Shown piece after piece: positions 1-64,000 of a stretch of 64,000 nt of DNA; the stretch's first letter is position 1; each line of letters starts with the position of its first letter. Source of the stretch: a virus (lineage: Duplodnaviria > Heunggongvirae > Uroviricota > Caudoviricetes); IMG/VR virus record IMGVR_UViG_3300002835_000066, positions 1 through 64,000 of that record. One strand, written 5' to 3'. Made by a program: the position numbers and the translations under genes. A model generated the notes under the pieces. It did not search any database. It saw nothing but the letters and a program-made list of their open reading frames with translations, and was not told the origin of the DNA.

Positions 1-221
1 TGATGGAGCCAACCATCAGCGAATGTTTTTACCTCATCATCTGCGGCAAAGTATGCATCCACGTTGTTGATTGCGTCAATAGTGTCAAGAATGTCTTCAT
101 CATCAACACCCTGTTCACGCAAACTGTCTAGATAAGCAGTAAGGCTAGAGGCTGTATCAGTGCCCGGCACTTCCTGTGCATCGTTCTTCTTACCAAATTC
201 AACCTGAATCACATTGCTCAT
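1..221 (-). CDS. hypothetical protein. N-terminal 73 aa only; the C-terminus runs off the window start
   Basis: ATG at 219-221 on the minus strand. The open frame (MSNVIQVEFGKKNDAQEVPGTDTASSL...) continues to position 1. Absent from the ORF track because it has no stop in the window. Confidence 0.35.
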   Translation of the reverse strand, partial: MSNVIQVEFGKKNDAQEVPGTDTASSLTAYLDSLREQGVDDEDILDTIDAINNVDAYFAADDEVKTFADGWLH

Positions 222-240
222 GATTGGCTCCTTAGATATA

Positions 241-450
241 TTACTTAGAGTCTACTGCCGGTGCTACTGGTGCAACAGCTTCAACACGATCACCAGCGGA
301 TTCGCCGACTTCGGTTGCAGTTACGTCAGCATTAGCAGCTTCGGTAGCAGCAGCTTCGGTAGCAGTTACTTCTGCTGGTGCTTCTGCGGTGCCGCAAGCA
401 GCAAGAGTAGTCAAAGCTGCAATTGCAGCAAGAGTAGTAATAGTCTTCAT
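241..450 (-). CDS. small Ala/Thr/Glu-rich lipoprotein
   Basis: 69 aa. N-terminal signal peptide with a lipobox (LTTLAAC). Low-complexity A/T/E-rich mature region. Confidence 0.45.
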   Translation of the reverse strand: MKTITTLAAIAALTTLAACGTAEAPAEVTATEAAATEAANADVTATEVGESAGDRVEAVAPVAPAVDSK

Positions 451-523
451 TTAGTATTTCCTTTTGTTTTTGGATCCGTAAGTGGATCAAACTATTTATG
501 TAGTACGCAAATGCTACTATTAA

Positions 524-689
524 ACTTGTTACGCTAACACTGCAATATAGATTTGGGACTTCGAAACCCGAACCTGGTCCCTATTGTCGGCCGTTTAGCT
601 TAAGCCTATCGTCGTTCTCTGTGCTAGCCTTACACCACATCCACTGTCAACGGTTGCAACCGTAGAATGCAGTGTTAGCGTAACAAGTC
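524..689. repeat. 21-bp perfect inverted repeat (acttgttacgctaacactgca at 524-544, reverse complement at 669-689) flanking a 124-bp spacer
   Basis: Read directly from the sequence. The second arm ends 8 nt from the 3' end of tRNA-Leu(TAA). Confidence 0.8.
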
Positions 690-696
690 TAAAGTT

Positions 697-783
697 TGGT
701 GCGAGTAGCCGGACTCGAACCGGCACGCCACAAGGACACAAGATTTTAAGTCTCGGGCGTCTACCAATTCCGCCATACTCGCA
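697..783 (-). tRNA. tRNA-Leu (anticodon TAA). Type II, long variable arm. CCA encoded.
   Basis: Minus-strand sequence GCGAGTATGGCGGAATTGGTAGACGCCCGAGACTTAAAATC...GGTTCGAGTCCGGCTACTCGCACCA. Cloverleaf and anticodon loop cuUAAaa. Confidence 0.85.
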
Positions 784-884
784 TATCAAACTAGAAAATC
801 AACAATTAGAAAGAACTAGAAAGTTTTTCACTCTCTCTATGTTCTCACTATACGACATGTTGAGGGTAATGTCAAGAACTATTT

Positions 885-2000
885 TCAGACTCTGGGTAGG
901 AATGCACGATAGTTTAGGTTCTTGAAATTATGGTCTACAATCTTTTTAGCCTCAATCAAAAAAGTTTCTAATTCTACTTGATTAAGACTGCACAATCGTT
1001 CTACCTCATTGACTATCATCAACATGCGTTTGTTATCGTCGGTTTCGTTATCATATGATTCGTCTATCAATCCGTCAAACGTTTTATAGCCCATACTATG
1101 CAAGAGAGGTAAATTTTTTGCAGTACTCATTAATATAAAAGGATGTCTTTTTTGTATAGCTTTAAACGTTTTTTCGCACAACGCTGCTACATTTGGTAAC
1201 TCGTTTTCGTAGAAAATTGCGCCGCCGACAACACTAAAATAGCTATTAAGATAGTAATGATCTAGCGTGTTAGTAACTGGATTCATGTCGTCCGGATTCA
1301 TATCATCTAATATAAGATTAGGTAAATTTATGATCTCATCCTTGTGCCGTTCAAATAACTCTTTGGTAGCAGAGTCCTGAAACTGCATCATACGTTCCCA
1401 AAAGTTATCCCAAGTATTTCCCTCAAATGTTTGTAAGCTAACAAAACCATGGTCTAGTAGATTTCGTGTTTTTAAATGAGATATTAGAGATAATTTACAT
1501 CCTCTCCAACGTCTATTTAAACTTAAGAATTTTTTAGGATATTCTTTGAGTTGTAATGTGTTTAATACATTAGTAGGAGAAACGGAAACCCACCTCTCAT
1601 ACACACATATCCATTGTGATTTTATTTTTGGTAAATTTCTTACTAATGCAATATTGTCAACCACCTCATCAATTTTAGCATTCACACTCAGCAGCAATAT
1701 TGATTCTGCTGGAATAGCAAGTTCTTTGATCAAATAATCGTAGATAGCTTCGGGAACATCTATGAATGGTTCCCGCTCTGCTCCTATGCACAAAGTAATG
1801 TTATTGTTTCGTATTTCTTGCAGGATATGATTTGGAACTACGTCATTTAAATGACGCAATGATTTTCCATCAAAACAAGAAACAAGCCAATATGACTTGT
1901 CTGAAAAATTATAAAAAATGTCAAGAAAGGTATTATCAACTTTGACAGGAGCTTTTTCAGAATCTAGATAGTATGAATCATACTTATTGAGTATCGGCAT
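885..2000 (-). CDS. hypothetical protein (371 aa)
   Basis: Long ORF with no motif I can recognise. Confidence 0.5.
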   Translation of the reverse strand: MPILNKYDSYYLDSEKAPVKVDNTFLDIFYNFSDKSYWLVSCFDGKSLRHLNDVVPNHILQEIRNNNITLCIGAEREPFIDVPEAIYDYLIKELAIPAESILLLSVNAKIDEVVDNIALVRNLPKIKSQWICVYERWVSVSPTNVLNTLQLKEYPKKFLSLNRRWRGCKLSLISHLKTRNLLDHGFVSLQTFEGNTWDNFWERMMQFQDSATKELFERHKDEIINLPNLILDDMNPDDMNPVTNTLDHYYLNSYFSVVGGAIFYENELPNVAALCEKTFKAIQKRHPFILMSTAKNLPLLHSMGYKTFDGLIDESYDNETDDNKRMLMIVNEVERLCSLNQVELETFLIEAKKIVDHNFKNLNYRAFLPRV

Positions 2001-2014
2001 GTTTTATTTATACT

Positions 2015-2090
2015 TGGCACGGGAGGAGGGACTCGAACCCCCGGCACTCGGTTTTGGAGACCGATGCTCTACCAACTGAGCTACACCCGT
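2015..2090 (-). tRNA. tRNA-Trp (anticodon CCA). CCA encoded.
   Basis: ...GCTCAGTTGGTAGAGCATCGGTCTCCAAAACCGA...GGGGGTTCGAGTCCC...GCCA. Anticodon loop cuCCAaa, G73 discriminator. One U-U mismatch in the acceptor stem. Confidence 0.75.
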
Positions 2091-2096
2091 ACTTAA

Positions 2097-2489
2097 TTAA
2101 AAAGTGATTACGCCAGAGTCAATAACCGGATGTTCATCGTCTGTACGATCAACAATAGTGTAAGTGAACTTATAGGTTCCAAGTTCCTTTAGCATTTCTG
2201 CTACAGACTCAAGTTCAAAATCTTTGCACGAGTACAAATCAAACTTGTAATAACTTGGTTCACCTGACCAAAAATGTATTGATGAATGGCTGGTTGTAAT
2301 ACCTACCATCCCAGTTACGCCTTCATTACCCTCATCGTTACACCATACACAGATGGGATCAATTAAGACCTTCATGTCAACTGCTTCAACTAATCGATTG
2401 AACCAATCTTCAAGGAACGTAACGTACTCCGCTTGTGGAGCTTCATTTAGATATCCTGTAACTAGGATGTGCTTATTAACCTGTGCCAA
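2097..2489 (-). CDS. speD: S-adenosylmethionine decarboxylase proenzyme, small SpeH/SpeD-type
   Basis: 130 aa. Motif TTSHSSIHFWSGE matches the pyruvoyl-forming ESHxSIHTWPE cleavage motif of class 1 AdoMetDC. The size fits the small prokaryotic form. Confidence 0.6.
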   Translation of the reverse strand: MAQVNKHILVTGYLNEAPQAEYVTFLEDWFNRLVEAVDMKVLIDPICVWCNDEGNEGVTGMVGITTSHSSIHFWSGEPSYYKFDLYSCKDFELESVAEMLKELGTYKFTYTIVDRTDDEHPVIDSGVITF

Positions 2490-2569
2490 CTCATAAAATC
2501 CTTTCCAATATTAATTTTACTGTCAGATAGCGAATGATTATTTATCATTATGTGCGTAGTTTTAAAAAA

Positions 2570-2644
2570 TGGTACCTCGTGACGGGATTGAACCGCCGAC
2601 CTTATCCGTGTAAAGGATCTGCTCTACCGCTGAGCTAACGAGGC
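2570..2644 (-). tRNA. tRNA-Val (anticodon TAC)
   Basis: GCCTCGTTAGCTCAGCGGTAGAGCAGATCCTTTACACGGATAAGG...GGTTCAATCCCGTCACGAGGTACCA. Anticodon loop uuUACac. Confidence 0.8.
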
Positions 2645-2654
2645 ACGGTAAAAA

Positions 2655-2731
<77 letters not shown>

Positions 2732-2738
2732 TATATTC

Positions 2739-2814
2739 TGGTGGAGACACGGGGGTTCGAACCCCGGACCTACGGCTTGCAAAGCCGTCGCTCTACCAAC
2801 TGAGCTATATCCCC
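2739..2814 (-). tRNA. tRNA-Ala (anticodon TGC)
   Basis: GGGGATATAGCTCAGTTGGTAGAGCGACGGCTTTGCAAGCCGT...GGTTCGAACCCCCGTGTCTCCACCA. G3-U70 identity pair and A73. Confidence 0.85.
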
Positions 2815-2856
2815 ATGAAACTATTTATATCTTACTTACTCAACAAATAAAAAGAA

Positions 2857-2933
2857 TGGTGACCCTGGCAGGGCTCGAACCTGCAACCCCAAGTTTAGAA
2901 GACTCGTACTCTATCCAGTTGAGCTACAGGGCC
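2857..2933 (-). tRNA. tRNA-Arg (anticodon TCT)
   Basis: GGCCCTGTAGCTCAACTGGATAGAGTACGAGTCTTCTAAACTTGG...GGTTCGAGCCCTGCCAGGGTCACCA. Confidence 0.8.
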
Positions 2934-2991
2934 AATCTCTTAATTACTTTTGTAATATAGCAAGTATTGACCGATTTGTCAATAAGAAAGT

Positions 2992-3729
2992 TTAATTTTG
3001 GGCAGATAGAAATCTAGAAAGATTTTCTGCAATTTGCTTATGTCCCAACTCACTTGGATGAGGAGACTTTTCACATGGTTCTACCTTCATCTTGTCAATT
3101 GAACATTGCATAATATCGTTGTTATACCAGTTAAAATTAGTGTTAGAGTACCTTAGTTGTGACTCACTTAATGGATTTGTAAACCCTTCATGTATCATCG
3201 TAAACACATACTTGATACCATGTGCTTTAAAAAAGTTACCTAATGCAGATATTTGAGTGAAGAACTGCTGACCTACGGCTGCATCAGTGCTATACGCATA
3301 ATGTGTTCGGATAATATCTTCTTGTTCGGTGTCGCTAAGTTCCCTGTCTGCGCTGCGAAATATCACAACATCGTGCTTTGCAACAGCCCAATCATTAGTA
3401 TTATTGTCAAAGAATTCAAATCTACTAGGTTCCGACCATTGAATGGCTACAGTCCAATCAGACATGTCTTCGCCGGTTAATACTTTAGGAACAAAGAAGT
3501 CAAGAGTTTTTCTAACGATACGTGCATTAGAGCCGCAGCCTATGCTATGATTGTGAAATTCAGTGCAACCAAGCTTATCTGATAGATGCTTAGGCCATGT
3601 TATGTTTAGACGATGTTTGTTTATATCAGACTGATTATGTTCGTCAAGTAAAGAACCGTGTTCATCATGGAGAGTTTTAATTAACTCTCCGCCCCACGTA
3701 AACGAACATCCACTAGCAAACAACTTCAT
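2992..3729 (-). CDS. SGNH/GDSL-like hydrolase family protein, paralog 1
   Basis: 245 aa. N-terminal FASGCSFTWGG resembles GDSx block I. A later GCGSNARI block resembles the GxND block. Similar size and N-terminal motif to ORFs 4615-5364 and 14296-15051. Confidence 0.4.
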   Translation of the reverse strand: MKLFASGCSFTWGGELIKTLHDEHGSLLDEHNQSDINKHRLNITWPKHLSDKLGCTEFHNHSIGCGSNARIVRKTLDFFVPKVLTGEDMSDWTVAIQWSEPSRFEFFDNNTNDWAVAKHDVVIFRSADRELSDTEQEDIIRTHYAYSTDAAVGQQFFTQISALGNFFKAHGIKYVFTMIHEGFTNPLSESQLRYSNTNFNWYNNDIMQCSIDKMKVEPCEKSPHPSELGHKQIAENLSRFLSAQN

Positions 3730-3745
3730 GTCACGACCTTAAGAA

Positions 3746-3821
<76 letters not shown>

Positions 3822-3827
3822 GAATTT

Positions 3828-3902
3828 TGGCTCCCTAAGATGGATTCGAACCACCGACCAATTGATTAACAGTCAACTGCGCTACCGCTGCGCCATTAGG
3901 GA
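3828..3902 (-). tRNA. tRNA-Asn (anticodon GTT)
   Basis: TCCCTAATGGCGCAGCGGTAGCGCAGTTGACTGTTAATCAAT...GGTTCGAATCCATCTTAGGGAGCCA. Confidence 0.85.
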
Positions 3903-3953
3903 ATAAACTCTATAAACTATTTAATCTTGTTATAGCAGCTTGACAAATAAATG

Positions 3954-4520
3954 TCAAGCCGCTAATTGAACAATTCTACTGTGTTTGGGCACACCGCTCA
4001 ACAGATACTCCATTTGGTCAGCAAGAATGCTGCGGTTTTGGAGAATCATGTTTTCGTAGTGGTTGGGTGCGTACGGAATGTACAACAGTTCCATACGAGA
4101 TTCCTTCAAACTCTTACAACCCTTCTTTTGATTGCAAGGGATGCAAGCAGTAACAACGTTAGTCCATTCGTCAATACCACCGTGGTACCTAGGTACAATG
4201 TGGTCTCGACTTAACTTACTATGATTGCCTATTTGAACACCGCAGTATCCGCACATGTTACGGTCACGGGCAAACAGCGTCTTGTTAGTCAAGATAACTT
4301 TGTTGTGCTTTTTGAAGTTAAAACCTTCACCCTTAACAGCAATGATGCTGGGAGTTTCGATATAACTCTGCGTACCATCATCTTGATAGCCGCCTCTATA
4401 TCTAGCAATAACGTCGCCTAGAGTCCAGGCAACCAAGTTCTTTGCATGATACGAAATTGCTTCGTCGTGGGAGACCCACGTTCTTGGGATACCCGATACG
4501 TCTAAGGCTAGTACTGCCAT
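3954..4520 (-). mobile_element. free-standing HNH homing endonuclease gene inside the tRNA array
   Basis: 188 aa. CGYCG...RDHIVPRYHGG...NVVTACIPCNQKKG reads as CxxC...DHxxP...N...CxxC, the zinc-finger HNH motif. Confidence 0.75.
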
Positions 4521-4614
4521 GTTATGCTCCTTTTTTAAAAATATTTAGACTGTCTTTAATATATACACTATAATCGTACTTAACGCAACCGAAATCTATA
4601 AATATGTTGTTGTT

Positions 4615-5364
4615 CTATTTTACGGAAAACAAATTTTTATGGAAAGAAGATGTACTGAAATCTAAAAAATTATCATCAGTTAGATATGCATATACTGCAT
4701 CCGTTAAGACATGATGATTTTTTTCGTGTAGATGATTCAGTCTAAAATCATCGGGACCATATTTTGTTATAAAATCCCACAATGTGCCGTCAGAAAATTC
4801 GTTGCCACTAACTTCAATCAACGAAAAATTAGCATGTTTGGGGAAATGTTTTGCGATAGATGCTTCATCCACGTCTACACTAATTGATACCGTGTTATTA
4901 GGCAGGCTATGTAATGTATGTAATAGCATGTACCGTTGCGCCGAAATTAAATCTTGATTTTTTAGTAAAAACCAATCTTTGTAAAAATTCTTAAATCTAT
5001 TATAATGTTCATTCGATTCAGATAGGTTAGCTATCATTTGTCGCGGGGCAGCTTCAAAATACTCAGGAAACACTTTAGAAAATGTGAATGCTGCCCACAT
5101 CGGAACAAATTCTTCTGCAACAACCGGACTTCGATAGCTGTCTGTTAAAACAAATATGATCTGATCGTTTGGATCATAATCGTCCCCGGTTAAATATTCA
5201 AAAAATTTTAAGGTTGAATACTCAAACGAAGTACCACGCTCACCGTATGTTTTATATTCTATTCCTAACCTATCGGCTAGCATTTTAAACCAAGTCGAAT
5301 GAGTGGCATTTTTGGGGTCGCTGGGCCACTCAGCAGTAAAACTATCACCGAATAATACTAACAT
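4615..5364 (-). CDS. SGNH/GDSL-like hydrolase family protein, paralog 2
   Basis: 249 aa. N-terminus MLVLFGDSFTAEW is the GDSx block I motif, with the Ser in the expected place. Confidence 0.45.
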   Translation of the reverse strand: MLVLFGDSFTAEWPSDPKNATHSTWFKMLADRLGIEYKTYGERGTSFEYSTLKFFEYLTGDDYDPNDQIIFVLTDSYRSPVVAEEFVPMWAAFTFSKVFPEYFEAAPRQMIANLSESNEHYNRFKNFYKDWFLLKNQDLISAQRYMLLHTLHSLPNNTVSISVDVDEASIAKHFPKHANFSLIEVSGNEFSDGTLWDFITKYGPDDFRLNHLHEKNHHVLTDAVYAYLTDDNFLDFSTSSFHKNLFSVK

Positions 5365-5374
5365 CTGTAATCCT

Positions 5375-6004
5375 TCACTCGTACCAGTCCAAGTTTTTCA
5401 ATTGCTCCAGTATAGATATTTTATCAGACGGCCTAAACAGGTGATAGATTATCCACTGCTTAGTATCTTTTAATCTTATTGGTCCATATGATTCATGGAG
5501 ATGTATTTTTCTGCCAGGTCTAGACCACCATTGCCCGTCATCATCTATATATGACGTTAGGTAATTACTAGGATCATTGACTTTTACATATCTAGCAACG
5601 TTTTCGTAATTGTATTCATTGAATGATAAAAAGCATCCAGCCGCACCTAATGCGCTTACTTCATGATAGATCATATCCTTGATGTCACCGTGAGTATTTC
5701 CGCAATTTTTTCCAGGAATTGTGTAACTACGAACACCGCAGCAAATCATATTATCTATCTCGGATAGATAATATCCTTGACCGCATATAATTTGCTCATT
5801 TTCTTTGCAAATTACATAACCATTCAATGCACCGTCAAATCTTTTTTCTTTGTATAGCAGGTATAGAAAAGTATGAGGTTTGTTTTCCCAATCATTGTAC
5901 TCCATGTTTCTTGCTCCATCCCTAGAATCCAAATCAGCGTTTTTACAAAACTCTGCCAATTCCTCTAGAGGATAACTACTATCAATTTTAAAGAGTTTGC
6001 GCAT
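5375..6004 (-). CDS. hypothetical protein (209 aa)
   Basis: ORF only. Cys-rich (ICGQG...CCG...CGNTHG). Confidence 0.45.
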   Translation of the reverse strand: MRKLFKIDSSYPLEELAEFCKNADLDSRDGARNMEYNDWENKPHTFLYLLYKEKRFDGALNGYVICKENEQIICGQGYYLSEIDNMICCGVRSYTIPGKNCGNTHGDIKDMIYHEVSALGAAGCFLSFNEYNYENVARYVKVNDPSNYLTSYIDDDGQWWSRPGRKIHLHESYGPIRLKDTKQWIIYHLFRPSDKISILEQLKNLDWYE

Positions 6005-6641
6005 TTATGTTCAATCTTGCTCGTGCGGCTTCTAAATTTTCGCTGAATAATTCATCATAGTTTTCAGCGAGAAGAAATTTAGCTTGTTTACCGTTTTGAT
6101 ATGCAGTCAACATCAACATCACATTGCGTTTGGTAACACCATACTTCAACAAGATAGCAAAACTTACTAAAAACCAACCAATAGATTTTGTTTGTGCAAA
6201 CGAAAACATCGCAAGCCTCATTTCTCCGATATCATTAGCAGGATAACCGGTAAGTGTATGCCATGTGTCGTGCGTGTCTCTGTATCTTCTTGCCATCCAG
6301 TTGTATGGATGTTTAGCCTCAATCCAATCATTATTTTTATTTTTTCTTCTACTTATTTTAAGCAGAATCTCTTGGTTGGGAAATAAATTATGACATTCTT
6401 TACCAACAGAACTGTTTGGCCTTTCAGCTAATGTGCCAAAGTAACTAGAAATTTCTTCTGAATCATATGCCGTTCTACCACCATAAGAAGTTTGAAGTAA
6501 TTTAGAGTATGTCCACTTAAGAGAAGGCGAATTTGTTGAGTGCAGTATTTCAAAAACAAAAATTGTATTTGTAGGATTTTTGCGCAACTTTTTAAATACT
6601 TTGTATGTCCTAAGTAAGTCAATTTTATATTTTAGATGCAT
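5988..6641 (-). CDS. Coq4-family protein (ubiquinone biosynthesis COQ4-like). HDxxH(x)11E metal motif present.
   Basis: 217 aa. DTHDTWHTLTGYPANDIGE matches the Coq4 signature HDxxHx11E exactly. Confidence 0.5.
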   Translation of the reverse strand: MHLKYKIDLLRTYKVFKKLRKNPTNTIFVFEILHSTNSPSLKWTYSKLLQTSYGGRTAYDSEEISSYFGTLAERPNSSVGKECHNLFPNQEILLKISRRKNKNNDWIEAKHPYNWMARRYRDTHDTWHTLTGYPANDIGEMRLAMFSFAQTKSIGWFLVSFAILLKYGVTKRNVMLMLTAYQNGKQAKFLLAENYDELFSENLEAARARLNINAQTL

Positions 6642-7383
6642 TTACCACAGTCCTAAGTTTCATATGAATCTTCTTTACTTCGGTAGAATTTGCTAGAAAC
6701 GTATTGAAATTGCCGTTTGGTTCTAAATCGTACATGTAAAGATGTTCATGTGTAAAAAGATATTTTAAAGTTGAGTTATAATATAATTCATAGGATGCTA
6801 CTATATCTTCCGCTCCTAAGAATGTTTCATCAAATCGAAACGATTCGGCACATTGTCTAGAATACAATAAAATTCTATTCCACGGAAGATGGTTTACCAT
6901 AAACTTTCCCAATGCAATCAAATTAAGTGCTTCTCTACCGTCTATTCCTGCGAATGAGTAGATATCAGAACTTTCAAAAAACTCTTGTACCATATACTGT
7001 TTACCTTGATATGTCATAGGATTGTTAGTAAGACCAAGAATATCTATATTAGGATTGTTTTGTATTATACTATGAATCTTATCGATGGCATTTGGAGTAA
7101 GATAATCATCACCATCTATTTGCGTGAGGTAATCATATTCTGTATTGAGAAAGAAATCGAGAACAGAGTTTTTACCCATTGCGGGAGTACCGTTAGATAT
7201 GGTAACCTCATATCTAATACCATATTTTTTACAAGTGTGTTGAGCAGACGTTGCGTATTGTGTATCCGCAGTGTTTATGATCACAACAATATCACTTAGT
7301 GGTGTTTGTTGTAATACGGATTTGATGCAGCGTTCAAGCTTGTCAATTTTATCTGATGTTAATATGGCGACTAGCGTATTCAT
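6625..7383 (-). CDS. glycosyltransferase family 2
   Basis: The true start is probably the internal Met (MNTLVAILTSDK..., cat at 7381-7383), because the longer ORF would overlap tRNA-Leu(GAG). IVVIINTAD and QIDGDDY (DxD) motifs are typical of GT-A/GT2. Confidence 0.65.
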   Translation of the reverse strand: MNTLVAILTSDKIDKLERCIKSVLQQTPLSDIVVIINTADTQYATSAQHTCKKYGIRYEVTISNGTPAMGKNSVLDFFLNTEYDYLTQIDGDDYLTPNAIDKIHSIIQNNPNIDILGLTNNPMTYQGKQYMVQEFFESSDIYSFAGIDGREALNLIALGKFMVNHLPWNRILLYSRQCAESFRFDETFLGAEDIVASYELYYNSTLKYLFTHEHLYMYDLEPNGNFNTFLANSTEVKKIHMKLRTVVNASKI

Positions 7384-7406
7384 ATCTATATTTACTATAT
7401 AATTTT

Positions 7407-7492
7407 TGGTGCCCAAGAAAAGACTCGAACTTTCACGGGCTTTCGCCCACAACGACCTCAACGTTGCGTGTCTACCATTCCACCACCTGGGC
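7407..7492 (-). tRNA. tRNA-Leu (anticodon GAG). Type II.
   Basis: GCCCAGGTGGTGGAATGGTAGACACGCAACGTTGAGGTCGTTG, long variable arm, GAAAGTTCGAGTCTTTTCTTGGGCACCA. Confidence 0.8.
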
Positions 7493-7496
7493 ATAT

Positions 7497-7590
7497 TGGT
7501 ACTCCCTACAGGATTCGAACCTGTGACGCTCTCTAATCTGGAGACGATGCTGGATATAAGCCAGGTGTTTTACCGCTAAACTAAGGGAGT
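7497..7590 (-). tRNA. atypical type II tRNA-like gene (94 nt, 24-nt variable region). Anticodon by standard numbering is TAT. Identity unclear.
   Basis: ACTCCCTTAGTTTAGCGGTAAAACACCTGGCTTATATCCAGCATCGTCTCCAGATTAGAGAGCGTCACAGGTTCGAATCCTGTAGGGAGTACCA. Perfect acceptor, D and T arms. Anticodon stem has 4 bp plus one mismatch. Confidence 0.45.
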
Positions 7591-7591
7591 A

Positions 7592-8260
7592 TTAGATTTT
7601 AAATGTGAATGCAAAAGATACGGTGTTGTCTTCACGCCAATCTTTTGTGTACAAGTCTTGAATTGAGAAACTAGTTTTCTCACTTAACTTGTATTTGATT
7701 TCAGCTTTGTTCTGAATGAAGGTTCTAGAACCTTCTTCAATCATAAACTTATTTGAAACTGAAACTGTTTTACTAAGGTTGTGACTAATCCATACACTTT
7801 CACGAACTACTACATCGCTGTATCCACCTGTACCGTGCTTGAAGCCAACGCTAAGTTCATTTGATATTTTAGTTTTATCAGTCTTTACGAGTCTGAAACC
7901 GTGACCGATGCTATATACTGCTTGATCTTCTGAAAATGTTCTTGGATCGTGTCTATATCTTGCACCAACTTGTAGATAGTGCTTAGGATGAATGTCCTGA
8001 TTGACTTTAGCAAATGCGTTAATCTGCTCTCTAGAAGTTACGCCGTTAGCACTCTTATAAAGAATATCACTTTCAAATGAGTATTCTCTAGGGCCGGTGT
8101 CAGTAACATGCTTGAAGGCTCCAGTAAGAACAATGTTATCATCATTGATAACTGTTCCACCTAATGAACCTGTTGTTTCTTTCTGAACCTGTGCATATGC
8201 AGGGAAAGAAAATAATAATGCTGCTGATAGTATAAGTGTTCTAAACATAGTAATCTCCAA
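7592..8260 (-). CDS. secreted outer-membrane beta-barrel-like protein (DUF481/YdiY-like)
   Basis: Signal peptide (MFRTLILSAALLFSFPAYAQ). Alternating amphipathic beta-strand pattern throughout. Ends in an aromatic residue (FAFTFKI), as OMP barrels do. Confidence 0.45.
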   Translation of the reverse strand: MEITMFRTLILSAALLFSFPAYAQVQKETTGSLGGTVINDDNIVLTGAFKHVTDTGPREYSFESDILYKSANGVTSREQINAFAKVNQDIHPKHYLQVGARYRHDPRTFSEDQAVYSIGHGFRLVKTDKTKISNELSVGFKHGTGGYSDVVVRESVWISHNLSKTVSVSNKFMIEEGSRTFIQNKAEIKYKLSEKTSFSIQDLYTKDWREDNTVSFAFTFKI

Positions 8261-8280
8261 ACTACTATTTAGTAATTTGG

Positions 8281-8351
8281 TGCTGATAAGAAGAATTGAA
8301 CTCCTGTCAACGGGTTACGAATCCGTAGTAATACCACTATACTATATCAGC
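8281..8351 (-). tRNA. putative tRNA-Thr (anticodon CGT). No encoded CCA and weak D and anticodon stems, so it may be degenerate.
   Basis: GCTGATATAGTATAGTGGTATTACTACGGATTCGTAACCCGTTGACAGGAGTTCAATTCTTCTTATCAGCA. Perfect 7-bp acceptor stem and good T arm. Confidence 0.4.
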
Positions 8352-8356
8352 AAGAA

Positions 8357-8926
8357 GTGACGCTGGGCTACCCTGTAAAATTAAAAAAAATATCTTTATT
8401 GATAAATAATATCATGAACAACATTATTACACCCTTAACCAACGTAGACTTTACTGCATGTATTGAAGAACTCAAGTCACACTTGGAACTTCGTATAATA
8501 GCCGTGCCGTCAGCAGAAGCTTGGACTGATATTTATTACTTCATGGTAACAGGGGCAGAGTTACCCATAACAGCTAATGTTCTTGCGGGACTAAATTTAT
8601 CAATAATAAATGTATTATACCTCGAAACGCAAGGAGGAAATGAATACTATCAGGGAACAACGCCTAATAGTTGTATTGTACTTCCTTTAGAAGAAATAGG
8701 GTCAACTGTCAGTGCTTATTCTGCGCCGTTAAATTCACCTAGACTACCTGACTATCCAAACGGTTATCATCCAGAAGATTGTACCTTAATTGAAAGTCAT
8801 TCAGCAGATGAACCGGTATTTCTTGGTTGTGCAATTGAAAATGCTGAACTTGTATATTCTTTCCAAGTTCCGAAAGACAAAATTTACAAGTCAATTGTTA
8901 TTTTCTTCAGTGAAGACACATTATAA
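8357..8926 (+). CDS. hypothetical protein (plus strand, 189 aa)
   Basis: ORF only. The start may be the internal Met at 8414. Confidence 0.35.
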   Translation: MTLGYPVKLKKISLLINNIMNNIITPLTNVDFTACIEELKSHLELRIIAVPSAEAWTDIYYFMVTGAELPITANVLAGLNLSIINVLYLETQGGNEYYQGTTPNSCIVLPLEEIGSTVSAYSAPLNSPRLPDYPNGYHPEDCTLIESHSADEPVFLGCAIENAELVYSFQVPKDKIYKSIVIFFSEDTL

Positions 8927-8949
8927 GTAATTCGTCTTAGTCAACTCAC

Positions 8950-9035
8950 TGGTGCCCCGAGAGGGACTTGAACCCCCACGCCCTAAGGGCAAAAGATTTT
9001 GAATCTTCCGCGTCTACCGATTCCACCATCGGGGC
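8950..9035 (-). tRNA. tRNA-Leu (anticodon CAA). Type II.
   Basis: GCCCCGATGGTGGAATCGGTAGACGCGGAAGATTCAAAATCTTTT, variable arm, GGGGGTTCAAGTCCCTCTCGGGGCACCA. Confidence 0.85.
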
Positions 9036-9223
9036 AGTAAATTGATCCGGTTTGTTTACATGTACGATAGCTGGCGGATATCATGATCCCCTATGTAACA
9101 TGGTTCAGCAGCCGGAACTGCTTAGTAGTGTCGGTTCAGCAGTTCAGGTACTTGTTTATAGACCCTCATAGTGTGCCTTGAAGCATCGTTCTAGACCGAT
9201 GACTTCTTCCGATTTCTGAAATT

Positions 9224-9309
9224 TGGTGCGGATGAAGGGACTCGAACCCCCACACCATTACGATACCAGTACCTAAAACTGGGGCGTCTACCAATTCCGC
9301 CACATCCGC
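9224..9309 (-). tRNA. tRNA-Leu (anticodon TAG). Type II.
   Basis: GCGGATGTGGCGGAATTGGTAGACGCCCCAGTTTTAGGTACTGG, variable arm, GGGGGTTCGAGTCCCTTCATCCGCACCA. Confidence 0.85.
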
Positions 9310-9314
9310 AATCT

Positions 9315-9842
9315 TTATAACCACCAAAGCAAACTGTTAGGTAAGTCTTGTGGTCTAATCGTATACCATATAGGCAACGTATATCTTAATCCATTACTAA
9401 CTTGTGTAACACCATGCTCAAGTTTATGACCATTGTATGCTACAACTCTTCCGGGCTTAGGTTGAACTTCAACTTTTTCTCCGTTAGACCTAGTAATAAA
9501 AGTTTGTCCCCCATCAAAATTATCATTTAGATAGAGAACACTTGTGCATAATCCCCATTCACCTGCTTGCATATCACGATGAGCCATATGCTCATTTTGT
9601 CTGCATTCAATGTGGGCACGTTGCACCATTAAATTCTCAGGTACATGTTTCATTATGAGTGAAACTTTCTCTCTAATGAAATCATCTACCGGTTTGCGTG
9701 TATAATGAGGGACAATCGCTTTGAACGGATAGTTATATCCGTGATCGGTTTCTAGCAGAGAACTTGTGTAGTAGGCAATTAAGCTATCACAGTCCTCAAT
9801 GCTCAACACATCATCAAGTATTGTTACTTCATCATCAAACAT
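9315..9842 (-). CDS. 2OG-Fe(II) oxygenase superfamily protein (prolyl 4-hydroxylase-like)
   Basis: 175 aa. An HxD...H arrangement (HMAHRDMQ ... YNGHKLEHGV) and overall resemblance to the small P4Hc-type oxygenases of marine phages. Confidence 0.55.
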   Translation of the reverse strand: MFDDEVTILDDVLSIEDCDSLIAYYTSSLLETDHGYNYPFKAIVPHYTRKPVDDFIREKVSLIMKHVPENLMVQRAHIECRQNEHMAHRDMQAGEWGLCTSVLYLNDNFDGGQTFITRSNGEKVEVQPKPGRVVAYNGHKLEHGVTQVSNGLRYTLPIWYTIRPQDLPNSLLWWL

Positions 9843-9988
9843 AATGTATTTACTCGCCGTAACTAGTGTCTCAAATTTAGTTACCGATACTAACTCAATA
9901 GTACTGCTACGGACATCAGGTACACTCCTGTTTGGTTTGAGAATGAAACAGGGTCACATATGGTCACCGTACACACACGAGTAAAATT

Positions 9989-10064
9989 TGGTGCTCCCAG
10001 ACGGGTTCGAACCGCCGACACCCTGATCTTCAATCAGGTGCTCTACCAACTGAGCTACAGGAGC
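9989..10064 (-). tRNA. tRNA-Phe (anticodon GAA)
   Basis: GCTCCTGTAGCTCAGTTGGTAGAGCACCTGATTGAAGATCAGG...GGTTCGAACCCGTCTGGGAGCACCA. Confidence 0.85.
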
Positions 10065-10071
10065 ATTTAAA

Positions 10072-10148
10072 TGGCGATCTGTACGGGACTTGAACCCGTG
10101 ACCTTTGGCGTGACAGGCCAACGCTCTAACCAACTGAGCTAACAGACC
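10072..10148 (-). tRNA. tRNA-Asp (anticodon GTC)
   Basis: GGTCTGTTAGCTCAGTTGGTTAGAGCGTTGGCCTGTCACGCCAA...GGTTCAAGTCCCGTACAGATCGCCA. Confidence 0.85.
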
Positions 10149-10155
10149 AATGAAT

Positions 10156-10503
10156 TTATGTTGTTTTATTGTTCTTATGCCACTGTCCATAAAAACAGTG
10201 TAGCATTTCGTGACCTACAAATTCAGGCTGATACTCAACTTTGGGATCAACCATATGTATCGTACATGTATCAAACGGTGGCTTAAGTTCACTAAACGCT
10301 ATGACATCTTTAGATGCAACATCTGCTCTATTACCTAGTACTTTCTGTAAATCAGCTTGTGATTTATAAGTGACAATTTTAATTTGCACTGTAGATTTTT
10401 CATATTGCTTTTCACCAAACCTATATCCATCGGCACCTTTCTGAGGCGCGGGATTACAACTGGTTAACAATAACAGTGCTACTAAAGATACTTTTTTAAA
10501 CAT
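10156..10503 (-). CDS. small lipoprotein with an HExxH zinc-metallopeptidase-like motif
   Basis: 115 aa. Lipobox LLLTSC. VGHEMLHCFYGQWH contains HExxH. Confidence 0.45.
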   Translation of the reverse strand: MFKKVSLVALLLLTSCNPAPQKGADGYRFGEKQYEKSTVQIKIVTYKSQADLQKVLGNRADVASKDVIAFSELKPPFDTCTIHMVDPKVEYQPEFVGHEMLHCFYGQWHKNNKTT

Positions 10504-10529
10504 AGAATAATTCCTCCTATGCTATTTAT

Positions 10530-10604
10530 TGGTAGCCCGAACGGGTTCCGACCCCGCTTCTCTGCCTTGAAAGGGCAGTGTCCTAGCCACTAGACGACCG
10601 GGCC
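10530..10604 (-). tRNA. tRNA-Glu (anticodon TTC)
   Basis: GGCCCGGTCGTCTAGTGGCTAGGACACTGCCCTTTCAAGGCAG...GTCGGAACCCGTTCGGGCTACCA. The T-loop has G54 (GTCGGAA). Confidence 0.75.
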
Positions 10605-10610
10605 ATATTT

Positions 10611-10686
10611 TGGTGGAGCCTACGGGGATTGAACCCGTGACCTTCTGTCTGCCAGACAGATGCTCTCCCAGCTGAGCTAAAGCCCC
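10611..10686 (-). tRNA. tRNA-Ala (anticodon GGC)
   Basis: GGGGCTTTAGCTCAGCTGGGAGAGCATCTGTCTGGCAGACAGA...GGTTCAATCCCCGTAGGCTCCACCA. G3-U70 and A73 Ala identity elements. Confidence 0.8.
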
Positions 10687-10695
10687 AAAATTTTA

Positions 10696-12054
10696 TTATT
10701 TGTATAGCCAACCAAGCTCAGGAAACGTCTTCATGAAATCGGTTCCTCTGACTCTATCCATATTAGAATATTCTCGCATATGCTTCAAATGGTCTTCTGT
10801 AGGTTGAACAAAAAATTCCATATCCTGCTGATTCATTTTTCGCAGTTCTTTTATTTTGTTGATTCCTTCGTTGAGCATTTCAGTTTTTACTACATAATAC
10901 TCTGTGTTAGCAATAATAGTATCGCAATACCAAACTTGAAACTCGTCCAATGATAGTTCAACCATTTCCCAATGTTCTTGTGGCATGTTAATAATACTAA
11001 GATGATTTGGATTTCTTAACAAATTACAAAATAGGAAATATTCAAAAATTGCGTTTTTGTCCTGTGCCATAGAAAACTGATACGCTTGCTTATCTATAAT
11101 TTCTTGCATCATTTCTTTCAAGCGATGAACATTGAGAGAACTTATCACCGGCGAATATACTAGCAGGTGAGTCATTTCATCCTCGTTGCGTAGTTGCTCA
11201 AATGACTCTTGAATCTTCTTAAGATTTTCTGATATAGTTTCCCAATCACCGGGCCAGCGTATGTAATTGAATCTGTCGTGTACTTCGTCTACGCTTGCTA
11301 TTACAACAACAGACTTAAACTGTTTCCAGTAGTCTAGTATATGTTTATCTTTATAGCGAAGTGTGCTGCAATTAGAGGAGTATCTTAATTCTACCTCTTT
11401 ACATCTGTTATTTTCTATTAGTCTATCAAGCGTGTACCAGTGATATTCTGATAACAGTGGCTCGCCGCCTGCAAAGTATATAGTTTCAACACTTTCTATA
11501 TTATCATCTATCAACTTATATGCTAGAGTTTTATCCTGTGGCTCAATAAATTTTGTTCCTACAATCGGATAACCTAACTTGTTCATCAAATCAAACCAAC
11601 TAGAACTTAAATCATGATTGCAAGTAATACATGCTTGATTGCATTTATTAGTGAACCTAAAATCAAGATATTTTAGTTTATTAGTTTTCAACTCTCCTGA
11701 CGGGAGAAGTTTATCCATGTACTCATCATAGTTTTTAGAATAGTTTGCATTGGCTATTGTTCTAGCACTAGACTTACTGAACTTTTCTGTGTCATAACAA
11801 AAAGAACAAGCGGGATTTTTCTCCCCTTGAACCATATTCTTTCTAAATTCTTTATACCGTTCTCCGTTCCACACTGAGTTCCAGTCAGAAACTTCATTGA
11901 TGTTTCCTAAAGATTCTTTTGACATATCGCCTACACAACAGGGCATAACATTGCCGTTCGGGGAGACATAAGTGTGTAGAAGACCTAACATACAGAATGT
12001 TGGATTAGAATTTAAATTATGCTCTTTAGTCATACACGAGTATTTATTCAGCAT
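10696..12054 (-). CDS. radical SAM enzyme with an N-terminal SPASM/twitch-like Cys-rich domain (domain order reversed)
   Basis: Start placed at the internal Met (MLNKYSC..., cat at 12052-12054), because the longer ORF overlaps two tRNA-Pro genes. Residues 20-90 read CMLG...NGNVMPCC...GN...W...NPACSFC, a SPASM/twitch-like pattern. The radical-SAM CxxxCxxC box FTNKCNQACITCN follows. A GGEP-like FAGGEPLL SAM-binding motif is also present. Confidence 0.6.
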   Translation of the reverse strand: MLNKYSCMTKEHNLNSNPTFCMLGLLHTYVSPNGNVMPCCVGDMSKESLGNINEVSDWNSVWNGERYKEFRKNMVQGEKNPACSFCYDTEKFSKSSARTIANANYSKNYDEYMDKLLPSGELKTNKLKYLDFRFTNKCNQACITCNHDLSSSWFDLMNKLGYPIVGTKFIEPQDKTLAYKLIDDNIESVETIYFAGGEPLLSEYHWYTLDRLIENNRCKEVELRYSSNCSTLRYKDKHILDYWKQFKSVVVIASVDEVHDRFNYIRWPGDWETISENLKKIQESFEQLRNEDEMTHLLVYSPVISSLNVHRLKEMMQEIIDKQAYQFSMAQDKNAIFEYFLFCNLLRNPNHLSIINMPQEHWEMVELSLDEFQVWYCDTIIANTEYYVVKTEMLNEGINKIKELRKMNQQDMEFFVQPTEDHLKHMREYSNMDRVRGTDFMKTFPELGWLYK

Positions 12055-12073
12055 ATGAGGGTACTCTATAAAC

Positions 12074-12152
12074 TGGTCGGGAATGTAGGATTCGAACCTA
12101 CGATCTCCTGGCCCCAAACCAGGCGGATTAAACCAGACTTTCCTAATTCCCG
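12074..12152 (-). tRNA. tRNA-Pro (anticodon TGG), second copy with a divergent D-arm
   Basis: CGGGAATTAGGAAAGTCTGGTTTAATCCGCCTGGTTTGGGGCCAGGAGATCGTAGGTTCGAATCCTACATTCCCGACCA. Acceptor and T arm are identical to the copy at 2655-2731. Confidence 0.6.
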
Positions 12153-12158
12153 TTGAAT

Positions 12159-12235
12159 TGGTCGGGGTAGCCGGATTTGAACCGACGACCACTTGTCCCC
12201 CAGACAAGTGCGCTACCAGGCTGCGCTATACCCCG
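12159..12235 (-). tRNA. tRNA-Pro (anticodon GGG)
   Basis: CGGGGTATAGCGCAGCCTGGTAGCGCACTTGTCTGGGGGACAAG...GGTTCAAATCCGGCTACCCCGACCA. Confidence 0.85.
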
Positions 12236-12242
12236 TTGGGTT

Positions 12243-12330
12243 TGGTGGAGTCGGTGAGATTCGAACTCACGGTACCTTTCGGTACGCTACCTTTCCAAGA
12301 TAGTCTAATCGGCCACTCTAGCACGACTCC
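12243..12330 (-). tRNA. tRNA-Ser (anticodon GGA). Type II.
   Basis: GGAGTCGTGCTAGAGTGGCCGATTAGACTATCTTGGAAAGGTAG, long variable arm, GTGAGTTCGAATCTCACCGACTCCACCA. Confidence 0.8.
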
Positions 12331-12468
12331 TTGAAATGGCGCGCCCGCTTTTTTTCTATACTGGGGCTACTTTCGGAAGGTAGTCCATGTATGCGGACGC
12401 ATAAGATTGGAGGGCAGCGGTAACGGTTGTTCGTCACTATTGCAGTGGGTATCACTCGCCGCCATAAG

Positions 12469-12660
12469 TTAAAGTCCGAGAAAATGCATTACTAGCTTGA
12501 AGGGCCAGACATGTTCCCAGAGAAAGTGTTCTAATGGATAGCTGATAGTTACGCCAATCCAAAATCTATAATCAGTAATCAAATTTGAACACGAATTCAT
12601 ACACCGAACTAACAGTCCGGTCTTCTTATCTTCGTGATAATGTGGTTCATGTTCTTTCAT
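12469..12660 (-). CDS. possible small ORF (63 aa, His-rich N-terminus MKEHEPHYHEDKK) in the 400-bp gap inside the tRNA array
   Basis: The ORF-track entry 12469..12855 overlaps tRNA genes. Only the part below 12729 can be coding. No motif support. Confidence 0.2.
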   Translation of the reverse strand: MKEHEPHYHEDKKTGLLVRCMNSCSNLITDYRFWIGVTISYPLEHFLWEHVWPFKLVMHFLGL

Positions 12661-12728
12661 ACAATGTCTATCTCTTTGTGCATATACTAGTATACTATAT
12701 ATCAAGCAGCTTGTCAACCTAGTAATAA

Positions 12729-12803
12729 TGGTACACCCTACTGGGTTTGAACCAGTGACCTTTTCCATGTCAAGGAAATGCTCTACCGCTGAGCTAAGGG
12801 TGC
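12729..12803 (-). tRNA. tRNA-Val (anticodon GAC)
   Basis: GCACCCTTAGCTCAGCGGTAGAGCATTTCCTTGACATGGAAA...GGTTCAAACCCAGTAGGGTGTACCA. Confidence 0.85.
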
Positions 12804-12810
12804 ATGAAAC

Positions 12811-12888
12811 TGGGGTGAAAGACGGGACTCGAACCCGCGACATTCGGTACCACAAACCGACGCTCTAACCAACTGAGCTACAATCACC
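12811..12888 (-). tRNA. tRNA-His (anticodon GTG) with an encoded G-1 opposite C73
   Basis: G-GTGATTGTAGCTCAGTTGGTTAGAGCGTCGGTTTGTGGTACCGA...GGTTCGAGTCCCGTCTTTCACCCCA. The extra 5' G and C73 are the His hallmark. Two U-U mismatches in the acceptor stem. Confidence 0.75.
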
Positions 12889-12894
12889 ATAAAC

Positions 12895-12968
12895 TGGCAT
12901 ACGCTGTAGGAGTCGAACCCACGCTAACTGGGTTGGAACCAGTCGTGCTACCGTAACACTTAGCGTAC
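12895..12968 (-). tRNA. tRNA-Trp (anticodon CCA), second and divergent copy
   Basis: GTACGCTAAGTGTTACGGTAGCACGACTGGTTCCAACCCAGT...GGTTCGACTCCTACAGCGTATGCCA. G73. Confidence 0.6.
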
Positions 12969-12975
12969 ATGAAAT

Positions 12976-13052
12976 TGGTGCCCGCGGAAGGATTCGAACC
13001 TCCGACCCTCAGATTCGTAATCTGATGCTCTATCCAGCTGAGCTACGCGGGC
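12976..13052 (-). tRNA. tRNA-Arg (anticodon ACG)
   Basis: GCCCGCGTAGCTCAGCTGGATAGAGCATCAGATTACGAATCTGA...GGTTCGAATCCTCCGCGGGCACCA. Confidence 0.85.
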
Positions 13053-13059
13053 ATTAACT

Positions 13060-13136
13060 TGGTGGACCCTGAGGGATTCGAACCCCCGACATTCTGTTTC
13101 GAAGACAGACGCTCTATCCAGCTGAACTAAGGGTCC
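13060..13136 (-). tRNA. tRNA-Arg (anticodon TCG)
   Basis: GGACCCTTAGTTCAGCTGGATAGAGCGTCTGTCTTCGAAACAGA...GGTTCGAATCCCTCAGGGTCCACCA. Confidence 0.8.
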
Positions 13137-13149
13137 GATAAATAATAGC

Positions 13150-14235
13150 ATGAATATTTACTACGTAGACTTAATCCCGTATTTTAACCTCTATCATGAA
13201 TTTACAATTCCTAAAGGCATTGAAAGGGTGAAAGCATTAATCAGTGACAAAGATAACAAAATAATACTATCTGCGGTATGGGAAATATGGCCGCATGAAA
13301 AAATCCTAACTGCACTAGAAATACTAGGAGTTACTCCTAATCAAGACAATGTTGTGCTACTGTTAGATGTTTATAGTTACAGCGAACCCAATCATTGGAC
13401 CACTGTAAATACCGTATTATATGATTCTTTGCTGTGTAGAGTACATAAATCAGAGAATCCTGAGTTTGGTCCTAATCTAGACAATGACAAAATATTGTTT
13501 AAAATAGGAACTCCTTATAAAAAACAACGAATATTTACATTATACGATTTGTACCAGCGAAATGAACTCGCTAAGTGCGAATGGTCATTGCATTACGGGT
13601 CTCATCTAGAAGATGCAGTGCGTTGTTATTTGCCTAATATGTCTGATGATGCGTATCAAAGATTTATAACCGATACTGTTAGAAAAATTGATGATGTCTC
13701 ACCAAACTTTGGAACGGGCACTACTAATTTTTATCCAATTGCGTTTAGCCCTACAGCCGAAATGTATGCTAAAACGGCTGTTAGTTTAGTTACTGAAACT
13801 ACATTTCATCCTGAGTATTACTGGTTTATCACAGAAAAAACTTGGAAAACAATTAATAATTTTCATCCCTTCGTGCTAATAGGCTACAAAAAAACGTATG
13901 AATATTTGCATTCCTTAGGATTTGATACCTTTCAGTATGCAGTAAAACATCCATATGAAACATTAGTAGGACCAGAAGAAGATGTAATTAGAATGTGCGT
14001 TGACAATGTGTTGCATTTATTAAGCAACAAAGATCTGCATAGAGACAAACTCACTAAATCCGTGATTAACAATAAAAAAGTATTTACTGATTTAGCAGAC
14101 ACGTATAACAACAAAGTAAACCCATACATAGAAGATTTGATTTGGAATCACTCACTTCAAAAAGTGAGTGATGACCATTCTGTAGAAGTTTATGAAAAAC
14201 TTTGGGGCAAGTATGGTGCTGTTGGAGAGGATTGA
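13150..14235 (+). CDS. hypothetical protein (plus strand, 361 aa)
   Basis: Long ORF convergent with the tRNA array. No motif I recognise. Confidence 0.45.
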   Translation: MNIYYVDLIPYFNLYHEFTIPKGIERVKALISDKDNKIILSAVWEIWPHEKILTALEILGVTPNQDNVVLLLDVYSYSEPNHWTTVNTVLYDSLLCRVHKSENPEFGPNLDNDKILFKIGTPYKKQRIFTLYDLYQRNELAKCEWSLHYGSHLEDAVRCYLPNMSDDAYQRFITDTVRKIDDVSPNFGTGTTNFYPIAFSPTAEMYAKTAVSLVTETTFHPEYYWFITEKTWKTINNFHPFVLIGYKKTYEYLHSLGFDTFQYAVKHPYETLVGPEEDVIRMCVDNVLHLLSNKDLHRDKLTKSVINNKKVFTDLADTYNNKVNPYIEDLIWNHSLQKVSDDHSVEVYEKLWGKYGAVGED

Positions 14236-14289
14236 ACTCTCGACCTCTTCATTACCAATGAAGTGCTACTACCACTGAGCTACAACAGC
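14217..14289 (-). tRNA. tRNA-Thr (anticodon GGT). CCA not encoded.
   Basis: GCTGTTGTAGCTCAGTGGTAGTAGCACTTCATTGGTAATGAAG...GAGAGTTCAATCCTCTCCAACAGCA. Confidence 0.7.
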
Positions 14290-14295
14290 GTCATG

Positions 14296-15051
14296 CTATT
14301 TATTAGAAATATTTGACCAAATATATTTGGCTAAAAATTCATTAAAGTCTTTACCGCTATGCACTAGATCTCTTGCTAGTTCACTGCATGAAGTGTTGGC
14401 ACGTAGTACAGATATTTGATCAGGAATAGCATATAAGTTTACTCCGTGCTTAGTAGTCAATTGTCGTAACATAATTTCTAACAGTAGAAACTTTGTATTA
14501 TTGTATCCGAATGTGTCGGATAAAATCATAAAATCACGTAAATCATTATTGTCTTTTGCAGACCACGGCCCTTCAAATGATATCGTTTTATTTTGGGATA
14601 TCAATGGAAATCTAGACATTCCTGTTTGTTGAAATACAATTGTTTTTGGAGGATTGAAATTAGTAAGTAACCAAACTAGGTTTAAAAAGCTAACTTCGTT
14701 AGAGGAACCTCCTAATCCCATATTGTAGACGGGAATTCCTGCTAAATTTTCAAGATGACAAGAATACGTATCTTCATGATGAATCCCAGTACCCATAGTA
14801 TGTGAACAGCCTATTGTCACGATATAGGGGGCGTGTTGAATAACATCTAAAGAATGATGATTTCTGAAACCATAATTGTCAGACTTATATGTAAGCTGAA
14901 CTAGCGAATCGTAGTATTTCCAAGATTCACCTAATCTTGCTCGATTGGTGAAAAACTTTTCTTTGGAATCACTGCCATAAAAGTGAAAAGTAGTGTTCTC
15001 TACTAGAGCAATTCTATTGCCATAAAAAATAGGAAAAGTATGTTGTAACAT
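14296..15051 (-). CDS. SGNH/GDSL-like hydrolase family protein, paralog 3
   Basis: 251 aa. TIGCSHTMGTG in the block I position and GLGGSSNEVS in the block III position. Confidence 0.35.
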   Translation of the reverse strand: MLQHTFPIFYGNRIALVENTTFHFYGSDSKEKFFTNRARLGESWKYYDSLVQLTYKSDNYGFRNHHSLDVIQHAPYIVTIGCSHTMGTGIHHEDTYSCHLENLAGIPVYNMGLGGSSNEVSFLNLVWLLTNFNPPKTIVFQQTGMSRFPLISQNKTISFEGPWSAKDNNDLRDFMILSDTFGYNNTKFLLLEIMLRQLTTKHGVNLYAIPDQISVLRANTSCSELARDLVHSGKDFNEFLAKYIWSNISNK

Positions 15052-15071
15052 GCAAGCAGCCTTACTCTCTT

Positions 15072-15145
15072 TGGATGCCCCACGAGGACTCGAACCTCGA
15101 TTGACGGAGTCAAAGTCCGCTCTCTTACCATTAGAGGATGGGGCA
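15072..15145 (-). tRNA. tRNA-Gln (anticodon TTG)
   Basis: TGCCCCATCCTCTAATGGTAAGAGAGCGGACTTTGACTCCGT...GGTTCGAGTCCTCGTGGGGCATCCA. U1-A72 is typical of Gln. Confidence 0.8.
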
Positions 15146-15196
15146 GCATCAATATACGTGTATTATATATGCTCTATAGAGCAATGTCAAATATTT

Positions 15197-15272
15197 TGGA
15201 TGCCCGACTAGGGCTCGAACCTAGAACCTACTGAGTCAGAGTCAGTCGATCTACCAATTGATCTATCGGGCA
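15197..15272 (-). tRNA. tRNA-Gln (anticodon CTG)
   Basis: TGCCCGATAGATCAATTGGTAGATCGACTGACTCTGACTCAGT...GGTTCGAGCCCTAGTCGGGCATCCA. Confidence 0.8.
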
Positions 15273-15544
15273 ATATATCATTCATTATTAGAGGACACTC
15301 AAAGGTGCCAGTCGGTTTACAAAGCCGGTGCATTTTTTAACAGTGAATGTTCTCAAATAATGAATGGTTAGCCTTTTGTTGATAAGCGATCTATGTTTCC
15401 TGGCATTTCAGGATTGACCGCTTGAGAGGATCGTAATGTCCTCATCTGATAGTTTTTTCATCACCGCAAAGTGAATCCATCATTACCACCGCCCGTTCAT
15501 TTTTTATAGTGCTTTGCAGCCTCGTTCCGACTTGCACTTCTAAA

Positions 15545-15578
15545 TGGAAAACCCCAAGAACTTGAGTTCCCGGGGTCT
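15545..15578 (-). terminator. putative intrinsic terminator (imperfect GC-rich hairpin, then a U-run on the minus-strand transcript)
   Basis: Minus-strand sense ccccgggaactcaagttcttgggg followed by ttttccattt. Lies just 3' of the small ORF 15608-15748. Confidence 0.4.
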
Positions 15579-15607
15579 AAATAAACTAGTTTAACTATGT
15601 CTACTTA

Positions 15608-15748
15608 TCCGCCGGGCTCTTGTTCCACTGATGGTGTAAAGTCGCCGCGATTGCTTGTAATATATACTGCCGCAACTGCACCCATCGGAGCCAATAATTG
15701 TCCCCAGAGTATATGCTGTTTCAGCGATATGTTACAAGTAGTATTCAT
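15608..15748 (-). CDS. possible 47-aa membrane peptide (MNTTCNISLKQHILWGQLLAPMGAVAAVYITSNRGDFTPSVEQEPGG)
   Basis: Hand-translated. Below the ORF-track size cut-off. Has a hydrophobic core. Sits between an orphan copy of the promoter-leader motif and a terminator-like hairpin. Confidence 0.25.
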
Positions 15749-15902
15749 AGTAAGTTTATTTAGTCCTGGTTAATAATAGTGCATTTTAACGGGTAGTTTT
15801 TCAACTTTTCGTCAAATCTGCATTACATATACTCTTATATATCATTTCAAAACTGTTGTCAAGAAAAAAATGACCTTAGTCAGAAATTAATTTCTGAACG
15901 AG

Positions 15903-15933
15903 CTCCGTTTTCTCAGCTTATAATTAACTATAG
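15903..15933 (-). promoter_or_regulatory. conserved promoter/5'-leader motif, copy 1 of 3. An orphan copy with no adjacent start codon.
   Basis: Plus strand ctccgttttctcagcttataattaactatag. Near-identical blocks lie at 27613-27640 and 28549-28581, each directly abutting a minus-strand ATG. Confidence 0.45.
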
Positions 15934-15980
15934 CACCGTTAGCTTTCTATGTCAACCCCTAATTCACCTCTAAATAGAAG

Positions 15981-16541
15981 ATGAATTACGATTCCTTCTC
16001 TCACGGTCAAATCCAAAGCAAAGTCTGGCTTTGCAAAGAACTTGAACGCTTTGTCCATGCTAACATCAAGATTGCTATCTTAGGTAGCTGGTACAACGTG
16101 CTTTCATTTATGCTTCTAACACGAAACGCGGATAGATATCAATACATTTTGGGCGTAGACATTGACCCGGAGACAAAAGAGATTGCTGACAAGCTTACCG
16201 AAGCATGGCGAATCGGTAAGGATTATAAGGTTGAGAACATTATAGCGGACGCAAATGGTGTAAATTTAGCAGGCTACGACCTTGTAATCAACTGCTCACC
16301 GGAGCATATGAAGGGCAATGATTGGTTTGAGAATCTTGAGTACGGCACTATGGTGTGTATTCAATCAAGTGACGTACAGACAGCGGACGATGATGTTTGG
16401 AAGTGTGTCAACTCTAATGAGTCGTTGGAAGACCTGACACTAAAATACCCGTTATCAAAGTATCTTTACTCCGGGGAGAAGGAGATTAGATATAGCGATG
16501 ATAACGGGTATACGAGATTTATGCTAATCGGTATTAAATAA
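15981..16541 (+). CDS. possible class I SAM-dependent methyltransferase-like protein
   Basis: 186 aa. A Rossmann-like motif I region (IAILGSWYNVLSFMLL ... GVDIDPE), an acidic residue after beta-2, and DLVINCSP. Weak call. Confidence 0.3.
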   Translation: MNYDSFSHGQIQSKVWLCKELERFVHANIKIAILGSWYNVLSFMLLTRNADRYQYILGVDIDPETKEIADKLTEAWRIGKDYKVENIIADANGVNLAGYDLVINCSPEHMKGNDWFENLEYGTMVCIQSSDVQTADDDVWKCVNSNESLEDLTLKYPLSKYLYSGEKEIRYSDDNGYTRFMLIGIK

Positions 16542-16995
16542 GGCACTTACCAATAGCAGGGATTAAACCTGCTATCTTAGCAATATCCACAAGTTGTTCA
16601 TTGGTGTAACCAAACTCTATCAACCCACTCCTAATAACCTCAATACTAAGTTCATCTTTGAGAATCATAGAAACAGCTAAGGCATAGGGAGTAATCTTGA
16701 GGTCAGTGATTAAGAGGTCTCCGCTGATATTGCTAAAAGTCATATCTATTACAGCCGCAGCCACTTCTTCGCGGATATCATTTCCTCTAAGCTCATCGCT
16801 CATTGAAATTTCAAGAGCCAATTCACCGTATCCTACTGCTAAAGAAGCAGCAAGGGCACAAGAATGTGCTTCTACAGTAGAAAGACTAGTATCTTTCATA
16901 ACAGATTCAAGTCTGTTTACCAACTGCGATGCATAGTCAGGCAAGCTGATGGTTACAGTAGTAACCCAATTGCTAGGTTGTACTAGTGAATTCAT
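16534..16995 (-). CDS. hypothetical protein (153 aa, Ala/Leu-rich helical)
   Basis: ORF with a 4-nt start/stop overlap with the downstream gene. Confidence 0.45.
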   Translation of the reverse strand: MNSLVQPSNWVTTVTISLPDYASQLVNRLESVMKDTSLSTVEAHSCALAASLAVGYGELALEISMSDELRGNDIREEVAAAVIDMTFSNISGDLLITDLKITPYALAVSMILKDELSIEVIRSGLIEFGYTNEQLVDIAKIAGLIPAIGKCLI

Positions 16996-17408
16996 AATTT
17001 TGCTTTCTTTACAATTTCTTTATAGCCCTTCCAGCTAGGGTGAACCCCATCTGGCTGAACGTGTTTGGTACCAATGACTTGATCACCGTATTCATTAGCC
17101 AACTTAGTGACGATTACATTGATATTTGATTTGCAGAACTTTGGATTGCAAGGGGGCATAACCCATATTACTCGGTTTGAGCGAACTCGTTCCCGCATCT
17201 TGCGAAGTTCCTTTTCAGTCTTAACACCTTTATGGTCATTGGTACCAAGACTAATTACAACTATTTCAGAATTCAATGGAGTGTTACCCCACTTCTTATT
17301 CCACTGCCATGTGTTATAACCACCCTTGGAATACGATACGCATTCCTTAGGTGCAAACATCTTAGTACCTACTGCGATACTATCGCCTAAAATTAAACAT
17401 TCTAACAT
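16992..17408 (-). CDS. small SGNH hydrolase (GDSL esterase/lipase-like)
   Basis: 138 aa. LILGDSIAVG (block I GDS), ISLGTNDH (block III GxND), DGVHPS (block V DxxH). Confidence 0.6.
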   Translation of the reverse strand: MLECLILGDSIAVGTKMFAPKECVSYSKGGYNTWQWNKKWGNTPLNSEIVVISLGTNDHKGVKTEKELRKMRERVRSNRVIWVMPPCNPKFCKSNINVIVTKLANEYGDQVIGTKHVQPDGVHPSWKGYKEIVKKAKL

Positions 17409-18109
17409 TATCTATACTCCTTTTTTAAAATTTCAAATGTCTCTTCCCAAGTTGAAACATTATAATACTTAGTTGCATGTTGGGCAATGGTATAATCATT
17501 TCCACCGGGGTATATCTTATCTCCAAAGAATACAAAGGGAGATATATGTTCTGCTATCTGACTCTTATCTTTTCCTACAGGATGAATATCTATTCCTGTT
17601 TCGCCCGCGACTGTAGCCTCTAGCATTGGGAAATTTTCGCGGATAAGGAATGCGTAAAAATTTCGTTCATCTACACGAGTATCGTATTCCAAATATTCAG
17701 AACGTTCATTCATGTCTGCGTTGCGTCCAATAATACTGAAATTACAAGAACCGGGGCGCATTTCAATATGGTTACCCGTCCGCTTTGGGAAGGAACTCAA
17801 CTGCAATAGGCTTTCAAGATATTCATGTTGTTCGATAGTCAATGCAAAGTCGTTGACATACTGTAGTTCTCCGCTCACATAGAGAGCGTTTCCGCAGCAG
17901 CTATAGACACCTTTGACAGTATTACATATCTCTTCGCCAAGCTGCTCTAGCGTCTTCTCGTAGTCGCTTCCGGACACAAGATAGACATTATTAGTTTGGC
18001 AGAATGAAAGGAACCATTCCTCAAACGATGGAGCGATACGCTGTCTACTAGGAGTCAGCGTACCGTCTACATCAAATGCGAAATTAAAGAGCGAGGTGGC
18101 TGTAGTCAA
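17408..18109 (-). CDS. phosphomannomutase, eukaryotic PMM type (HAD superfamily)
   Basis: 233 aa. FAFDVDGTLTPSRQ matches the PMM N-terminus LFDVDGTLTPAR. VSGSDYEK..EQLG, KRTGNHIEMRPGSCNFSIIGR and the C-terminal FFGDKIYPGGNDY all align with human PMM2 as I remember it. Confidence 0.7.
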   Translation of the reverse strand: MTTATSLFNFAFDVDGTLTPSRQRIAPSFEEWFLSFCQTNNVYLVSGSDYEKTLEQLGEEICNTVKGVYSCCGNALYVSGELQYVNDFALTIEQHEYLESLLQLSSFPKRTGNHIEMRPGSCNFSIIGRNADMNERSEYLEYDTRVDERNFYAFLIRENFPMLEATVAGETGIDIHPVGKDKSQIAEHISPFVFFGDKIYPGGNDYTIAQHATKYYNVSTWEETFEILKKEYR

Positions 18110-19145
18110 ACAGTGCCTTCTCTTTCGCTCGTGTAAGGATCAGTCGGGCACCCTTGCTTTCAAAGATGAACTTACCTTCCTGACTGTTCAGATTGATAAG
18201 ATGCTCAGGGGCAAAACGAAGGTCAACCCAATCAGAGTCATCATCATTTGGATCAGGATCATATTCAATGTTGACACCCTTCATAGCTAGCGGGTTGCCG
18301 CGCCAAATTTCAGGACTAACAGACTTGATTTCCTTACCACCATCAACCAACTTAATCTCGTACTTAGCACCCTCATCGTATTCAGGCTTAGCGTTGAGCA
18401 TTTCAAGTGCTTCGGTCGGAGTCTCGTCGTAGCGATTCATTTCTTCAACAAGTGCCTTAAGCATATCAAAGTTGAACTCACCGAACAAACTAGTCAATGA
18501 ACAAATTTGGTCAATGTATTGCTTGTTAACGAGGTTGTCTTCACAGTATTCACGAATGAACACCTGATCCAAACCCTTGAAGTCTAGCAGATAGAAGATA
18601 CGACCAGGACGATTACGCATGTGCGAGTCAACACGCCACTTGTCATTCACTGTCAAGATGTAAAGCTTCTTTGAACCGAACACACCATCAAGCAGTGTGA
18701 GGATTTCTTCCTGCTTCTCGTGGTCATAGACCTTTTCAAATTCATCAAAGAGAACGACACACGGCTGGTCAATGTCCTGTAACAGCTTGAAGAAACCATC
18801 GCCAGTCCAATCACGATTGATTACGATAGTAGGAACGCCCTCCTTCGCAAGTTCAACGCTGATGTTCTTAGCAAGCAAAGTCTTACCCGAACCCTTTTCA
18901 CCGTTCAACAGAACACCAGTCTGTTGCGGGCGCTTCCAAAACGAGTTGATAATGCGGTCAGTATGACGCAGGGTATTACCATACATCTTAGATGGGATTT
19001 CAAAATCATCGATAGATTCAAGATAGAGGTTACCCATCGGGTCTACAGCAACGGTGTAGTTGCCTGCAGGAAGCTTCTCGTGTAGGTCCATTGCTTCCTT
19101 GCTGGAAACACGAAAGCTAGTACCGTTCTTCAAAAAATATGCCAT
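18084..19145 (-). CDS. AAA+/P-loop ATPase
   Basis: 353 aa. Walker A LNGEKGSGKT. Walker B VVLFDEFEK. Confidence 0.6.
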   Translation of the reverse strand: MAYFLKNGTSFRVSSKEAMDLHEKLPAGNYTVAVDPMGNLYLESIDDFEIPSKMYGNTLRHTDRIINSFWKRPQQTGVLLNGEKGSGKTLLAKNISVELAKEGVPTIVINRDWTGDGFFKLLQDIDQPCVVLFDEFEKVYDHEKQEEILTLLDGVFGSKKLYILTVNDKWRVDSHMRNRPGRIFYLLDFKGLDQVFIREYCEDNLVNKQYIDQICSLTSLFGEFNFDMLKALVEEMNRYDETPTEALEMLNAKPEYDEGAKYEIKLVDGGKEIKSVSPEIWRGNPLAMKGVNIEYDPDPNDDDSDWVDLRFAPEHLINLNSQEGKFIFESKGARLILTRAKEKALFDYSHLAL

Positions 19146-19156
19146 TACTATATTCC

Positions 19157-19357
19157 TTAATTAGAAAAAACTGCGGCAGCAACTACTACCAATATTACGG
19201 CAATTGCTTGCCACTTAACTCTTGAAAACATCATTTGAGTTTGCTGTGTGCGAGATTCAGTTGTTTGTTCTTGTGAAAACGCGGTAAGTCCGCGCAGTAA
19301 TGCAAACAGAGTAAATCCAACCGCAATAGCAATCAGAAAAATAAGTAGAAACATCAT
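19157..19357 (-). CDS. small membrane protein (two predicted TM helices)
   Basis: 66 aa. MMFLLIFLIAIAVGFTLFALL...AIAVILVVVAAAVF. Confidence 0.4.
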   Translation of the reverse strand: MMFLLIFLIAIAVGFTLFALLRGLTAFSQEQTTESRTQQTQMMFSRVKWQAIAVILVVVAAAVFSN

Positions 19358-19433
19358 TTACGGAACAATCCTACTATTACTAATAGGCATACGATAAGTC
19401 CTGCATATCCCAGTAAACCAATCATCGTATCAT

Positions 19434-19631
19434 TCATTCATCATTTCCTTTACACCATCGTTCCGCTTTTTTATATGCGGTACTTAGTCTTTTATATCGT
19501 TTACTTTCACCGACAGTTTTCATGGTGTAAGCATAACGAACAAAGTATCCTTGGTCATCTTCACACACCGTAGCACCTTTTCTGATGCCATATTGTGCCC
19601 AAACAGACCTTAATACGTTCATCTTACTCAT
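19434..19631 (-). CDS. hypothetical small basic protein
   Basis: Start trimmed to the internal Met (MSKMNVLRS...) to avoid a 50-nt overlap with the upstream gene. Confidence 0.35.
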   Translation of the reverse strand: MSKMNVLRSVWAQYGIRKGATVCEDDQGYFVRYAYTMKTVGESKRYKRLSTAYKKAERWCKGNDE

Positions 19632-19926
19632 GCTCTCCGGTCGCACTACGACCCCATCCTGACTTACGCACAAACAATTCTGGTTTTACTGTTGCAGTAG
19701 TGTATGTCGCAACCGTTAAGGCTGCTGCACCGATAAGGACAGCATGAGCGATTAGATTCACTCCCATAAGCGCATATGTACCGGTCGCAATAGAGAAGGC
19801 GATAGCCCACATCCAACCCAAAACTTGATATACCATATGCCTAATATTGCCTTCGGGTATATGTCGCAATGGACTTTTGTTGTAGTCAAAGATAAAATTC
19901 CAACTATGATATATTGCATTTTTCAT
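19624..19926 (-). CDS. membrane protein (2 TM)
   Basis: 100 aa with two hydrophobic helices (WMWAIAFSIATGTYALMGVNLIAHAVLIGAAALTVATY). Confidence 0.4.
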   Translation of the reverse strand: MKNAIYHSWNFIFDYNKSPLRHIPEGNIRHMVYQVLGWMWAIAFSIATGTYALMGVNLIAHAVLIGAAALTVATYTTATVKPELFVRKSGWGRSATGEHE

Positions 19927-19936
19927 TAGTGTATCC

Positions 19937-20260
19937 TCAAAATTTCAAAAGGTTAAATGCGAGAAGAATATCCCGCTTATCTTCATCAATGGGGTGAACT
20001 GCGATTGCAGTCATTTCACCACCATTCAAATCGGGTTCGCTGAAATGTTCATACTTAATCCCGAACTCAAACAGAATCTTTTCAACCGCAACAAGTGCCT
20101 CAAGATTCCTAACTCCGACGCAGGTAAAATATGTATTATCTGCATCAGCATCTTTACCCAACGCGGACCCTAACTTGTACGCAACGTGTGCAGTCTGCAC
20201 AAGCTGATACTCCTTAAAGATATCTTGACGGGTGAAAAAATATGCGTATCGTTTTGTCAT
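19937..20260 (-). CDS. peptidyl-tRNA hydrolase PTH2-like protein
   Basis: 107 aa. QLVQTAHVAYKLG resembles the PTH2 active-site region (Q..HA). The C-terminal block NGGEMTAIAVHP resembles the PTH2 motif TVTVLAIGP. Moderate. Confidence 0.4.
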   Translation of the reverse strand: MTKRYAYFFTRQDIFKEYQLVQTAHVAYKLGSALGKDADADNTYFTCVGVRNLEALVAVEKILFEFGIKYEHFSEPDLNGGEMTAIAVHPIDEDKRDILLAFNLLKF

Positions 20261-20291
20261 AGTCTTCTTATAGCAAACTATGAATCAGATG

Positions 20292-20525
20292 TCAACCTCT
20301 TTTTACGTTATGAATCGCCGTTGTAAGATTATTGATGTCAGTAGTAGTGCGACGAAACTGCCTGCTATTAAGTTGCAGGGCGGAAGCCATTTTGTGAAGT
20401 TGTTCCTTCAATTGACGAACCTCGTCCTCAAGGTTTTTGATTCTCTTTTTATCGTCTTTTTCAGGTATAGTGGTTGGATTGTCTTCTGTGATTATAATCG
20501 GTTTATTAGTATACATCTTTTTCAT
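20292..20525 (-). CDS. small coiled-coil protein
   Basis: 77 aa, heptad-rich (KNLEDEVRQLKEQLHKMASALQ). Preferred over the overlapping plus-strand ORF 20280..20543 because of operon orientation. Confidence 0.35.
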   Translation of the reverse strand: MKKMYTNKPIIITEDNPTTIPEKDDKKRIKNLEDEVRQLKEQLHKMASALQLNSRQFRRTTTDINNLTTAIHNVKRG

Positions 20526-22422
20526 TTGTTCTCTCTATCGTAATTTGTGTATTGCTTCGTCCTAATTTTTTACCGATGATTAATCGCATGAATAATATTT
20601 CTGGATCGGTGTCTATTATAGGCTCATGAAGATATTCTATATTTAGTAAGGAAGAGCCAGTCACTTCATTGTTCATCGCACTCTCATATATGCCATATGG
20701 GTCAGGTATACTGTATGGATATGTTTTTTTAGGTGAGTACATAAGTGCAGATTGTATGTCAAAAAGTGAGTCATGAATATCTTTGGGAAGCCCGGTATAT
20801 TCAATATCAAATATATTTCGGAGTTCTTCTATAATTGTCTCATGATTTAAGTAAAAATTTGATAGGCTCGCTAGAGGAATAGCGTAAGACTTGTTAATTA
20901 AATCTTGGTGTTCCTGTTTGTATTCCGCGTTGCTTAAGAATGCTGCAAAAAATGACTTCACTCTATGATATTCAGTTGAAAGATAACCGTCACCATTAAT
21001 TAAACAATTTTCCAATTTACTAATAATTTGGCTGAGTGGCATGATATTATTATTTGTTAAATAAAATATTATGATTTTGGCCCAGCCAGTGCTGTGGAAC
21101 ATACTTATAATATAGGTGAACATGTAGCTTTCGACTAGATCATCGAACGGCATAGTATTAGTTGCGCATACTATCTCTTCCTTTTCTATAATTTCATTAT
21201 CAACTGCAAGTCCGTTTGGCGAAGGTCTATTTACGGTTACAGTCTTTATTCCATGTATCTTCTTTTGCATAGAATTGTTAATCTCTGAGTTTTCTAAAAC
21301 TGTTAGTAAATGCGCTTGGTTTCCACTAAATTCAGCATCCAAACTTAATATCTTATAATAAGTATCTTTCCAAGACTCTTTAGTTTCTCCGGGGAGACCC
21401 AGTATAAGTTCAACTATAGGAATAAGTCCTATTTTGTTACATTCTTTTGCTACGTTTTCTATATCATTGAGTTGAAAATTAGAACGTCTAATATCTACTA
21501 GCGTTTGTTCATTCATGGATTGTAACGAAATTATTAAACCGTTAACCTCAGTGCCCTTATAGAATTCTTTAATTATATCAAGAGTTTCTTTCTTCTTAAA
21601 TGACTTAGCCCAAGTAACATATACGGTGCCTGGTTGACCAGTAAGATTTTGAGTTTTGCGTAAGTATTTTGTTATCCGCATGTCTCGTTCTACTAGTATG
21701 CCAAAGTTTGCATCCGATAAAAATACGTAGGGTATATTATGTTTGCTAAGCCAATCAATATCACTAAACACCCGTTCTTCACTAAAGCACTTAACTTTAC
21801 TTTGTGTTAGTGAACCCCAATCACAGAACGTGCATCCATACGGACAGCCCCTATTAGTTTCTAACGTGGCGCTCCATTCAACATTGGGATTTTCTCTTAT
21901 TAGTCTTTCAAAGATACCAGACGCATACGGGCTTGGGCTTACTAGCTCTTTCATTCTAGGAAATTTTATAACTTTATCAGGTGCACCATTGTCGTGAACA
22001 GTTAGTAGCATTTGAAGGAAAGCCTCTTCTCCTTCCCCAATTATGACTGAATCCACATACGGGTGGGTTTCAAAAAATGACTTTCTTTCTGGGTCCTCTG
22101 GTATCTGCGGTCCTCCGAAAAGAATCAAACATTCTGGATACTGTTCTTTTATCGCTTTGGCTACAACTTTCGTATATTCCCAATTCCATGTATAGCAACT
22201 AAATGCTGCTATTTTAGGATTGTCCATTCTTTCAATAACTTGGGCAACAGGTATTCTACTAAAAAAGATGTCAGCTAAATTGTAATTATTTTTGACTACA
22301 TCATTTTGTTCAGCATGACTCCAAAGTACTGCGACAGCATATGGTAGCCAACAAGTTATTTTACCATTTGGCAACGCCGAAGAATAATTTGGCTGAAATA
22401 GGTAGACATTTTTCACTAACAT
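20506..22422 (-). CDS. B12-binding-domain radical SAM enzyme (class B radical SAM family)
   Basis: 638 aa. N-terminal Rossmann-like cobalamin-binding region. ETNRGCPYGCTFCDW is CxxxCxxC. Confidence 0.7.
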   Translation of the reverse strand: MLVKNVYLFQPNYSSALPNGKITCWLPYAVAVLWSHAEQNDVVKNNYNLADIFFSRIPVAQVIERMDNPKIAAFSCYTWNWEYTKVVAKAIKEQYPECLILFGGPQIPEDPERKSFFETHPYVDSVIIGEGEEAFLQMLLTVHDNGAPDKVIKFPRMKELVSPSPYASGIFERLIRENPNVEWSATLETNRGCPYGCTFCDWGSLTQSKVKCFSEERVFSDIDWLSKHNIPYVFLSDANFGILVERDMRITKYLRKTQNLTGQPGTVYVTWAKSFKKKETLDIIKEFYKGTEVNGLIISLQSMNEQTLVDIRRSNFQLNDIENVAKECNKIGLIPIVELILGLPGETKESWKDTYYKILSLDAEFSGNQAHLLTVLENSEINNSMQKKIHGIKTVTVNRPSPNGLAVDNEIIEKEEIVCATNTMPFDDLVESYMFTYIISMFHSTGWAKIIIFYLTNNNIMPLSQIISKLENCLINGDGYLSTEYHRVKSFFAAFLSNAEYKQEHQDLINKSYAIPLASLSNFYLNHETIIEELRNIFDIEYTGLPKDIHDSLFDIQSALMYSPKKTYPYSIPDPYGIYESAMNNEVTGSSLLNIEYLHEPIIDTDPEILFMRLIIGKKLGRSNTQITIERTNEKDVY

Positions 22423-22464
22423 ATTTATGCGGTCGGATGTCTGCTGTAAAAATTGGTTTAGTTA

Positions 22465-23358
22465 TCACCGCTTCAAAGATGTCTTATACTTTATATATTC
22501 GGCAATATGCTCTGCTACATTTATTCCGCAGTATTTTTCAAATCCTTCAAAGCCGGGGGCAGAGTTAGCCTCGCATATCTTGTATCCATCTTTGTCAAAC
22601 AATAAGTCAATACCCGCAATTTCTAATCCACAGATTCTCGCTGTTTCTCTTGCGAGATATTCAATTTCACCATTAACTTCAAACGGCTCGCCATATCCAC
22701 CGTTAGATATGTTTGCTCTGAAATCTCCGGGCGGAGCTATTCTTTTCATTGCACCGATAACTTTACCACCGATGACTAATACACGCAAATCTTCGCCTGG
22801 CTTTTCACCGATATATTCTTGAACTAACAATGTCTTTGGCGTATTGAGATTACCGATGAACTCCATCATCTTTTTAAATGCAGTTTTATTCTCACACAGA
22901 TAGATGCCTTCACCATAGCTACCACTGATAATTTTAACAACACAGGGCCAGCCAATAAGATTGTCTGCAATATCTACATCTACGGGAAATCTAACAAGCA
23001 TTGTATTAGGTACTGGCATTCCTTTACTAGCTAGTAGCTGATGGCTACGCATTTTATCTTTTGCAATTTCTACGCCCACAGAAGAATTAATACATTTGAT
23101 ATGTTCTTCTTCAAACTGTCTAACGATAGCAGTGATGAACTCTGTGGTGCCTGAGCCTGTGCGGGCTAATACGATATCAGGCATGTCAAACTCTTGTCCA
23201 TTGTATTTGACACCATGACCAGTACCTTTTCCCACAACAACATCAAAGTTATCTGGGTGGTAAATGGTTGCAGGGATGCCTAAGTCACGAAGACTTTCTA
23301 CGAGCCGACGATTTTCGTATTCGTCCTCGTCTTTTTTAGACAATATTAGTATTGACAT
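22465..23358 (-). CDS. ATP-grasp ligase, RimK family (alpha-L-glutamate ligase-like)
   Basis: 297 aa. Overall RimK architecture (GWPCVVK...GSYGEGIYL ... LLVQEYI ... DLRVLVIGGKV ... GIDLLFDKDGYKICEANSAPGF). Confidence 0.75.
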   Translation of the reverse strand: MSILILSKKDEDEYENRRLVESLRDLGIPATIYHPDNFDVVVGKGTGHGVKYNGQEFDMPDIVLARTGSGTTEFITAIVRQFEEEHIKCINSSVGVEIAKDKMRSHQLLASKGMPVPNTMLVRFPVDVDIADNLIGWPCVVKIISGSYGEGIYLCENKTAFKKMMEFIGNLNTPKTLLVQEYIGEKPGEDLRVLVIGGKVIGAMKRIAPPGDFRANISNGGYGEPFEVNGEIEYLARETARICGLEIAGIDLLFDKDGYKICEANSAPGFEGFEKYCGINVAEHIAEYIKYKTSLKR

Positions 23359-23360
23359 TC

Positions 23361-23392
23361 GTTAATCCGTTTATAGTATTTATCGGATTAAC
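23361..23392 (-). promoter_or_regulatory. 9-bp stem / 14-nt loop hairpin ending 3 nt upstream of the ATP-grasp start codon, where it would occlude the ribosome-binding region
   Basis: gttaatccg ... cggattaac inverted repeat. The ATG (cat) is at 23356-23358. Confidence 0.4.
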
Positions 23393-23426
23393 ATACATAT
23401 AAAGAAACGGGGACTTGCCCCGTTTC
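23390..23426 (-). terminator. intrinsic terminator after the peroxiredoxin gene
   Basis: Plus-strand gaaacgggg-acttg-ccccgtttc hairpin. The minus-strand transcript continues UUUAUAUGUAUGUU. Confidence 0.55.
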
Positions 23427-23428
23427 CC

Positions 23429-23968
23429 TTAATTAGAACCCTGCAAGTATGCAAGGATTGTTTCAGGCGAAGTTTCGCCATACGGATCAGTTTCGCAGTT
23501 ATGCTCAATGCCATCTTCAATGAACCACTGTTCAATCTTGCCATTATCAACAATAACAGCATAGCGCCATGAACGAACTCCGAAGCCAACATTGTCCTTC
23601 TGAACAAGCATGTTCATCTGTGAAGTGAACACACCAGAACCGTCTGGAATAACCTTAACGTTCTGAATGTTCTGATCCTTAGCCCAGCAATTCATGACAA
23701 ATGCATCATTCACTGACATGCAGTAGATTTCATCGATGCCCAAAGCCTTAAACTGGTCAAAGTTCTGCTCAAAGCCCGGAAGCTGATAAGTTGAGCAAGT
23801 TGGGGTAAAAGCGCCCGGAAGCGAAAATAGGATTACTCGCTTACCAGCGAAATAATCATATGAAGTTACGTCCTGCCAACGATATGGATTCGGGCCTTCG
23901 ATGGAGTCATCACGGACACGAGTCTTAAAAGTTACAGCAGGAACAACTGTGGGTAATTGTTCAATCAT
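23429..23968 (-). CDS. peroxiredoxin (Prx5/glutaredoxin-dependent type)
   Basis: 179 aa. PGAFTPTCS peroxidatic-Cys motif and overall AhpC/TSA fold pattern. Confidence 0.8.
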   Translation of the reverse strand: MIEQLPTVVPAVTFKTRVRDDSIEGPNPYRWQDVTSYDYFAGKRVILFSLPGAFTPTCSTYQLPGFEQNFDQFKALGIDEIYCMSVNDAFVMNCWAKDQNIQNVKVIPDGSGVFTSQMNMLVQKDNVGFGVRSWRYAVIVDNGKIEQWFIEDGIEHNCETDPYGETSPETILAYLQGSN

Positions 23969-24023
23969 TAGTTTCTCCTAAAAAAATATTGGGTAGGAGC
24001 ACTATACCCCTACCCAATTATAC

Positions 24024-24821
24024 TTACTTTACGTTAACGATACCCTTGAAGTCGTAAGGGACGATGATCGTATTGACCTTGCCTTCCTTAACAGCTTCGG
24101 CAATCGTCACAAGAGCAGTTGCTTCCATGTACTTAGTAGCGCCTGCGTTAGCATTAAGAGCAGCAATACGCTCGGCTTCAAGCTTTGCAGTACGAACTTC
24201 TACCTGCTTCTGCTTTTCAGCATTTTGTGCCTCGACCAAAAGGTTAGCTGATGCTACGATATTCGCAGCAGGCTTAACCTGACGAACAAGAACCTGTGAG
24301 ATTGAAATTGCACCATCTAGCTTTTCAGCAGCGAGGCTAGCAACGATTTCAGCACGAATAAGCTGTTCAATTTCAGCACGGTTGTCAGCCATCTTCAACG
24401 ACTCGTAACGACGAGCAACCTTGTATGCAGCGTTACGACCAAGCTGACGAATGTAGTTATACATCAACAGAGTGTCGCCGTCTTCAGTTTCGGCGTGAAA
24501 TCCGCGATTCTTTTCAATATAGATTTCAGCAGCACTTGTTGGATTGATTGAATAGATAACTGCCATATCAAAGTCGGCAACAGTTGAGTTATCGCTAGCG
24601 AGAGGGGTCAAGTCAGCGATATCAACCTGAACATCCTTAGTCGGGAAAGTAAGAACTTCACCGATCAGAGTCTGGTTGATTGAACCAGGTTGAAGTTCAG
24701 TAGTTTGAATTTGCTTATCAAAGCCGCGACGAACGCCGACTTCACCCGTTTCAATACGAGTACAAGCAGCAGTCGTGGCCATCAAACCAGCGAGAACGGC
24801 AATCTTAGCAATACGATTCAT
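24024..24821 (-). CDS. SPFH/band-7 domain lipoprotein (HflC/prohibitin-like)
   Basis: 265 aa. Lipobox LMATTAAC. An SPFH-like core followed by an Ala/Glu-rich coiled-coil (AEKQKQVEVRTAKLEAERIAALNANAG). Confidence 0.5.
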   Translation of the reverse strand: MNRIAKIAVLAGLMATTAACTRIETGEVGVRRGFDKQIQTTELQPGSINQTLIGEVLTFPTKDVQVDIADLTPLASDNSTVADFDMAVIYSINPTSAAEIYIEKNRGFHAETEDGDTLLMYNYIRQLGRNAAYKVARRYESLKMADNRAEIEQLIRAEIVASLAAEKLDGAISISQVLVRQVKPAANIVASANLLVEAQNAEKQKQVEVRTAKLEAERIAALNANAGATKYMEATALVTIAEAVKEGKVNTIIVPYDFKGIVNVK

Positions 24822-24835
24822 TTTAATTTACTTCC

Positions 24836-25012
24836 TTAAAAGAGTAGAACGATTAATGTTGCAGCAACAATCGCTAGCAACGAACACAATGTACTATAGC
24901 CTAACCACTTTGTCAAGCTAATTTTTTCTTTTCCGGTCATTTTCCGAAAAATATCAATCCCAAAAAAGAAAATGAGAAAGAGTGAGATAAAGGCAACGAT
25001 AATTTTAACCAT
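24836..25012 (-). CDS. small 2-TM membrane protein immediately upstream of the SPFH gene (NfeD/YqiJ-like partner)
   Basis: 58 aa, hand-translated (MVKIIVAFISLFLIFFFGIDIFRKMTGKEKISLTKWLGYSTLCSLLAIVAATLIVLLF). Below the ORF-track cut-off. The position matches the usual SPFH operon layout. Confidence 0.4.
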   Translation of the reverse strand: MVKIIVAFISLFLIFFFGIDIFRKMTGKEKISLTKWLGYSTLCSLLAIVAATLIVLLF

Positions 25013-25070
25013 ACTTAGGTCTCCTTAGTGTTTTACGAAGATTAAGTTATAGCAGATAGTTAGGGGGTTG

Positions 25071-25325
25071 TCAAGAGTCTAGGTTGTCCGTTTTGCAACT
25101 TTGGTCAAAACGTTTCTCTTGTAGGGTAGGCTTGTTAAAAATCTTTTCTGAATGACACACTTGACATTTAGGATTGCCGCAATCTAGTGCATGATGCTTC
25201 GCAAGCCTGTGCGGCTGCTTTAACAGATGAGTCAATCCAAATGCTTTAGCAATACGCATTTGCTTTTTAATTACGTTTGCAGTATGCTGAAGGCGCTTTG
25301 CCCTCTTGTTGCGGTCGTCGCTCAC
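25071..25325 (-). CDS. small basic Cys-containing protein (GTG start in the track)
   Basis: 84 aa, highly basic, with CGNPKCQVCH. A 45-aa basic ORF (25322-25459) lies upstream and overlaps it by 4 nt. Confidence 0.35.
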   Translation of the reverse strand: MSDDRNKRAKRLQHTANVIKKQMRIAKAFGLTHLLKQPHRLAKHHALDCGNPKCQVCHSEKIFNKPTLQEKRFDQSCKTDNLDS

Positions 25326-25501
25326 TTGTTTCTCGTGTTTGGTGTTTGTGAATTTTTTTGTTTGTTGGCAGCTTCTTGCTGTTGCTGCCTTGTCCAGCCC
25401 ATTCTTTTTATATTACCGGACTCAATAACCCGTTGAATCAGTTTTTTGCCGGAACCCATATTATTCAAATCCATCAGTATCTCTCACTATCTATATACTT
25501 A

Positions 25502-27106
25502 TCACGTTGAAACATAATTAAGTTTCTTCTTTTTATAATCTTCAATGAAGTCTATCTTTGATTGAAGAGGTGGTCTGACTCCTCCCAAATCTCTGTATGA
25601 CCCTAGCATATCTTTATCATCTTTGCCGTATACATACCATTCATCCATACGCCAATGGTCTACGCCAAAGTCCATGTAGTCTTCTTTGCCCCATACATTA
25701 TTTGCAATCCAAAGAATTGCATCACGTTCGGTCATGCCTGTATTACTTTTCCAATGATATAATAACATAGTAGGCGCGCAGTTACGCATAAATGACTTAA
25801 TGTAATATTTTAATTCAGGAACAACATTATTACTTTGGAATATCCTCTTTAGATCAGGATGAGATTCATCTAGCATAATCTCATCTGTCTCTACTAAACT
25901 ATATCCTTGCTTTTCATAGGATGAGGATAAGGTACTTTGTTTAACATTATTATGTGTGCTAGTGATAAACAACGGAGCAAAGCTTAGGTGATTTGTTTTC
26001 CAATGTTCATCACACCACTTTTTAGTTTCGTTTAATGTTTCTTCTGTTTCGTATGGCAATCCTGCAATAAGGCTAATAGTGCCACTGTAATAACCATTAT
26101 GTTTCATGATATAATCTTTAGTGTCAAGAATAGCTTGTTGAATTTTTGCTGGGTCCATTCCTTTACCGGCAGCAGATGCACTAGGACGATGAAATGATTC
26201 TACTCCGTAAAACTGCCCATTGAACTGCATTCTAGCTAAATGTTCTATATCTTGCGGTCTTGTGTGCAACAGGTCTGCCCTAATATATCCACCAAAATTT
26301 GGTTTAAAAGGAAGTTTCTCTACAACGTCTGCATACTTGATGATCTTTTCGCTGTGGTCGTTAAACGTTTCATCTGCGATTGAATATCGGTGAATCCCAT
26401 AGCTATCATAGTTTCTCATCAAATTATCATGGAAATCTTCGGTGCATCTAGTGTGGTCATCTTTCACTCCTAAAATCGGATAGGTGCAAAACGAACACTT
26501 AAATCTGCATCCGCGGCTAGTTTCCATAGTTACGGCTTCGAATGGTTGTAGGAAATCTCTCTTTTCATAATCGATAGAAAGATTTCGCATTGGATAAGCA
26601 GGATAGTCGTGAAGTGCGTGAACTGTTCTTCTTTTATTTCCTTCTTTATCGATTACTTCTTCTTTATACTTTGCAGTACCTTTTAAGATTTCAAGTATAG
26701 CAAGTTCACCGTAACCCACTACCATGTAATCAGCAGGAATCAAGTGTACATTATGAAACTCTGTAGAACCAGTAACAATCAATATATCAGGATATGTTTG
26801 CTTCAACCACGTAAAAGAATAATAAAGGGTTTCAGTATTCATGTTGAATATTGCACCCAAACCAACAAACTTAGTGTTAGCATTCACTCGTGATTTTATA
26901 AGTTCTTTGAATTCTTCAAACGTCCAACTTGGGGCGAAGTCAATAACTTCAACATCAATTCCGTTCTGTCTAAGAAATGAAGCGATTCGGTGTGAACCGG
27001 CATGGCGGCGCACGGAACTAAAATTAATTCCGTGCATATCACTCGGACGAGAAGGCTCATCCGAGTTTATCATCCCTCCAAAAATTAAACCGTTGATTCT
27101 CATCAA
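25502..27106 (-). CDS. B12-binding-domain radical SAM enzyme, second copy
   Basis: 534 aa. ETSRGCRFKCSFCTYP is CxxxCxxC. N-terminal B12-binding-like Rossmann region. Paralog of 20506-22422. Confidence 0.7.
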   Translation of the reverse strand: MMRINGLIFGGMINSDEPSRPSDMHGINFSSVRRHAGSHRIASFLRQNGIDVEVIDFAPSWTFEEFKELIKSRVNANTKFVGLGAIFNMNTETLYYSFTWLKQTYPDILIVTGSTEFHNVHLIPADYMVVGYGELAILEILKGTAKYKEEVIDKEGNKRRTVHALHDYPAYPMRNLSIDYEKRDFLQPFEAVTMETSRGCRFKCSFCTYPILGVKDDHTRCTEDFHDNLMRNYDSYGIHRYSIADETFNDHSEKIIKYADVVEKLPFKPNFGGYIRADLLHTRPQDIEHLARMQFNGQFYGVESFHRPSASAAGKGMDPAKIQQAILDTKDYIMKHNGYYSGTISLIAGLPYETEETLNETKKWCDEHWKTNHLSFAPLFITSTHNNVKQSTLSSSYEKQGYSLVETDEIMLDESHPDLKRIFQSNNVVPELKYYIKSFMRNCAPTMLLYHWKSNTGMTERDAILWIANNVWGKEDYMDFGVDHWRMDEWYVYGKDDKDMLGSYRDLGGVRPPLQSKIDFIEDYKKKKLNYVST

Positions 27107-27257
27107 GTGTATTTAATGTCGGGATTACTTAGGATTTTCATTATCATATTGTTACGGACGATAACCTAAAACTAAAAGTCCCACACCGATTGCAGCATAG
27201 AACGAGAGTTGAAGGAAACCAAAATTCTTATGAATCCAATACATTTTACATTTATCC

Positions 27258-27614
27258 TTAAACGAGTTCTTTTTCATAAAGTTTGAATCCAAATGTGTCA
27301 CATACATAGATGTTACCGTTGATAACAAAGAGGTCACCAATCATTGAACTACGATGACCATACTTGCGACCACCGACAGTCATGAGCGGCATGATAACTT
27401 CAACGTTTTCGCTGAAATCTTCGTTATGCTCACCGTCTTCAAAAGTCGGTCCCATACTCCATGAACCAAAAATGTTCTGTGTGCGAGTAAAAGCATATTC
27501 ACATGCATCTATATCCGCTTCTTTGAAGCCCACCTGGTGCTTGGGGACATTCACGAGAGCAACAGTGTCCATTGCAGATGTTGCAGGGTCAAAATAGATA
27601 ACTTTAACTTGCAT
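27258..27614 (-). CDS. hypothetical protein (118 aa)
   Basis: Preceded by the conserved leader motif with GGAG 9 nt before the ATG. Confidence 0.5.
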   Translation of the reverse strand: MQVKVIYFDPATSAMDTVALVNVPKHQVGFKEADIDACEYAFTRTQNIFGSWSMGPTFEDGEHNEDFSENVEVIMPLMTVGGRKYGHRSSMIGDLFVINGNIYVCDTFGFKLYEKELV

Positions 27615-27640
27615 TTCGTATCTCCGTTTTCACAGCTTAT
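27613..27640 (-). promoter_or_regulatory. conserved promoter/5'-leader motif, copy 2
   Basis: Plus strand ctccgttttcacagcttataattaacac. In minus-strand sense this reads TTAATTATAAGCTGTGAAAACGGAGATACGAAATG. Confidence 0.45.
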
Positions 27641-27690
27641 AATTAACACTACACTAGTTTTGGGTAAGAGTCAACCGAAAAATGACCTAA

Positions 27691-27897
27691 TCAGTCAAAC
27701 GGTACGTTTTTATCTTGCTTTTTACCTGTATAGTGGTCATCGGATACGCAGATAGTCTTTACGGGCCCTTCACGAACTTGAGCGGGATATTGTTCAGCTA
27801 CCAATTCACACATAGTCTTATTGCTAAGTTGCATTTCTTGCTTAGACAGATACTCTCCCTCAGGAGTGAGGAAGAAGACAATGAGCCAAAACTTCAC
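27691..27897 (-). CDS. small protein, tandem paralog A (MKFWLIVFFLTPEGEYL...)
   Basis: 68 aa. Shares an N-terminal motif and Cys spacing with the next ORF. The two overlap in an ATGA start/stop. Confidence 0.5.
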   Translation of the reverse strand: MKFWLIVFFLTPEGEYLSKQEMQLSNKTMCELVAEQYPAQVREGPVKTICVSDDHYTGKKQDKNVPFD

Positions 27898-28094
27898 TGG
27901 TCAAGTCCACGCTGAATGCGATAGTCTTCATCGCTAGTGCAATAAAACTGCGCCTGCAAATCGCTGTTGACGATGGTCTTAGCCACTTGTCCGGCAAACT
28001 CTACGCACTGCTCTTTGTTAGCAGACTCATATATATCTTTAGCAACAAACTCGCCTTCCTGCGTGAACAGGTATACAATCAACCAAAAACTCAT
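27894..28094 (-). CDS. small protein, tandem paralog B (MSFWLIVYLFTQEGEFV...)
   Basis: 66 aa, paralog of 27691-27897. Confidence 0.5.
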   Translation of the reverse strand: MSFWLIVYLFTQEGEFVAKDIYESANKEQCVEFAGQVAKTIVNSDLQAQFYCTSDEDYRIQRGLDQ

Positions 28095-28345
28095 TACTTA
28101 TACTCCTTAAACCACTTGAGAACATTCTGTTTATTCTTATCAAAGAACGAAACATCCATACCAAAATGCTTCTTACTCTTGAAAATCTTACCCTGCCATG
28201 CGTAGCCGCCTGCATTTTTGGGGCGATACGTCCACTTAAGCTGACCGATAACTTCACCGTCACACTTGATAGCAAAGGTATGAAACTTTTCATTTCCGAG
28301 GTCGGCAAAACCATCACGAACTTTTGCAAGAGTCCACATAGACAA
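28094..28345 (-). CDS. hypothetical small protein (83 aa)
   Basis: Preferred over the overlapping frame 28039..28329 because of its composition and tight packing with its neighbours. Confidence 0.4.
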   Translation of the reverse strand: MSMWTLAKVRDGFADLGNEKFHTFAIKCDGEVIGQLKWTYRPKNAGGYAWQGKIFKSKKHFGMDVSFFDKNKQNVLKWFKEYK

Positions 28346-28350
28346 TCTCC

Positions 28351-28542
28351 TTAGCGAGGACGATAGGGGCGGGCACCTTGTTCATCAAGATAAACAGTGC
28401 GACCATCAGCAGTGCGAACGATGATGTCCTGAATCATTTCCTCAGGATCATTAGTAGTGTCCATATAGGCGCCAACAATCAGAACTTCGTTGCCATGTGC
28501 ATCATAGCTATAACCTTGAACCATATCACCGACTTGAAACAT
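28351..28542 (-). CDS. hypothetical small protein (64 aa, start at MFQVGDMVQGY)
   Basis: Start moved to the Met that sits at the conserved spacing from the leader motif (cat at 28540-28542). Confidence 0.45.
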   Translation of the reverse strand: MFQVGDMVQGYSYDAHGNEVLIVGAYMDTTNDPEEMIQDIIVRTADGRTVYLDEQGARPYRPR

Positions 28543-28548
28543 TTGATA

Positions 28549-28581
28549 TCTCCGTTTTCTCAGCTTATAATTTACTATAGC
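28549..28581 (-). promoter_or_regulatory. conserved promoter/5'-leader motif, copy 3
   Basis: Plus strand tctccgttttctcagcttataatttactatagc. In minus-strand sense this reads TAAATTATAAGCTGAGAAAACGGAGATATCAAATG. Confidence 0.45.
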
Positions 28582-28626
28582 AAAATGGGTAACCAATGTC
28601 AACCGTTTTCTTCCAAAAAATGAATA

Positions 28627-28887
28627 TTAGGCGGCAGCGGATTCTTCATGAGTGTAGTCGCGGAAAGTGACTACAAACTTCATCGTTTCAAGATAAGTAT
28701 CAGCAAGCCGGGCAATAGAGTAGTTGCAAGGAGACTTTTCGTTAGGATATTCAACGTAAATCCAATCAATTAGTTTGCCCGCTGCGTTGGGAGCCCGCAT
28801 AATCTTAACTACTTCACCACTGATAGTACCAGCAGCAGACTCATAACGAACACGATCACCAATAAGAACAGTTTTAGGGGTAGCCAT
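28627..28887 (-). CDS. hypothetical small protein (86 aa)
   Basis: ORF. Confidence 0.4.
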   Translation of the reverse strand: MATPKTVLIGDRVRYESAAGTISGEVVKIMRAPNAAGKLIDWIYVEYPNEKSPCNYSIARLADTYLETMKFVVTFRDYTHEESAAA

Positions 28888-28947
28888 AAGTAGAACCTTT
28901 CGTTGCTCTTTATTTATGACTGATAATATCAGTTTTTGATAATCATG

Positions 28948-30045
28948 TCAACTAAAAAGATCAACTTTTTCCCAAGGGAGATACGATTTTCCAAAGTGAC
29001 CATAGTTAGTAGTAGAACTATAGATTGGTCTAAACAGGTCAAATCTTTCAATAATACCCTTAGGAGTTAAATCTACATTCTCTAGAATATACTTTTCTAA
29101 GTCTTTGCTTTCACCATCACTGTCAACGTAGAAGCTAGTTGGTTCTTCAACCCCGATTGCATAGCTAAGCTGAATCTGTGCCCAAGTTGCTTTGCCGCTT
29201 GCTACAATATTATTAGCAATGTAACGAGCCATGTAAGCAGCACTGCGGTCAACCTTTGTCGGATCCTTGCCGCTGAATGCGCCGCCGCCGTGTGGTGCTG
29301 CGCCGCCATATGTATCAACGATAATCTTACGCCCAGTAAGTCCAGTGTCACCGTCTGGTCCTCCGATCACGAACCTACCTGTAGGGTTAATCAAGAACTT
29401 AGTTTCTTTGTCAATCAAATCTGTTGGTACAACAGCACGAATAATCTGTTCAATACCATTACGAACTTCGCTGATATCAACGTCAGGGTGATGCTGTGAT
29501 GAGCAAACAATCTTATCAATTCTGTTGATTGTACCATCGTCATTATATTCAACGGTTACTTGACTCTTGCTATCAGGTCCCATCCAAATTTGACCGTCAT
29601 TCTTTCTCAAATGAGTTAGGGTCTCTACAATCTTATGACTATAATAGATTGCTGCTGGCATGTTGTTTTCTGTTTCGTTGACTGCATAACCAAACATCAA
29701 TCCTTGATCACCTGCACCGAAATTATCAGTACCTAATGCAATGTCTGGACTTTGTCCGTGCATCAAATTGATTATGTCAGCGGTTTGCCAATGAAATCCT
29801 TCCTGTTCGTACCCAACATTTTTGATCACTTTACGAATTATGTAGTCTAAATCTAGCGGATCAATTTCGCCTTTAAACTCGCCAGCAACAATTACTTTAT
29901 TAGTTGTTACTAACGTTTCACACGCACATCGTAATGCTGGATCCAAATTACTCATAACCATATCTAATACACCATCACTGATGGCGTCGGCTATTTTATC
30001 TGGGTGACCTTCGGATACTGATTCACTGGTAAACAGGTATGACAT
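28948..30045 (-). CDS. metK: S-adenosylmethionine synthetase
   Basis: Start at the internal Met (MSYLFTSESVSEGHPDK, cat at 30043-30045). The GHPDK N-terminal motif, GGGAFSGKDPTKVDRSAAYMARYIA (the MAT signature GGGAFSGKDxTKVDRS) and the right length (366 aa). Confidence 0.9.
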   Translation of the reverse strand: MSYLFTSESVSEGHPDKIADAISDGVLDMVMSNLDPALRCACETLVTTNKVIVAGEFKGEIDPLDLDYIIRKVIKNVGYEQEGFHWQTADIINLMHGQSPDIALGTDNFGAGDQGLMFGYAVNETENNMPAAIYYSHKIVETLTHLRKNDGQIWMGPDSKSQVTVEYNDDGTINRIDKIVCSSQHHPDVDISEVRNGIEQIIRAVVPTDLIDKETKFLINPTGRFVIGGPDGDTGLTGRKIIVDTYGGAAPHGGGAFSGKDPTKVDRSAAYMARYIANNIVASGKATWAQIQLSYAIGVEEPTSFYVDSDGESKDLEKYILENVDLTPKGIIERFDLFRPIYSSTTNYGHFGKSYLPWEKVDLFS

Positions 30046-30104
30046 ATTATTTCCTTTATTAAGAATTATAGAATATTTTGCAGGGATTTGCAATGTGTTT
30101 TGGG

Positions 30105-33086
30105 TTAATTAATCCAACAATCGCAGTTACATTCAATTACACGCTCAATAGCTTCGTTTACTGAATATACTGCCGGGTATAGAGTACTCCCGGTATAGTC
30201 TGAATCTACTTCAAAAGGAATATCTGTAGCTAATTGCTCCGGAGTAGAAATGATAATTCTGTCCGGTCTAACAATTGGATTTAGTGAAGAAGGGACTGTG
30301 GGTCCTACCACCGCAACCGAAACTCCATTTAAAATAGGAGTTATGTCTCCCGGTGACGTTGTTCTTGTGGTTAAAAATTCCCCAATCAAGGTTGAGTCAG
30401 AGGGGAAATACGTGCCATTGGGTCTAGGAGTAATAACACGATTGCCAAGCTTATTTGTAGGCCAACTTGCGGTAGTAAAGCCGGTTACACCTACAAGAAC
30501 ATTTCCGTATGTTCCCGGATCCTCTTTGACTATATCAATAATAGGACTTGTAATTGGGTTATTGATAGCCGCTGGAATAGTTCCATTAGTAGTAAGTGTT
30601 TTCTCATCCATGAGAGACATAGTATCTGCAATATGATTATCTAACGGAATTCCAGCAGAAATCAATCTAATTTGATTTCGTTCTTGTCTCATTTGAACTA
30701 CCGCGCTTTGTCCGCCCAAAGTGTCTAAATTACAAATTGCTTCTAGTGTTTGTGCAGACATATGCGGTTTAGTATCTTGTGCGATAGTAGGAATAGAGTC
30801 AACAAACGAATTGATAGTCGATGGATATGGATAGGCAAATAAATCTTTAGGTACTGCTACCGGTGGCAATGCAGTGTACCTAGCTCGTTGTTCAATAACC
30901 AATTGACCACCTAATATATTCCAATACGTGTTCAATAACTGAGTTACTTCTAAATTATTCTGAGAAATTAATGAAATTTCTGCATTAGCTAAGTCAATAT
31001 AATTCTGTACTACTGCATTCATTGGACTTGGCCAGCCGGTTGTACCGGCTGCGGTGTTTGTTCCGCCACCGTTTGATGTAGGCGGGGCCTCTATTGTTAC
31101 GGTCGGCAGAGTAGTCGTGTCAGTTCCTGAGCTGGTTAGCTCTACTGAGGTCACTCTACCAAACAAGCCGCCGCCATTTGATCCAACAAGAAAATCATCA
31201 GTTTCTATAGTAGCAGTAGCAGTTGCTCCACTGCCACCGTTAATAGAAATAGTAGGTGCTGCTGCGCCGCCTCTACCATATCCTCCACCAAGATCAGTAA
31301 GCGTAACACCTGTAACATTATAATATGTAGTGAATACAGTTGGAGGAGATTCAACTACATAAGAGGTATACTGCACACTAACAGTAGCCGGTTTCCATGA
31401 CACTGCTAAAAATAGGTCACGATATATCGATTTTAATGTATCAGTTTCTGCCTCTAGCATTCTATTATATAGATTTTCCCATGGATAAGGAAGACCGGAC
31501 ATAGAACCAAAGAAATCTGACATAGTATAAGTGCCATATGGTCCCGAACCTAATGCTTCTTTTAGTTGTAAGCTGTCGATTGCCTCTTGACTAGTCGGCT
31601 TACTTGTTCCACTGACAAGGGGAAAATCAATAGTGCTTTCTAAGGACTTGACTGCTCTAGCGAACTGTTGAATGTCTGCTCTATCAATGTTTCTGATTTG
31701 GCGCATAGCAAATGAGAACGCGCCGGCAGCAACTGCTTGTTCTAATGGTATTACGCCACGTAGATACGAACCAAATCCTTTGATTAACGCTACTGTATTA
31801 TCTACTGATTGAATACTAGAAACTGCTGAGGGAACATTATTAGGTGTCTGCGCTCCTACATAAGTATCCATATCAGGACTAGTTAATGCTGGATTTAATC
31901 CTCCGAAGATATACAAAGGATAATATGTTTTACTATTAGTGGGGAGTCCTAATTCACCGTTGTACTTAGGAACAGTTAATGATTGATAGCTGTTAGGGAA
32001 TAGTTTTTTTACATCAAGTAAATCTGCTAAGCTTTCTAAGCCCTCTATTTGACATTGTAGAGGTGCTATTATATCGCTAAGGTTTTCACCAACCATAATT
32101 AAGAAGGCGCTGTAAATTTGTCGTTCTTGTGTTTTTGTGGGGGACTGTAGTTTTCCAGATACTAGTTGCTGCAATTCAGTATTTTCTAACCCTGCTGACA
32201 ACAATGCTAATACTAAATCTGGTATTACTGCGTTGTTTTCTCCTAATATTTTTAATAGAGACGAGGGTAATCCAAAAGAAGAAATATCACTTAGGTTAAG
32301 AATTTTTCCTAAATTTTCTAAATCCTGACCAAATTCTTTATTTGCTAAATTTACACCAAATACATCAGCACTGATCAAATCGTCCATGTTACTGAATGTG
32401 CCGTCCAAAAACGTTTTTGCATTTTGGTTAGACATAACAGTTTGGCTAACACTTTCTACAAACGACAATGCAGACAGAAAGGATGCCAAAAACTCCGGAT
32501 ATTCCGGATTAGCTGCTGATACTTCTCCTCCATTCCAATTGAATTCATTCCATGCTTGTAATGCATGTAGTCTAATATATCCCCATTGAGTGACGGCTGC
32601 ATTCGGGTTGGAACTATCATATGGCAACCAGGTTGCTTCCTGACCCTGATTAGTAGCACTCGTAATGCTATATCCAGAAGTTGCAGGTCCGGGCAATGCA
32701 CCGGAGACACCCTGCTGAATTCCGTACTTCTCTGAAATAGATGGGGTCACTGAATCTGCAGGTCGTGCCCATATACCAGCTGGATCAATCGCAACATATG
32801 AGGCTGGTTTTGAGTTACCTAACGCAGGAATTGATGCTGACCCTATTGCAATAAGATTATTATAAACACCAGATGTCACTAGAGTTCTTAGATATGCATC
32901 ATTGATTGCCCAAGTGAGCATTCTTAAACATGTTCCGCTAACTAATGTGCCAAAAGTGTAATCGGTATTTGTTTTACTAGCACCCATATAAGATGCTGCT
33001 ATAGGATTGATTGTTAAACCCTGATTTTGTAGATAAGAACCAACTACGTTAATTCCAAGCGGACTTTGTGTTCCAGTATCAGCCAT
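30105..33086 (-). CDS. large virion structural protein (993 aa), probably baseplate or tail-fibre associated
   Basis: Follows directly after a PAAR gene. Ser/Thr/Gly/Asn-rich composition typical of fibre or baseplate proteins. No enzymatic motif. Confidence 0.4.
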   Translation of the reverse strand: MADTGTQSPLGINVVGSYLQNQGLTINPIAASYMGASKTNTDYTFGTLVSGTCLRMLTWAINDAYLRTLVTSGVYNNLIAIGSASIPALGNSKPASYVAIDPAGIWARPADSVTPSISEKYGIQQGVSGALPGPATSGYSITSATNQGQEATWLPYDSSNPNAAVTQWGYIRLHALQAWNEFNWNGGEVSAANPEYPEFLASFLSALSFVESVSQTVMSNQNAKTFLDGTFSNMDDLISADVFGVNLANKEFGQDLENLGKILNLSDISSFGLPSSLLKILGENNAVIPDLVLALLSAGLENTELQQLVSGKLQSPTKTQERQIYSAFLIMVGENLSDIIAPLQCQIEGLESLADLLDVKKLFPNSYQSLTVPKYNGELGLPTNSKTYYPLYIFGGLNPALTSPDMDTYVGAQTPNNVPSAVSSIQSVDNTVALIKGFGSYLRGVIPLEQAVAAGAFSFAMRQIRNIDRADIQQFARAVKSLESTIDFPLVSGTSKPTSQEAIDSLQLKEALGSGPYGTYTMSDFFGSMSGLPYPWENLYNRMLEAETDTLKSIYRDLFLAVSWKPATVSVQYTSYVVESPPTVFTTYYNVTGVTLTDLGGGYGRGGAAAPTISINGGSGATATATIETDDFLVGSNGGGLFGRVTSVELTSSGTDTTTLPTVTIEAPPTSNGGGTNTAAGTTGWPSPMNAVVQNYIDLANAEISLISQNNLEVTQLLNTYWNILGGQLVIEQRARYTALPPVAVPKDLFAYPYPSTINSFVDSIPTIAQDTKPHMSAQTLEAICNLDTLGGQSAVVQMRQERNQIRLISAGIPLDNHIADTMSLMDEKTLTTNGTIPAAINNPITSPIIDIVKEDPGTYGNVLVGVTGFTTASWPTNKLGNRVITPRPNGTYFPSDSTLIGEFLTTRTTSPGDITPILNGVSVAVVGPTVPSSLNPIVRPDRIIISTPEQLATDIPFEVDSDYTGSTLYPAVYSVNEAIERVIECNCDCWIN

Positions 33087-33093
33087 ATTATTT

Positions 33094-33366
33094 TTAACTC
33101 ACAAATACAGTAGGGCTACCCTGTATTATCGGGTGACCGCATGTGGTGCTTGACCCAACTCTTAATACCGGAACACCTTCAGCAAATACAGTTGGGCTTC
33201 CAGTAAGGGTTACCGATGCTTTATGTGGACCACCGGCAGGGTGAGGAGTTATTTTACTTACGTGCAGTCCAACCGGACGATTGTTAGCGAAGACAGTCTT
33301 TGCTCCTCTAATAATCTTTCCGCCGCCCGTGTTAATATCGCCTATTCTACTTAGTGGTTTTCCCAT
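33094..33366 (-). CDS. PAAR-repeat spike-tip protein
   Basis: 90 aa. Repeated ...G.PV.RVGD...C.GHP.I.GSPTVF... pattern (GSPTVFAEGVPVLRVGSSTTCGHPIIQGSPTVFVS), characteristic of the PAAR domain. Confidence 0.65.
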   Translation of the reverse strand: MGKPLSRIGDINTGGGKIIRGAKTVFANNRPVGLHVSKITPHPAGGPHKASVTLTGSPTVFAEGVPVLRVGSSTTCGHPIIQGSPTVFVS

Positions 33367-33369
33367 ATA

Positions 33370-33669
33370 TCATCCTAAAATTAACTTCTTGTCCGGGACC
33401 ACTAAACCAGTAGTAGCCTCAATATACTTTACCTTAACACTGTCATCTGTCAATGCAAAGATAGTTACGTTATTAATATTTAGTCTTGCAGGATCCTTTG
33501 GATCTGCGGTAAACATGCTCTGTATCAATCCCAATCCTTGGGGACCGGGGGCAACTGATACTGGATCCTTTAAGGATAGATAATTATCTTGAATATCAGT
33601 AACTTTTCCTACAACTTCTTCACCGCTCGTGAGCTTGAATGTATAGGTTTCTCCAACTTTAATTGTCAT
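33370..33669 (-). CDS. hypothetical protein (99 aa)
   Basis: ORF between the glutaredoxin and PAAR genes. Confidence 0.4.
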   Translation of the reverse strand: MTIKVGETYTFKLTSGEEVVGKVTDIQDNYLSLKDPVSVAPGPQGLGLIQSMFTADPKDPARLNINNVTIFALTDDSVKVKYIEATTGLVVPDKKLILG

Positions 33670-33682
33670 ATTTTTTTCTTTC

Positions 33683-33916
33683 TTATGCTGCTTCTGCTAA
33701 AAACTTAGCACGAAGTTCTGTAAATCCACCGACGAGTTCTCCGTCGAGGAAAATCTGAGGTACGGTACGTGCATTAGGAACTGCTTCAAGCAAGTCTTCC
33801 TTAGTGTACCCTTCACCAATCTTCTTTTCTTCGTATTCAATACCCTTCTGTTCTAGAAGTGTCTTTGCCTGCACACAATAGGGGCAGTGATCCTTTGACC
33901 ATACAATTGCTCTCAT
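33683..33916 (-). CDS. nrdC: glutaredoxin
   Basis: 77 aa. CPYC active site. GG motif near the C-terminus. Confidence 0.85.
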   Translation of the reverse strand: MRAIVWSKDHCPYCVQAKTLLEQKGIEYEEKKIGEGYTKEDLLEAVPNARTVPQIFLDGELVGGFTELRAKFLAEAA

Positions 33917-33927
33917 TATTTTTCTCC

Positions 33928-35028
33928 TTATAAATTCGGTAGTTCATCGTAATCTAGTGAATCACTCATCACTCCGATTACATATGAGGTTGATTCTGAT
34001 TCTTGAAGTGCAGTTTGCTTCTTACTGGTATCCATATGCTTGTTGAACCAAGGAATAGGAGTAGTCTTTGGCGCTGGATTCCAATACTTAATACCAATCT
34101 GCTTAAGAGCGTCTACGGAGTTGTAGTCAACGAAATCCATCATAATCTTTTCGTTGAGACCGATTACTGGACCCTTCTTAAAGAGATATGCAGCCCACTC
34201 TTTTTCTTCACGAATTACATCTTCGTAAATCTTACGAACTTCATGTTCACAGTCAATCTTTGCCTTAGCAAAACGAGGGTCTTCTTTGATAACCTGATTA
34301 ATCATCCAAGCAGTCCACTCTTTGTGCAAGAGTTCGTCTTGTAGAATCAAACTGATGATATTGCCATTACCCATGAACATCTTATTTTCGACCATTGCGA
34401 GACTTGTAGCGAACGATACCATAAAGCGGAAAGCTTCAAGAGCGTAAGAAGCATGTAGAGCTAGCCAAATTGCATTGATATGTTCTTGTTCGGCTACAGC
34501 TATTCCAAGTTCTTTCTTACAATTAAGAGCATGTAGCTTATCATAATAATCACCTACACTAGAAGCCATATCGATGATTTCCTGAGTGTCATGAATTGTG
34601 TTGAACACTTCTTTAGGAACATTATAGATGTTGCGAATGATATGGCTGTATGAACGAGAGTGAATATTTGTTTCAAAGAAGCTCCAGTTGCTCATAATAG
34701 CTTCAAGTTCAGGTATAGAGCAGACAGGAGTAAAGACTTGCGCTGGTGCTCTGCCTTGTAAGCTATCAAGTGCAGTCTGTCTAAGAACATTGCTAGTAAA
34801 GATGTGAGCAACGGCTTCGCTTGCATCCTTCATATCATTAGCATCTTTAGAGAGATTAACTTCTTCCGGAACCCAAAAGAATCCACGGGCTGATTGTTCA
34901 ATCTTTTGTAGCTTCTGATACTTTACTTCTTCAAATCGTTGAATAGTTACAGGGCCTGCTGGGTCAAGAAACATCTTGCGGTTAAGATAGTCTGTTTTTG
35001 TAGTTAGATTATATTGACTCTTGCTCAT
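33928..35028 (-). CDS. nrdB: ribonucleotide reductase class Ia beta subunit
   Basis: 366 aa. Di-iron ligand motifs (ExxH: ETNIHSRSYSHII, ELLHKEW). R2 length. Adjacent to nrdA. Confidence 0.85.
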   Translation of the reverse strand: MSKSQYNLTTKTDYLNRKMFLDPAGPVTIQRFEEVKYQKLQKIEQSARGFFWVPEEVNLSKDANDMKDASEAVAHIFTSNVLRQTALDSLQGRAPAQVFTPVCSIPELEAIMSNWSFFETNIHSRSYSHIIRNIYNVPKEVFNTIHDTQEIIDMASSVGDYYDKLHALNCKKELGIAVAEQEHINAIWLALHASYALEAFRFMVSFATSLAMVENKMFMGNGNIISLILQDELLHKEWTAWMINQVIKEDPRFAKAKIDCEHEVRKIYEDVIREEKEWAAYLFKKGPVIGLNEKIMMDFVDYNSVDALKQIGIKYWNPAPKTTPIPWFNKHMDTSKKQTALQESESTSYVIGVMSDSLDYDELPNL

Positions 35029-35649
35029 TTAATAATTCCCCGATGCTAATACGATTTTACAAATATGTTCTAGACGCTCAATATGTTCATATGCTCGCCA
35101 GGGAGTAGTGTCAATTGCAACTACACCATGCCCCTTAATGCCTACAATGTCATAAGCAATATTGCCTTCACTGTCAAGTCCTAAGTTAGTATGACATTGT
35201 GTAGCAAGTTCTTCACTGATAGGAGGAACATCGCCTACATTTGGAGCGACTCTAGTGTACCTGCCCAACTCAGGGAAGTGTATCACAAGCTCATTCAAGT
35301 TAATACCGGCGTGCATTGCAGCAACACAGTATGTAGGGTGAACATGGACTACAACACGAATGTCATCACTGTGCTGACCTAAAGCTTTTAGTAAGCCATA
35401 GTGCAGGGGAATCTCTCCGCTTGGCTGTAGCTCACTAGAGATAGCGGTGTAGGGTAAAACTTGCCAGCCGTTCTCATTTAACCCAATCTTTTTGAATTGA
35501 TCGGGCTGTAGTGTCTGCTTTCTTACACCACTAGGTGTGATATAGAAGTGGTCACGGTCATGATGGCGAATACTGATGTTGCCGTCGCGGCTAGTAATCC
35601 AGTTACGAGCATAGGCATCCTTTAAAATATCGCAAATTGTTTCTAACAT
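35029..35649 (-). CDS. class II aldolase/adducin-family protein (FucA/MtnB-like)
   Basis: 206 aa. GNISIR...FYITPSGV near the N-terminus and VHVHPTY (the HxH metal site) are typical of the family. Confidence 0.5.
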   Translation of the reverse strand: MLETICDILKDAYARNWITSRDGNISIRHHDRDHFYITPSGVRKQTLQPDQFKKIGLNENGWQVLPYTAISSELQPSGEIPLHYGLLKALGQHSDDIRVVVHVHPTYCVAAMHAGINLNELVIHFPELGRYTRVAPNVGDVPPISEELATQCHTNLGLDSEGNIAYDIVGIKGHGVVAIDTTPWRAYEHIERLEHICKIVLASGNY

Positions 35650-37958
35650 TATAATTTACAGCTTTCGCAATCACCATCATCTTCAAAGAAGTCAATAACT
35701 TCTAGTGGTGCTTCATCTTCCTCTTCTTTAGAACCCTTCTTGTTAATCAAGCTGTAATAGAGAGTCTTAATTCCCCACTTATGAGCAAGCATCAAGTTCT
35801 TTGCGATAAGAGTAGTTGGGACTTTTCTATCAGGGAAGTGAGCAGGGTTATAGAATGTGTCAGTACTGATTGACTGATCCATATAAGCAGCAAGAACAGC
35901 AGAGGTCTTGAGATAACCTACGCAATCTGTTTGGTCCCACATAAGCTGATACTTGTTCTTCAACTTTTGATATTCAGGGACAACCTGAATGAATGACCCA
36001 GCCTTACTTTCCTTAACACTAATCAAGCTCATTGGCATTGCGATTCCGTTAGTAGAATTGATAACTACTGAACTTGATTCTACTGGAGCAATTGCACCTA
36101 CTGTAGCATTACGCACCCCGTATTCTACCATGTCCGCACGAAGCGTTTCCCATTCAAGTTCAGGAGTAAAGTCAGCTAGTTCGTTAGCTCCATTTGAGCG
36201 AAGCTCCCAAGAGAAGATTCCGTTACCATAACGAGTCTTGTCACTGTCTAAGCACTTACCACGTTCTTTAGCAAGTTCAACATTGGCTTCCATCAAATAA
36301 TATGTTTGATGTTCTGCCCAACTCTTTACGTCTTGTAGTGCTTCTGATTCGCCGTACTTGTATCCACGTTTGGCATGCCAGTATGCAAGATTAGTTACAC
36401 CAATACCAATTGGTCTAATCTCATCGTTTGACAGCTTAGACTGAATTGACAAGAAGTCCTGATAATCAAGAATGTTGTTTAGACTGCGCAATAGAATCCG
36501 ACATGCTCTACGCATATCTTCTGGATTTCTAAACGCACCCCAATTCATACTCCCGAGGGTACAAAGTGCGATTCGTCCTGCAGGATCATCTAGACGCTTG
36601 AATGACTTTGTGGGAAGAAGGATCTCGACACAGAGGTTTGATTGATAGATTGTATGATACTCAGGGTCGAACGGACCTTGATTCATAACGTTGTCAATGA
36701 ACACAAGATAGATTCTACCTGTGTCAGTGCGTTCCTTAAGAATGCCTCCCTTAAAGACTTCCTCAGCACTCATTACCTTCTTACGTAAATCCTTACGCTT
36801 TTCATACTTCACATAAAGTTCTTCAAACTTTGCTGTATTTTGATAGAATGCTTCATACAAATCAGGCACTTCGTTTGGATCAAAGAATGTGATATTCTCT
36901 TTGTTCTTGAACCGCTTCCAAAAGAATGCACTAAGAACAACACCATAGTCCATGTGACGAACACGGGTTTCTTCGGTGCCCTGATTGTTCTTGAGAACGA
37001 TCAAGTCATCAAACTGATAGTGCCAGATAGGATAGAACACAGTAGCCGATGCATTACGAATTCCGCCCTGTGAGCAAGAACGTAAGTCACCGAACCACTT
37101 CTTTAGAAACGGAATCATACCAGTATGCATGATTTCGCCCCCTCGAATAGGCGAACCGAGGGAGCGAAGTCTGCCGATTTCTAATCCAATGCCAGCTCGT
37201 TTGCTAGCATACTTAGCCATCATTTCTCCGGAAGCGAAAATCGAATCCAAATCATCGTCGCTGCGAATAAGGACGCAAGAACTAAACTGTTTAGTTGGAG
37301 TGCCGAGACCAGCAAGCACAGGAGTAGCCAGGGTAAACAGACCATCACTCGCTGCATTGTAGTATTCCTTAATAAACTTGAGGCGCTTGCTAGCTTCTTC
37401 ACGGTGAAATATTGTTGCAGCCGCAATCAAATAGCGAACTTGTGGAGTTTCGTAGATTTCTTTTGTTGCTCTATTGCGAACAAGATATTTTTCAATCATC
37501 TGTTCGATTGCTGCGTATGAGTACTCCTCATCCTTTTCATGTTCGATGAAGTCATTCATCTTATTCCAATCGTCTTCGGAATACCATTCTAAAAGTTCAT
37601 TAGTATATAGGCCTGTTGCTACATTAGTCTTAACAATTTCATACAAGTGTGGTACTTGGTAGTCTCCGTAAACATCTTTACGAAGCATAGAAAGTCGTTG
37701 TCTACCAGCAACGTATTGATAATTAACGTGTCCAACATCAGGATTACTTTCAACATCAATCAAGTCCACGATAGCTCTAAGAGTGATTTCATCAATCTCT
37801 CGTGTAGTGATGCCATCATAAAACTGTGGATGTGCTTTGATTTCTATCATGGATTGACTTACATCAGCCGTGCCATTGCACACCTTTGTAATCTGTTGTT
37901 GCCACTTTTCCAGGGCAAGCGGCTCTGTGTTACCCGATCGTTTCTTTACATTAATCAT
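35649..37958 (-). CDS. nrdA: ribonucleotide reductase class Ia alpha subunit
   Basis: 769 aa. N-terminal ATP-cone. Catalytic region NLCVEI. C-terminal redox Cys pair (CESCKL). Confidence 0.9.
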   Translation of the reverse strand: MINVKKRSGNTEPLALEKWQQQITKVCNGTADVSQSMIEIKAHPQFYDGITTREIDEITLRAIVDLIDVESNPDVGHVNYQYVAGRQRLSMLRKDVYGDYQVPHLYEIVKTNVATGLYTNELLEWYSEDDWNKMNDFIEHEKDEEYSYAAIEQMIEKYLVRNRATKEIYETPQVRYLIAAATIFHREEASKRLKFIKEYYNAASDGLFTLATPVLAGLGTPTKQFSSCVLIRSDDDLDSIFASGEMMAKYASKRAGIGLEIGRLRSLGSPIRGGEIMHTGMIPFLKKWFGDLRSCSQGGIRNASATVFYPIWHYQFDDLIVLKNNQGTEETRVRHMDYGVVLSAFFWKRFKNKENITFFDPNEVPDLYEAFYQNTAKFEELYVKYEKRKDLRKKVMSAEEVFKGGILKERTDTGRIYLVFIDNVMNQGPFDPEYHTIYQSNLCVEILLPTKSFKRLDDPAGRIALCTLGSMNWGAFRNPEDMRRACRILLRSLNNILDYQDFLSIQSKLSNDEIRPIGIGVTNLAYWHAKRGYKYGESEALQDVKSWAEHQTYYLMEANVELAKERGKCLDSDKTRYGNGIFSWELRSNGANELADFTPELEWETLRADMVEYGVRNATVGAIAPVESSSVVINSTNGIAMPMSLISVKESKAGSFIQVVPEYQKLKNKYQLMWDQTDCVGYLKTSAVLAAYMDQSISTDTFYNPAHFPDRKVPTTLIAKNLMLAHKWGIKTLYYSLINKKGSKEEEDEAPLEVIDFFEDDGDCESCKL

Positions 37959-38518
37959 TCGTTGCCTATTTTCTTTTTTAATGAACTGATATTGATTTGC
38001 TTTGTTATTGTGAAGTCTGCGAGAGATGTATTTAATACCGACTCGGGCCAGTAATTCATCACATATTTTGCGTCATCAACTAAAACTAATACTACATTTT
38101 CTCTATTATAATCTATTGCGTCAACAAAGTCAATGTCGTTGATACCCAATAGCATTAGCGTGTATACCATTCCCAAAGCTCGGGAATACTTGCAATAATC
38201 ATTATCACTAATAAGTTCCCAAGGTCCGGGCCAATCTACTACATCTGCTGGATGCAGGTAGTGAGAACTGATTGGTGCTCGTTGCCAAAATCTATCGACC
38301 TCAACACATATGGTTTGTGTATCACCATTTTTTAAAGATTCTCTAAGATCATGCCAGGCCCGAAGGCGAGTATAATAGTCTAATAAGAATACGTTGATCA
38401 CACTATACTTATCACCATTTACTGAGCGGACATGTTTCTTGTTCTTCTGAGGTTTGCACTGAAAGTGGAATATCATTAAGTCTACATTTTGGATAGGGTA
38501 GTTCAATGTTTTCTTCAC
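37955..38518 (-). CDS. hypothetical protein (187 aa)
   Basis: ORF overlapping the nrdA start by 4 nt. Confidence 0.45.
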   Translation of the reverse strand: MKKTLNYPIQNVDLMIFHFQCKPQKNKKHVRSVNGDKYSVINVFLLDYYTRLRAWHDLRESLKNGDTQTICVEVDRFWQRAPISSHYLHPADVVDWPGPWELISDNDYCKYSRALGMVYTLMLLGINDIDFVDAIDYNRENVVLVLVDDAKYVMNYWPESVLNTSLADFTITKQINISSLKKKIGNE

Positions 38519-38581
38519 AAGTGGTACAGAATGAAATTCTTATTGCTTGAGTTGCAGGGTCAATGTTGTTTCCTAATTGTG

Positions 38582-39784
38582 TCATACTCCGTATTTCCCT
38601 CTAAATGCAGCAAAGTTTAATGCAACCTGTTCTGCTGTCAGTGCGACATTATACACTTGTATAGCGGGTATGCTACCTGCAAATTTTGCGTTCCAAGAGT
38701 TGCCTATTGTATCAACCGGGTTATTATTTCCTGATGTAGAGTTTGCCACATTACTGTCTAATACCCCGTCTACATACATAGCCATCGTACTATTAGAATT
38801 GTTTACCCAAGTTAGCAAATGCCAGTTATTATCGTTGACAGTTGTACCAACGCCTAACTTCTGTGCCCATGCAGAGTTTTGATAAGTCCAATATGCAATC
38901 TTTCCGCTGTTTACACATAAAGCTGAGTATACTGGTCCGCCACTTAAGTTGGACAGTATTGAACCTTGACCAAGACCGGTTGCATCAGTAGTAGTTTTAA
39001 CCCAAGCACTAACAGTCCATGGCAGATTTCCATTACCTAAACTAATTGTAGGGATAGTTAAGAAGTCGGTTGATCCGTTAAAGCTAAATGTATTATTAGA
39101 TGCGTAGGTTAAACTATTGATAGTTATTGTTCTACTTCCAGTAACATCTAGCAGTGCATTAGTTGAGCTTCTGGAGCCAAACGGACCTACAAACGGAGCA
39201 GTAAAGTTACTAGATGAACTAATTAATACCTGAGGGTTTCTATAAAGAATGAATCCACTAGTAGCTAAACTAGTTCCGTTACATGCACCTGGATATAATA
39301 ACATTCTACATGTGCCAGTAGATCCGGCCTGAGCAGTAAATGTAGCCGTTTTCCAAACGCCGGTTACTGTCGGCGTAGGATCGGCTGCTGAGTTACTTAC
39401 TGCCGATTCAAAATTAGCGAGATAGTTGGTAACAGGATATCCGCCAGCACCCGGGGAAATATAATAATCAAATGTAAACGTTGCCCACTGACCAGCAGTA
39501 ATACTAACATCGTTGCCATGGTAATAGCATCCGCCTGCTGCAACTAAATCATATCGGTATACTACATCATTATTCGTAATAGAGTAGTTATCAAATGTTC
39601 CTGAATATGTTCGCTGAAACGTTCCGGTGCCTTGAACTTGAAAGGCAACATTATTGCTACCATCGGGAGTAGGGACCGCAAATTGGTTTGATACGGCTGC
39701 TCCTCTATACGACTGCGGATCATACATATCATAACCAAACAGTAATCCATCAGTAACTATTTTAGGACCGGATGCTACACTCAT
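38582..39784 (-). CDS. tail-fibre family protein, paralog 1 (C-terminal Laminin_G_3/ConA-like domain)
   Basis: N-terminus MSVASGPKIVTDGLL and C-terminus ...NNWHLLTWV...YVDGV...ALTAEQVALNFAAFRGKYGV are shared with seven downstream genes. Confidence 0.55.
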   Translation of the reverse strand: MSVASGPKIVTDGLLFGYDMYDPQSYRGAAVSNQFAVPTPDGSNNVAFQVQGTGTFQRTYSGTFDNYSITNNDVVYRYDLVAAGGCYYHGNDVSITAGQWATFTFDYYISPGAGGYPVTNYLANFESAVSNSAADPTPTVTGVWKTATFTAQAGSTGTCRMLLYPGACNGTSLATSGFILYRNPQVLISSSSNFTAPFVGPFGSRSSTNALLDVTGSRTITINSLTYASNNTFSFNGSTDFLTIPTISLGNGNLPWTVSAWVKTTTDATGLGQGSILSNLSGGPVYSALCVNSGKIAYWTYQNSAWAQKLGVGTTVNDNNWHLLTWVNNSNSTMAMYVDGVLDSNVANSTSGNNNPVDTIGNSWNAKFAGSIPAIQVYNVALTAEQVALNFAAFRGKYGV

Positions 39785-42006
39785 AAGTTGAATCTCCCGC
39801 GTATAGCATTAAAGTTTTGTGCTACTTCAGCATCAGATAGTGCCCTAGTGTAAGCAGTAACCATAGCCATATCACCTTGCCAAAATCCTGCATAGCCATT
39901 ACCTATGGTGATGTTGGCTGGTGTGTTAGCTAAAACCCCATATGGATTAGCTGTGGTTACACTCAACGCTCCATTTAGATACCATTTATATTGACTAGTG
40001 CTTCTAACAGTAGATATTACATTCCAAACACTTCTAGGGGTTGTCGGGCTTCCTACCCCCACATATGGTTCAGCGTTTGATCCTGCATTTCCGTAGAAGC
40101 CGCTGATGTTTTCGCCTTGTTCGTGTGTCCAAGTACCATACCCGCCATACGCTTGGTCCCATGGATTTCTTCTACCTGAGGTATATGTGTGTCTCATTAC
40201 TATCTGTAACGATTGAGCAGAAGCAAAATTCAAAGTAGCGTTATTGATAATTGTACCGTAATTACTAGTACCGTTAAAAGTATAAAACCCATTGTTAGTA
40301 GAAGGCAAATCTAGAAATGTACAGTTGTTGTTACTGCCGCTTATATCATACCACGTATTGCCTGCGTTTTGCAGTAGTTCTTGGATATTAGGTTCTGTGC
40401 CATCACACAAATCTACTCTTGGTTGATAGAATTGTAATCTTGTAGTGTTATCTGCACAATAATACAAATACGTTCTATGTAGACTTGTAGTTGAATTGGA
40501 ATTCCACTTTAAATCACCGGTGCCAATGTTGCACCCGTTTATATCACCGGCTCTACCGTTAATAGTATAATATCCAGTAGTAGGATTTCTACCAGTGAAT
40601 GTAGTGTTGGCTGGATATATATGACCTACAAACAAGTACCAAGTATTCTGTGCTAACCCACTAGTACCGCTGCACTCCCAATACGGATTGTCTGCTGCTG
40701 TATCATCACTCATTTTGCGCAGGCCGCCGTTACTTCCAGTACCTAAATAAAATGTGCCGCCACCGGTACTTGATGTTCTACGAACCCATACTGAGAAACG
40801 ATATAGTTGAGTATTGTCTATAGCAAAATCTGCTGTGTTCCAGCCACCGTCATCATTAGTTTCTGCTAGTGGTCTTGCTTCCCAAACAACTGCATTATTA
40901 CCCCATGGATTACTTGCAACTACTCTTTCGTTTTCAGCCGTTGCCCCGTTTTGACTATAACCAGTAATACTGCCTGAACCAGTGACCCAGTTGTTCCAGT
41001 TGATGACAGAGCGATTGCCTACGTTTGAATTAGGATTAGCAGCATCTAAGCATAGAGCCATATTTCCTACTGAGATAGGTGCTCCTCCAGTACTCTCTCC
41101 CAAAGAAGAATTGTATCTGACAATTACAATTCCAGATCCACCGTCACCGCCTTTATTCGTGAAGTTATAGTGGGAGCCGCCTCCTCCGCCGCCGCCCGTG
41201 TTGAGGCCACCATCGCCGCCCGGAGTGTTTGTTTGTGAGTTAGGAGAACCGCCACCTCCAGGAGAACCATTATTATACCCAGTTCCCCCAGTAGTCACTC
41301 CGACTGCGCCGCCACCACCTCCACCAACGCCGCCGTTACCTCCTGCACTTAAACTATATGCTGCGCCACCTCCACCACCGCCCCAAAAAAGATTACGATT
41401 GAGTATGCCATTCGCTATGCCTGGGCCACCATTGGGTGTGTTATTCGCATCAGTGCCGGCGCCACCAGCGCCACCACCACCACCACTATAGTAAGAACTG
41501 TTACCCCAGCCCCCGCGATTTCCTTGTCCGGCAGTACCGGTACCAGACGCACCGTAGCCTGTTCCAGTAGACAATGCAGGGGTTACACCGTTGTTATAAC
41601 CAGACCCGCCGCCGCCAGAGCCACCACTATTACCAAAACTGTTACCAAACGTATAGTATGATGTTCCGCCTGCTCCACCACCAACAGCAGTATTGCTACC
41701 AAATATACTATTTCCGCCATTTGTTCCCTTAGTAGTTGCGTGTCCACCAGTACCTGCAGGGGCTCCTGCACCTCCAGCACCAACTGTAACAGTTACTGGT
41801 GTACCTGAGGTTACTGATACACTCGTATTGCTAATGACGCCTCCGCCGCCGCCGCCGCCTCCCATATCTGATCCGGCCCCACCACCGCCGGCAACTACAA
41901 GAACTTCAATTGTACCTGTAAAGGACGGGGTAAAGACTCCAGAAGTTGCAAAAACTCTGACAGTATCAGTAGGAGCAGCGATATTTGGACCGGAAGCGAT
42001 TGCCAT
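39781..42006 (-). CDS. glycine-rich tail-fibre family protein, paralog 2 (741 aa)
   Basis: N-terminus MAIASGPNIAAPTDTVRVFATSG, a 300-aa poly-Gly/Ser/Asn region, and the C-terminal LamG-like block ending QNFNAIRGRFNL. Confidence 0.55.
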   Translation of the reverse strand: MAIASGPNIAAPTDTVRVFATSGVFTPSFTGTIEVLVVAGGGGAGSDMGGGGGGGGVISNTSVSVTSGTPVTVTVGAGGAGAPAGTGGHATTKGTNGGNSIFGSNTAVGGGAGGTSYYTFGNSFGNSGGSGGGGSGYNNGVTPALSTGTGYGASGTGTAGQGNRGGWGNSSYYSGGGGGAGGAGTDANNTPNGGPGIANGILNRNLFWGGGGGGAAYSLSAGGNGGVGGGGGGAVGVTTGGTGYNNGSPGGGGSPNSQTNTPGGDGGLNTGGGGGGGSHYNFTNKGGDGGSGIVIVRYNSSLGESTGGAPISVGNMALCLDAANPNSNVGNRSVINWNNWVTGSGSITGYSQNGATAENERVVASNPWGNNAVVWEARPLAETNDDGGWNTADFAIDNTQLYRFSVWVRRTSSTGGGTFYLGTGSNGGLRKMSDDTAADNPYWECSGTSGLAQNTWYLFVGHIYPANTTFTGRNPTTGYYTINGRAGDINGCNIGTGDLKWNSNSTTSLHRTYLYYCADNTTRLQFYQPRVDLCDGTEPNIQELLQNAGNTWYDISGSNNNCTFLDLPSTNNGFYTFNGTSNYGTIINNATLNFASAQSLQIVMRHTYTSGRRNPWDQAYGGYGTWTHEQGENISGFYGNAGSNAEPYVGVGSPTTPRSVWNVISTVRSTSQYKWYLNGALSVTTANPYGVLANTPANITIGNGYAGFWQGDMAMVTAYTRALSDAEVAQNFNAIRGRFNL

Positions 42007-42008
42007 TA

Positions 42009-42377
42009 TTATTCTCCCATTAATGGTTCAATGGTAGACAGTTCCCATTGTTGAACTGCTTCATTCCAAACATATGCATTACCATCATCGGGGTAGTCTA
42101 TAGGGGCTTTCCATTGACCAATAGTTTCATCAAGTACCCAGCTATCAAATGGCTTCGGAGGGATAAATGCATCCAAAGCTTCATCATATGAATAACCAAC
42201 ACCAGCATAATTCTTTCTTAATGGTGTGCCACCTTGCGTATGAACACCGGCGTGGGTATTGTAACTAGTTTGAATCCATTCTTGGGGAGGGCCCCACAAA
42301 CCAGTATCAATCATATCTTGTTCGATGACTATAACCTCCGTTACAGTTCCATCTTGTACTCTAGCAAAATGTGTCAT
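42009..42377 (-). CDS. hypothetical small protein between fibre genes (122 aa). Possible fibre assembly or chaperone protein.
   Basis: ORF with 4-nt overlaps on both sides. Confidence 0.35.
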   Translation of the reverse strand: MTHFARVQDGTVTEVIVIEQDMIDTGLWGPPQEWIQTSYNTHAGVHTQGGTPLRKNYAGVGYSYDEALDAFIPPKPFDSWVLDETIGQWKAPIDYPDDGNAYVWNEAVQQWELSTIEPLMGE

Positions 42378-43966
42378 AAATTAAATCTCCCTCTTAGTGC
42401 ATTGAAATTTTGTAGTATTTCTACTGCGGTAAGCACTCTGCTGTAAGCTACAAAGCTTGCTATTTTTCCATTCCAGTTTCTATCGCCTAAATTCCATCTG
42501 CCAATATCTAATGATTGACCATCATATAAAATGTTTCTATTGTTTGCAAGATCGCCTTGATTTAAAAATACACCATTAACATACACAATTGCTCTGTCAG
42601 AAGGAGTAAACGTCATTGTTATATTAGTCCAAATGTTGGCTGTCAGAGAAATTCCTCCAACAGCACTTATACCGCCGGTAGCGTCATGTGTGCCGAATCC
42701 ATAAACATTTGTATTCGTGCTGTCTTGTTGTAGCACAAAGCTTCGTGTTCCGGTGTGCGAGTTATCAAAAATGTCTGCATATTGAACTTGCGTAGTACCT
42801 GGGTTTACCCACACACTTATAGTAAAGTTTTGATAAGTGAAAAACGATCCCAAACTAACATAATCATTTACTCCATCTAAAACTAGAGATCCTAAATTAG
42901 CTGAGTTATATCCAACGCCATTAACAAGCGTCCCGTTATTGCCGCTACCACTAACGTCTCTCCAAAATGTACCTGATCCAGGATATGATAGCGGATTTCC
43001 AGCATCTACGCACACTACCATATCTCCTACTGAAGCAACTGCGCCTCCGGTACTTGATCCCAGTGAAGAATTGTATCTTATGATTACGATTCCTGAGCCG
43101 CCAGCACCGCCGGAGGTAACTTGCCAAGCGCCTCCGCCGCCTCCGCCGCCGGTGTTCATAGCGCCTGCTGCGCCATTGGTGTCAATTGCTGCTCCGATGC
43201 CCGAATTCAGCCCGTTACCACCACCATTAGTTGGACCAATGCCTCCTGAACAACTTCCGCCACCTCCGCCGCCGATGCCGCCGTCACCGGCATAGCCATT
43301 ATAATAGCCGCCGCCTCCGCCACCGCCAGCCCAGTAATATACTGTACCTAATATACTATTAACAACGCCGGCTCCACCGCGACCGTTTGCATTACCGGGA
43401 CTACTTTGAACAGTGTTACTATTAGTGTCTGCTGCTGCTGCACCAGCGCCGCCGCCGCCTGCTGCTGCTGTGGGTCCGCTAGTTCTGGCGGCTGTCATAT
43501 TTCCGCCACGATTGCCGTAAATTATTCCGGTATTTGAACCTAATGAATTTCCACTGCTAGTGCCGCCTTGATTTAATACGCTGTTATTTGATGCTGCGCC
43601 TCCGCCAGAACCACCAGTTACGCCGGCACCTGAATCGTGTACTCCGGAACCTCCGCCTCCCTTAGCAGTTGCTCCAAATGCAGTAGAGTCTCCTCCGCTG
43701 CCGCTGATACTGGAATATACTATTGCGGTGCCGCCAGCACCCACAGTAATAGTATATGGAGTTCCTGAAGTAACTGACACGGCAGGCATATACACTACGC
43801 CGCCGCCACCGCCGCCGCCTCCGATGCCGCCACCGCCGGCTCCGCCGCCAGCGACTACTAACACTTCAACTGTTCCCGTAAACGCAGGTGTAAAGGTTCC
43901 AGAGGTTGCAAAGACTCTGACAGTATCAATAGGAACAACAATATTTGGACCAGATGCTACACTCAT
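42374..43966 (-). CDS. glycine-rich tail-fibre family protein, paralog 3 (530 aa)
   Basis: N-terminus MSVASGPNIVVPIDTVRVFATSGTFTPAFTGTVEVLVVAGGG. C-terminus ...DGVNDYVSLGS...FTISVWV...VLTAVEILQNFNALRGRFNL. Confidence 0.55.
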   Translation of the reverse strand: MSVASGPNIVVPIDTVRVFATSGTFTPAFTGTVEVLVVAGGGAGGGGIGGGGGGGGVVYMPAVSVTSGTPYTITVGAGGTAIVYSSISGSGGDSTAFGATAKGGGGSGVHDSGAGVTGGSGGGAASNNSVLNQGGTSSGNSLGSNTGIIYGNRGGNMTAARTSGPTAAAGGGGAGAAAADTNSNTVQSSPGNANGRGGAGVVNSILGTVYYWAGGGGGGGYYNGYAGDGGIGGGGGGSCSGGIGPTNGGGNGLNSGIGAAIDTNGAAGAMNTGGGGGGGAWQVTSGGAGGSGIVIIRYNSSLGSSTGGAVASVGDMVVCVDAGNPLSYPGSGTFWRDVSGSGNNGTLVNGVGYNSANLGSLVLDGVNDYVSLGSFFTYQNFTISVWVNPGTTQVQYADIFDNSHTGTRSFVLQQDSTNTNVYGFGTHDATGGISAVGGISLTANIWTNITMTFTPSDRAIVYVNGVFLNQGDLANNRNILYDGQSLDIGRWNLGDRNWNGKIASFVAYSRVLTAVEILQNFNALRGRFNL

Positions 43967-45165
43967 ACCCCATACCTTCCGCGTAATGCGTTAAAGTTCT
44001 GCATTACTTCTGTTGCTGTTAGGGCTCTGTTATAGATCCTGCTTAAAGGTAATAAACCATTAAAGTTATGCACGCCGTCAGTGAGGCCTAAGCCGTAAGT
44101 TCCTAACACATATGTTGCATCGGGTATTGTTCCGGTTTGTGCTTCAGAATATATTTGCACCCCGTTTAAATAGGCCCTCATGATAGACCCGTCATACGTT
44201 CCCACAATGTGAGACCATGCATTATTAGGAACACTGCCGTTATACGATGCTACTCTACTCACGGATGTTTGATTTGCCCAGTGCAGTGAAAAAGTTACTC
44301 CTCCGTCAGTCGAGTCAATAATGCCCAAATACATACTGTTAGTTGAAGAAATTGATCCTCCTCTAATAGTTCCTGTTACCGTCGGTTTAGTAGGTCTAAT
44401 CCAAGACTCGCAGGTTATCGCAGTTGTTGGTTTGGTTGCAAAAGTAGACACTGTTAGGTAATTATTTGATCCATTGAAGCTAAACGACCCATCTGATGGA
44501 TATGTCAAACTTGTCGCAGTAATAATGTCCTGACCAGTAGGGTCTAATAATGCTTGTGTGTTTGATCTTGTACCTGGGACAAACGGTGTTGCATACGTGC
44601 CAAGCTCAAGTTGAAATCCACAATACTGAATTGTATATCCACCCGTTAGTCCGCCGGAATGTATCGGGAAATAATCTAGCACTGTGCCCGCAGTACACGG
44701 CCCAGTAGTTGAATATCTTACCCACTCAGTAGTATATGTTGGATTCCAATCGCCAGTAACTGCTTGGTCAACTCCATTTGATCTCCACAATTGACTATTA
44801 CTAAGATTAGAGGTAGCTGTCGGGCCGCTGATGATTCTAGCATAATACGAAAAGGTATGAGTGCCTGTTGTCGCTACAGTACCTTGAACTGCCCAATATT
44901 TATAGCCAGTTGTGCCGGTAGTATATTGCATTACTGCGGGAGAACCGATTGGATTTGAAACATTTGTGACGTAAGTATAGGTTTGTGTACCGGTAGCATC
45001 ATAATTATAACCACCGAATACAAAACTAGATCCGTTCCAATTAGCGTACGGGTTTGGTACTAGGTTTGTAGTGGGGGCGCCTTTCCAGGAACGGCCCGTA
45101 TTGCTCATATCATAAACAAGTACTAATCCATTAGTAACTATAGAAGGAGAATGTGCGAGAGCCAT
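43963..45165 (-). CDS. tail-fibre family protein, paralog 4
   Basis: MALAHSPSIVTNGLVLVYD ... ALTATEVMQNFNALRGRYGV. Confidence 0.55.
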   Translation of the reverse strand: MALAHSPSIVTNGLVLVYDMSNTGRSWKGAPTTNLVPNPYANWNGSSFVFGGYNYDATGTQTYTYVTNVSNPIGSPAVMQYTTGTTGYKYWAVQGTVATTGTHTFSYYARIISGPTATSNLSNSQLWRSNGVDQAVTGDWNPTYTTEWVRYSTTGPCTAGTVLDYFPIHSGGLTGGYTIQYCGFQLELGTYATPFVPGTRSNTQALLDPTGQDIITATSLTYPSDGSFSFNGSNNYLTVSTFATKPTTAITCESWIRPTKPTVTGTIRGGSISSTNSMYLGIIDSTDGGVTFSLHWANQTSVSRVASYNGSVPNNAWSHIVGTYDGSIMRAYLNGVQIYSEAQTGTIPDATYVLGTYGLGLTDGVHNFNGLLPLSRIYNRALTATEVMQNFNALRGRYGV

Positions 45166-46403
45166 TATATACCATACCTTCCACGGAGTGCATTAAAGTT
45201 TTGTAGTACTTCTGTATCAGTTAATACTCTACTGTAGATATAATGATTAGATATATTAACCGGAGAACAGTAGCCAGTGTCTACACTAATAGAACCTAGT
45301 GTTATTCCACCAATTGAATTTATAGCAAGATTAGTTCCAGCTTCCGCTCTTAAGATTGTTAGTGCGCCTGCTGTGTAATTAGTCATAGTTCCGTTAAAAA
45401 TTGAAATAGTACAATTTGCTCTTGTCATTGGACCAGCAACCTTTCTCCACGCCACACCAATCCATGTATTCAGTGGATAAGTTTGTCCGGTCGTGAAAGT
45501 ACTTTGACCCCAACTATCTACTGTGATTTCATTAGTGTTATTATAGTTCCAATTGCAAATTCCTTGTGCAGTGCCACCTGCATTTGAGCCGCCAATACCC
45601 CAAAAACCTTTGCTTGAGAAACTACCAGTTCGGTAGTAAAAGCCCATAACTGTTAGATCAGGATTACCTTGCAATACTGTCGGTGTCGGGGTAACGGTAG
45701 AAAAATCATTAACTCCATCAAATACGATACTACCTAAATTAGATGTATTATAAGTTGGTCCGTTAGTTAATGTGCTATTGAAGGCGTTACCGCTTCTATC
45801 AAGTAAATTAGAACGGTTAGTATTTTTCATAGGATTAAAACTAGAAGGAGTTGATGCTTGTTCTACTTGAATACCGTCCCACCAAATGTTTGTGCCGGTG
45901 CCGCCTGTAGGAGTTCCGTCTAATCTAAATTGTATGAAAGCAACGTTTGCATTTGAGAAGGTGAACGAATAACTTACTCTTGTCCAATCAGTAGTTATAG
46001 CGATGCTGCCAGCGCCGTAATCAGGAAATGTAAAGTCGCCGCCGCCTGAGTCCGCCCCAAAAATAAATAGTTCGCCGGTAGTAACAACTGATCCTTTAAC
46101 ATACACACTTACCGTCCAAGTTTGGCCGCTTGCAGCAGTTGATACATTATAAGGTGACGAATTATATGAGGCAATGTGTGGATCGTCTCCAGAGATAGCC
46201 ATCTTCAAGGGAATTCCACCTGCTGGACTAGGTGAGGTAGTAGAGTCTCTTGATAATGTTGCTGCGTAAGCAGAGGTGCCACTCCAACCGAATATATCTA
46301 GCGGAATAGGAAATGTATTAGGGCTATAGCTGCGAGGATTTCCAGCGTCGGCGCAATACACTAACCCATTAGTAACTACAGAAGGAGAGTGACCGAGTGC
46401 CAT
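45165..46403 (-). CDS. tail-fibre family protein, paralog 5
   Basis: MALGHSPSVVTNGLVYCADAGNPRSY ... VLTDTEVLQNFNALRGRYGI. Confidence 0.55.
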   Translation of the reverse strand: MALGHSPSVVTNGLVYCADAGNPRSYSPNTFPIPLDIFGWSGTSAYAATLSRDSTTSPSPAGGIPLKMAISGDDPHIASYNSSPYNVSTAASGQTWTVSVYVKGSVVTTGELFIFGADSGGGDFTFPDYGAGSIAITTDWTRVSYSFTFSNANVAFIQFRLDGTPTGGTGTNIWWDGIQVEQASTPSSFNPMKNTNRSNLLDRSGNAFNSTLTNGPTYNTSNLGSIVFDGVNDFSTVTPTPTVLQGNPDLTVMGFYYRTGSFSSKGFWGIGGSNAGGTAQGICNWNYNNTNEITVDSWGQSTFTTGQTYPLNTWIGVAWRKVAGPMTRANCTISIFNGTMTNYTAGALTILRAEAGTNLAINSIGGITLGSISVDTGYCSPVNISNHYIYSRVLTDTEVLQNFNALRGRYGI

Positions 46404-47074
46404 TAGATGCCGTACCTCCCTCGTGCTGCGTTGAAGTTTTGTAGCACTTCTGCGGCTGACAATACTCTATTGTACACTCTGCAAATAGATAATGCTCCAT
46501 TATAGTAATATCCGCCTGAGTTATAAGACCCTATGTACATCCCACTTGCATTAGTTGATATTGTTCCGGTTTGTGCATCTGAATTTACTTGGACACCGTT
46601 AATATAAAGTATTCTACTACCAGATGTATAAGTCCCTACAACCTGAAACCAATTAGATGTATTCATAAATGATGCAGTAGTTGTAGAAAGATTTGTGACA
46701 CCCCCAATATTCATTCTCCATTGTATCAAACCGCCTTCTTGAAACAATGCATATTGAGAATTTACAGTTCCTTTTTCGAACCAGAATCCATTTTGTGTAG
46801 TTGCGTTTGTCTTAACCCATACTTCAACTGTAGGAGTTTGTGTGTTAAGTGCAGTGTTGTCACTTGCGCTTGCAAAGTCATTTACGCCATCAAACGTAAA
46901 TGATCCCAAATTGCTACTTGAATATACGGGACCATTAGTTAGAGCAAAATTAAAACCACTACTTGTAGCATCATTCCATTGTGTACCCGACCCCGAATAT
47001 GATCTAGGATTGCCCGCATCTACACATAATACTAGCCCGGTAGTTACTATAGAAGGGGAATGCGCTAGGGCCAT
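46403..47074 (-). CDS. tail-fibre family protein, paralog 6 (short, LamG domain only)
   Basis: MALAHSPSIVTTGLVLCVDAGNPRSY ... FDGVNDF ... VLSAAEVLQNFNAARGRYGI. Confidence 0.55.
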   Translation of the reverse strand: MALAHSPSIVTTGLVLCVDAGNPRSYSGSGTQWNDATSSGFNFALTNGPVYSSSNLGSFTFDGVNDFASASDNTALNTQTPTVEVWVKTNATTQNGFWFEKGTVNSQYALFQEGGLIQWRMNIGGVTNLSTTTASFMNTSNWFQVVGTYTSGSRILYINGVQVNSDAQTGTISTNASGMYIGSYNSGGYYYNGALSICRVYNRVLSAAEVLQNFNAARGRYGI

Positions 47075-47077
47075 ATA

Positions 47078-47347
47078 TTATACCAAAGGAATATCAATAG
47101 TCCAGGCTTCAGTGGACATTAGTTCTAGTGCTTCATCATGCGTCATGTATGGGCCTTTTGATGTCAATGCTGCTACTGAGCTAGGAACACCATTGGCAGA
47201 TATCCACTTGACAATTGTTTTAGTTCCATCTACACTGATACGAAGCGTATCAATTGATGTTTGTTCTATCTGTTCAAAGTCTAACGATGATGCTTCGCTC
47301 AAATCAAGCGTAACATATGTTAGACCGTTTTCTTCTGTTAAACTCAT
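47078..47347 (-). CDS. hypothetical small acidic protein between fibre genes (89 aa)
   Basis: ORF. Confidence 0.35.
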   Translation of the reverse strand: MSLTEENGLTYVTLDLSEASSLDFEQIEQTSIDTLRISVDGTKTIVKWISANGVPSSVAALTSKGPYMTHDEALELMSTEAWTIDIPLV

Positions 47348-47997
47348 ATTCCATATCTCCCTCTGGTAGCATTGAAATTCTGTGTTACTTGGTCAGCCGT
47401 TAGTGCAGTGTTGTACATCATGACATTAGAAATGAGACCTTGCCACGCATAAGCACCTCCCGGTTGCCACCAACCTACACGCAAGCCAACTGACCAATCT
47501 GCTGTTCCGGTAGTTGATTGCTGACCCTGATAAACACCTTGCCGATATATTGATACATTTGAACCGTTATAAGATACGCAATAACATCCCCAAGTTCCGA
47601 GTGGGATACTTGTAGGCTTGCTATAATAGTATTCTCCGGTTGCTCCCCCGTGAGTGTAGAACCAACTATTGTCACCGTACCAATAAAATGAAGCATTGGT
47701 TCTTGCTGCTACTGGCATTCTGTTTTCAGCGTCTCGCTTTGCCCAAAACATAATAGTATAAGTTGCCATAGTTCCTAAATTAGCTGAGAAATCTACATAA
47801 TCGTCTACACCATCAAAAGATAGCGACCCTAAGTTAGCAGAATTGTACGTGGGACCGTTTACGATAGAACCGGTATTATTACTGCCACTCAATTGAAACC
47901 AATTAGTTCCCGAACCAGGATAACTTCTTGGATTAGCTGCATCTACGCAGAATAGTAAACCATTAGTTACAATTGAGGAGTTATACGAAATACTCAT
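47344..47997 (-). CDS. tail-fibre family protein, paralog 7 (short)
   Basis: MSISYNSSIVTNGLLFCVDAANPRSYPGSG ... FDGVDDYV ... ALTADQVTQNFNATRGRYGI. Confidence 0.55.
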   Translation of the reverse strand: MSISYNSSIVTNGLLFCVDAANPRSYPGSGTNWFQLSGSNNTGSIVNGPTYNSANLGSLSFDGVDDYVDFSANLGTMATYTIMFWAKRDAENRMPVAARTNASFYWYGDNSWFYTHGGATGEYYYSKPTSIPLGTWGCYCVSYNGSNVSIYRQGVYQGQQSTTGTADWSVGLRVGWWQPGGAYAWQGLISNVMMYNTALTADQVTQNFNATRGRYGI

Positions 47998-48641
47998 ATT
48001 CCGTATCTCCCTCGGTAAGCGTTAAAGTTTTGTATAATCTGAGCCTCAGTTAATACTGTGTTGTATATTAGCAAGATTCCTATCTGAGAATTAGAAAATT
48101 CACTGAGTCCCGGAAAATAGCAGCCGATTCCTAAACCGTTAGGGCCTTGGCTCCCTCCGGTGCTTGGGCCGGCAGTAAGCACACCATTTGTATACATGCT
48201 ATATGAATCAGATGCAATATTGCCAGTTGCTGCATAGATTCTCCAATTAGTATCACTGGCCCCGGAGGCAACTCCAGATACCCATCCTTCAGCATAATAG
48301 TTTTCAGTAGTAGTACCCCATTGCCCCATTAGCCAATTGTTGTTTCTGCCGGAAAAGGTTCTTCCGCCTGCTACTGCGTATCTCGCTGCACCAATTATAG
48401 TATAATTAGTTGATGCCATATTAGGTCCAGGAATATCTATGTAGTCGTTTACCCCATCTAGAACAAATACTCCACCGTTAACTGAGCTATAAGTAGGACC
48501 GTTCACTAGTGTGCCGGTGTATCCGTTGCCACTTGCGTCACTAATAGTGGTTCCTGAGCCTGGATAAGTTCTAAGATTACCCGGGTCAAAACAAGCAATT
48601 AAGTTAGAAGTAACTATTCCTGGATTATACGAAATAGCCAT
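47994..48641 (-). CDS. tail-fibre family protein, paralog 8 (short)
   Basis: Start set at MAISYNPGIVTS (cat at 48639-48641), which matches the family N-terminus. Ends VLTEAQIIQNFNAYRGRYGI. Confidence 0.5.
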   Translation of the reverse strand: MAISYNPGIVTSNLIACFDPGNLRTYPGSGTTISDASGNGYTGTLVNGPTYSSVNGGVFVLDGVNDYIDIPGPNMASTNYTIIGAARYAVAGGRTFSGRNNNWLMGQWGTTTENYYAEGWVSGVASGASDTNWRIYAATGNIASDSYSMYTNGVLTAGPSTGGSQGPNGLGIGCYFPGLSEFSNSQIGILLIYNTVLTEAQIIQNFNAYRGRYGI

Positions 48642-48646
48642 AACTA

Positions 48647-51600
48647 TTATCCGTATGTAGCGTTTAGCGTATACCATTGTGTTGCTGAAACTGAGACAAA
48701 CTCTAGTCTTGCGCCTGCTGGTTGTGCATAAGCAGCGTTAGTTGCAGCAGAGTTGATAGCAGCACCAGAAGGAGGATATACATTCAATGCAGTAGCACTT
48801 GTGTTCATAACAAGGATTCTGGCGCCAGCCGGAACAGTTGGAAGAATAACACCAGTACTTGCACTTACCGTACTTACTACGTTGATCGGTCTAGTTAGTG
48901 TAGTAGCAGTACCCTGTGTCGAGCCTGCTGCTGTAATGCCTGTAGTGACACCATATGATACAAAGCCACCTGATGCTGCAAACTGAATGTTGCCGCCAGC
49001 ATCAACACTAATCATTGGGATACCAGAAACATCGTTAACTGTAAAGATGTTGCCGGTCATGCTATCTGTAATACTGAACAACTGTCCTGCGTTACCTGAC
49101 CAAGCTAATGTACCGCCATTGAGCATTGTGCTGTTGATAGTATTTGCAGCATTAGGTGATACGTAAGCAATATTACTTGCAATGTTTAAGTTTGTGAAGA
49201 AGCTGTTTGCGTTTGCACCAATACCGCCTGTGACAATTAGCGCACCAGTAGTTCTGCTTGTCGCCGCAGTGCTGTTTGTGATACTTACTGCGCCACTTGA
49301 AGTCAAACCAGTGAGTGTACCGACAGACGTAATGTTTGGTTGAGCAGCAGTTGTTACAGTACCGGCTGTGGTTGCACTAGTAGCAGCGCCGCTTAATGCA
49401 CCAACAAACGTTGTAGCAGTAATAGAATTGTTTGATAAGTTAGCAGTGAGACCTGTGCTGGTGAGTTCATTAACATTGCCGGTTGCTGCGCTTGCAAAGA
49501 CAATAAAGTTATTACCTGTACCGGCCGCTACACTTATCGTATCAGTAACACCTGATTGAGCAACGTTTAAGTTTGCTACTTGCGTAGTTGAAGTTACTGT
49601 TAATGGAGCAGTACCAGTAGCAATGTTTGAAATTAGTCTAGTACCAGTAATAGTTCCATTTACACCCAATGATGTTAATGTACCAACGCTTGTGATATTT
49701 GGTTGTGCTGCTGTTGTTACAGTACCAGCAGTACCTGCTGAAGTTGCGAATGTCGCATTTGCTACAGTACCAGTGACATTAGCACCGGCAATAGCACTTA
49801 ATCCACTACCATTACCAGTGAATACACCTGTATTAGCAGTAAACGCTGATGCAGTAACAGTACCACTTACACCTAAACTTGTTAGCGTACCAGTTGAAGT
49901 GATGTTTGGTTGTGCTGCTGTTGTTACAGTACCAGCAGTAGTTGCGCTAGTTGCTGCTCCTGATAGGGCGCCGACAAAAGTTGTAGCAGTAATAGAATTG
50001 TTTGATAAGTTAGCAATAAGACCAGTACTTGTTAGTTCTGTTATGTTTCCGGTTGCTGCGTTTGCAAAGATAAGGAAGTTATTTCCTGTTCCAGCAGCTA
50101 CGCTAATGAAGTCAGCAACGTTTGCATAGTTAACATTCAAGTTAGCTACACGAGTTGTTGAAGTTACTGTCAACGGAGCAGTACCTGTTGCAACATTTGA
50201 TGTTAATGTACTTGCAACAACCGCAGTAGTTGCATTTAAATTACCAACGTTAGCATTACCGGTAACTGCTAATGATGTAAGCGTACCCACACTAGTGATG
50301 TTTGGTTGAGCGGCTGTTGTTACTGTACCTGCTGTTGTGGCACTTGTTGCAGCTCCTGATAGAGCGCCGACGAATGTTGTAGCAGTAATAGAATTGTTTG
50401 ATAAGTTAGCAGTAAGGCCTGTGCTTGTTAGTTCTGTTATATTACCTGTTGCCGCATTTGCAAAGATAAGGAAGTTATTACCTGTTCCAGCCGCTACGCT
50501 AATGAAGTCCGCGACATTTGCATAATTAACATTCAAGTTAGCAACGCGGGTAGTACTTGTTACTGTTAATGGAGCAGTACCAGTTGCAACATTTGAAGTC
50601 AGCGTACTTGCTACTACTGCTCCGGCAGTATTTAGGTTACCTGCACTTGCGTTACCTGTTACAGCTAGTGATGTTAATGTACCCACACTCGTAATATTAG
50701 GCTGTGCTGCTGTTGTTACTGTACCAGCTGTACCTGCACTAGTTGCAAAAGTTGCGTTAGCAACTGTACCAGTTACGTTAGCACCAGTAAGAGCGGTTAG
50801 TCCACTACCATTGCCTGTAAATACGCCGGAGTTAGCAGTGAATGCCGGGGCTGTTATAGTGCCGCTTGAGTTTAGTCCGGTTAGTGTACCGACAGCGGTA
50901 ACCTGTGTCTGACTTGCATTTACACTAAACGTTGAACCAGTTAGTGTTAAACCAGTTCCTGCTTGATAGGTTCCCGCACCTGAGAACTGCTCCCAAACTA
51001 TTGGATCCGTGCCGACAGTAGTAACTTCGTCAATTTGCACCCAACCAGTTGAATTATATACTGTACCGGCGGTGATGAAAGTGAAGTCACCACCTGCGAT
51101 TTCAACAGCAGTATCAAAATCAGTAGCACGAGTCAACACTGTTGCACTTGTTCTTACATAGATACCATTATTTGCTTGAGTTGCTTCGTTCTTAACAAGA
51201 ATACGCATTCCGTCTGATAGTGTGACACCATCAATAGTTGTATATGAACCTGTTGTAGTTAGTGTTGCACCTACACCAGCTGTACCGTTATTATATGTAA
51301 CTGTACCACCTGAAATAGTTGCAAGTGTAGTAGTTGTGGCCGCGTTACAAGAAGGGTGAATATTCAAACCTTGAGCAACATCGTCTACATATTGTTTGGT
51401 TGCTGCATCGGTTGATGCAGTTGGAGTAGCAAGATTGATAATTGTATTGCTAGTCATATCCAAATTACCAGCAATGCTGCTTACGCCTGTGCCTGTTACA
51501 CTAAGTATACCAGTTGTAGTTAAGTTACCTGCTGCAACGTTACCTGTCACTGTCGCTGATGTTAGTGTACCAACTGATGTAATGTTTGGTTGTGCTGCTG

Positions 51601-54600
51601 TTGTTAGTGTGCCGGTGAACAAGTTAGCAGTAATAACATTAGCACCAGAGATGTTACCACCTGTGCCTGATCCTGTTATGATATTACCAGCAGAAAGATT
51701 TCCGGATACGTTAGCAGTACCGGTGATGTTTGCTCCAGTACCGGTAACAACAAGCACATTAGCATTACCAACTGCTGAGATATTGACATTGCCGTTTGCA
51801 GCAGGAATATTTACGTTTGAGTTGCCGTTTGCGTGTGGTCCAAGCAAGTTACCGACTGTTGCATTTCCAGTTACAGCAAGAGAAGTTAATGTACCAACTG
51901 AGGTGATATTTGGCTGCGCCGCAGTTGTTACAGTACCAGCTGTGGTTGCGCTCGTAGCAGCACCACTCAATGCACCAACGAATGTAGTTGCTGTGATAGA
52001 GTTATTAGATAAGTTAGCAGTAAGACCGGTGCTTGTTAGTTCTGATATGTTGCCCGTTGCTGCGTTTGCGAATATGAGGAAGTTATTTCCTGTTCCAGCA
52101 GCTACACTGATAAAATCAGCAATGTTTGCACGAGCAACATACAAGTTAGGAACAACTGTGGTAGATGTTACTACAAACGGAGCAGTACCAGCAGCAACAT
52201 TTGAGATTAGTTGCGGAGCAGTCACGTTCGCAGTTGCAAGAACTTGAGCAGTACCTAAGTTACCTACGTTAGCATTACCATTAGCGTTTAACGTTCCAGC
52301 AACGTTGATTCCAGTACTTGTGATAGTAATCTCGGCGGGCGTGCCTGTTGCAGAAAGAGTAATATTACCGTTCGCAGTAATAGAGATATTACTATTGCCG
52401 TTTTGCACTAGCGGTACGTTAGCTGCGGTAGTAAAGATACCTGTTGCTAACCCTAAGTTACCGACGTTAGCATTGCCGGTCACATTCAATGTTCCAGCAA
52501 CGTTTGCGCCAGTTCCCGTTACTACTACAATATTTGCATTACCTACGGCTGAGATATTAACATTACCATTTGCAGCAGGAATGTTGACATTTGAGTTTCC
52601 ATTTGCGTGTGGTCCAAGCAAGTTACCGACTGTTGCATTTCCGGTTACAGCAAGAGAAGTTAATGTACCAACGCTTGTAATATTTGGCTGCGCCGCAGTT
52701 GTAACTGTCCCAGCAGTAGTTGCACTTGTTGCAGCTCCACTTAGAGCACCGACGAACGTAGTGGCCGTGATGCTTGAGTTACCTAAGTTAGCACTAATGC
52801 CAGTATTAATAACAGCACTTGAGTTGCCATTTGCACTACTTGTACTGAATGTTGGGTATACTGTAGTTGCAGTTGAGGTGTTCTGTAATAATGCTGATGC
52901 ATTTGTCGCAGCAGTAGCACTTGCTACTGTACCGGTTACATTAGCACCTGCAATTGCACTTAGGCCACTACCGTTACCAGTGAATACACCTGTATTAGCA
53001 GTGAATGCAGAAGCAGTTACCGTACCACTGACACCTAATGATGTTAATGTACCAACTGATGTAATGTTAGGTTGCGCTGCCGTTGTTACTGTACCGGCTG
53101 TGGTTGCGCTCGTAGCAGCACCACTTAATGCACCAACGAATGTAGTGGCTGTGATAGAGTTATTTGATAAGTTAGCAATGAGTCCAGTACTTGTTAGCTC
53201 TGTTATGTTACCTGTTGCCGCATTTGCGAATATGAGGAAGTTATTGCCTGTGCCAGCAGCTACGCTAATAAAATCAGCAACGTTTGCATAATTAACGTTC
53301 AAGTTAGCAACACGAGTAGTGCTTGTTACTGTTAGTGGAGCAGTACCGGTTGCGACATTGGACGTTAGAGTACTTGCAACTACAGCACCAGCAGTATTCA
53401 AGTTGCCTGCACTTGCGTTACCCGTAACTGCTAATGATGTTAATGTACCAACTGATGTGATATTTGGTTGTGCTGCTGTTGTTAGTGTGCCACCTAAGGT
53501 AGTTGCTACTACACCAGTCGCGCCTAAGTTACCAACATTAGCGTTTCCAGTTGCGTTTAATGTACCTGCTACGTTAACACCAGTTGCAGTTACAACAACA
53601 ACGTTAGCAGTACCTACAGCACTGATATTAACATTTCCATTTGCTGCTGGAATGTTTACGTTTGAGTTGCCGTTAAGAATTGATGAGCCTGCTGCTACCG
53701 TAATACCAGTTAACTGACTACCATTCCCAATGAAGAACGGAGCAGAAACGTTACCGGCAAATGCTACGTTAGTGTTAGCGGAATAAGCAGTCATTGATAT
53801 GCCACTTACTACACCGGTTGCATTTTGAGTGAATAGACGGAAGTTGTTACTTGCATCGACATCCATGTTCCAAGTAGAGTTTGCTTGACCGGTTATGTTA
53901 TTGACGCCTGCATACCCTAATATTATTTGACCACCTTCAGCGCCAGTTGAACCAACTATAAGGTTGTCATTACCGTATATTCGGGTAGTTGCGTTTAAGT
54001 TACCAACGTTAGCATTTGCTGTTACAGCCAATGATGACAGCGTACCCACTGATGTAATGTTAGGTTGAGCCGCAGTTGTTACTGTACCCGCAGTAGTTGC
54101 AGAACCAGCAGAAGTTGCGAATGTCGCATTTGCAACAGTACCGGTGACATTAGCACCTGCAAGTTGTGATAGGCCTGCACCATTGCCTGTAATCAATCCG
54201 CTGTTTAGTGTGATTGTTCCATTACCAAATACTGCATTAGCTGTAGCATTACCGACAGTTAGACCGGTCAACGTACCGACTGATGTGATATTGGGTTGAG
54301 CAGCAGTTGTAACTGTGCCAGCAGTAGTTGCAGCGCCGGTCAACGCCCCAACAAATGTTGTTGATGTTACACTAGTTAGACCAGTTACAGTTGTTGTAGT
54401 AGTGCCAAGTTCAAGAGTTGTATTACCTAGAATTACGTTTGAGTTTGCTAGTCTTACTTGAGCAAGAGTACCACTTGAGACGTTGCTTGCATTTAGTGTA
54501 GTTAAGTTAGCACCACTACCTGCAAACAATGTAGCACTGACAAGAGCAACACCATTAATGTTTGAGCCAGTACCTGACATTGTGATATCGGCGTTTGCTG

Positions 54601-57600
54601 CTAATGTCAAACCAGTTAATGTACCAACCGATGTAATATTGGGTTGAGCCGCTGTTGTTACAGTGCCGGCTGTTGTAGCAGAACCAGCAGAAGTTGCGAA
54701 TGTCGCATTTGCTACTGTGCCTGACACGTTAGCTCCGGCTACTGCGTTAGCTGTAGTTGCAAAAGCGACTGCACCAGTAACGTTAGCGCCTGCGATTGCA
54801 CTCAGCCCACTGCCATTACCTGTAAAGACGCCAGTGTTTGCAGTGATGTTAACACCAGTGATTGTCCCGTTAACGCCGAGTCCAGTTAATGTACCGACTG
54901 AAGTAATATTACCTTGTGCAGCAGTTGTTACTGTACCCGCAGTACCTGCTGAAGTTGCGAATGTCGCATTTGCTACTGTACCAGTAACATTAGCTCCTGC
55001 AATTGCACTTAGACCTGAGCCATTACCAGTAAAGACTCCTGTGTTAGCAGTGATATTTGCAGCAGTAATGTTGCCACTTACACCAAGTGACGTAAGCGTA
55101 CCAACACTTGTGATATTGGGTTGTGCAGCAGTAGTTACAGTGCCTGCCGTAGTAGCAGCGCCAGTCAATGCACCAACGAATGTAGTAGACGTAACGCTTG
55201 ATAAGCCAGTTACAGTTGTTGTAGTAGTGCCAAGTGCAAGAGTTGTGTTACCTAATATTACATTTGAGTTTGCTAGTCTTGCTTGTGCTAATGTACCACT
55301 TGAAACGTTACTTGCATTTAGTGCAGTAAGTGCCGAACCATTACCTGTAAATACACCGGTATTTGCTGTGAATGCTGGGGCAGTGACAGTGCCGCTTGAG
55401 TCTAAACCAGTTAGTGTACCTACACTAGTGATTGTGGGCTGTGCTACGTTTACGCTAAACTGTGAGCCAGTTAATGTTAAACCAGTACCAGCAGTATATG
55501 TACCCGCACCAGAGAACTGTACCCAAACAACTGCGGATGTACCGACAGTTGTTACTGGATCTGGCATCACCCAACCCGTATTATCGTATAGCGTTCCGGC
55601 AGTGACGAATGTGAAGTCACCTCCTGCCATTTCAGTAGGAGTATCAAAATCAGTTGAACGAGTTAATACAGTTGTGCTTGTGCGATCATATATACCATTA
55701 TGCGCTGTGTTTGCTTCATTCTTAACAAGGATGCGCATTCCATTTGATAGGGTAACACCGTCAATAGTGGTATATGTTCCAGTTGTAGTTAAGGTTGCGC
55801 CGACACCGGCAGTACCATTATTATATGTTACAGTACCACCTGAAATAGTTGCCAATGTAGTTTGTGTGGCTGCGTTACAACTATCGTGTGTATGTAGACC
55901 TTGAGCAACATCGTCAACATATTGTTTAGTAGCAGCATCAGTTGAATTAACCGGAGCTGCAAGATTGATAATATTGTTGCTGGTCATGTCTAGGTTGCCA
56001 GCAATGCTGCTTACGCCAGTACCAGTTACACTCAATACACCAGTTGTTGTCAAGTTACCAGCAGCGACATTGCCTGTTACTGTAGCACTTGTTAGTGTGC
56101 CTACTGAGGTGATATTAGGTTGTGCAGCGGTGTATACTGTACCCGCTACTAATGCGTTAGCTACTTGACCACTAACATTAGCTCCAGCCACTGCGTTAGC
56201 TGTTGTAGCGAATGCAACTGCTCCACTAACATTAGCTCCGGCTACTGCATTGGCTGTTGTAGCGAATGCTACTGCACCAGTAACGTTAGCCCCAACAATT
56301 GAACTTAATCCATTACCATTGCCAGTGAATACACCAGAGTTAGCAGTGATGTTAACACCAGTAATTGTTCCGTTAACACCAAGTCCGGTTAATGTACCGA
56401 CACTAGTTATGTTACCTTGGGCAGCAGTTGTTACAGTACCCGCTGTTCCTGCACTTGTTGCAAATGTCGCATTTGCTACAGTACCGGTTACATTAGCACC
56501 TGCAATTGCACTTAACCCACTACCGTTACCAGTGAATACGCCTGTATTTGCTGTGATGTTTGCAGCAGTAACGTTGCCGCTGACACCTAAACTTGTTAGT
56601 GTACCGACTGATGTAATGTTGGGCTGGGCTGCTGTAGTGACAGTACCAGCAGTTGTAGCACTCGTAGCGGCGCCACTTAGCGCGCCAACGAATGTAGTTG
56701 CGGTAATAGAGTTGTTTGATAGGTTAGCAGTGAGGCCTGTACTTGTTAGTTCGGTGATATTCCCAGTTGCTGCGTTGGCAAAGATGAGGAAATTATTCCC
56801 AGTTCCAGCGGCCACACTGATAAAATCAGCAACGTTTGCGTGATTGACATTTAAATTAGCTACACGAGTAGTTGAAGTTACCGTTAGTGGCGCAGTACCT
56901 GTTGTGACATTTGAAGTCAGTGTACTTGCTACTACTGCACCAACAGTATTTAAATTACCTGCACTTGCATTGCCTGTGACCGCAAGTGAGCTTAATGTAC
57001 CAACCGAAGTGATATTTGGCTGAGCCGCAGTTGTTACTGTACCAGCAGAGGTTGCAAATGTCGCATTTGCTACAGTACCGGTGACATTAGCACCCGCGAG
57101 TTGTGATAGGCCTGCGCCGTTGCCAGTAATCAATCCAGAGTTGAGAGTGATTGTTCCGTTGCCGAATACCGCATTAGCAGTTGCATTACCAATAGTTAGT
57201 CCAGTTAGCGTACCGACTGAAGTGATATTAGGTTGTGCTGCCGTTGTGACAGTACCTGCTGTAGTTGCTGCGCCAGTCAATGCCCCGACAAATGTAGTTG
57301 ATGTAACACTTGATAAGCCAGTTATTGTTGTTGTAGTAGTGCCAAGTGCAAGAGTTGTATTACCTAGAATTACGTTTGAGTTTGCTAGTCTTGCTTGAGC
57401 AAGAGTACCACTTGATACATTGCTTGCATTTAGTGCGGTCAATGCTGAACCATTACCGGTGAATACACCTGTATTTGCAGTGATGTTTGCAGCAGTAATG
57501 TTACCACTTACACCTAAACTAGTTAGATTGCCTACGCTAGTGATATTCGGCTGTGCTGCGGTTGTTACCGTTCCGGAAGTTGTTGCACTTGATACAGTAC

Positions 57601-58222
57601 CGGTTACGTTAGCCCCAGTAATTGAACTTAGTGAACTACCATTGCCGCTTACATTAGTGAAGACCCCTTGAGTCGCGCCGATATTACCGACATTAGCGTT
57701 GCCGGTAGCATTTAATGTACCGGCAACATTAACACCAGTACCAGTTACAACAAGAACGTTTGCATTACCAGCAACACTGAGATTGATGTTACCGCCCGCT
57801 GCTGGAATATTTAAATTTGAGTTACCGTTTGAAACGTTTGATACTGAAGTAATAATTCCAGTTAGCTGACTACCATTACCAATAAAGAAGTTAGCAGCTA
57901 AGTTGCCATCACTATTGCGAACAGCAACAGTATTTGCTGTATTTGCAGTTGCAGTGTTGTATCCATCCAATAAATCAGCATTAAGATTTGCGACTACTGT
58001 AGTAGAAGATACGGTTAATGGAGCAGTGCCAGTTGCTACGTTTGAAATTAGTCTTACGCCACTGATATTGCCTGTTGCGGTAATATTACCGGTGACATCT
58101 AAGTTCCCCGGTGGTACTGTACTAGTTCTTATCCAAGCAGTCTGTGCGCTATTGTAGGTATAGGTTATCCCGTTTACAACAGTTGTTTCACCATTAGTTG
58201 GGTTTGTTGGGAATAATGCCAT
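48647..58222 (-). CDS. giant repetitive tail-fibre protein (3191 aa)
   Basis: Uninterrupted 9.6-kb ORF made of dozens of near-identical repeats (ATTFVGALSGAATSATTAGTVTTAAQPNITSVGTLTSLAVTGN...). It contains two copies of the conserved module of about 190 aa, which carries the motif ...NLA.P..STDAATKQYVDD... and a knob-like LVKNEA..NGIY...TR..DFD region. Confidence 0.7.
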   Translation of the reverse strand: MALFPTNPTNGETTVVNGITYTYNSAQTAWIRTSTVPPGNLDVTGNITATGNISGVRLISNVATGTAPLTVSSTTVVANLNADLLDGYNTATANTANTVAVRNSDGNLAANFFIGNGSQLTGIITSVSNVSNGNSNLNIPAAGGNINLSVAGNANVLVVTGTGVNVAGTLNATGNANVGNIGATQGVFTNVSGNGSSLSSITGANVTGTVSSATTSGTVTTAAQPNITSVGNLTSLGVSGNITAANITANTGVFTGNGSALTALNASNVSSGTLAQARLANSNVILGNTTLALGTTTTTITGLSSVTSTTFVGALTGAATTAGTVTTAAQPNITSVGTLTGLTIGNATANAVFGNGTITLNSGLITGNGAGLSQLAGANVTGTVANATFATSAGTVTTAAQPNITSVGTLSSLAVTGNASAGNLNTVGAVVASTLTSNVTTGTAPLTVTSTTRVANLNVNHANVADFISVAAGTGNNFLIFANAATGNITELTSTGLTANLSNNSITATTFVGALSGAATSATTAGTVTTAAQPNITSVGTLTSLGVSGNVTAANITANTGVFTGNGSGLSAIAGANVTGTVANATFATSAGTAGTVTTAAQGNITSVGTLTGLGVNGTITGVNITANSGVFTGNGNGLSSIVGANVTGAVAFATTANAVAGANVSGAVAFATTANAVAGANVSGQVANALVAGTVYTAAQPNITSVGTLTSATVTGNVAAGNLTTTGVLSVTGTGVSSIAGNLDMTSNNIINLAAPVNSTDAATKQYVDDVAQGLHTHDSCNAATQTTLATISGGTVTYNNGTAGVGATLTTTGTYTTIDGVTLSNGMRILVKNEANTAHNGIYDRTSTTVLTRSTDFDTPTEMAGGDFTFVTAGTLYDNTGWVMPDPVTTVGTSAVVWVQFSGAGTYTAGTGLTLTGSQFSVNVAQPTITSVGTLTGLDSSGTVTAPAFTANTGVFTGNGSALTALNASNVSSGTLAQARLANSNVILGNTTLALGTTTTTVTGLSSVTSTTFVGALTGAATTAGTVTTAAQPNITSVGTLTSLGVSGNITAANITANTGVFTGNGSGLSAIAGANVTGTVANATFATSAGTAGTVTTAAQGNITSVGTLTGLGVNGTITGVNITANTGVFTGNGSGLSAIAGANVTGAVAFATTANAVAGANVSGTVANATFATSAGSATTAGTVTTAAQPNITSVGTLTGLTLAANADITMSGTGSNINGVALVSATLFAGSGANLTTLNASNVSSGTLAQVRLANSNVILGNTTLELGTTTTTVTGLTSVTSTTFVGALTGAATTAGTVTTAAQPNITSVGTLTGLTVGNATANAVFGNGTITLNSGLITGNGAGLSQLAGANVTGTVANATFATSAGSATTAGTVTTAAQPNITSVGTLSSLAVTANANVGNLNATTRIYGNDNLIVGSTGAEGGQIILGYAGVNNITGQANSTWNMDVDASNNFRLFTQNATGVVSGISMTAYSANTNVAFAGNVSAPFFIGNGSQLTGITVAAGSSILNGNSNVNIPAANGNVNISAVGTANVVVVTATGVNVAGTLNATGNANVGNLGATGVVATTLGGTLTTAAQPNITSVGTLTSLAVTGNASAGNLNTAGAVVASTLTSNVATGTAPLTVTSTTRVANLNVNYANVADFISVAAGTGNNFLIFANAATGNITELTSTGLIANLSNNSITATTFVGALSGAATSATTAGTVTTAAQPNITSVGTLTSLGVSGTVTASAFTANTGVFTGNGSGLSAIAGANVTGTVASATAATNASALLQNTSTATTVYPTFSTSSANGNSSAVINTGISANLGNSSITATTFVGALSGAATSATTAGTVTTAAQPNITSVGTLTSLAVTGNATVGNLLGPHANGNSNVNIPAANGNVNISAVGNANIVVVTGTGANVAGTLNVTGNANVGNLGLATGIFTTAANVPLVQNGNSNISITANGNITLSATGTPAEITITSTGINVAGTLNANGNANVGNLGTAQVLATANVTAPQLISNVAAGTAPFVVTSTTVVPNLYVARANIADFISVAAGTGNNFLIFANAATGNISELTSTGLTANLSNNSITATTFVGALSGAATSATTAGTVTTAAQPNITSVGTLTSLAVTGNATVGNLLGPHANGNSNVNIPAANGNVNISAVGNANVLVVTGTGANITGTANVSGNLSAGNIITGSGTGGNISGANVITANLFTGTLTTAAQPNITSVGTLTSATVTGNVAAGNLTTTGILSVTGTGVSSIAGNLDMTSNTIINLATPTASTDAATKQYVDDVAQGLNIHPSCNAATTTTLATISGGTVTYNNGTAGVGATLTTTGSYTTIDGVTLSDGMRILVKNEATQANNGIYVRTSATVLTRATDFDTAVEIAGGDFTFITAGTVYNSTGWVQIDEVTTVGTDPIVWEQFSGAGTYQAGTGLTLTGSTFSVNASQTQVTAVGTLTGLNSSGTITAPAFTANSGVFTGNGSGLTALTGANVTGTVANATFATSAGTAGTVTTAAQPNITSVGTLTSLAVTGNASAGNLNTAGAVVASTLTSNVATGTAPLTVTSTTRVANLNVNYANVADFISVAAGTGNNFLIFANAATGNITELTSTGLTANLSNNSITATTFVGALSGAATSATTAGTVTTAAQPNITSVGTLTSLAVTGNANVGNLNATTAVVASTLTSNVATGTAPLTVTSTTRVANLNVNYANVADFISVAAGTGNNFLIFANAATGNITELTSTGLIANLSNNSITATTFVGALSGAATSATTAGTVTTAAQPNITSTGTLTSLGVSGTVTASAFTANTGVFTGNGSGLSAIAGANVTGTVANATFATSAGTAGTVTTAAQPNITSVGTLTSLGVNGTITGTRLISNIATGTAPLTVTSTTQVANLNVAQSGVTDTISVAAGTGNNFIVFASAATGNVNELTSTGLTANLSNNSITATTFVGALSGAATSATTAGTVTTAAQPNITSVGTLTGLTSSGAVSITNSTAATSRTTGALIVTGGIGANANSFFTNLNIASNIAYVSPNAANTINSTMLNGGTLAWSGNAGQLFSITDSMTGNIFTVNDVSGIPMISVDAGGNIQFAASGGFVSYGVTTGITAAGSTQGTATTLTRPINVVSTVSASTGVILPTVPAGARILVMNTSATALNVYPPSGAAINSAATNAAYAQPAGARLEFVSVSATQWYTLNATYG

Positions 58223-58273
58223 TATCTATTTCCTATACTCATCTTACTATTTATAATCATATGAATCATGCTT

Positions 58274-61200
58274 TTAGAACCTTCCAACTGCTACTTCAAT
58301 TACGCCAAAGTCTCCGTTGAAGTTTTCTAGTGCTTTACCTATAATAGTTCCTGCTCGTGCTTCATTATTTGCAGTAGCGTGTCCGTTACTAGCTGATACC
58401 ATTAAGTCACCCTTTTCAATTGGGCCAATAACTTTACACGGCACACGACCCTGTAGTGCGATTTCTGCAACATATTCTGCTTCTAGCATTGCATTCATTG
58501 AGTATGCTGGGTTAGTTGTGACAACGCCTGCAACTTTAGTTGAATCAAATGCATTAGCTAGTGTGACTTCTTGTTCGCCACCAAATAATAGAACTGTGCC
58601 TGGCTCATAGGTATCATCTGCTGTATACTTTTCTGCAAGGTCAGCGTAAGTAGCTTGCCATCTTGAACCAGCAGTGAGGGTCCAGTTACCAGTGACAGTA
58701 CCTGCGGTTACGTTTGATCCTGCTGTAATAGCAGTAGTCTGTAGTGTTGTGGGATTGAAAGTTCCATTGTATGTTAATGCGCCAGCACCGGCGCGACCTA
58801 ACTTAGTTGTACTATCCGCATTACCAAAGACAATATAACCGTTTGCGGCATTTTGTTGTCCTCTAATACTTATAGTATCAGCAGCGTTAACATCACCAAT
58901 CCATGCATCATCGCCAATTCTAAAGTTTGTTCCGTTGCCGTTATTTCCTGATAGGAAAATATCGGCAGTTACGTTACCTGTTACTGCTAGTGATGTTAGT
59001 GTACCAACTGAAGTTATATTAGGTTGTGCTGCTGTTGTTACCGTGCCGGCGGTAGTTGCACTCGTAGCCGCCCCGGTTAATGCCCCAACAAAAGTAGTTG
59101 ATGTGACGCTTGACAAGCCAGCTACAGTCGTAGTTGTACCACCTAATGTTAAAGTAGTGTTGCCGAATGTTATTGTACTGTTTGCAAGTCTTGCTTGAGC
59201 TAACGTACCACTTGCAATACTAGTTGCGTTTATTCCAGTTATTGATGACCCATTACCTGAGAAGGAGTTGGCACTTACTAAGTTAACCCCAGAAATCTGC
59301 GATCCAGCGCCTGACATTGTAATTTGTGCGTTTGCTACAAAAGTCAATCCACTAAACGAAGTACTTACTGATGTGATATTTGGCTGTGCTGCTGTTGTTA
59401 CAGTACCGGCTGTTGTAGCAGAACCAGCAGAAGTTGCGAATGTCGCATTTGCTACTGTGCCCGACACATTAGCACCTGCTACTGCATTTGCTGTTGTAGC
59501 GAATGATACTGCGCCAGTAACATTTGCGCCCGCAATCGCACTCAACCCACTACCGTTACCAGTGAATATACCGGTGTTAGCAGTAAATGCCGGTGCAGTT
59601 ATCGTACCACTTGAGTTTAGTCCGGTTAATGTACCGACAGCCGTAACCTGAGTCTGAGACGCATTAACACTAAACTGAGAACCAGTTAATGTTAGACCAG
59701 TACCAGCAGTATACGTGCCGGCGCCACTGAACTGTACCCAGACTACATTAGTTGTACCGACGGTAGTAACTGGGTCAGTCATTACCCAGCCTGTATTATC
59801 ATACAAGGTACCAGCAGTAACGAATGTAAAGTCACCACCAGCCATTTCTGCGGGTGTGTCAAAATCAGTTGAGCGAGTTAAAACAGTAGTGCTGGTGCGA
59901 TCATAGATACCATTATGTGCAGCATTTGCTTCGTTCTTAACAAGAATACGCATACCATTTGACAACGTAACACCATCAATTGTAGTGAATGTTCCGGTGG
60001 TAGTTAAGTTTGCTCCGACTCCACTTGCGCCGTTGTTGTAGGTTACTGTGCCACCTGAGATAGATGCCAAAGTAGTTTGAGTAGCTGCATTACAGCTATC
60101 GTGAGTGTGAAGTCCTTGAGCAACATCATCTACGTACTGTTTGGTAGCAGCATCAGTTGAATTAGTAGGCGTAGCAAGATTGATAATTGTGTTGCTGGTC
60201 ATATCTAGATTACCTGCAATACTGCTTACACCAGTACCAGTTACGCTGAGTACACCAGTTGTTGTTAGATTGCCTGCCGCAACATTACCGGTAACAGTAG
60301 CACTTGTTAATGTACCAACACTCGTGATATTTGGCTGCGCCGCAGTTGTTACGGTACCTGCTGTAGTTGCCGCGCCACTTAGTGCACCTGTAAATGTTGT
60401 TGCACTTACGTTACCTGCACTGATGTTTCCAGTTACAGCCAATGAAGTTAGTGTACCAACTGATGTAATGTTAGGTTGAGCCGCAGTTGTTACTGTGGCT
60501 GCTGAACCAGTTGCGTTACCTGTTAATGCACCAGTAAATGTTGTTGCACTTACGTTACCTGCACTGACGTTACCTGTTACAGCAAGTGAGGTTAGTGTAC
60601 CTGTACTTGTAATATTGGGTTGTGCCGCAGTTGTCAATGAACCTGCTACCGTAGTGAACACACCCGCGGCTGCTCCGATGTTGCCAACGTTAGCGTTGCC
60701 AGTTACACTTAACGCACCACCGGTTGTTAAGTTACCACCAGATACGTTGCCGGTCGCAGCAACGGTGCCGCTTGTAGTTAAGTTACCATTAGCATCCAAT
60801 GCCATACGAGTTGTAAGAGTTACATTTGCGCCTGCTGTGCCAGTTGGTGCGTTAGTCCATTGATGGGCTCCACCTTGCATTGAATAGTCAGCGGCTGCGC
60901 CGTTTTGAATATATTTGTTGTTAGTACCATCAAAGAAGTAGTTTTGGGAAAGGTACGTGTTAATGTCACCGCTAAAGTTCCAAAACGATGCACTTCCTAT
61001 TTGCACTACGTTTGCTGATGCCCACGCATTAGCGGTAGTGTTGACTCCTACAACAGGACCCGTTTTGACATTTCCAGTAACACTCAATGCGCCGCCGGTA
61101 GTTAGATTTCCACCTGTAACATTGCCTGTAGCAGTTAAACTACTTAATGTACCAACTGATGTAATATTAGGCTGTGCTGCTGTTGTTACAGTACCGGCTG

Positions 61201-61933
61201 TCGTGGCACTTGTAGCTGCGCCAGATAGTGCGCCGACAAATGTAGTTGCAATCAATGCACCGTTTGCTAGATTAGCACTGAATGCAGTATTTGAATTGAG
61301 TTGATAGTTGCCGTTAGCAGTAGATGAGATAAACGCTGGAAAATAAGTACCGGTTGATTGCACGTTATTCAAAACTGCGGCTGCATTTGAACCAGCTATA
61401 TTAGGTAGGGGAAGACTACTAATATCAACCCACTGAGAAGAAGTTCCATCATCTAGATACTCAAAGAGAATACCATTAAATGTGTTATACCATTGATCAC
61501 CGTTCTGCGGGCTAGCAGGAGCAGTATTTGATTGAGAAATTATTCCGGTTAAGCCATATGAGCCGCGAAAAACAGCATTACTTGTAAAGGTCGCTATGTT
61601 TGCAACGCCGTTGACACTTACTACAACATTGCCATTTGCAGCAGGAATGCTGACATTAGATGTGCCATTTGCGATTGCAGTGGCGCTAGAAATCGATTGC
61701 CAGCTTAGGTTTCCTGCGCCATCTGTTTGTAGATATTGTCCGGAACTACCACCTGTGAGCTTTACATTACTGTTTGAACCTAAGGCAACATTAGCTGCGG
61801 CAGTGAGATTTGCATTTCCTGTGACTGCAAGATTAGTTACGGTTGCGTTACCGGTCGTGGCATCCAATGTAATGTTGCCAACCGTAATACCGTTGATTAC
61901 GTTAAAATATTTTAGTGCCACAGTTCCATACAT
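58274..61933 (-). CDS. repetitive tail-fibre protein (1219 aa) with a distinct C-terminal domain
   Basis: Same repeat units, plus one copy of the TDAATKQYVDD module. The unique C-terminus (...YADLAEKYTADDTYEPGTVLLFGG...GRVPCKVIGPIEKGDLMVSASNGHA...GKALENFNGDFGVIEVAVGRF) may be a trimerisation or chaperone-like domain. Confidence 0.65.
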   Translation of the reverse strand: MYGTVALKYFNVINGITVGNITLDATTGNATVTNLAVTGNANLTAAANVALGSNSNVKLTGGSSGQYLQTDGAGNLSWQSISSATAIANGTSNVSIPAANGNVVVSVNGVANIATFTSNAVFRGSYGLTGIISQSNTAPASPQNGDQWYNTFNGILFEYLDDGTSSQWVDISSLPLPNIAGSNAAAVLNNVQSTGTYFPAFISSTANGNYQLNSNTAFSANLANGALIATTFVGALSGAATSATTAGTVTTAAQPNITSVGTLSSLTATGNVTGGNLTTGGALSVTGNVKTGPVVGVNTTANAWASANVVQIGSASFWNFSGDINTYLSQNYFFDGTNNKYIQNGAAADYSMQGGAHQWTNAPTGTAGANVTLTTRMALDANGNLTTSGTVAATGNVSGGNLTTGGALSVTGNANVGNIGAAAGVFTTVAGSLTTAAQPNITSTGTLTSLAVTGNVSAGNVSATTFTGALTGNATGSAATVTTAAQPNITSVGTLTSLAVTGNISAGNVSATTFTGALSGAATTAGTVTTAAQPNITSVGTLTSATVTGNVAAGNLTTTGVLSVTGTGVSSIAGNLDMTSNTIINLATPTNSTDAATKQYVDDVAQGLHTHDSCNAATQTTLASISGGTVTYNNGASGVGANLTTTGTFTTIDGVTLSNGMRILVKNEANAAHNGIYDRTSTTVLTRSTDFDTPAEMAGGDFTFVTAGTLYDNTGWVMTDPVTTVGTTNVVWVQFSGAGTYTAGTGLTLTGSQFSVNASQTQVTAVGTLTGLNSSGTITAPAFTANTGIFTGNGSGLSAIAGANVTGAVSFATTANAVAGANVSGTVANATFATSAGSATTAGTVTTAAQPNITSVSTSFSGLTFVANAQITMSGAGSQISGVNLVSANSFSGNGSSITGINATSIASGTLAQARLANSTITFGNTTLTLGGTTTTVAGLSSVTSTTFVGALTGAATSATTAGTVTTAAQPNITSVGTLTSLAVTGNVTADIFLSGNNGNGTNFRIGDDAWIGDVNAADTISIRGQQNAANGYIVFGNADSTTKLGRAGAGALTYNGTFNPTTLQTTAITAGSNVTAGTVTGNWTLTAGSRWQATYADLAEKYTADDTYEPGTVLLFGGEQEVTLANAFDSTKVAGVVTTNPAYSMNAMLEAEYVAEIALQGRVPCKVIGPIEKGDLMVSASNGHATANNEARAGTIIGKALENFNGDFGVIEVAVGRF

Positions 61934-62029
61934 CCCTGTTGTGCCTTATAAGAATTTATTATTAAACTCTCACAAGTATACATTATTTATCTTTTGTACT
62001 GCCAAAGCTTGTTATAAACTTTTATCAAT

Positions 62030-62061
62030 TAACAAAAAAGTCCCACCGTTTCCGATGGGAC
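62030..62061 (-). terminator. intrinsic terminator downstream of the partial fibre gene
   Basis: Plus-strand gtccca-ccgtttccga-tgggac hairpin. The minus-strand transcript continues CUUUUUUGUUAAUU. Confidence 0.6.
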
Positions 62062-62093
62062 CTTGTTGTGTTTTAGTATGTTAACTTACAATA

Positions 62094-64000
62094 TTACACT
62101 AAGTTATATTGTGTAGTCCACACAGTTGAGTTGCTGCTTGCTGGCGTTACTTGTAGTTTGAGGTTGCCAGAATCTACAACTACTTGTAGACTGCTTCCAG
62201 TTACTGTGCCGATATTTACTGTTGCGAAAATAGTATAATCAACATTAGCACCGTCAGTAACAGCCACTACCTTAGCAACACTATGCTTGCCGCCGGCAGA
62301 ATCAATACCCTTAACTAGATATTCAATGCCGGTTGTACCTGTTACTGCAAATGAAGCAATAGTCTGATTTGCGGTAGTTGCAGTTGTAGTTACCGTACCG
62401 GATGTTACTGTTGTACTACCAATGATAACATTGCCAGTAACATTAGCAGTTGTTAAGTTTGCTGATGTTGCAGAGACATTGCCGCTGCTGATATTACCAG
62501 TTACAGCAAGTGAAGTTAGTGTACCAACTGAAGTAATGTTTGGTTGAGCATTAGTGTAAACTGTACCGGCAACAAGTGCGTTACCTACTTGACCTGAAAC
62601 ATTAGCACCAGTGATTGCAGTTAATGCAGAACCATTACCACTTACGTTAGTGAATGCACCAGTAGTTCCGCTTACATTACCGGCAGCTACGTTACCAGTT
62701 ACATCAAGTGAAGTTAGTGTACCAACACTTGTGATATTTGGCTGAGCAGCAGTTGTTAATGTACCTGCAAAGAAGTTAGCTGTAGCAAGATTGCCTAAGT
62801 TAGCATTGCCGCCACTGATATTGCCTGTTACTGACAAGTTAGCAAGAGTACCAACACTTGTCAAGCTTGAGTTGACAATAGTTGCTGCAAGTGTGGTGCC
62901 TGTCAAATTAGCAGCATTTGCAGTAATTGCTACGTTTGCAGCGGCAGTTAACTGACCTTGTGCATTTACAGTGAATGACGCAACTGCATCACCGCTTCCA
63001 TAGCTACTAGCAGTGACAGCAGTATTTGTAATACTGAAGGTGTCACCGGTTAGCGTTAAGCCAGTGCCAGCCTTATATGTACCAGCACCTGAGAACTGTA
63101 CCCATGCAATTGGATCAGTACCAACAGTATTAACTTCGTCAATTTGCACCCAACCAGTTGAGTTATATTCTGTACCAGCAGTAACAAATGTAAAGTCACC
63201 GCCTTGAATCTCAGCAGCAGTATCAAAGTCAGCAGCACGAGTCAATACAGTAGCACTTGTTCTTACATAGATACCGTTGTTTGCTTGAGCCGCTTCGTTC
63301 TTGACGAGGATTCTCATACCATTTGATAGTGTAACACCATCAAGAGTTGTCAGCCCAACTCCTAAGGTTAGTGTTGCACCAACACCAGCAGTACCGTTGT
63401 CATAAGTTACACTGCCGCCTGTGATAGATGCAAGAGTAGCAGGAGTTGCAGCATCGCAACTTGCATGAATATGCAAACCTTGAGCAACGTCATCAACATA
63501 TTGCTTGGTTGCTGCGTCGGTTGATGCTGTTGGAGTAGCAACGTTTGAGACTCTTGCGCCCCAAACATCAACTGTTCCTGTACCAGTTGGCTTCAAGAAG
63601 ACATTGCTATTTGCGCCAGTAGCTGAAATGCTAACACTTGTAGTTCTGCCGACGATTAAATCAGTTACAAGATTTGCACTTGTTTGAATATTACCGGTAA
63701 CAGTAAGGTCAGTTAATGTTCCAACACTTGTTACGTTTGGTTGAGCAGCAGTCGTGAGTGTACCAGTTAGTGTAGCGCCTGAAACGTCTCCGGTAGCACT
63801 TAGGTTACCAGTAGTTGTATTGCCGGTTACAGCAAGTGAAGTTAGTGTACCAACTGAAGTAATGTTTGGCTGAGCATTAGTGTAAACTGTACCAGCTACA
63901 AGTGCGTTGCCTACTTGACCGGTTACATTAGCACCAGCGATTGCAGTTAGAGCAGCACCGTTACCAATGAAGTTAGTAGCAGATACGTTACCAACTACAG
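62094..64000 (-). CDS. repetitive tail-fibre protein, 5'-partial. The N-terminus lies beyond the window end.
   Basis: The track ORF 62094..63596 begins at the first Met of a frame that stays open to position 64000. Hand-translating upstream gives the same repeat units (...NFIGNGAALTAIAGANVTGQVGNALVAGTVYTNAQPNITSVGTLTSLAVTGN...). It contains one copy of the TDAATKQYVDD module and a unique C-terminal 130 aa. Confidence 0.65.
   Translation of the reverse strand, partial: VVGNVSATNFIGNGAALTAIAGANVTGQVGNALVAGTVYTNAQPNITSVGTLTSLAVTGNTTTGNLSATGDVSGATLTGTLTTAAQPNVTSVGTLTDLTVTGNIQTSANLVTDLIVGRTTSVSISATGANSNVFLKPTGTGTVDVWGARVSNVATPTASTDAATKQYVDDVAQGLHIHASCDAATPATLASITGGSVTYDNGTAGVGATLTLGVGLTTLDGVTLSNGMRILVKNEAAQANNGIYVRTSATVLTRAADFDTAAEIQGGDFTFVTAGTEYNSTGWVQIDEVNTVGTDPIAWVQFSGAGTYKAGTGLTLTGDTFSITNTAVTASSYGSGDAVASFTVNAQGQLTAAANVAITANAANLTGTTLAATIVNSSLTSVGTLANLSVTGNISGGNANLGNLATANFFAGTLTTAAQPNITSVGTLTSLDVTGNVAAGNVSGTTGAFTNVSGNGSALTAITGANVSGQVGNALVAGTVYTNAQPNITSVGTLTSLAVTGNISSGNVSATSANLTTANVTGNVIIGSTTVTSGTVTTTATTANQTIASFAVTGTTGIEYLVKGIDSAGGKHSVAKVVAVTDGANVDYTIFATVNIGTVTGSSLQVVVDSGNLKLQVTPASSNSTVWTTQYNLV

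What the first reader, a model, noticed from the sequence alone, without database searches (positions are those of the whole stretch)
48647..64000. Giant 3191-aa repetitive fibre protein and two further fibre genes built from the same DNA tandem repeats, sharing a module of about 190 aa
A 9.6-kb uninterrupted ORF is composed of dozens of near-identical units of 40-130 aa (...TAGTVTTAAQPNITSVGTLTSLAVTGN...). A module of about 190 aa begins ...NL(A/D)MTSN.IINLA.P..STDAATKQYVDDVAQGLH.H and continues with a knob-like LVKNEA..NGIY.RTS.TVLTR..DFD...E..GGDFTFVTAG...N.TGWV segment. This module occurs four times across the three consecutive genes. The nucleotide identity between repeats is high enough that the reverse strand yields long Ala/Val-rich pseudo-ORFs. 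Such architecture promotes recombinational length variation and domain shuffling of the distal fibre. The TKQYVDD-type motif is a widespread fibre trimerisation or joint motif. Each of the three genes ends with a different C-terminal domain, and those domains are probably the receptor-binding tips. This locus is the fibre counterpart to the LamG cassette upstream. It also carries a high risk of mis-assembly.
Basis: seen in the sequence. Interest (0 to 1): 0.6.

Follow-up and report, generated by a model that had tools for sequence, protein, structure and literature searches.

The report
Giant modular phage tail-fibre gene cluster
Three neighbouring genes of an uncultured freshwater T4-like phage, one of them 3191 codons long, encode long tail fibres built from ancient repeats that match as protein but have drifted apart as DNA, so the locus is stable and correctly assembled, and it is a large member of a known kind.

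Summary
The three genes exist, all on the minus strand. Gene A is 48647-58222 (3191 aa) and gene B is 58274-61933 (1219 aa). Gene C is 62094->64000, cut by the window end; it is 956 aa in the parent contig.

The protein repeats and the four copies of the ~187-aa module are confirmed. The DNA claim is wrong. Repeat copies are about 96% identical as protein but only about 80% as DNA (range 66-87%). Synonymous sites are near saturation, and the longest exact DNA repeat is 56 bp. Six independent metagenome assemblies give the same sequence with no length change. So this is neither a mis-assembly risk nor a fast-recombining array. The long antisense ORFs come from codon composition.

The fibre reading holds. 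The module is homologous to a stretch of the Legionella phage LME-1 tail fibre, and the contig carries a T4 Gp23-type capsid gene.

The C-termini differ, but they are not all tips:
- **Gene A's** tip also caps a 3003-aa collagen-like fibre and ~201-aa proteins in related phages.

Verdict: a new member of a known kind, of moderate interest.

The parts
48647..58222 (-). Gene A: 3191-aa giant fibre protein. It has a unique N-terminus, 21 TVTTAAQPNITSVGTLT-bounded cassettes, two globular modules and a unique tip.
   Evidence: ORF list and translation. Cassette map. Identical in independent assemblies L001 and L004.
58274..61933 (-). Gene B: 1219-aa fibre protein with one module, four junction motifs and a C-terminal auto-chaperone domain.
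   Evidence: The exact protein is found on 13 or more contigs.
62094..64000 (-). Gene C, the 3' part only (634 of 956 codons). Its start lies beyond the window end.
   Evidence: The frame is open to the window end. The full gene is L001:6970-9840, 956 aa.
55448..56008 (-). Module copy 1 (gene A aa 739-925).
   Evidence: AF2 model: mean pLDDT 87, core 95-98. Homologous to the LME-1 tail fibre.
50918..51478 (-). Module copy 2 (gene A aa 2249-2435).
   Evidence: Its 171-aa core is 81.9% aa / 76.8% nt identical to copy 1.
59663..60223 (-). Module copy 3 (gene B aa 571-757).
   Evidence: Its core is 93.0% aa / 79.9% nt identical to copy 1. PDB 9efk hit, E 4.9e-10.
63027..63578 (-). Module copy 4 (gene C; aa 141-324 of the window frame).
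   Evidence: PDB 9efk hit, E 1.5e-13.
48650..49186 (-). Gene A C-terminal tip (aa 3013-3191). It has two sub-domains; the last ~97 aa are the most widely shared.
   Evidence: 165 homologues, including ~201-aa stand-alone proteins and collagen fusions. The same tip caps ORFs of 204-3003 aa in IMG/VR loci. No Pfam or PDB sequence match.
58277..58654 (-). Gene B C-terminal domain (aa 1094-1219): a phi29 gp12-like (Peptidase_G2-type) intramolecular chaperone. The predicted cleavage site is A1097|D1098.
58655..58972 (-). Gene B unique domain just before the chaperone (aa 988-1093). It is the candidate mature tip of fibre B.
   Evidence: Unique at DNA and protein level. 57% identical to an ORF of Synechococcus phage DSL-LC03. 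The tip role is inferred.
62097..62411 (-). Gene C unique C-terminal domain (last ~105 aa).
   Evidence: Unique segment. No Pfam hit. No tblastn match in 50,697 phage records.
62037..62064 (-). Intrinsic-terminator-like hairpin (12-bp stem plus T run), 30 nt after the gene C stop codon.
58248..58255 (-). TATAAATA, the T4 late-promoter consensus, 26 nt upstream of the gene A start codon.
   Evidence: It is one of only 5 matches in the window and the motif is not enriched overall, so only its position is suggestive.

Best explanation
This is the fibre locus of an uncultured freshwater myovirus with a T4 Gp23-type capsid. Its nearest capsid relatives are the jumbo phages PA5oct and Vibrio 2.275.O. 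Genes C, B and A encode three long fibres, most probably homotrimeric tail fibres.

Each fibre is a chain of protein cassettes joined by an invariant 17-residue junction (TVTTAAQPNITSVGTLT). The chain is interrupted by one or two copies of a ~187-aa globular module, which would form nodules or hinges on the shaft, and each fibre ends in its own C-terminal domain.

B and C share an N-terminal adaptor motif (FN..(G/N)G(F/I)(S/T)VG ... GG..GQ.L.TDGAGNL) with a neighbouring 571-aa tail-fibre protein. This suggests a common docking site. A has a different N-terminus.

Fibre B probably folds from its C-terminus with the help of a phi29 gp12-like auto-chaperone. That domain would then cleave itself off at A1097|D1098, so the mature tip of B is the domain upstream of it. 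Fibre A ends in a portable two-part tip that other phages put on collagen-like or cassette stalks, or encode as a ~201-aa protein. It is the best candidate for host binding.

The repeats are old duplications or shuffled cassettes kept alike by purifying selection on the protein. Their DNA has diverged almost to synonymous saturation, which leaves the locus genetically stable.

Shown: gene structure, repeat statistics, assembly reproducibility, homologies and fold match. Inferred: trimer state, tail rather than head location, cleavage, and receptor binding.
For: GENE STRUCTURE AND CONTEXT
- ORFs and cassette map.
- The contig carries Gp23 (PF07068), which matches phrog_138 major head protein.
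- The capsid protein is 65-67% identical to those of PA5oct and Vibrio 2.275.O.
- A 571-aa tail-fibre protein (phrog_17885, 1.7e-73) lies just upstream.
- LamG virion-protein genes lie downstream.
- The window holds 28 tRNA genes.

FIBRE IDENTITY
- The module matches LME-1 orf22 (PDB 9efk_AE) at E 1.5e-13 to 4.9e-10. That chain (18 chains in the entry) corresponds to the six trimeric tail fibres the paper describes (PMC12407071).
- By tblastn the module is found in 68 phage records, many annotated as tail fibre.
- The 132-aa cassette occurs in 1158 representative protein clusters, in proteins of up to 4183 aa.

OLD REPEATS
- 95.6% aa against 79.6% nt identity; 49% same codon against 38% expected; dS about 0.5 to saturated.
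- Serine switches between AGY and TCN codons inside the invariant junction.
- The longest exact repeat is 56 bp.
- Orthologous DNA in related phages is just as diverged, 67-82%.

STABILITY
- Six assemblies show 1-4 differences over 7.9-15.7 kb and no repeat-number change.

GENE B CHAPERONE
- Close homologues pass the PF11962 gathering score (30.9 and 27.5 bits against 25).
- ATYA-D-L-A-E aligns with gp12 TWS-D-F-A-E (D692, E695), and D and E are invariant.

GENE A TIP MOBILITY
-. Fusions to collagen triple-helix repeats (PF01391 hits; L014) fit a trimeric fibre.
Against: - No virion proteomics or imaging exists for this phage, so neither tail location nor trimer state is shown.
- PHROG 2647, which matches the module, is labelled 'head decoration', and cyanophage PSS2 annotates its homologue as 'capsid decoration protein'.
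- Gene B itself does not reach any Pfam threshold for PF11962.
- A sequence profile of its family does not find gp12 in the PDB at E <= 10.
- The residue before the putative scissile bond is Ala, not the Ser of gp12. Cleavage is therefore an inference.
- The tips of A and C were not modelled.
- The repeat pairs used for dN/dS were chosen for high protein identity. This biases dN downward, though not dS.
Confidence: 0.75

Rival explanations
1. One reading: a recombination-prone array of near-identical DNA tandem repeats. Repeat number would change quickly, giving contingency-type fibre length variation, and the assembly would be unreliable.
For: - The protein repeats look near-identical.
- Many database hits to the tip come from short contigs. 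Breaks at repeats are one possible cause, but most contigs in these collections are short anyway.
- L002 has a 1-nt insertion and three clustered SNPs inside a repeat.
Against: - DNA identity between copies is 66-87%.
- TRF finds only five small arrays.
- The longest exact repeat is 56 bp.
- Synonymous sites are near saturation.
- Six independent assemblies are collinear at 99.97-99.99% with no repeat-number difference.
Confidence: 0.04
2. The proteins are head fibres, capsid decoration fibres or whisker-like appendages rather than tail fibres.
For: - The module hits phrog_2647 'head decoration' (1.6e-22).
- Cyanophage PSS2 records annotate the homologous ORF as 'capsid decoration protein'.
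- The major capsid gene lies about 8 kb upstream.
Against: - The only experimentally located homologue of the module is a tail fibre, LME-1.
- Most annotated homologues are tail fibres.
- The adjacent 571-aa gene matches tail-fibre and baseplate-wedge PHROGs.
- In a related contig the A-type tip gene lies next to gp15-like and other tail genes.
- In decoration proteins this fold is the capsid-binding base. In B it sits at the extreme C-terminus with the gp12 cleavage motif.
Confidence: 0.12
3. The synonymous divergence of the repeats is an adaptation. Selection would favour codon-scrambled copies because they protect a very long repetitive gene from deletion by the phage's own recombination system.
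For: - Protein identity of about 96% with near-random codon choice.
- No repeat pair exceeds about 91% DNA identity.
- The locus is invariant across samples.
Against: - The same-codon fraction (0.49) is still above the random expectation (0.38). Nothing goes beyond ordinary saturation.
- dN/dS of 0.01-0.09 is what strong purifying selection gives at dS >= 1.
- Orthologous cassettes in other phage lineages are as diverged as the paralogues, so old age alone explains the pattern.
Confidence: 0.12
4. Gene B's C-terminal domain is kept in the mature fibre as its distal receptor-binding or trimerising knob, rather than acting as a chaperone that is cleaved off.
For: - Gene B itself has no significant PF11962 hit.
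- Ala replaces the Ser that precedes the scissile bond in gp12.
- The domain is about 125 aa, against 163 aa in gp12, and matches only profile positions 24-100 of 228.
- The same fold serves as a permanent trimeric module in decoration proteins.
Against: - D and E of the D-x-x-E motif are invariant in all 36 aligned homologues.
- The domain is unusually conserved (57-81% identity to B) behind very different stalks, including collagen. That pattern suits an assembly device better than a host-specific tip.
Confidence: 0.25

Closest known systems
Bacillus phage phi29 gp12 pre-neck appendage, C-terminal auto-chaperone (MEROPS/Pfam Peptidase_G2, PF11962; PDB 3GQH)
   Same: - The domain sits at the same C-terminal position.
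- The D-x-A-E motif lies at the same place as gp12 D692/E695.
- Close homologues pass the Pfam gathering score.
   Different: - Sequence identity is only 19%.
- The domain is shorter and covers about a third of the Pfam profile.
- Ala, not Ser, precedes the putative scissile bond.
- It follows a thin cassette fibre, not a beta-helix tailspike.
- The phage is a myovirus, not a podovirus.
- Cleavage is not shown here.
Legionella phage LME-1 tail fibre orf22 (PDB 9EFK; PMC12407071)
   Same: Residues ~188-400 of orf22 are homologous to the module, including the P....D..(T/N)K.Y.D motif and the LVKN/NGIY/TRA.DFD/GD core (E 1.5e-13 to 4.9e-10). The paper describes six trimeric tail fibres.
   Different: - LME-1 is a T7-like podophage with a 658-aa fibre carrying one module next to its adaptor domain.
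- Here the module lies deep inside fibres of 956-3191 aa and occurs twice in one chain.
- The paper states that the distal regions of the LME-1 fibres gave weaker density that was not modelled. Whether the matched stretch falls in that part was not checked. Neither fold search returned 9EFK or any other solved match for the module.
T4 long tail fibre proteins gp34 and gp37, and the multi-fibre adsorption apparatus of jumbo myoviruses (PA5oct, RaK2-type)
   Same: - Very long fibre proteins made of repeated structural motifs with globular nodules.
- Several fibre genes in a row.
- A Gp23-type capsid.
- B's C-terminal domain has homologues in PA5oct-group virion proteins.
   Different: - No detectable sequence similarity to T4 gp34-37 (no such Pfam or PHROG hits).
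- The cassette set, junction motif, module and tips belong to families without Pfam models.
- At 3191 aa, gene A is about 2.5 times gp34 (1289 aa; figure from my own knowledge).
Collagen-like giant phage fibres
   Same: The tip of gene A caps a 3003-aa Gly-X-Y protein in a related 106-kb viral contig (L014). That protein also shares gene C's N-terminal FNS.GGFSVG motif. Smaller collagen fusions also exist (P0095, P0098, P0270).
   Different: The stalks of genes A, B and C contain no Gly-X-Y repeats. They use T/A/G/N/V-rich cassettes instead.
Endosialidase-type intramolecular chaperone (Peptidase_S74, PF13884)
   Same: Same logic: a C-terminal domain that assists trimer folding of a fibre and is then removed. 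One module homologue, P0182, carries PF13884.
   Different: None of the three genes matches PF13884. Gene B uses the G2-type fold instead.

Membership tests
Peptidase_G2-type intramolecular chaperone (phi29 gp12 C-terminal domain, PF11962), for gene B aa 1094-1219 | Sequence match to PF11962 at or above the gathering score (25 bits) | tested here: inconclusive
   Gene B alone gives no hit at E <= 1. Of 36 aligned homologues (57-81% identical to B), 19 hit PF11962 at E <= 0.01. P0277 scores 30.9 bits and P0311 27.5 bits against a cut-off of 25, over profile positions 24-100 of 228 only.
Peptidase_G2-type intramolecular chaperone (phi29 gp12 C-terminal domain, PF11962), for gene B aa 1094-1219 | Same fold as the solved gp12 C-terminal fragment | tested here: met
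   [not shown]
Peptidase_G2-type intramolecular chaperone (phi29 gp12 C-terminal domain, PF11962), for gene B aa 1094-1219 | Conserved Asp and Glu (D-x-x-E) at the start of the domain, where gp12 is cut (S691|D692...E695) | tested here: met
   B has A1097-D1098-L-A-E1101. D and E are invariant in 36 homologues. A profile alignment places them on gp12 D692 and E695 (positions). The residue before D is Ala, not Ser.
Peptidase_G2-type intramolecular chaperone (phi29 gp12 C-terminal domain, PF11962), for gene B aa 1094-1219 | Autocatalytic removal of the domain after trimer assembly | not testable with these tools
   This needs protein chemistry or virion mass spectrometry.
Phage tail fibre (structural role) | Homology to a protein located in a tail by experiment | tested here: met
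   The module matches the LME-1 tail fibre orf22, PDB 9efk, at E 1.5e-13 to 4.9e-10. Only the module region is covered, not the whole proteins.
Phage tail fibre (structural role) | Gene neighbourhood of tail, baseplate or other fibre genes in a tailed-phage genome | tested here: met
   An adjacent 571-aa protein hits tail-fibre and baseplate-wedge PHROGs. LamG virion proteins lie downstream. Gp23 is on the same contig. In L007 the A-type tip gene lies beside a T4 gp15-like gene.
Phage tail fibre (structural role) | Homotrimeric fibrous assembly present in the virion | not testable with these tools
   Indirect support only: the tip and chaperone domains are fused to collagen triple-helix repeats in relatives, and the gp12 domain is trimeric (my own knowledge).
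   TRF finds five small arrays at 81-94% matches. Dispersed repeats are 66-87% identical. The longest exact repeat is 56 bp.
   Six assemblies from six samples are collinear. They differ only by 1-4 point changes and one 1-nt insertion. Consensus assemblies could hide rare variants.
T4-like (Gp23-capsid) myovirus, for the source genome | Gp23-type major capsid protein | tested here: met
   PF07068 on the 398-aa gene of L001. phrog_138 major head protein at 4.5e-98. 65-67% identity to PA5oct and Vibrio 2.275.O capsid proteins.
Peptidase_S74 intramolecular chaperone | Match to PF13884 at the C-terminus | tested here: not met
   No PF13884 hit for A, B or C, whether scanned whole or as separate C-termini.

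The most novel reading that the evidence does not exclude
A single 3191-residue chain forms one exceptionally long fibre, perhaps around 200 nm if it scales like T4 gp34 and gp37 (my own rough estimate). Its two internal modules would have a fold with no solved counterpart and would act as built-in knees, so that one gene replaces the multi-protein jointed fibre of T4. The codon-scrambled state of its repeats would be actively maintained because it makes such a gene heritable in a recombination-proficient phage.
Probability: 0.12. Interest if true: 0.6.

Novelty: new member of a known kind. Interest (0 to 1): 0.38.

Why it matters
- **Repeat-rich genes.** Looking repetitive as protein does not mean being unstable or mis-assembled as DNA. 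Here a 9.6-kb repeat-rich gene is reproducibly assembled, and its repeats are old and held by purifying selection.
- **Fibre annotation in metagenomes.** The locus maps several unmodelled building blocks that recur in over a thousand protein clusters: the junction motif, the cassettes, a ~187-aa module with a confident but unmatched fold, and two portable tips.
- **Receptor-binding inference.** At least one 'C-terminal tip' is more probably a phi29-type auto-chaperone. This changes which segment should be treated as the receptor-binding part in host-range inference or engineering.
- **Stalk and tip evolve separately.** The same tip sits on a collagen-like 3003-aa stalk in a related phage.

Tried and rejected
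- **Megablast of 40000-64000 against 50,697 phage records:** no match. No close cultured relative exists.
- **Pfam on whole proteins and on six separate sub-domains:** no credible family for any fibre part. The only hits were spurious low-complexity matches such as Serine_rich, DUF7346 and ribosomal fragments, all below cut-off.
- **PDB sequence and profile searches:**
  - B's C-terminus by phmmer: nothing.
  - A-tip profile: only a chance 50-residue match to LpdA.
  - B-chaperone profile: only a weak match to 2a1v.
- **Gapped BLASTP self-comparison** ran alignments through the low-complexity sequence and gave meaningless 30-55% identities. I replaced it with an ungapped diagonal scan.
- **TATAAATA late-promoter motif:** not enriched in the window (5 found, 5.9 expected). 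Only the copy in front of gene A is noted.
- **The junction motif as a DNA recombination hotspot:** rejected, because its codons are at random expectation.
- **Two 503-aa radical-SAM genes** (window 10696-12207 and L001:2235-3746) looked like a possible duplication. They are unrelated in sequence.
- **Weak hits to trimeric autotransporter adhesin fragments** (2yny, 2yo2; E 0.007-0.1) and to plant LRR kinases were treated as compositional.
- **The search for homologous proteins** listed only proteins of about 380 aa or less and never the giant protein itself. I took protein lengths from IMG/VR loci and from the representative search instead.
- **Literature search** on synonymous divergence of fibre repeats found nothing relevant. 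The phi29 virion paper does not mention gp12 cleavage, so that point rests on my own knowledge.

Full report
**1. What is at these coordinates**

All genes of the finding are on the minus strand.
- Gene A is 48647..58222 (3191 aa, ATG start).
- Gene B is 58274..61933 (1219 aa).
- Gene C ends at 62094, and its frame stays open to the last base of the window.

The exact gene B protein is on record in public assemblies. A 122.6-kb ENA contig (L001) and five JGI contigs carry the locus. In L001 gene C is 956 aa (L001:6970-9840).

Gene C is preceded there by genes of 208 and 112 aa and by a 571-aa protein. The 571-aa protein matches tail-fibre and baseplate-wedge PHROGs (phrog_17885, 1.7e-73). Further upstream lies a Gp23-type major capsid gene (PF07068; phrog_138, 4.5e-98). 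That capsid protein is 65-67% identical to those of the jumbo phages PA5oct and Vibrio 2.275.O.

Downstream of gene A lie five LamG-domain genes, then ribonucleotide reductase genes. The first 15 kb of the window hold 28 tRNA genes.

The source is therefore a large, uncultured T4-like myovirus. It has no close relative among 50,697 deposited phage genomes.

**2. The repeats: real as protein, not as DNA**

Gene A is 19.7% Thr, 15.5% Ala, 12.6% Gly, 11.1% Asn and 9.6% Val.

The 17-residue motif TVTTAAQPNITSVGTLT occurs 21 times in A, 4 times in B and 3 times in full-length C. It cuts the proteins into cassettes of 69-333 aa. The recurring types include:
- a ~69-71-aa cassette ('VFTGNGSGLSAIAGANVTG');
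- a 132-aa cassette ('SNVATGTAPLTVTSTTRVANLNV...NNFLIFANAATGN');
- a 'LNASNVSSGTLAQARLANSNV' cassette;
- an 'NGNSNVNIPAANGNVNISAVG' cassette.

72.6% of gene A lies in ungapped repeats that are roughly 88% or more identical as protein.

The DNA tells a different story.
- Self-blastn of 48647-64000 finds 185 repeat pairs, all direct and all inside the locus, at only 66-87% identity.
- Tandem Repeats Finder reports five small arrays.
- The longest exact repeat is 56 bp, and only a handful exceed 35 bp.
- Over 57 ungapped repeat pairs, protein identity averages 95.6% and DNA identity 79.6%.
- dS runs from about 0.5 to saturation, and dN/dS is 0.01-0.09.
- At positions where the residue is identical, the codon is the same in 49% of cases. 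Codon usage alone predicts 38%.
- Inside the invariant junction motif most positions sit at that random expectation. Serine alternates between AGY and TCN codons, and leucine between CTN and TTR.

One caveat applies. The pairs were chosen for high protein identity, which biases dN downward. It does not affect dS or the unbiased blastn figures.

The repeats are thus old copies held together by selection on the protein. They are not recent DNA duplications and they are not homogenised by gene conversion.

**3. Assembly and population stability**

Six assemblies from six different samples were compared with the window: ENA ERZ27272032 and JGI 3300042566, 3300042893, 3300042898, 3300044609 and 3300001266. 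Over 7.9-15.7 kb they are 99.97-99.99% identical, with no repeat-number difference.

The differences are two recurrent SNPs in gene C and, in L002 only, a 1-nt insertion at 55569 plus three clustered SNPs at 50021-50054. The insertion splits gene A.

With exact repeats of 56 bp or less, short reads can resolve the locus. The mis-assembly concern and the idea of rapid length variation are not supported. Consensus assemblies could still hide rare variants.

**4. The antisense ORFs**

The + strand does carry ORFs of up to 413 aa rich in Val, Ala, Pro and Leu. All lie in one antisense frame, which has 35 stops against 232 and 363 in the other two. Shuffling the order of gene A's codons gives a longest antisense open stretch of 306 +/- 89 aa (maximum 915), against 418 observed. 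The ORFs are a by-product of codon composition, not of repeat identity.

**5. The module**

Four copies are present: A aa 739-925, A aa 2249-2435, B aa 571-757, and C aa 141-324 in the window frame. They fall into two subtypes, A1 with B and A2 with C. Their 171-aa cores are 74-93% identical as protein and 67-80% as DNA.

The module is the one part with an experimentally anchored relative. It matches residues ~188-400 of orf22 in PDB 9EFK (E 1.5e-13 to 4.9e-10). The entry holds 18 chains of orf22, which fits the hexamer of trimeric tail fibres described for Legionella phage LME-1 (PMC12407071).

By tblastn the module occurs in 68 phage records, many annotated as tail fibre. These include Pelagibacter, Methylophilales, Synechococcus and Roseobacter phages. 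The closest is Limnohabitans phage DC31 at 62.6%. A second, weaker PDB hit covers just the '...ITDLANPTNSQDAATKAYVD' motif of a 'tail fiber gp9'.

PHROG 2647, which also matches it, is labelled 'head decoration'. I keep a head-fibre reading as a rival at about 0.12.

**6. The C-termini**

They are indeed three different domains, but they are not equivalent.

*Gene B.* The last ~125 aa (ATYADLAEKY...GVIEVAVGRF) belong to a very large and well conserved family, with 1142 hits. In it D1098 and E1101 are invariant.
- Nineteen of 36 aligned homologues hit Pfam PF11962 (Peptidase_G2, 'IMC autoproteolytic cleavage domain'). Two of the five members scanned individually exceed the gathering score. B itself does not hit.
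- The gp12 sequence reads ...TWS691-D692-F-A-E695-YFE. A profile of B's family aligns ATYA-D-L-A-E onto it.

From my own knowledge (Xiang et al. 2009, Mol Cell), this gp12 domain acts as an auto-chaperone for trimer assembly and is cleaved at S691|D692. I could not confirm this in a paper held here.

*Gene A.* The last ~180-220 aa have 165 homologues. They include:
- ~201-aa stand-alone proteins that sit beside LamG and tail genes in other phage contigs (L007);
- fusions to collagen repeats (P0095, P0098);
- in IMG/VR, ORFs of 204 to 3003 aa carrying the same tip.

L010 (1447 aa) is a shorter fibre of the same cassette type with one module. L014 is a 3003-aa Gly-X-Y collagen-like protein with this tip and with gene C's N-terminal motif.

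A portable end-domain on interchangeable trimeric stalks fits a distal host-binding tip. No fold or ligand evidence was obtained, and there is no Pfam or PDB match. Among deposited phages only fragments match.

*Gene C.* The last ~105 aa have no Pfam hit and no match in the phage collection. Their function is untested.

**7. N-termini and expression signals**

B, C, the 571-aa neighbour, L010 and L014 share an N-terminal '...GG..GQ.LQTDG.GNL.W' element. A 'FNS(I/L)GGFS(V/A)G' start is also shared by C, the 571-aa protein and L014, with a variant in B. This suggests a common docking module, which is an inference.

Gene A starts differently (MALFPTNPTNGETTVVNGITYTY...W). A related element occurs inside B ('PASPQNGDQWYNTFNGILFEY...QW', within B's unique N-terminal part). 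Its attachment may therefore differ.

A 12-bp-stem terminator follows gene C (62064-62037). A TATAAATA motif lies 26 nt before the gene A start. The motif is not enriched in the window, so I treat it only as a hint.

**8. How common this is**

The 132-aa cassette finds 1158 representative clusters at E <= 1e-3, and 117 at E <= 1e-30. They include proteins of 4183, 3313, 3082, 2941 and 2895 aa, with up to 30 matched stretches. Giant fibres of this cassette type are thus recurrent in metagenomes. Gene A is among the largest but is not unique.

Orthologous stretches in L010, L011 and L018 are 67-82% identical to gene A as DNA. That is as diverged as the paralogous cassettes within gene A. It fits cassette duplication or shuffling that predates these phage lineages, and it argues against any need for special 'scrambling' selection.

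**9. Verdict**

The locus is a fibre locus and is modular. It is not a recombination-prone or mis-assembly-prone array, and at least one 'tip' is more probably a chaperone.

It is a new, large member of a known kind, namely modular phage tail fibres with a gp12-type auto-chaperone. Three points go beyond the ordinary:
- repeats conserved as protein while synonymous sites are near saturation;
- a confidently predicted module fold with no solved counterpart;
- a tip shared with a collagen-like giant fibre.

Noticed in passing
window 697-15272, minus strand: There are 28 tRNA genes in about 15 kb, including Thr x3, Ala x2, Val x2, Asn and Leu x4. Most of the residues that dominate the fibre genes are covered (Thr, Ala, Asn, Val, Ser, Leu), but there is no tRNA-Gly, although Gly makes up 12.6% of gene A. 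A possible link to translating the late fibre genes was not tested.
   Followed up: no
window 42374-48677, minus strand; also L007:3387-9979: Five consecutive LamG (PF13385) genes follow gene A, one of them also carrying a Gly_rich_2 domain. The same order is seen in another phage contig: a giant ORF, then several LamG genes, then an A-type tip gene, then gp15-like tail genes. The block appears to be conserved.
   Followed up: partly
L014:1538-10549 (IMGVR_UViG_3300042892_000474): This is a 3003-aa collagen-like (Gly-X-Y) ORF interrupted by a few globular inserts. It carries gene C's N-terminal motif and gene A's C-terminal tip (77% identity).
   Followed up: partly
window 55569 and 50021-50054 (compared with L002): Assembly L002 (JGI 3300042566) has a 1-nt insertion inside module 1, which splits gene A into ORFs of 922 and 1951+ aa. 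It also has three SNPs clustered within 34 bp of a 132-aa cassette. This could be a sequencing or consensus error, a real pseudogene variant, or a short conversion tract. It is unresolved.
   Followed up: partly
L001:4212-5927 (beyond the window end, upstream of gene C): A 571-aa protein has the same N-terminal FNSIGGFS motif as gene C. Its C-terminal part matches tail-fibre and baseplate-wedge PHROGs (phrog_17885, 1.7e-73). The fibre locus therefore extends past coordinate 64000.
   Followed up: partly
window 40001-44000: GC content rises to 0.47 with strongly negative GC skew, against about 0.40 elsewhere. The region covers the Gly-rich/LamG genes 39781-43966.
   Followed up: no
window 58655-58972 (gene B aa 988-1093): The unique domain just before B's chaperone is 57% identical to an unannotated ORF of Synechococcus phage DSL-LC03. 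The chaperone part instead matches jumbo phages (PA5oct group, Atu_ph07, Phosso) and Campylobacter T4-like phages. The two parts travel separately.
   Followed up: no
gene A aa 927-1025 and gene B aa 758-844: There are weak sequence hits (E 0.007-0.1) to crystallised fragments of a 'putative inner membrane protein' fused to GCN4 (PDB 2yny, 2yo2). I take these to be trimeric autotransporter adhesin stalk fragments, from my own knowledge. The hits may be compositional, or may hint at a similar stalk motif.
   Followed up: no
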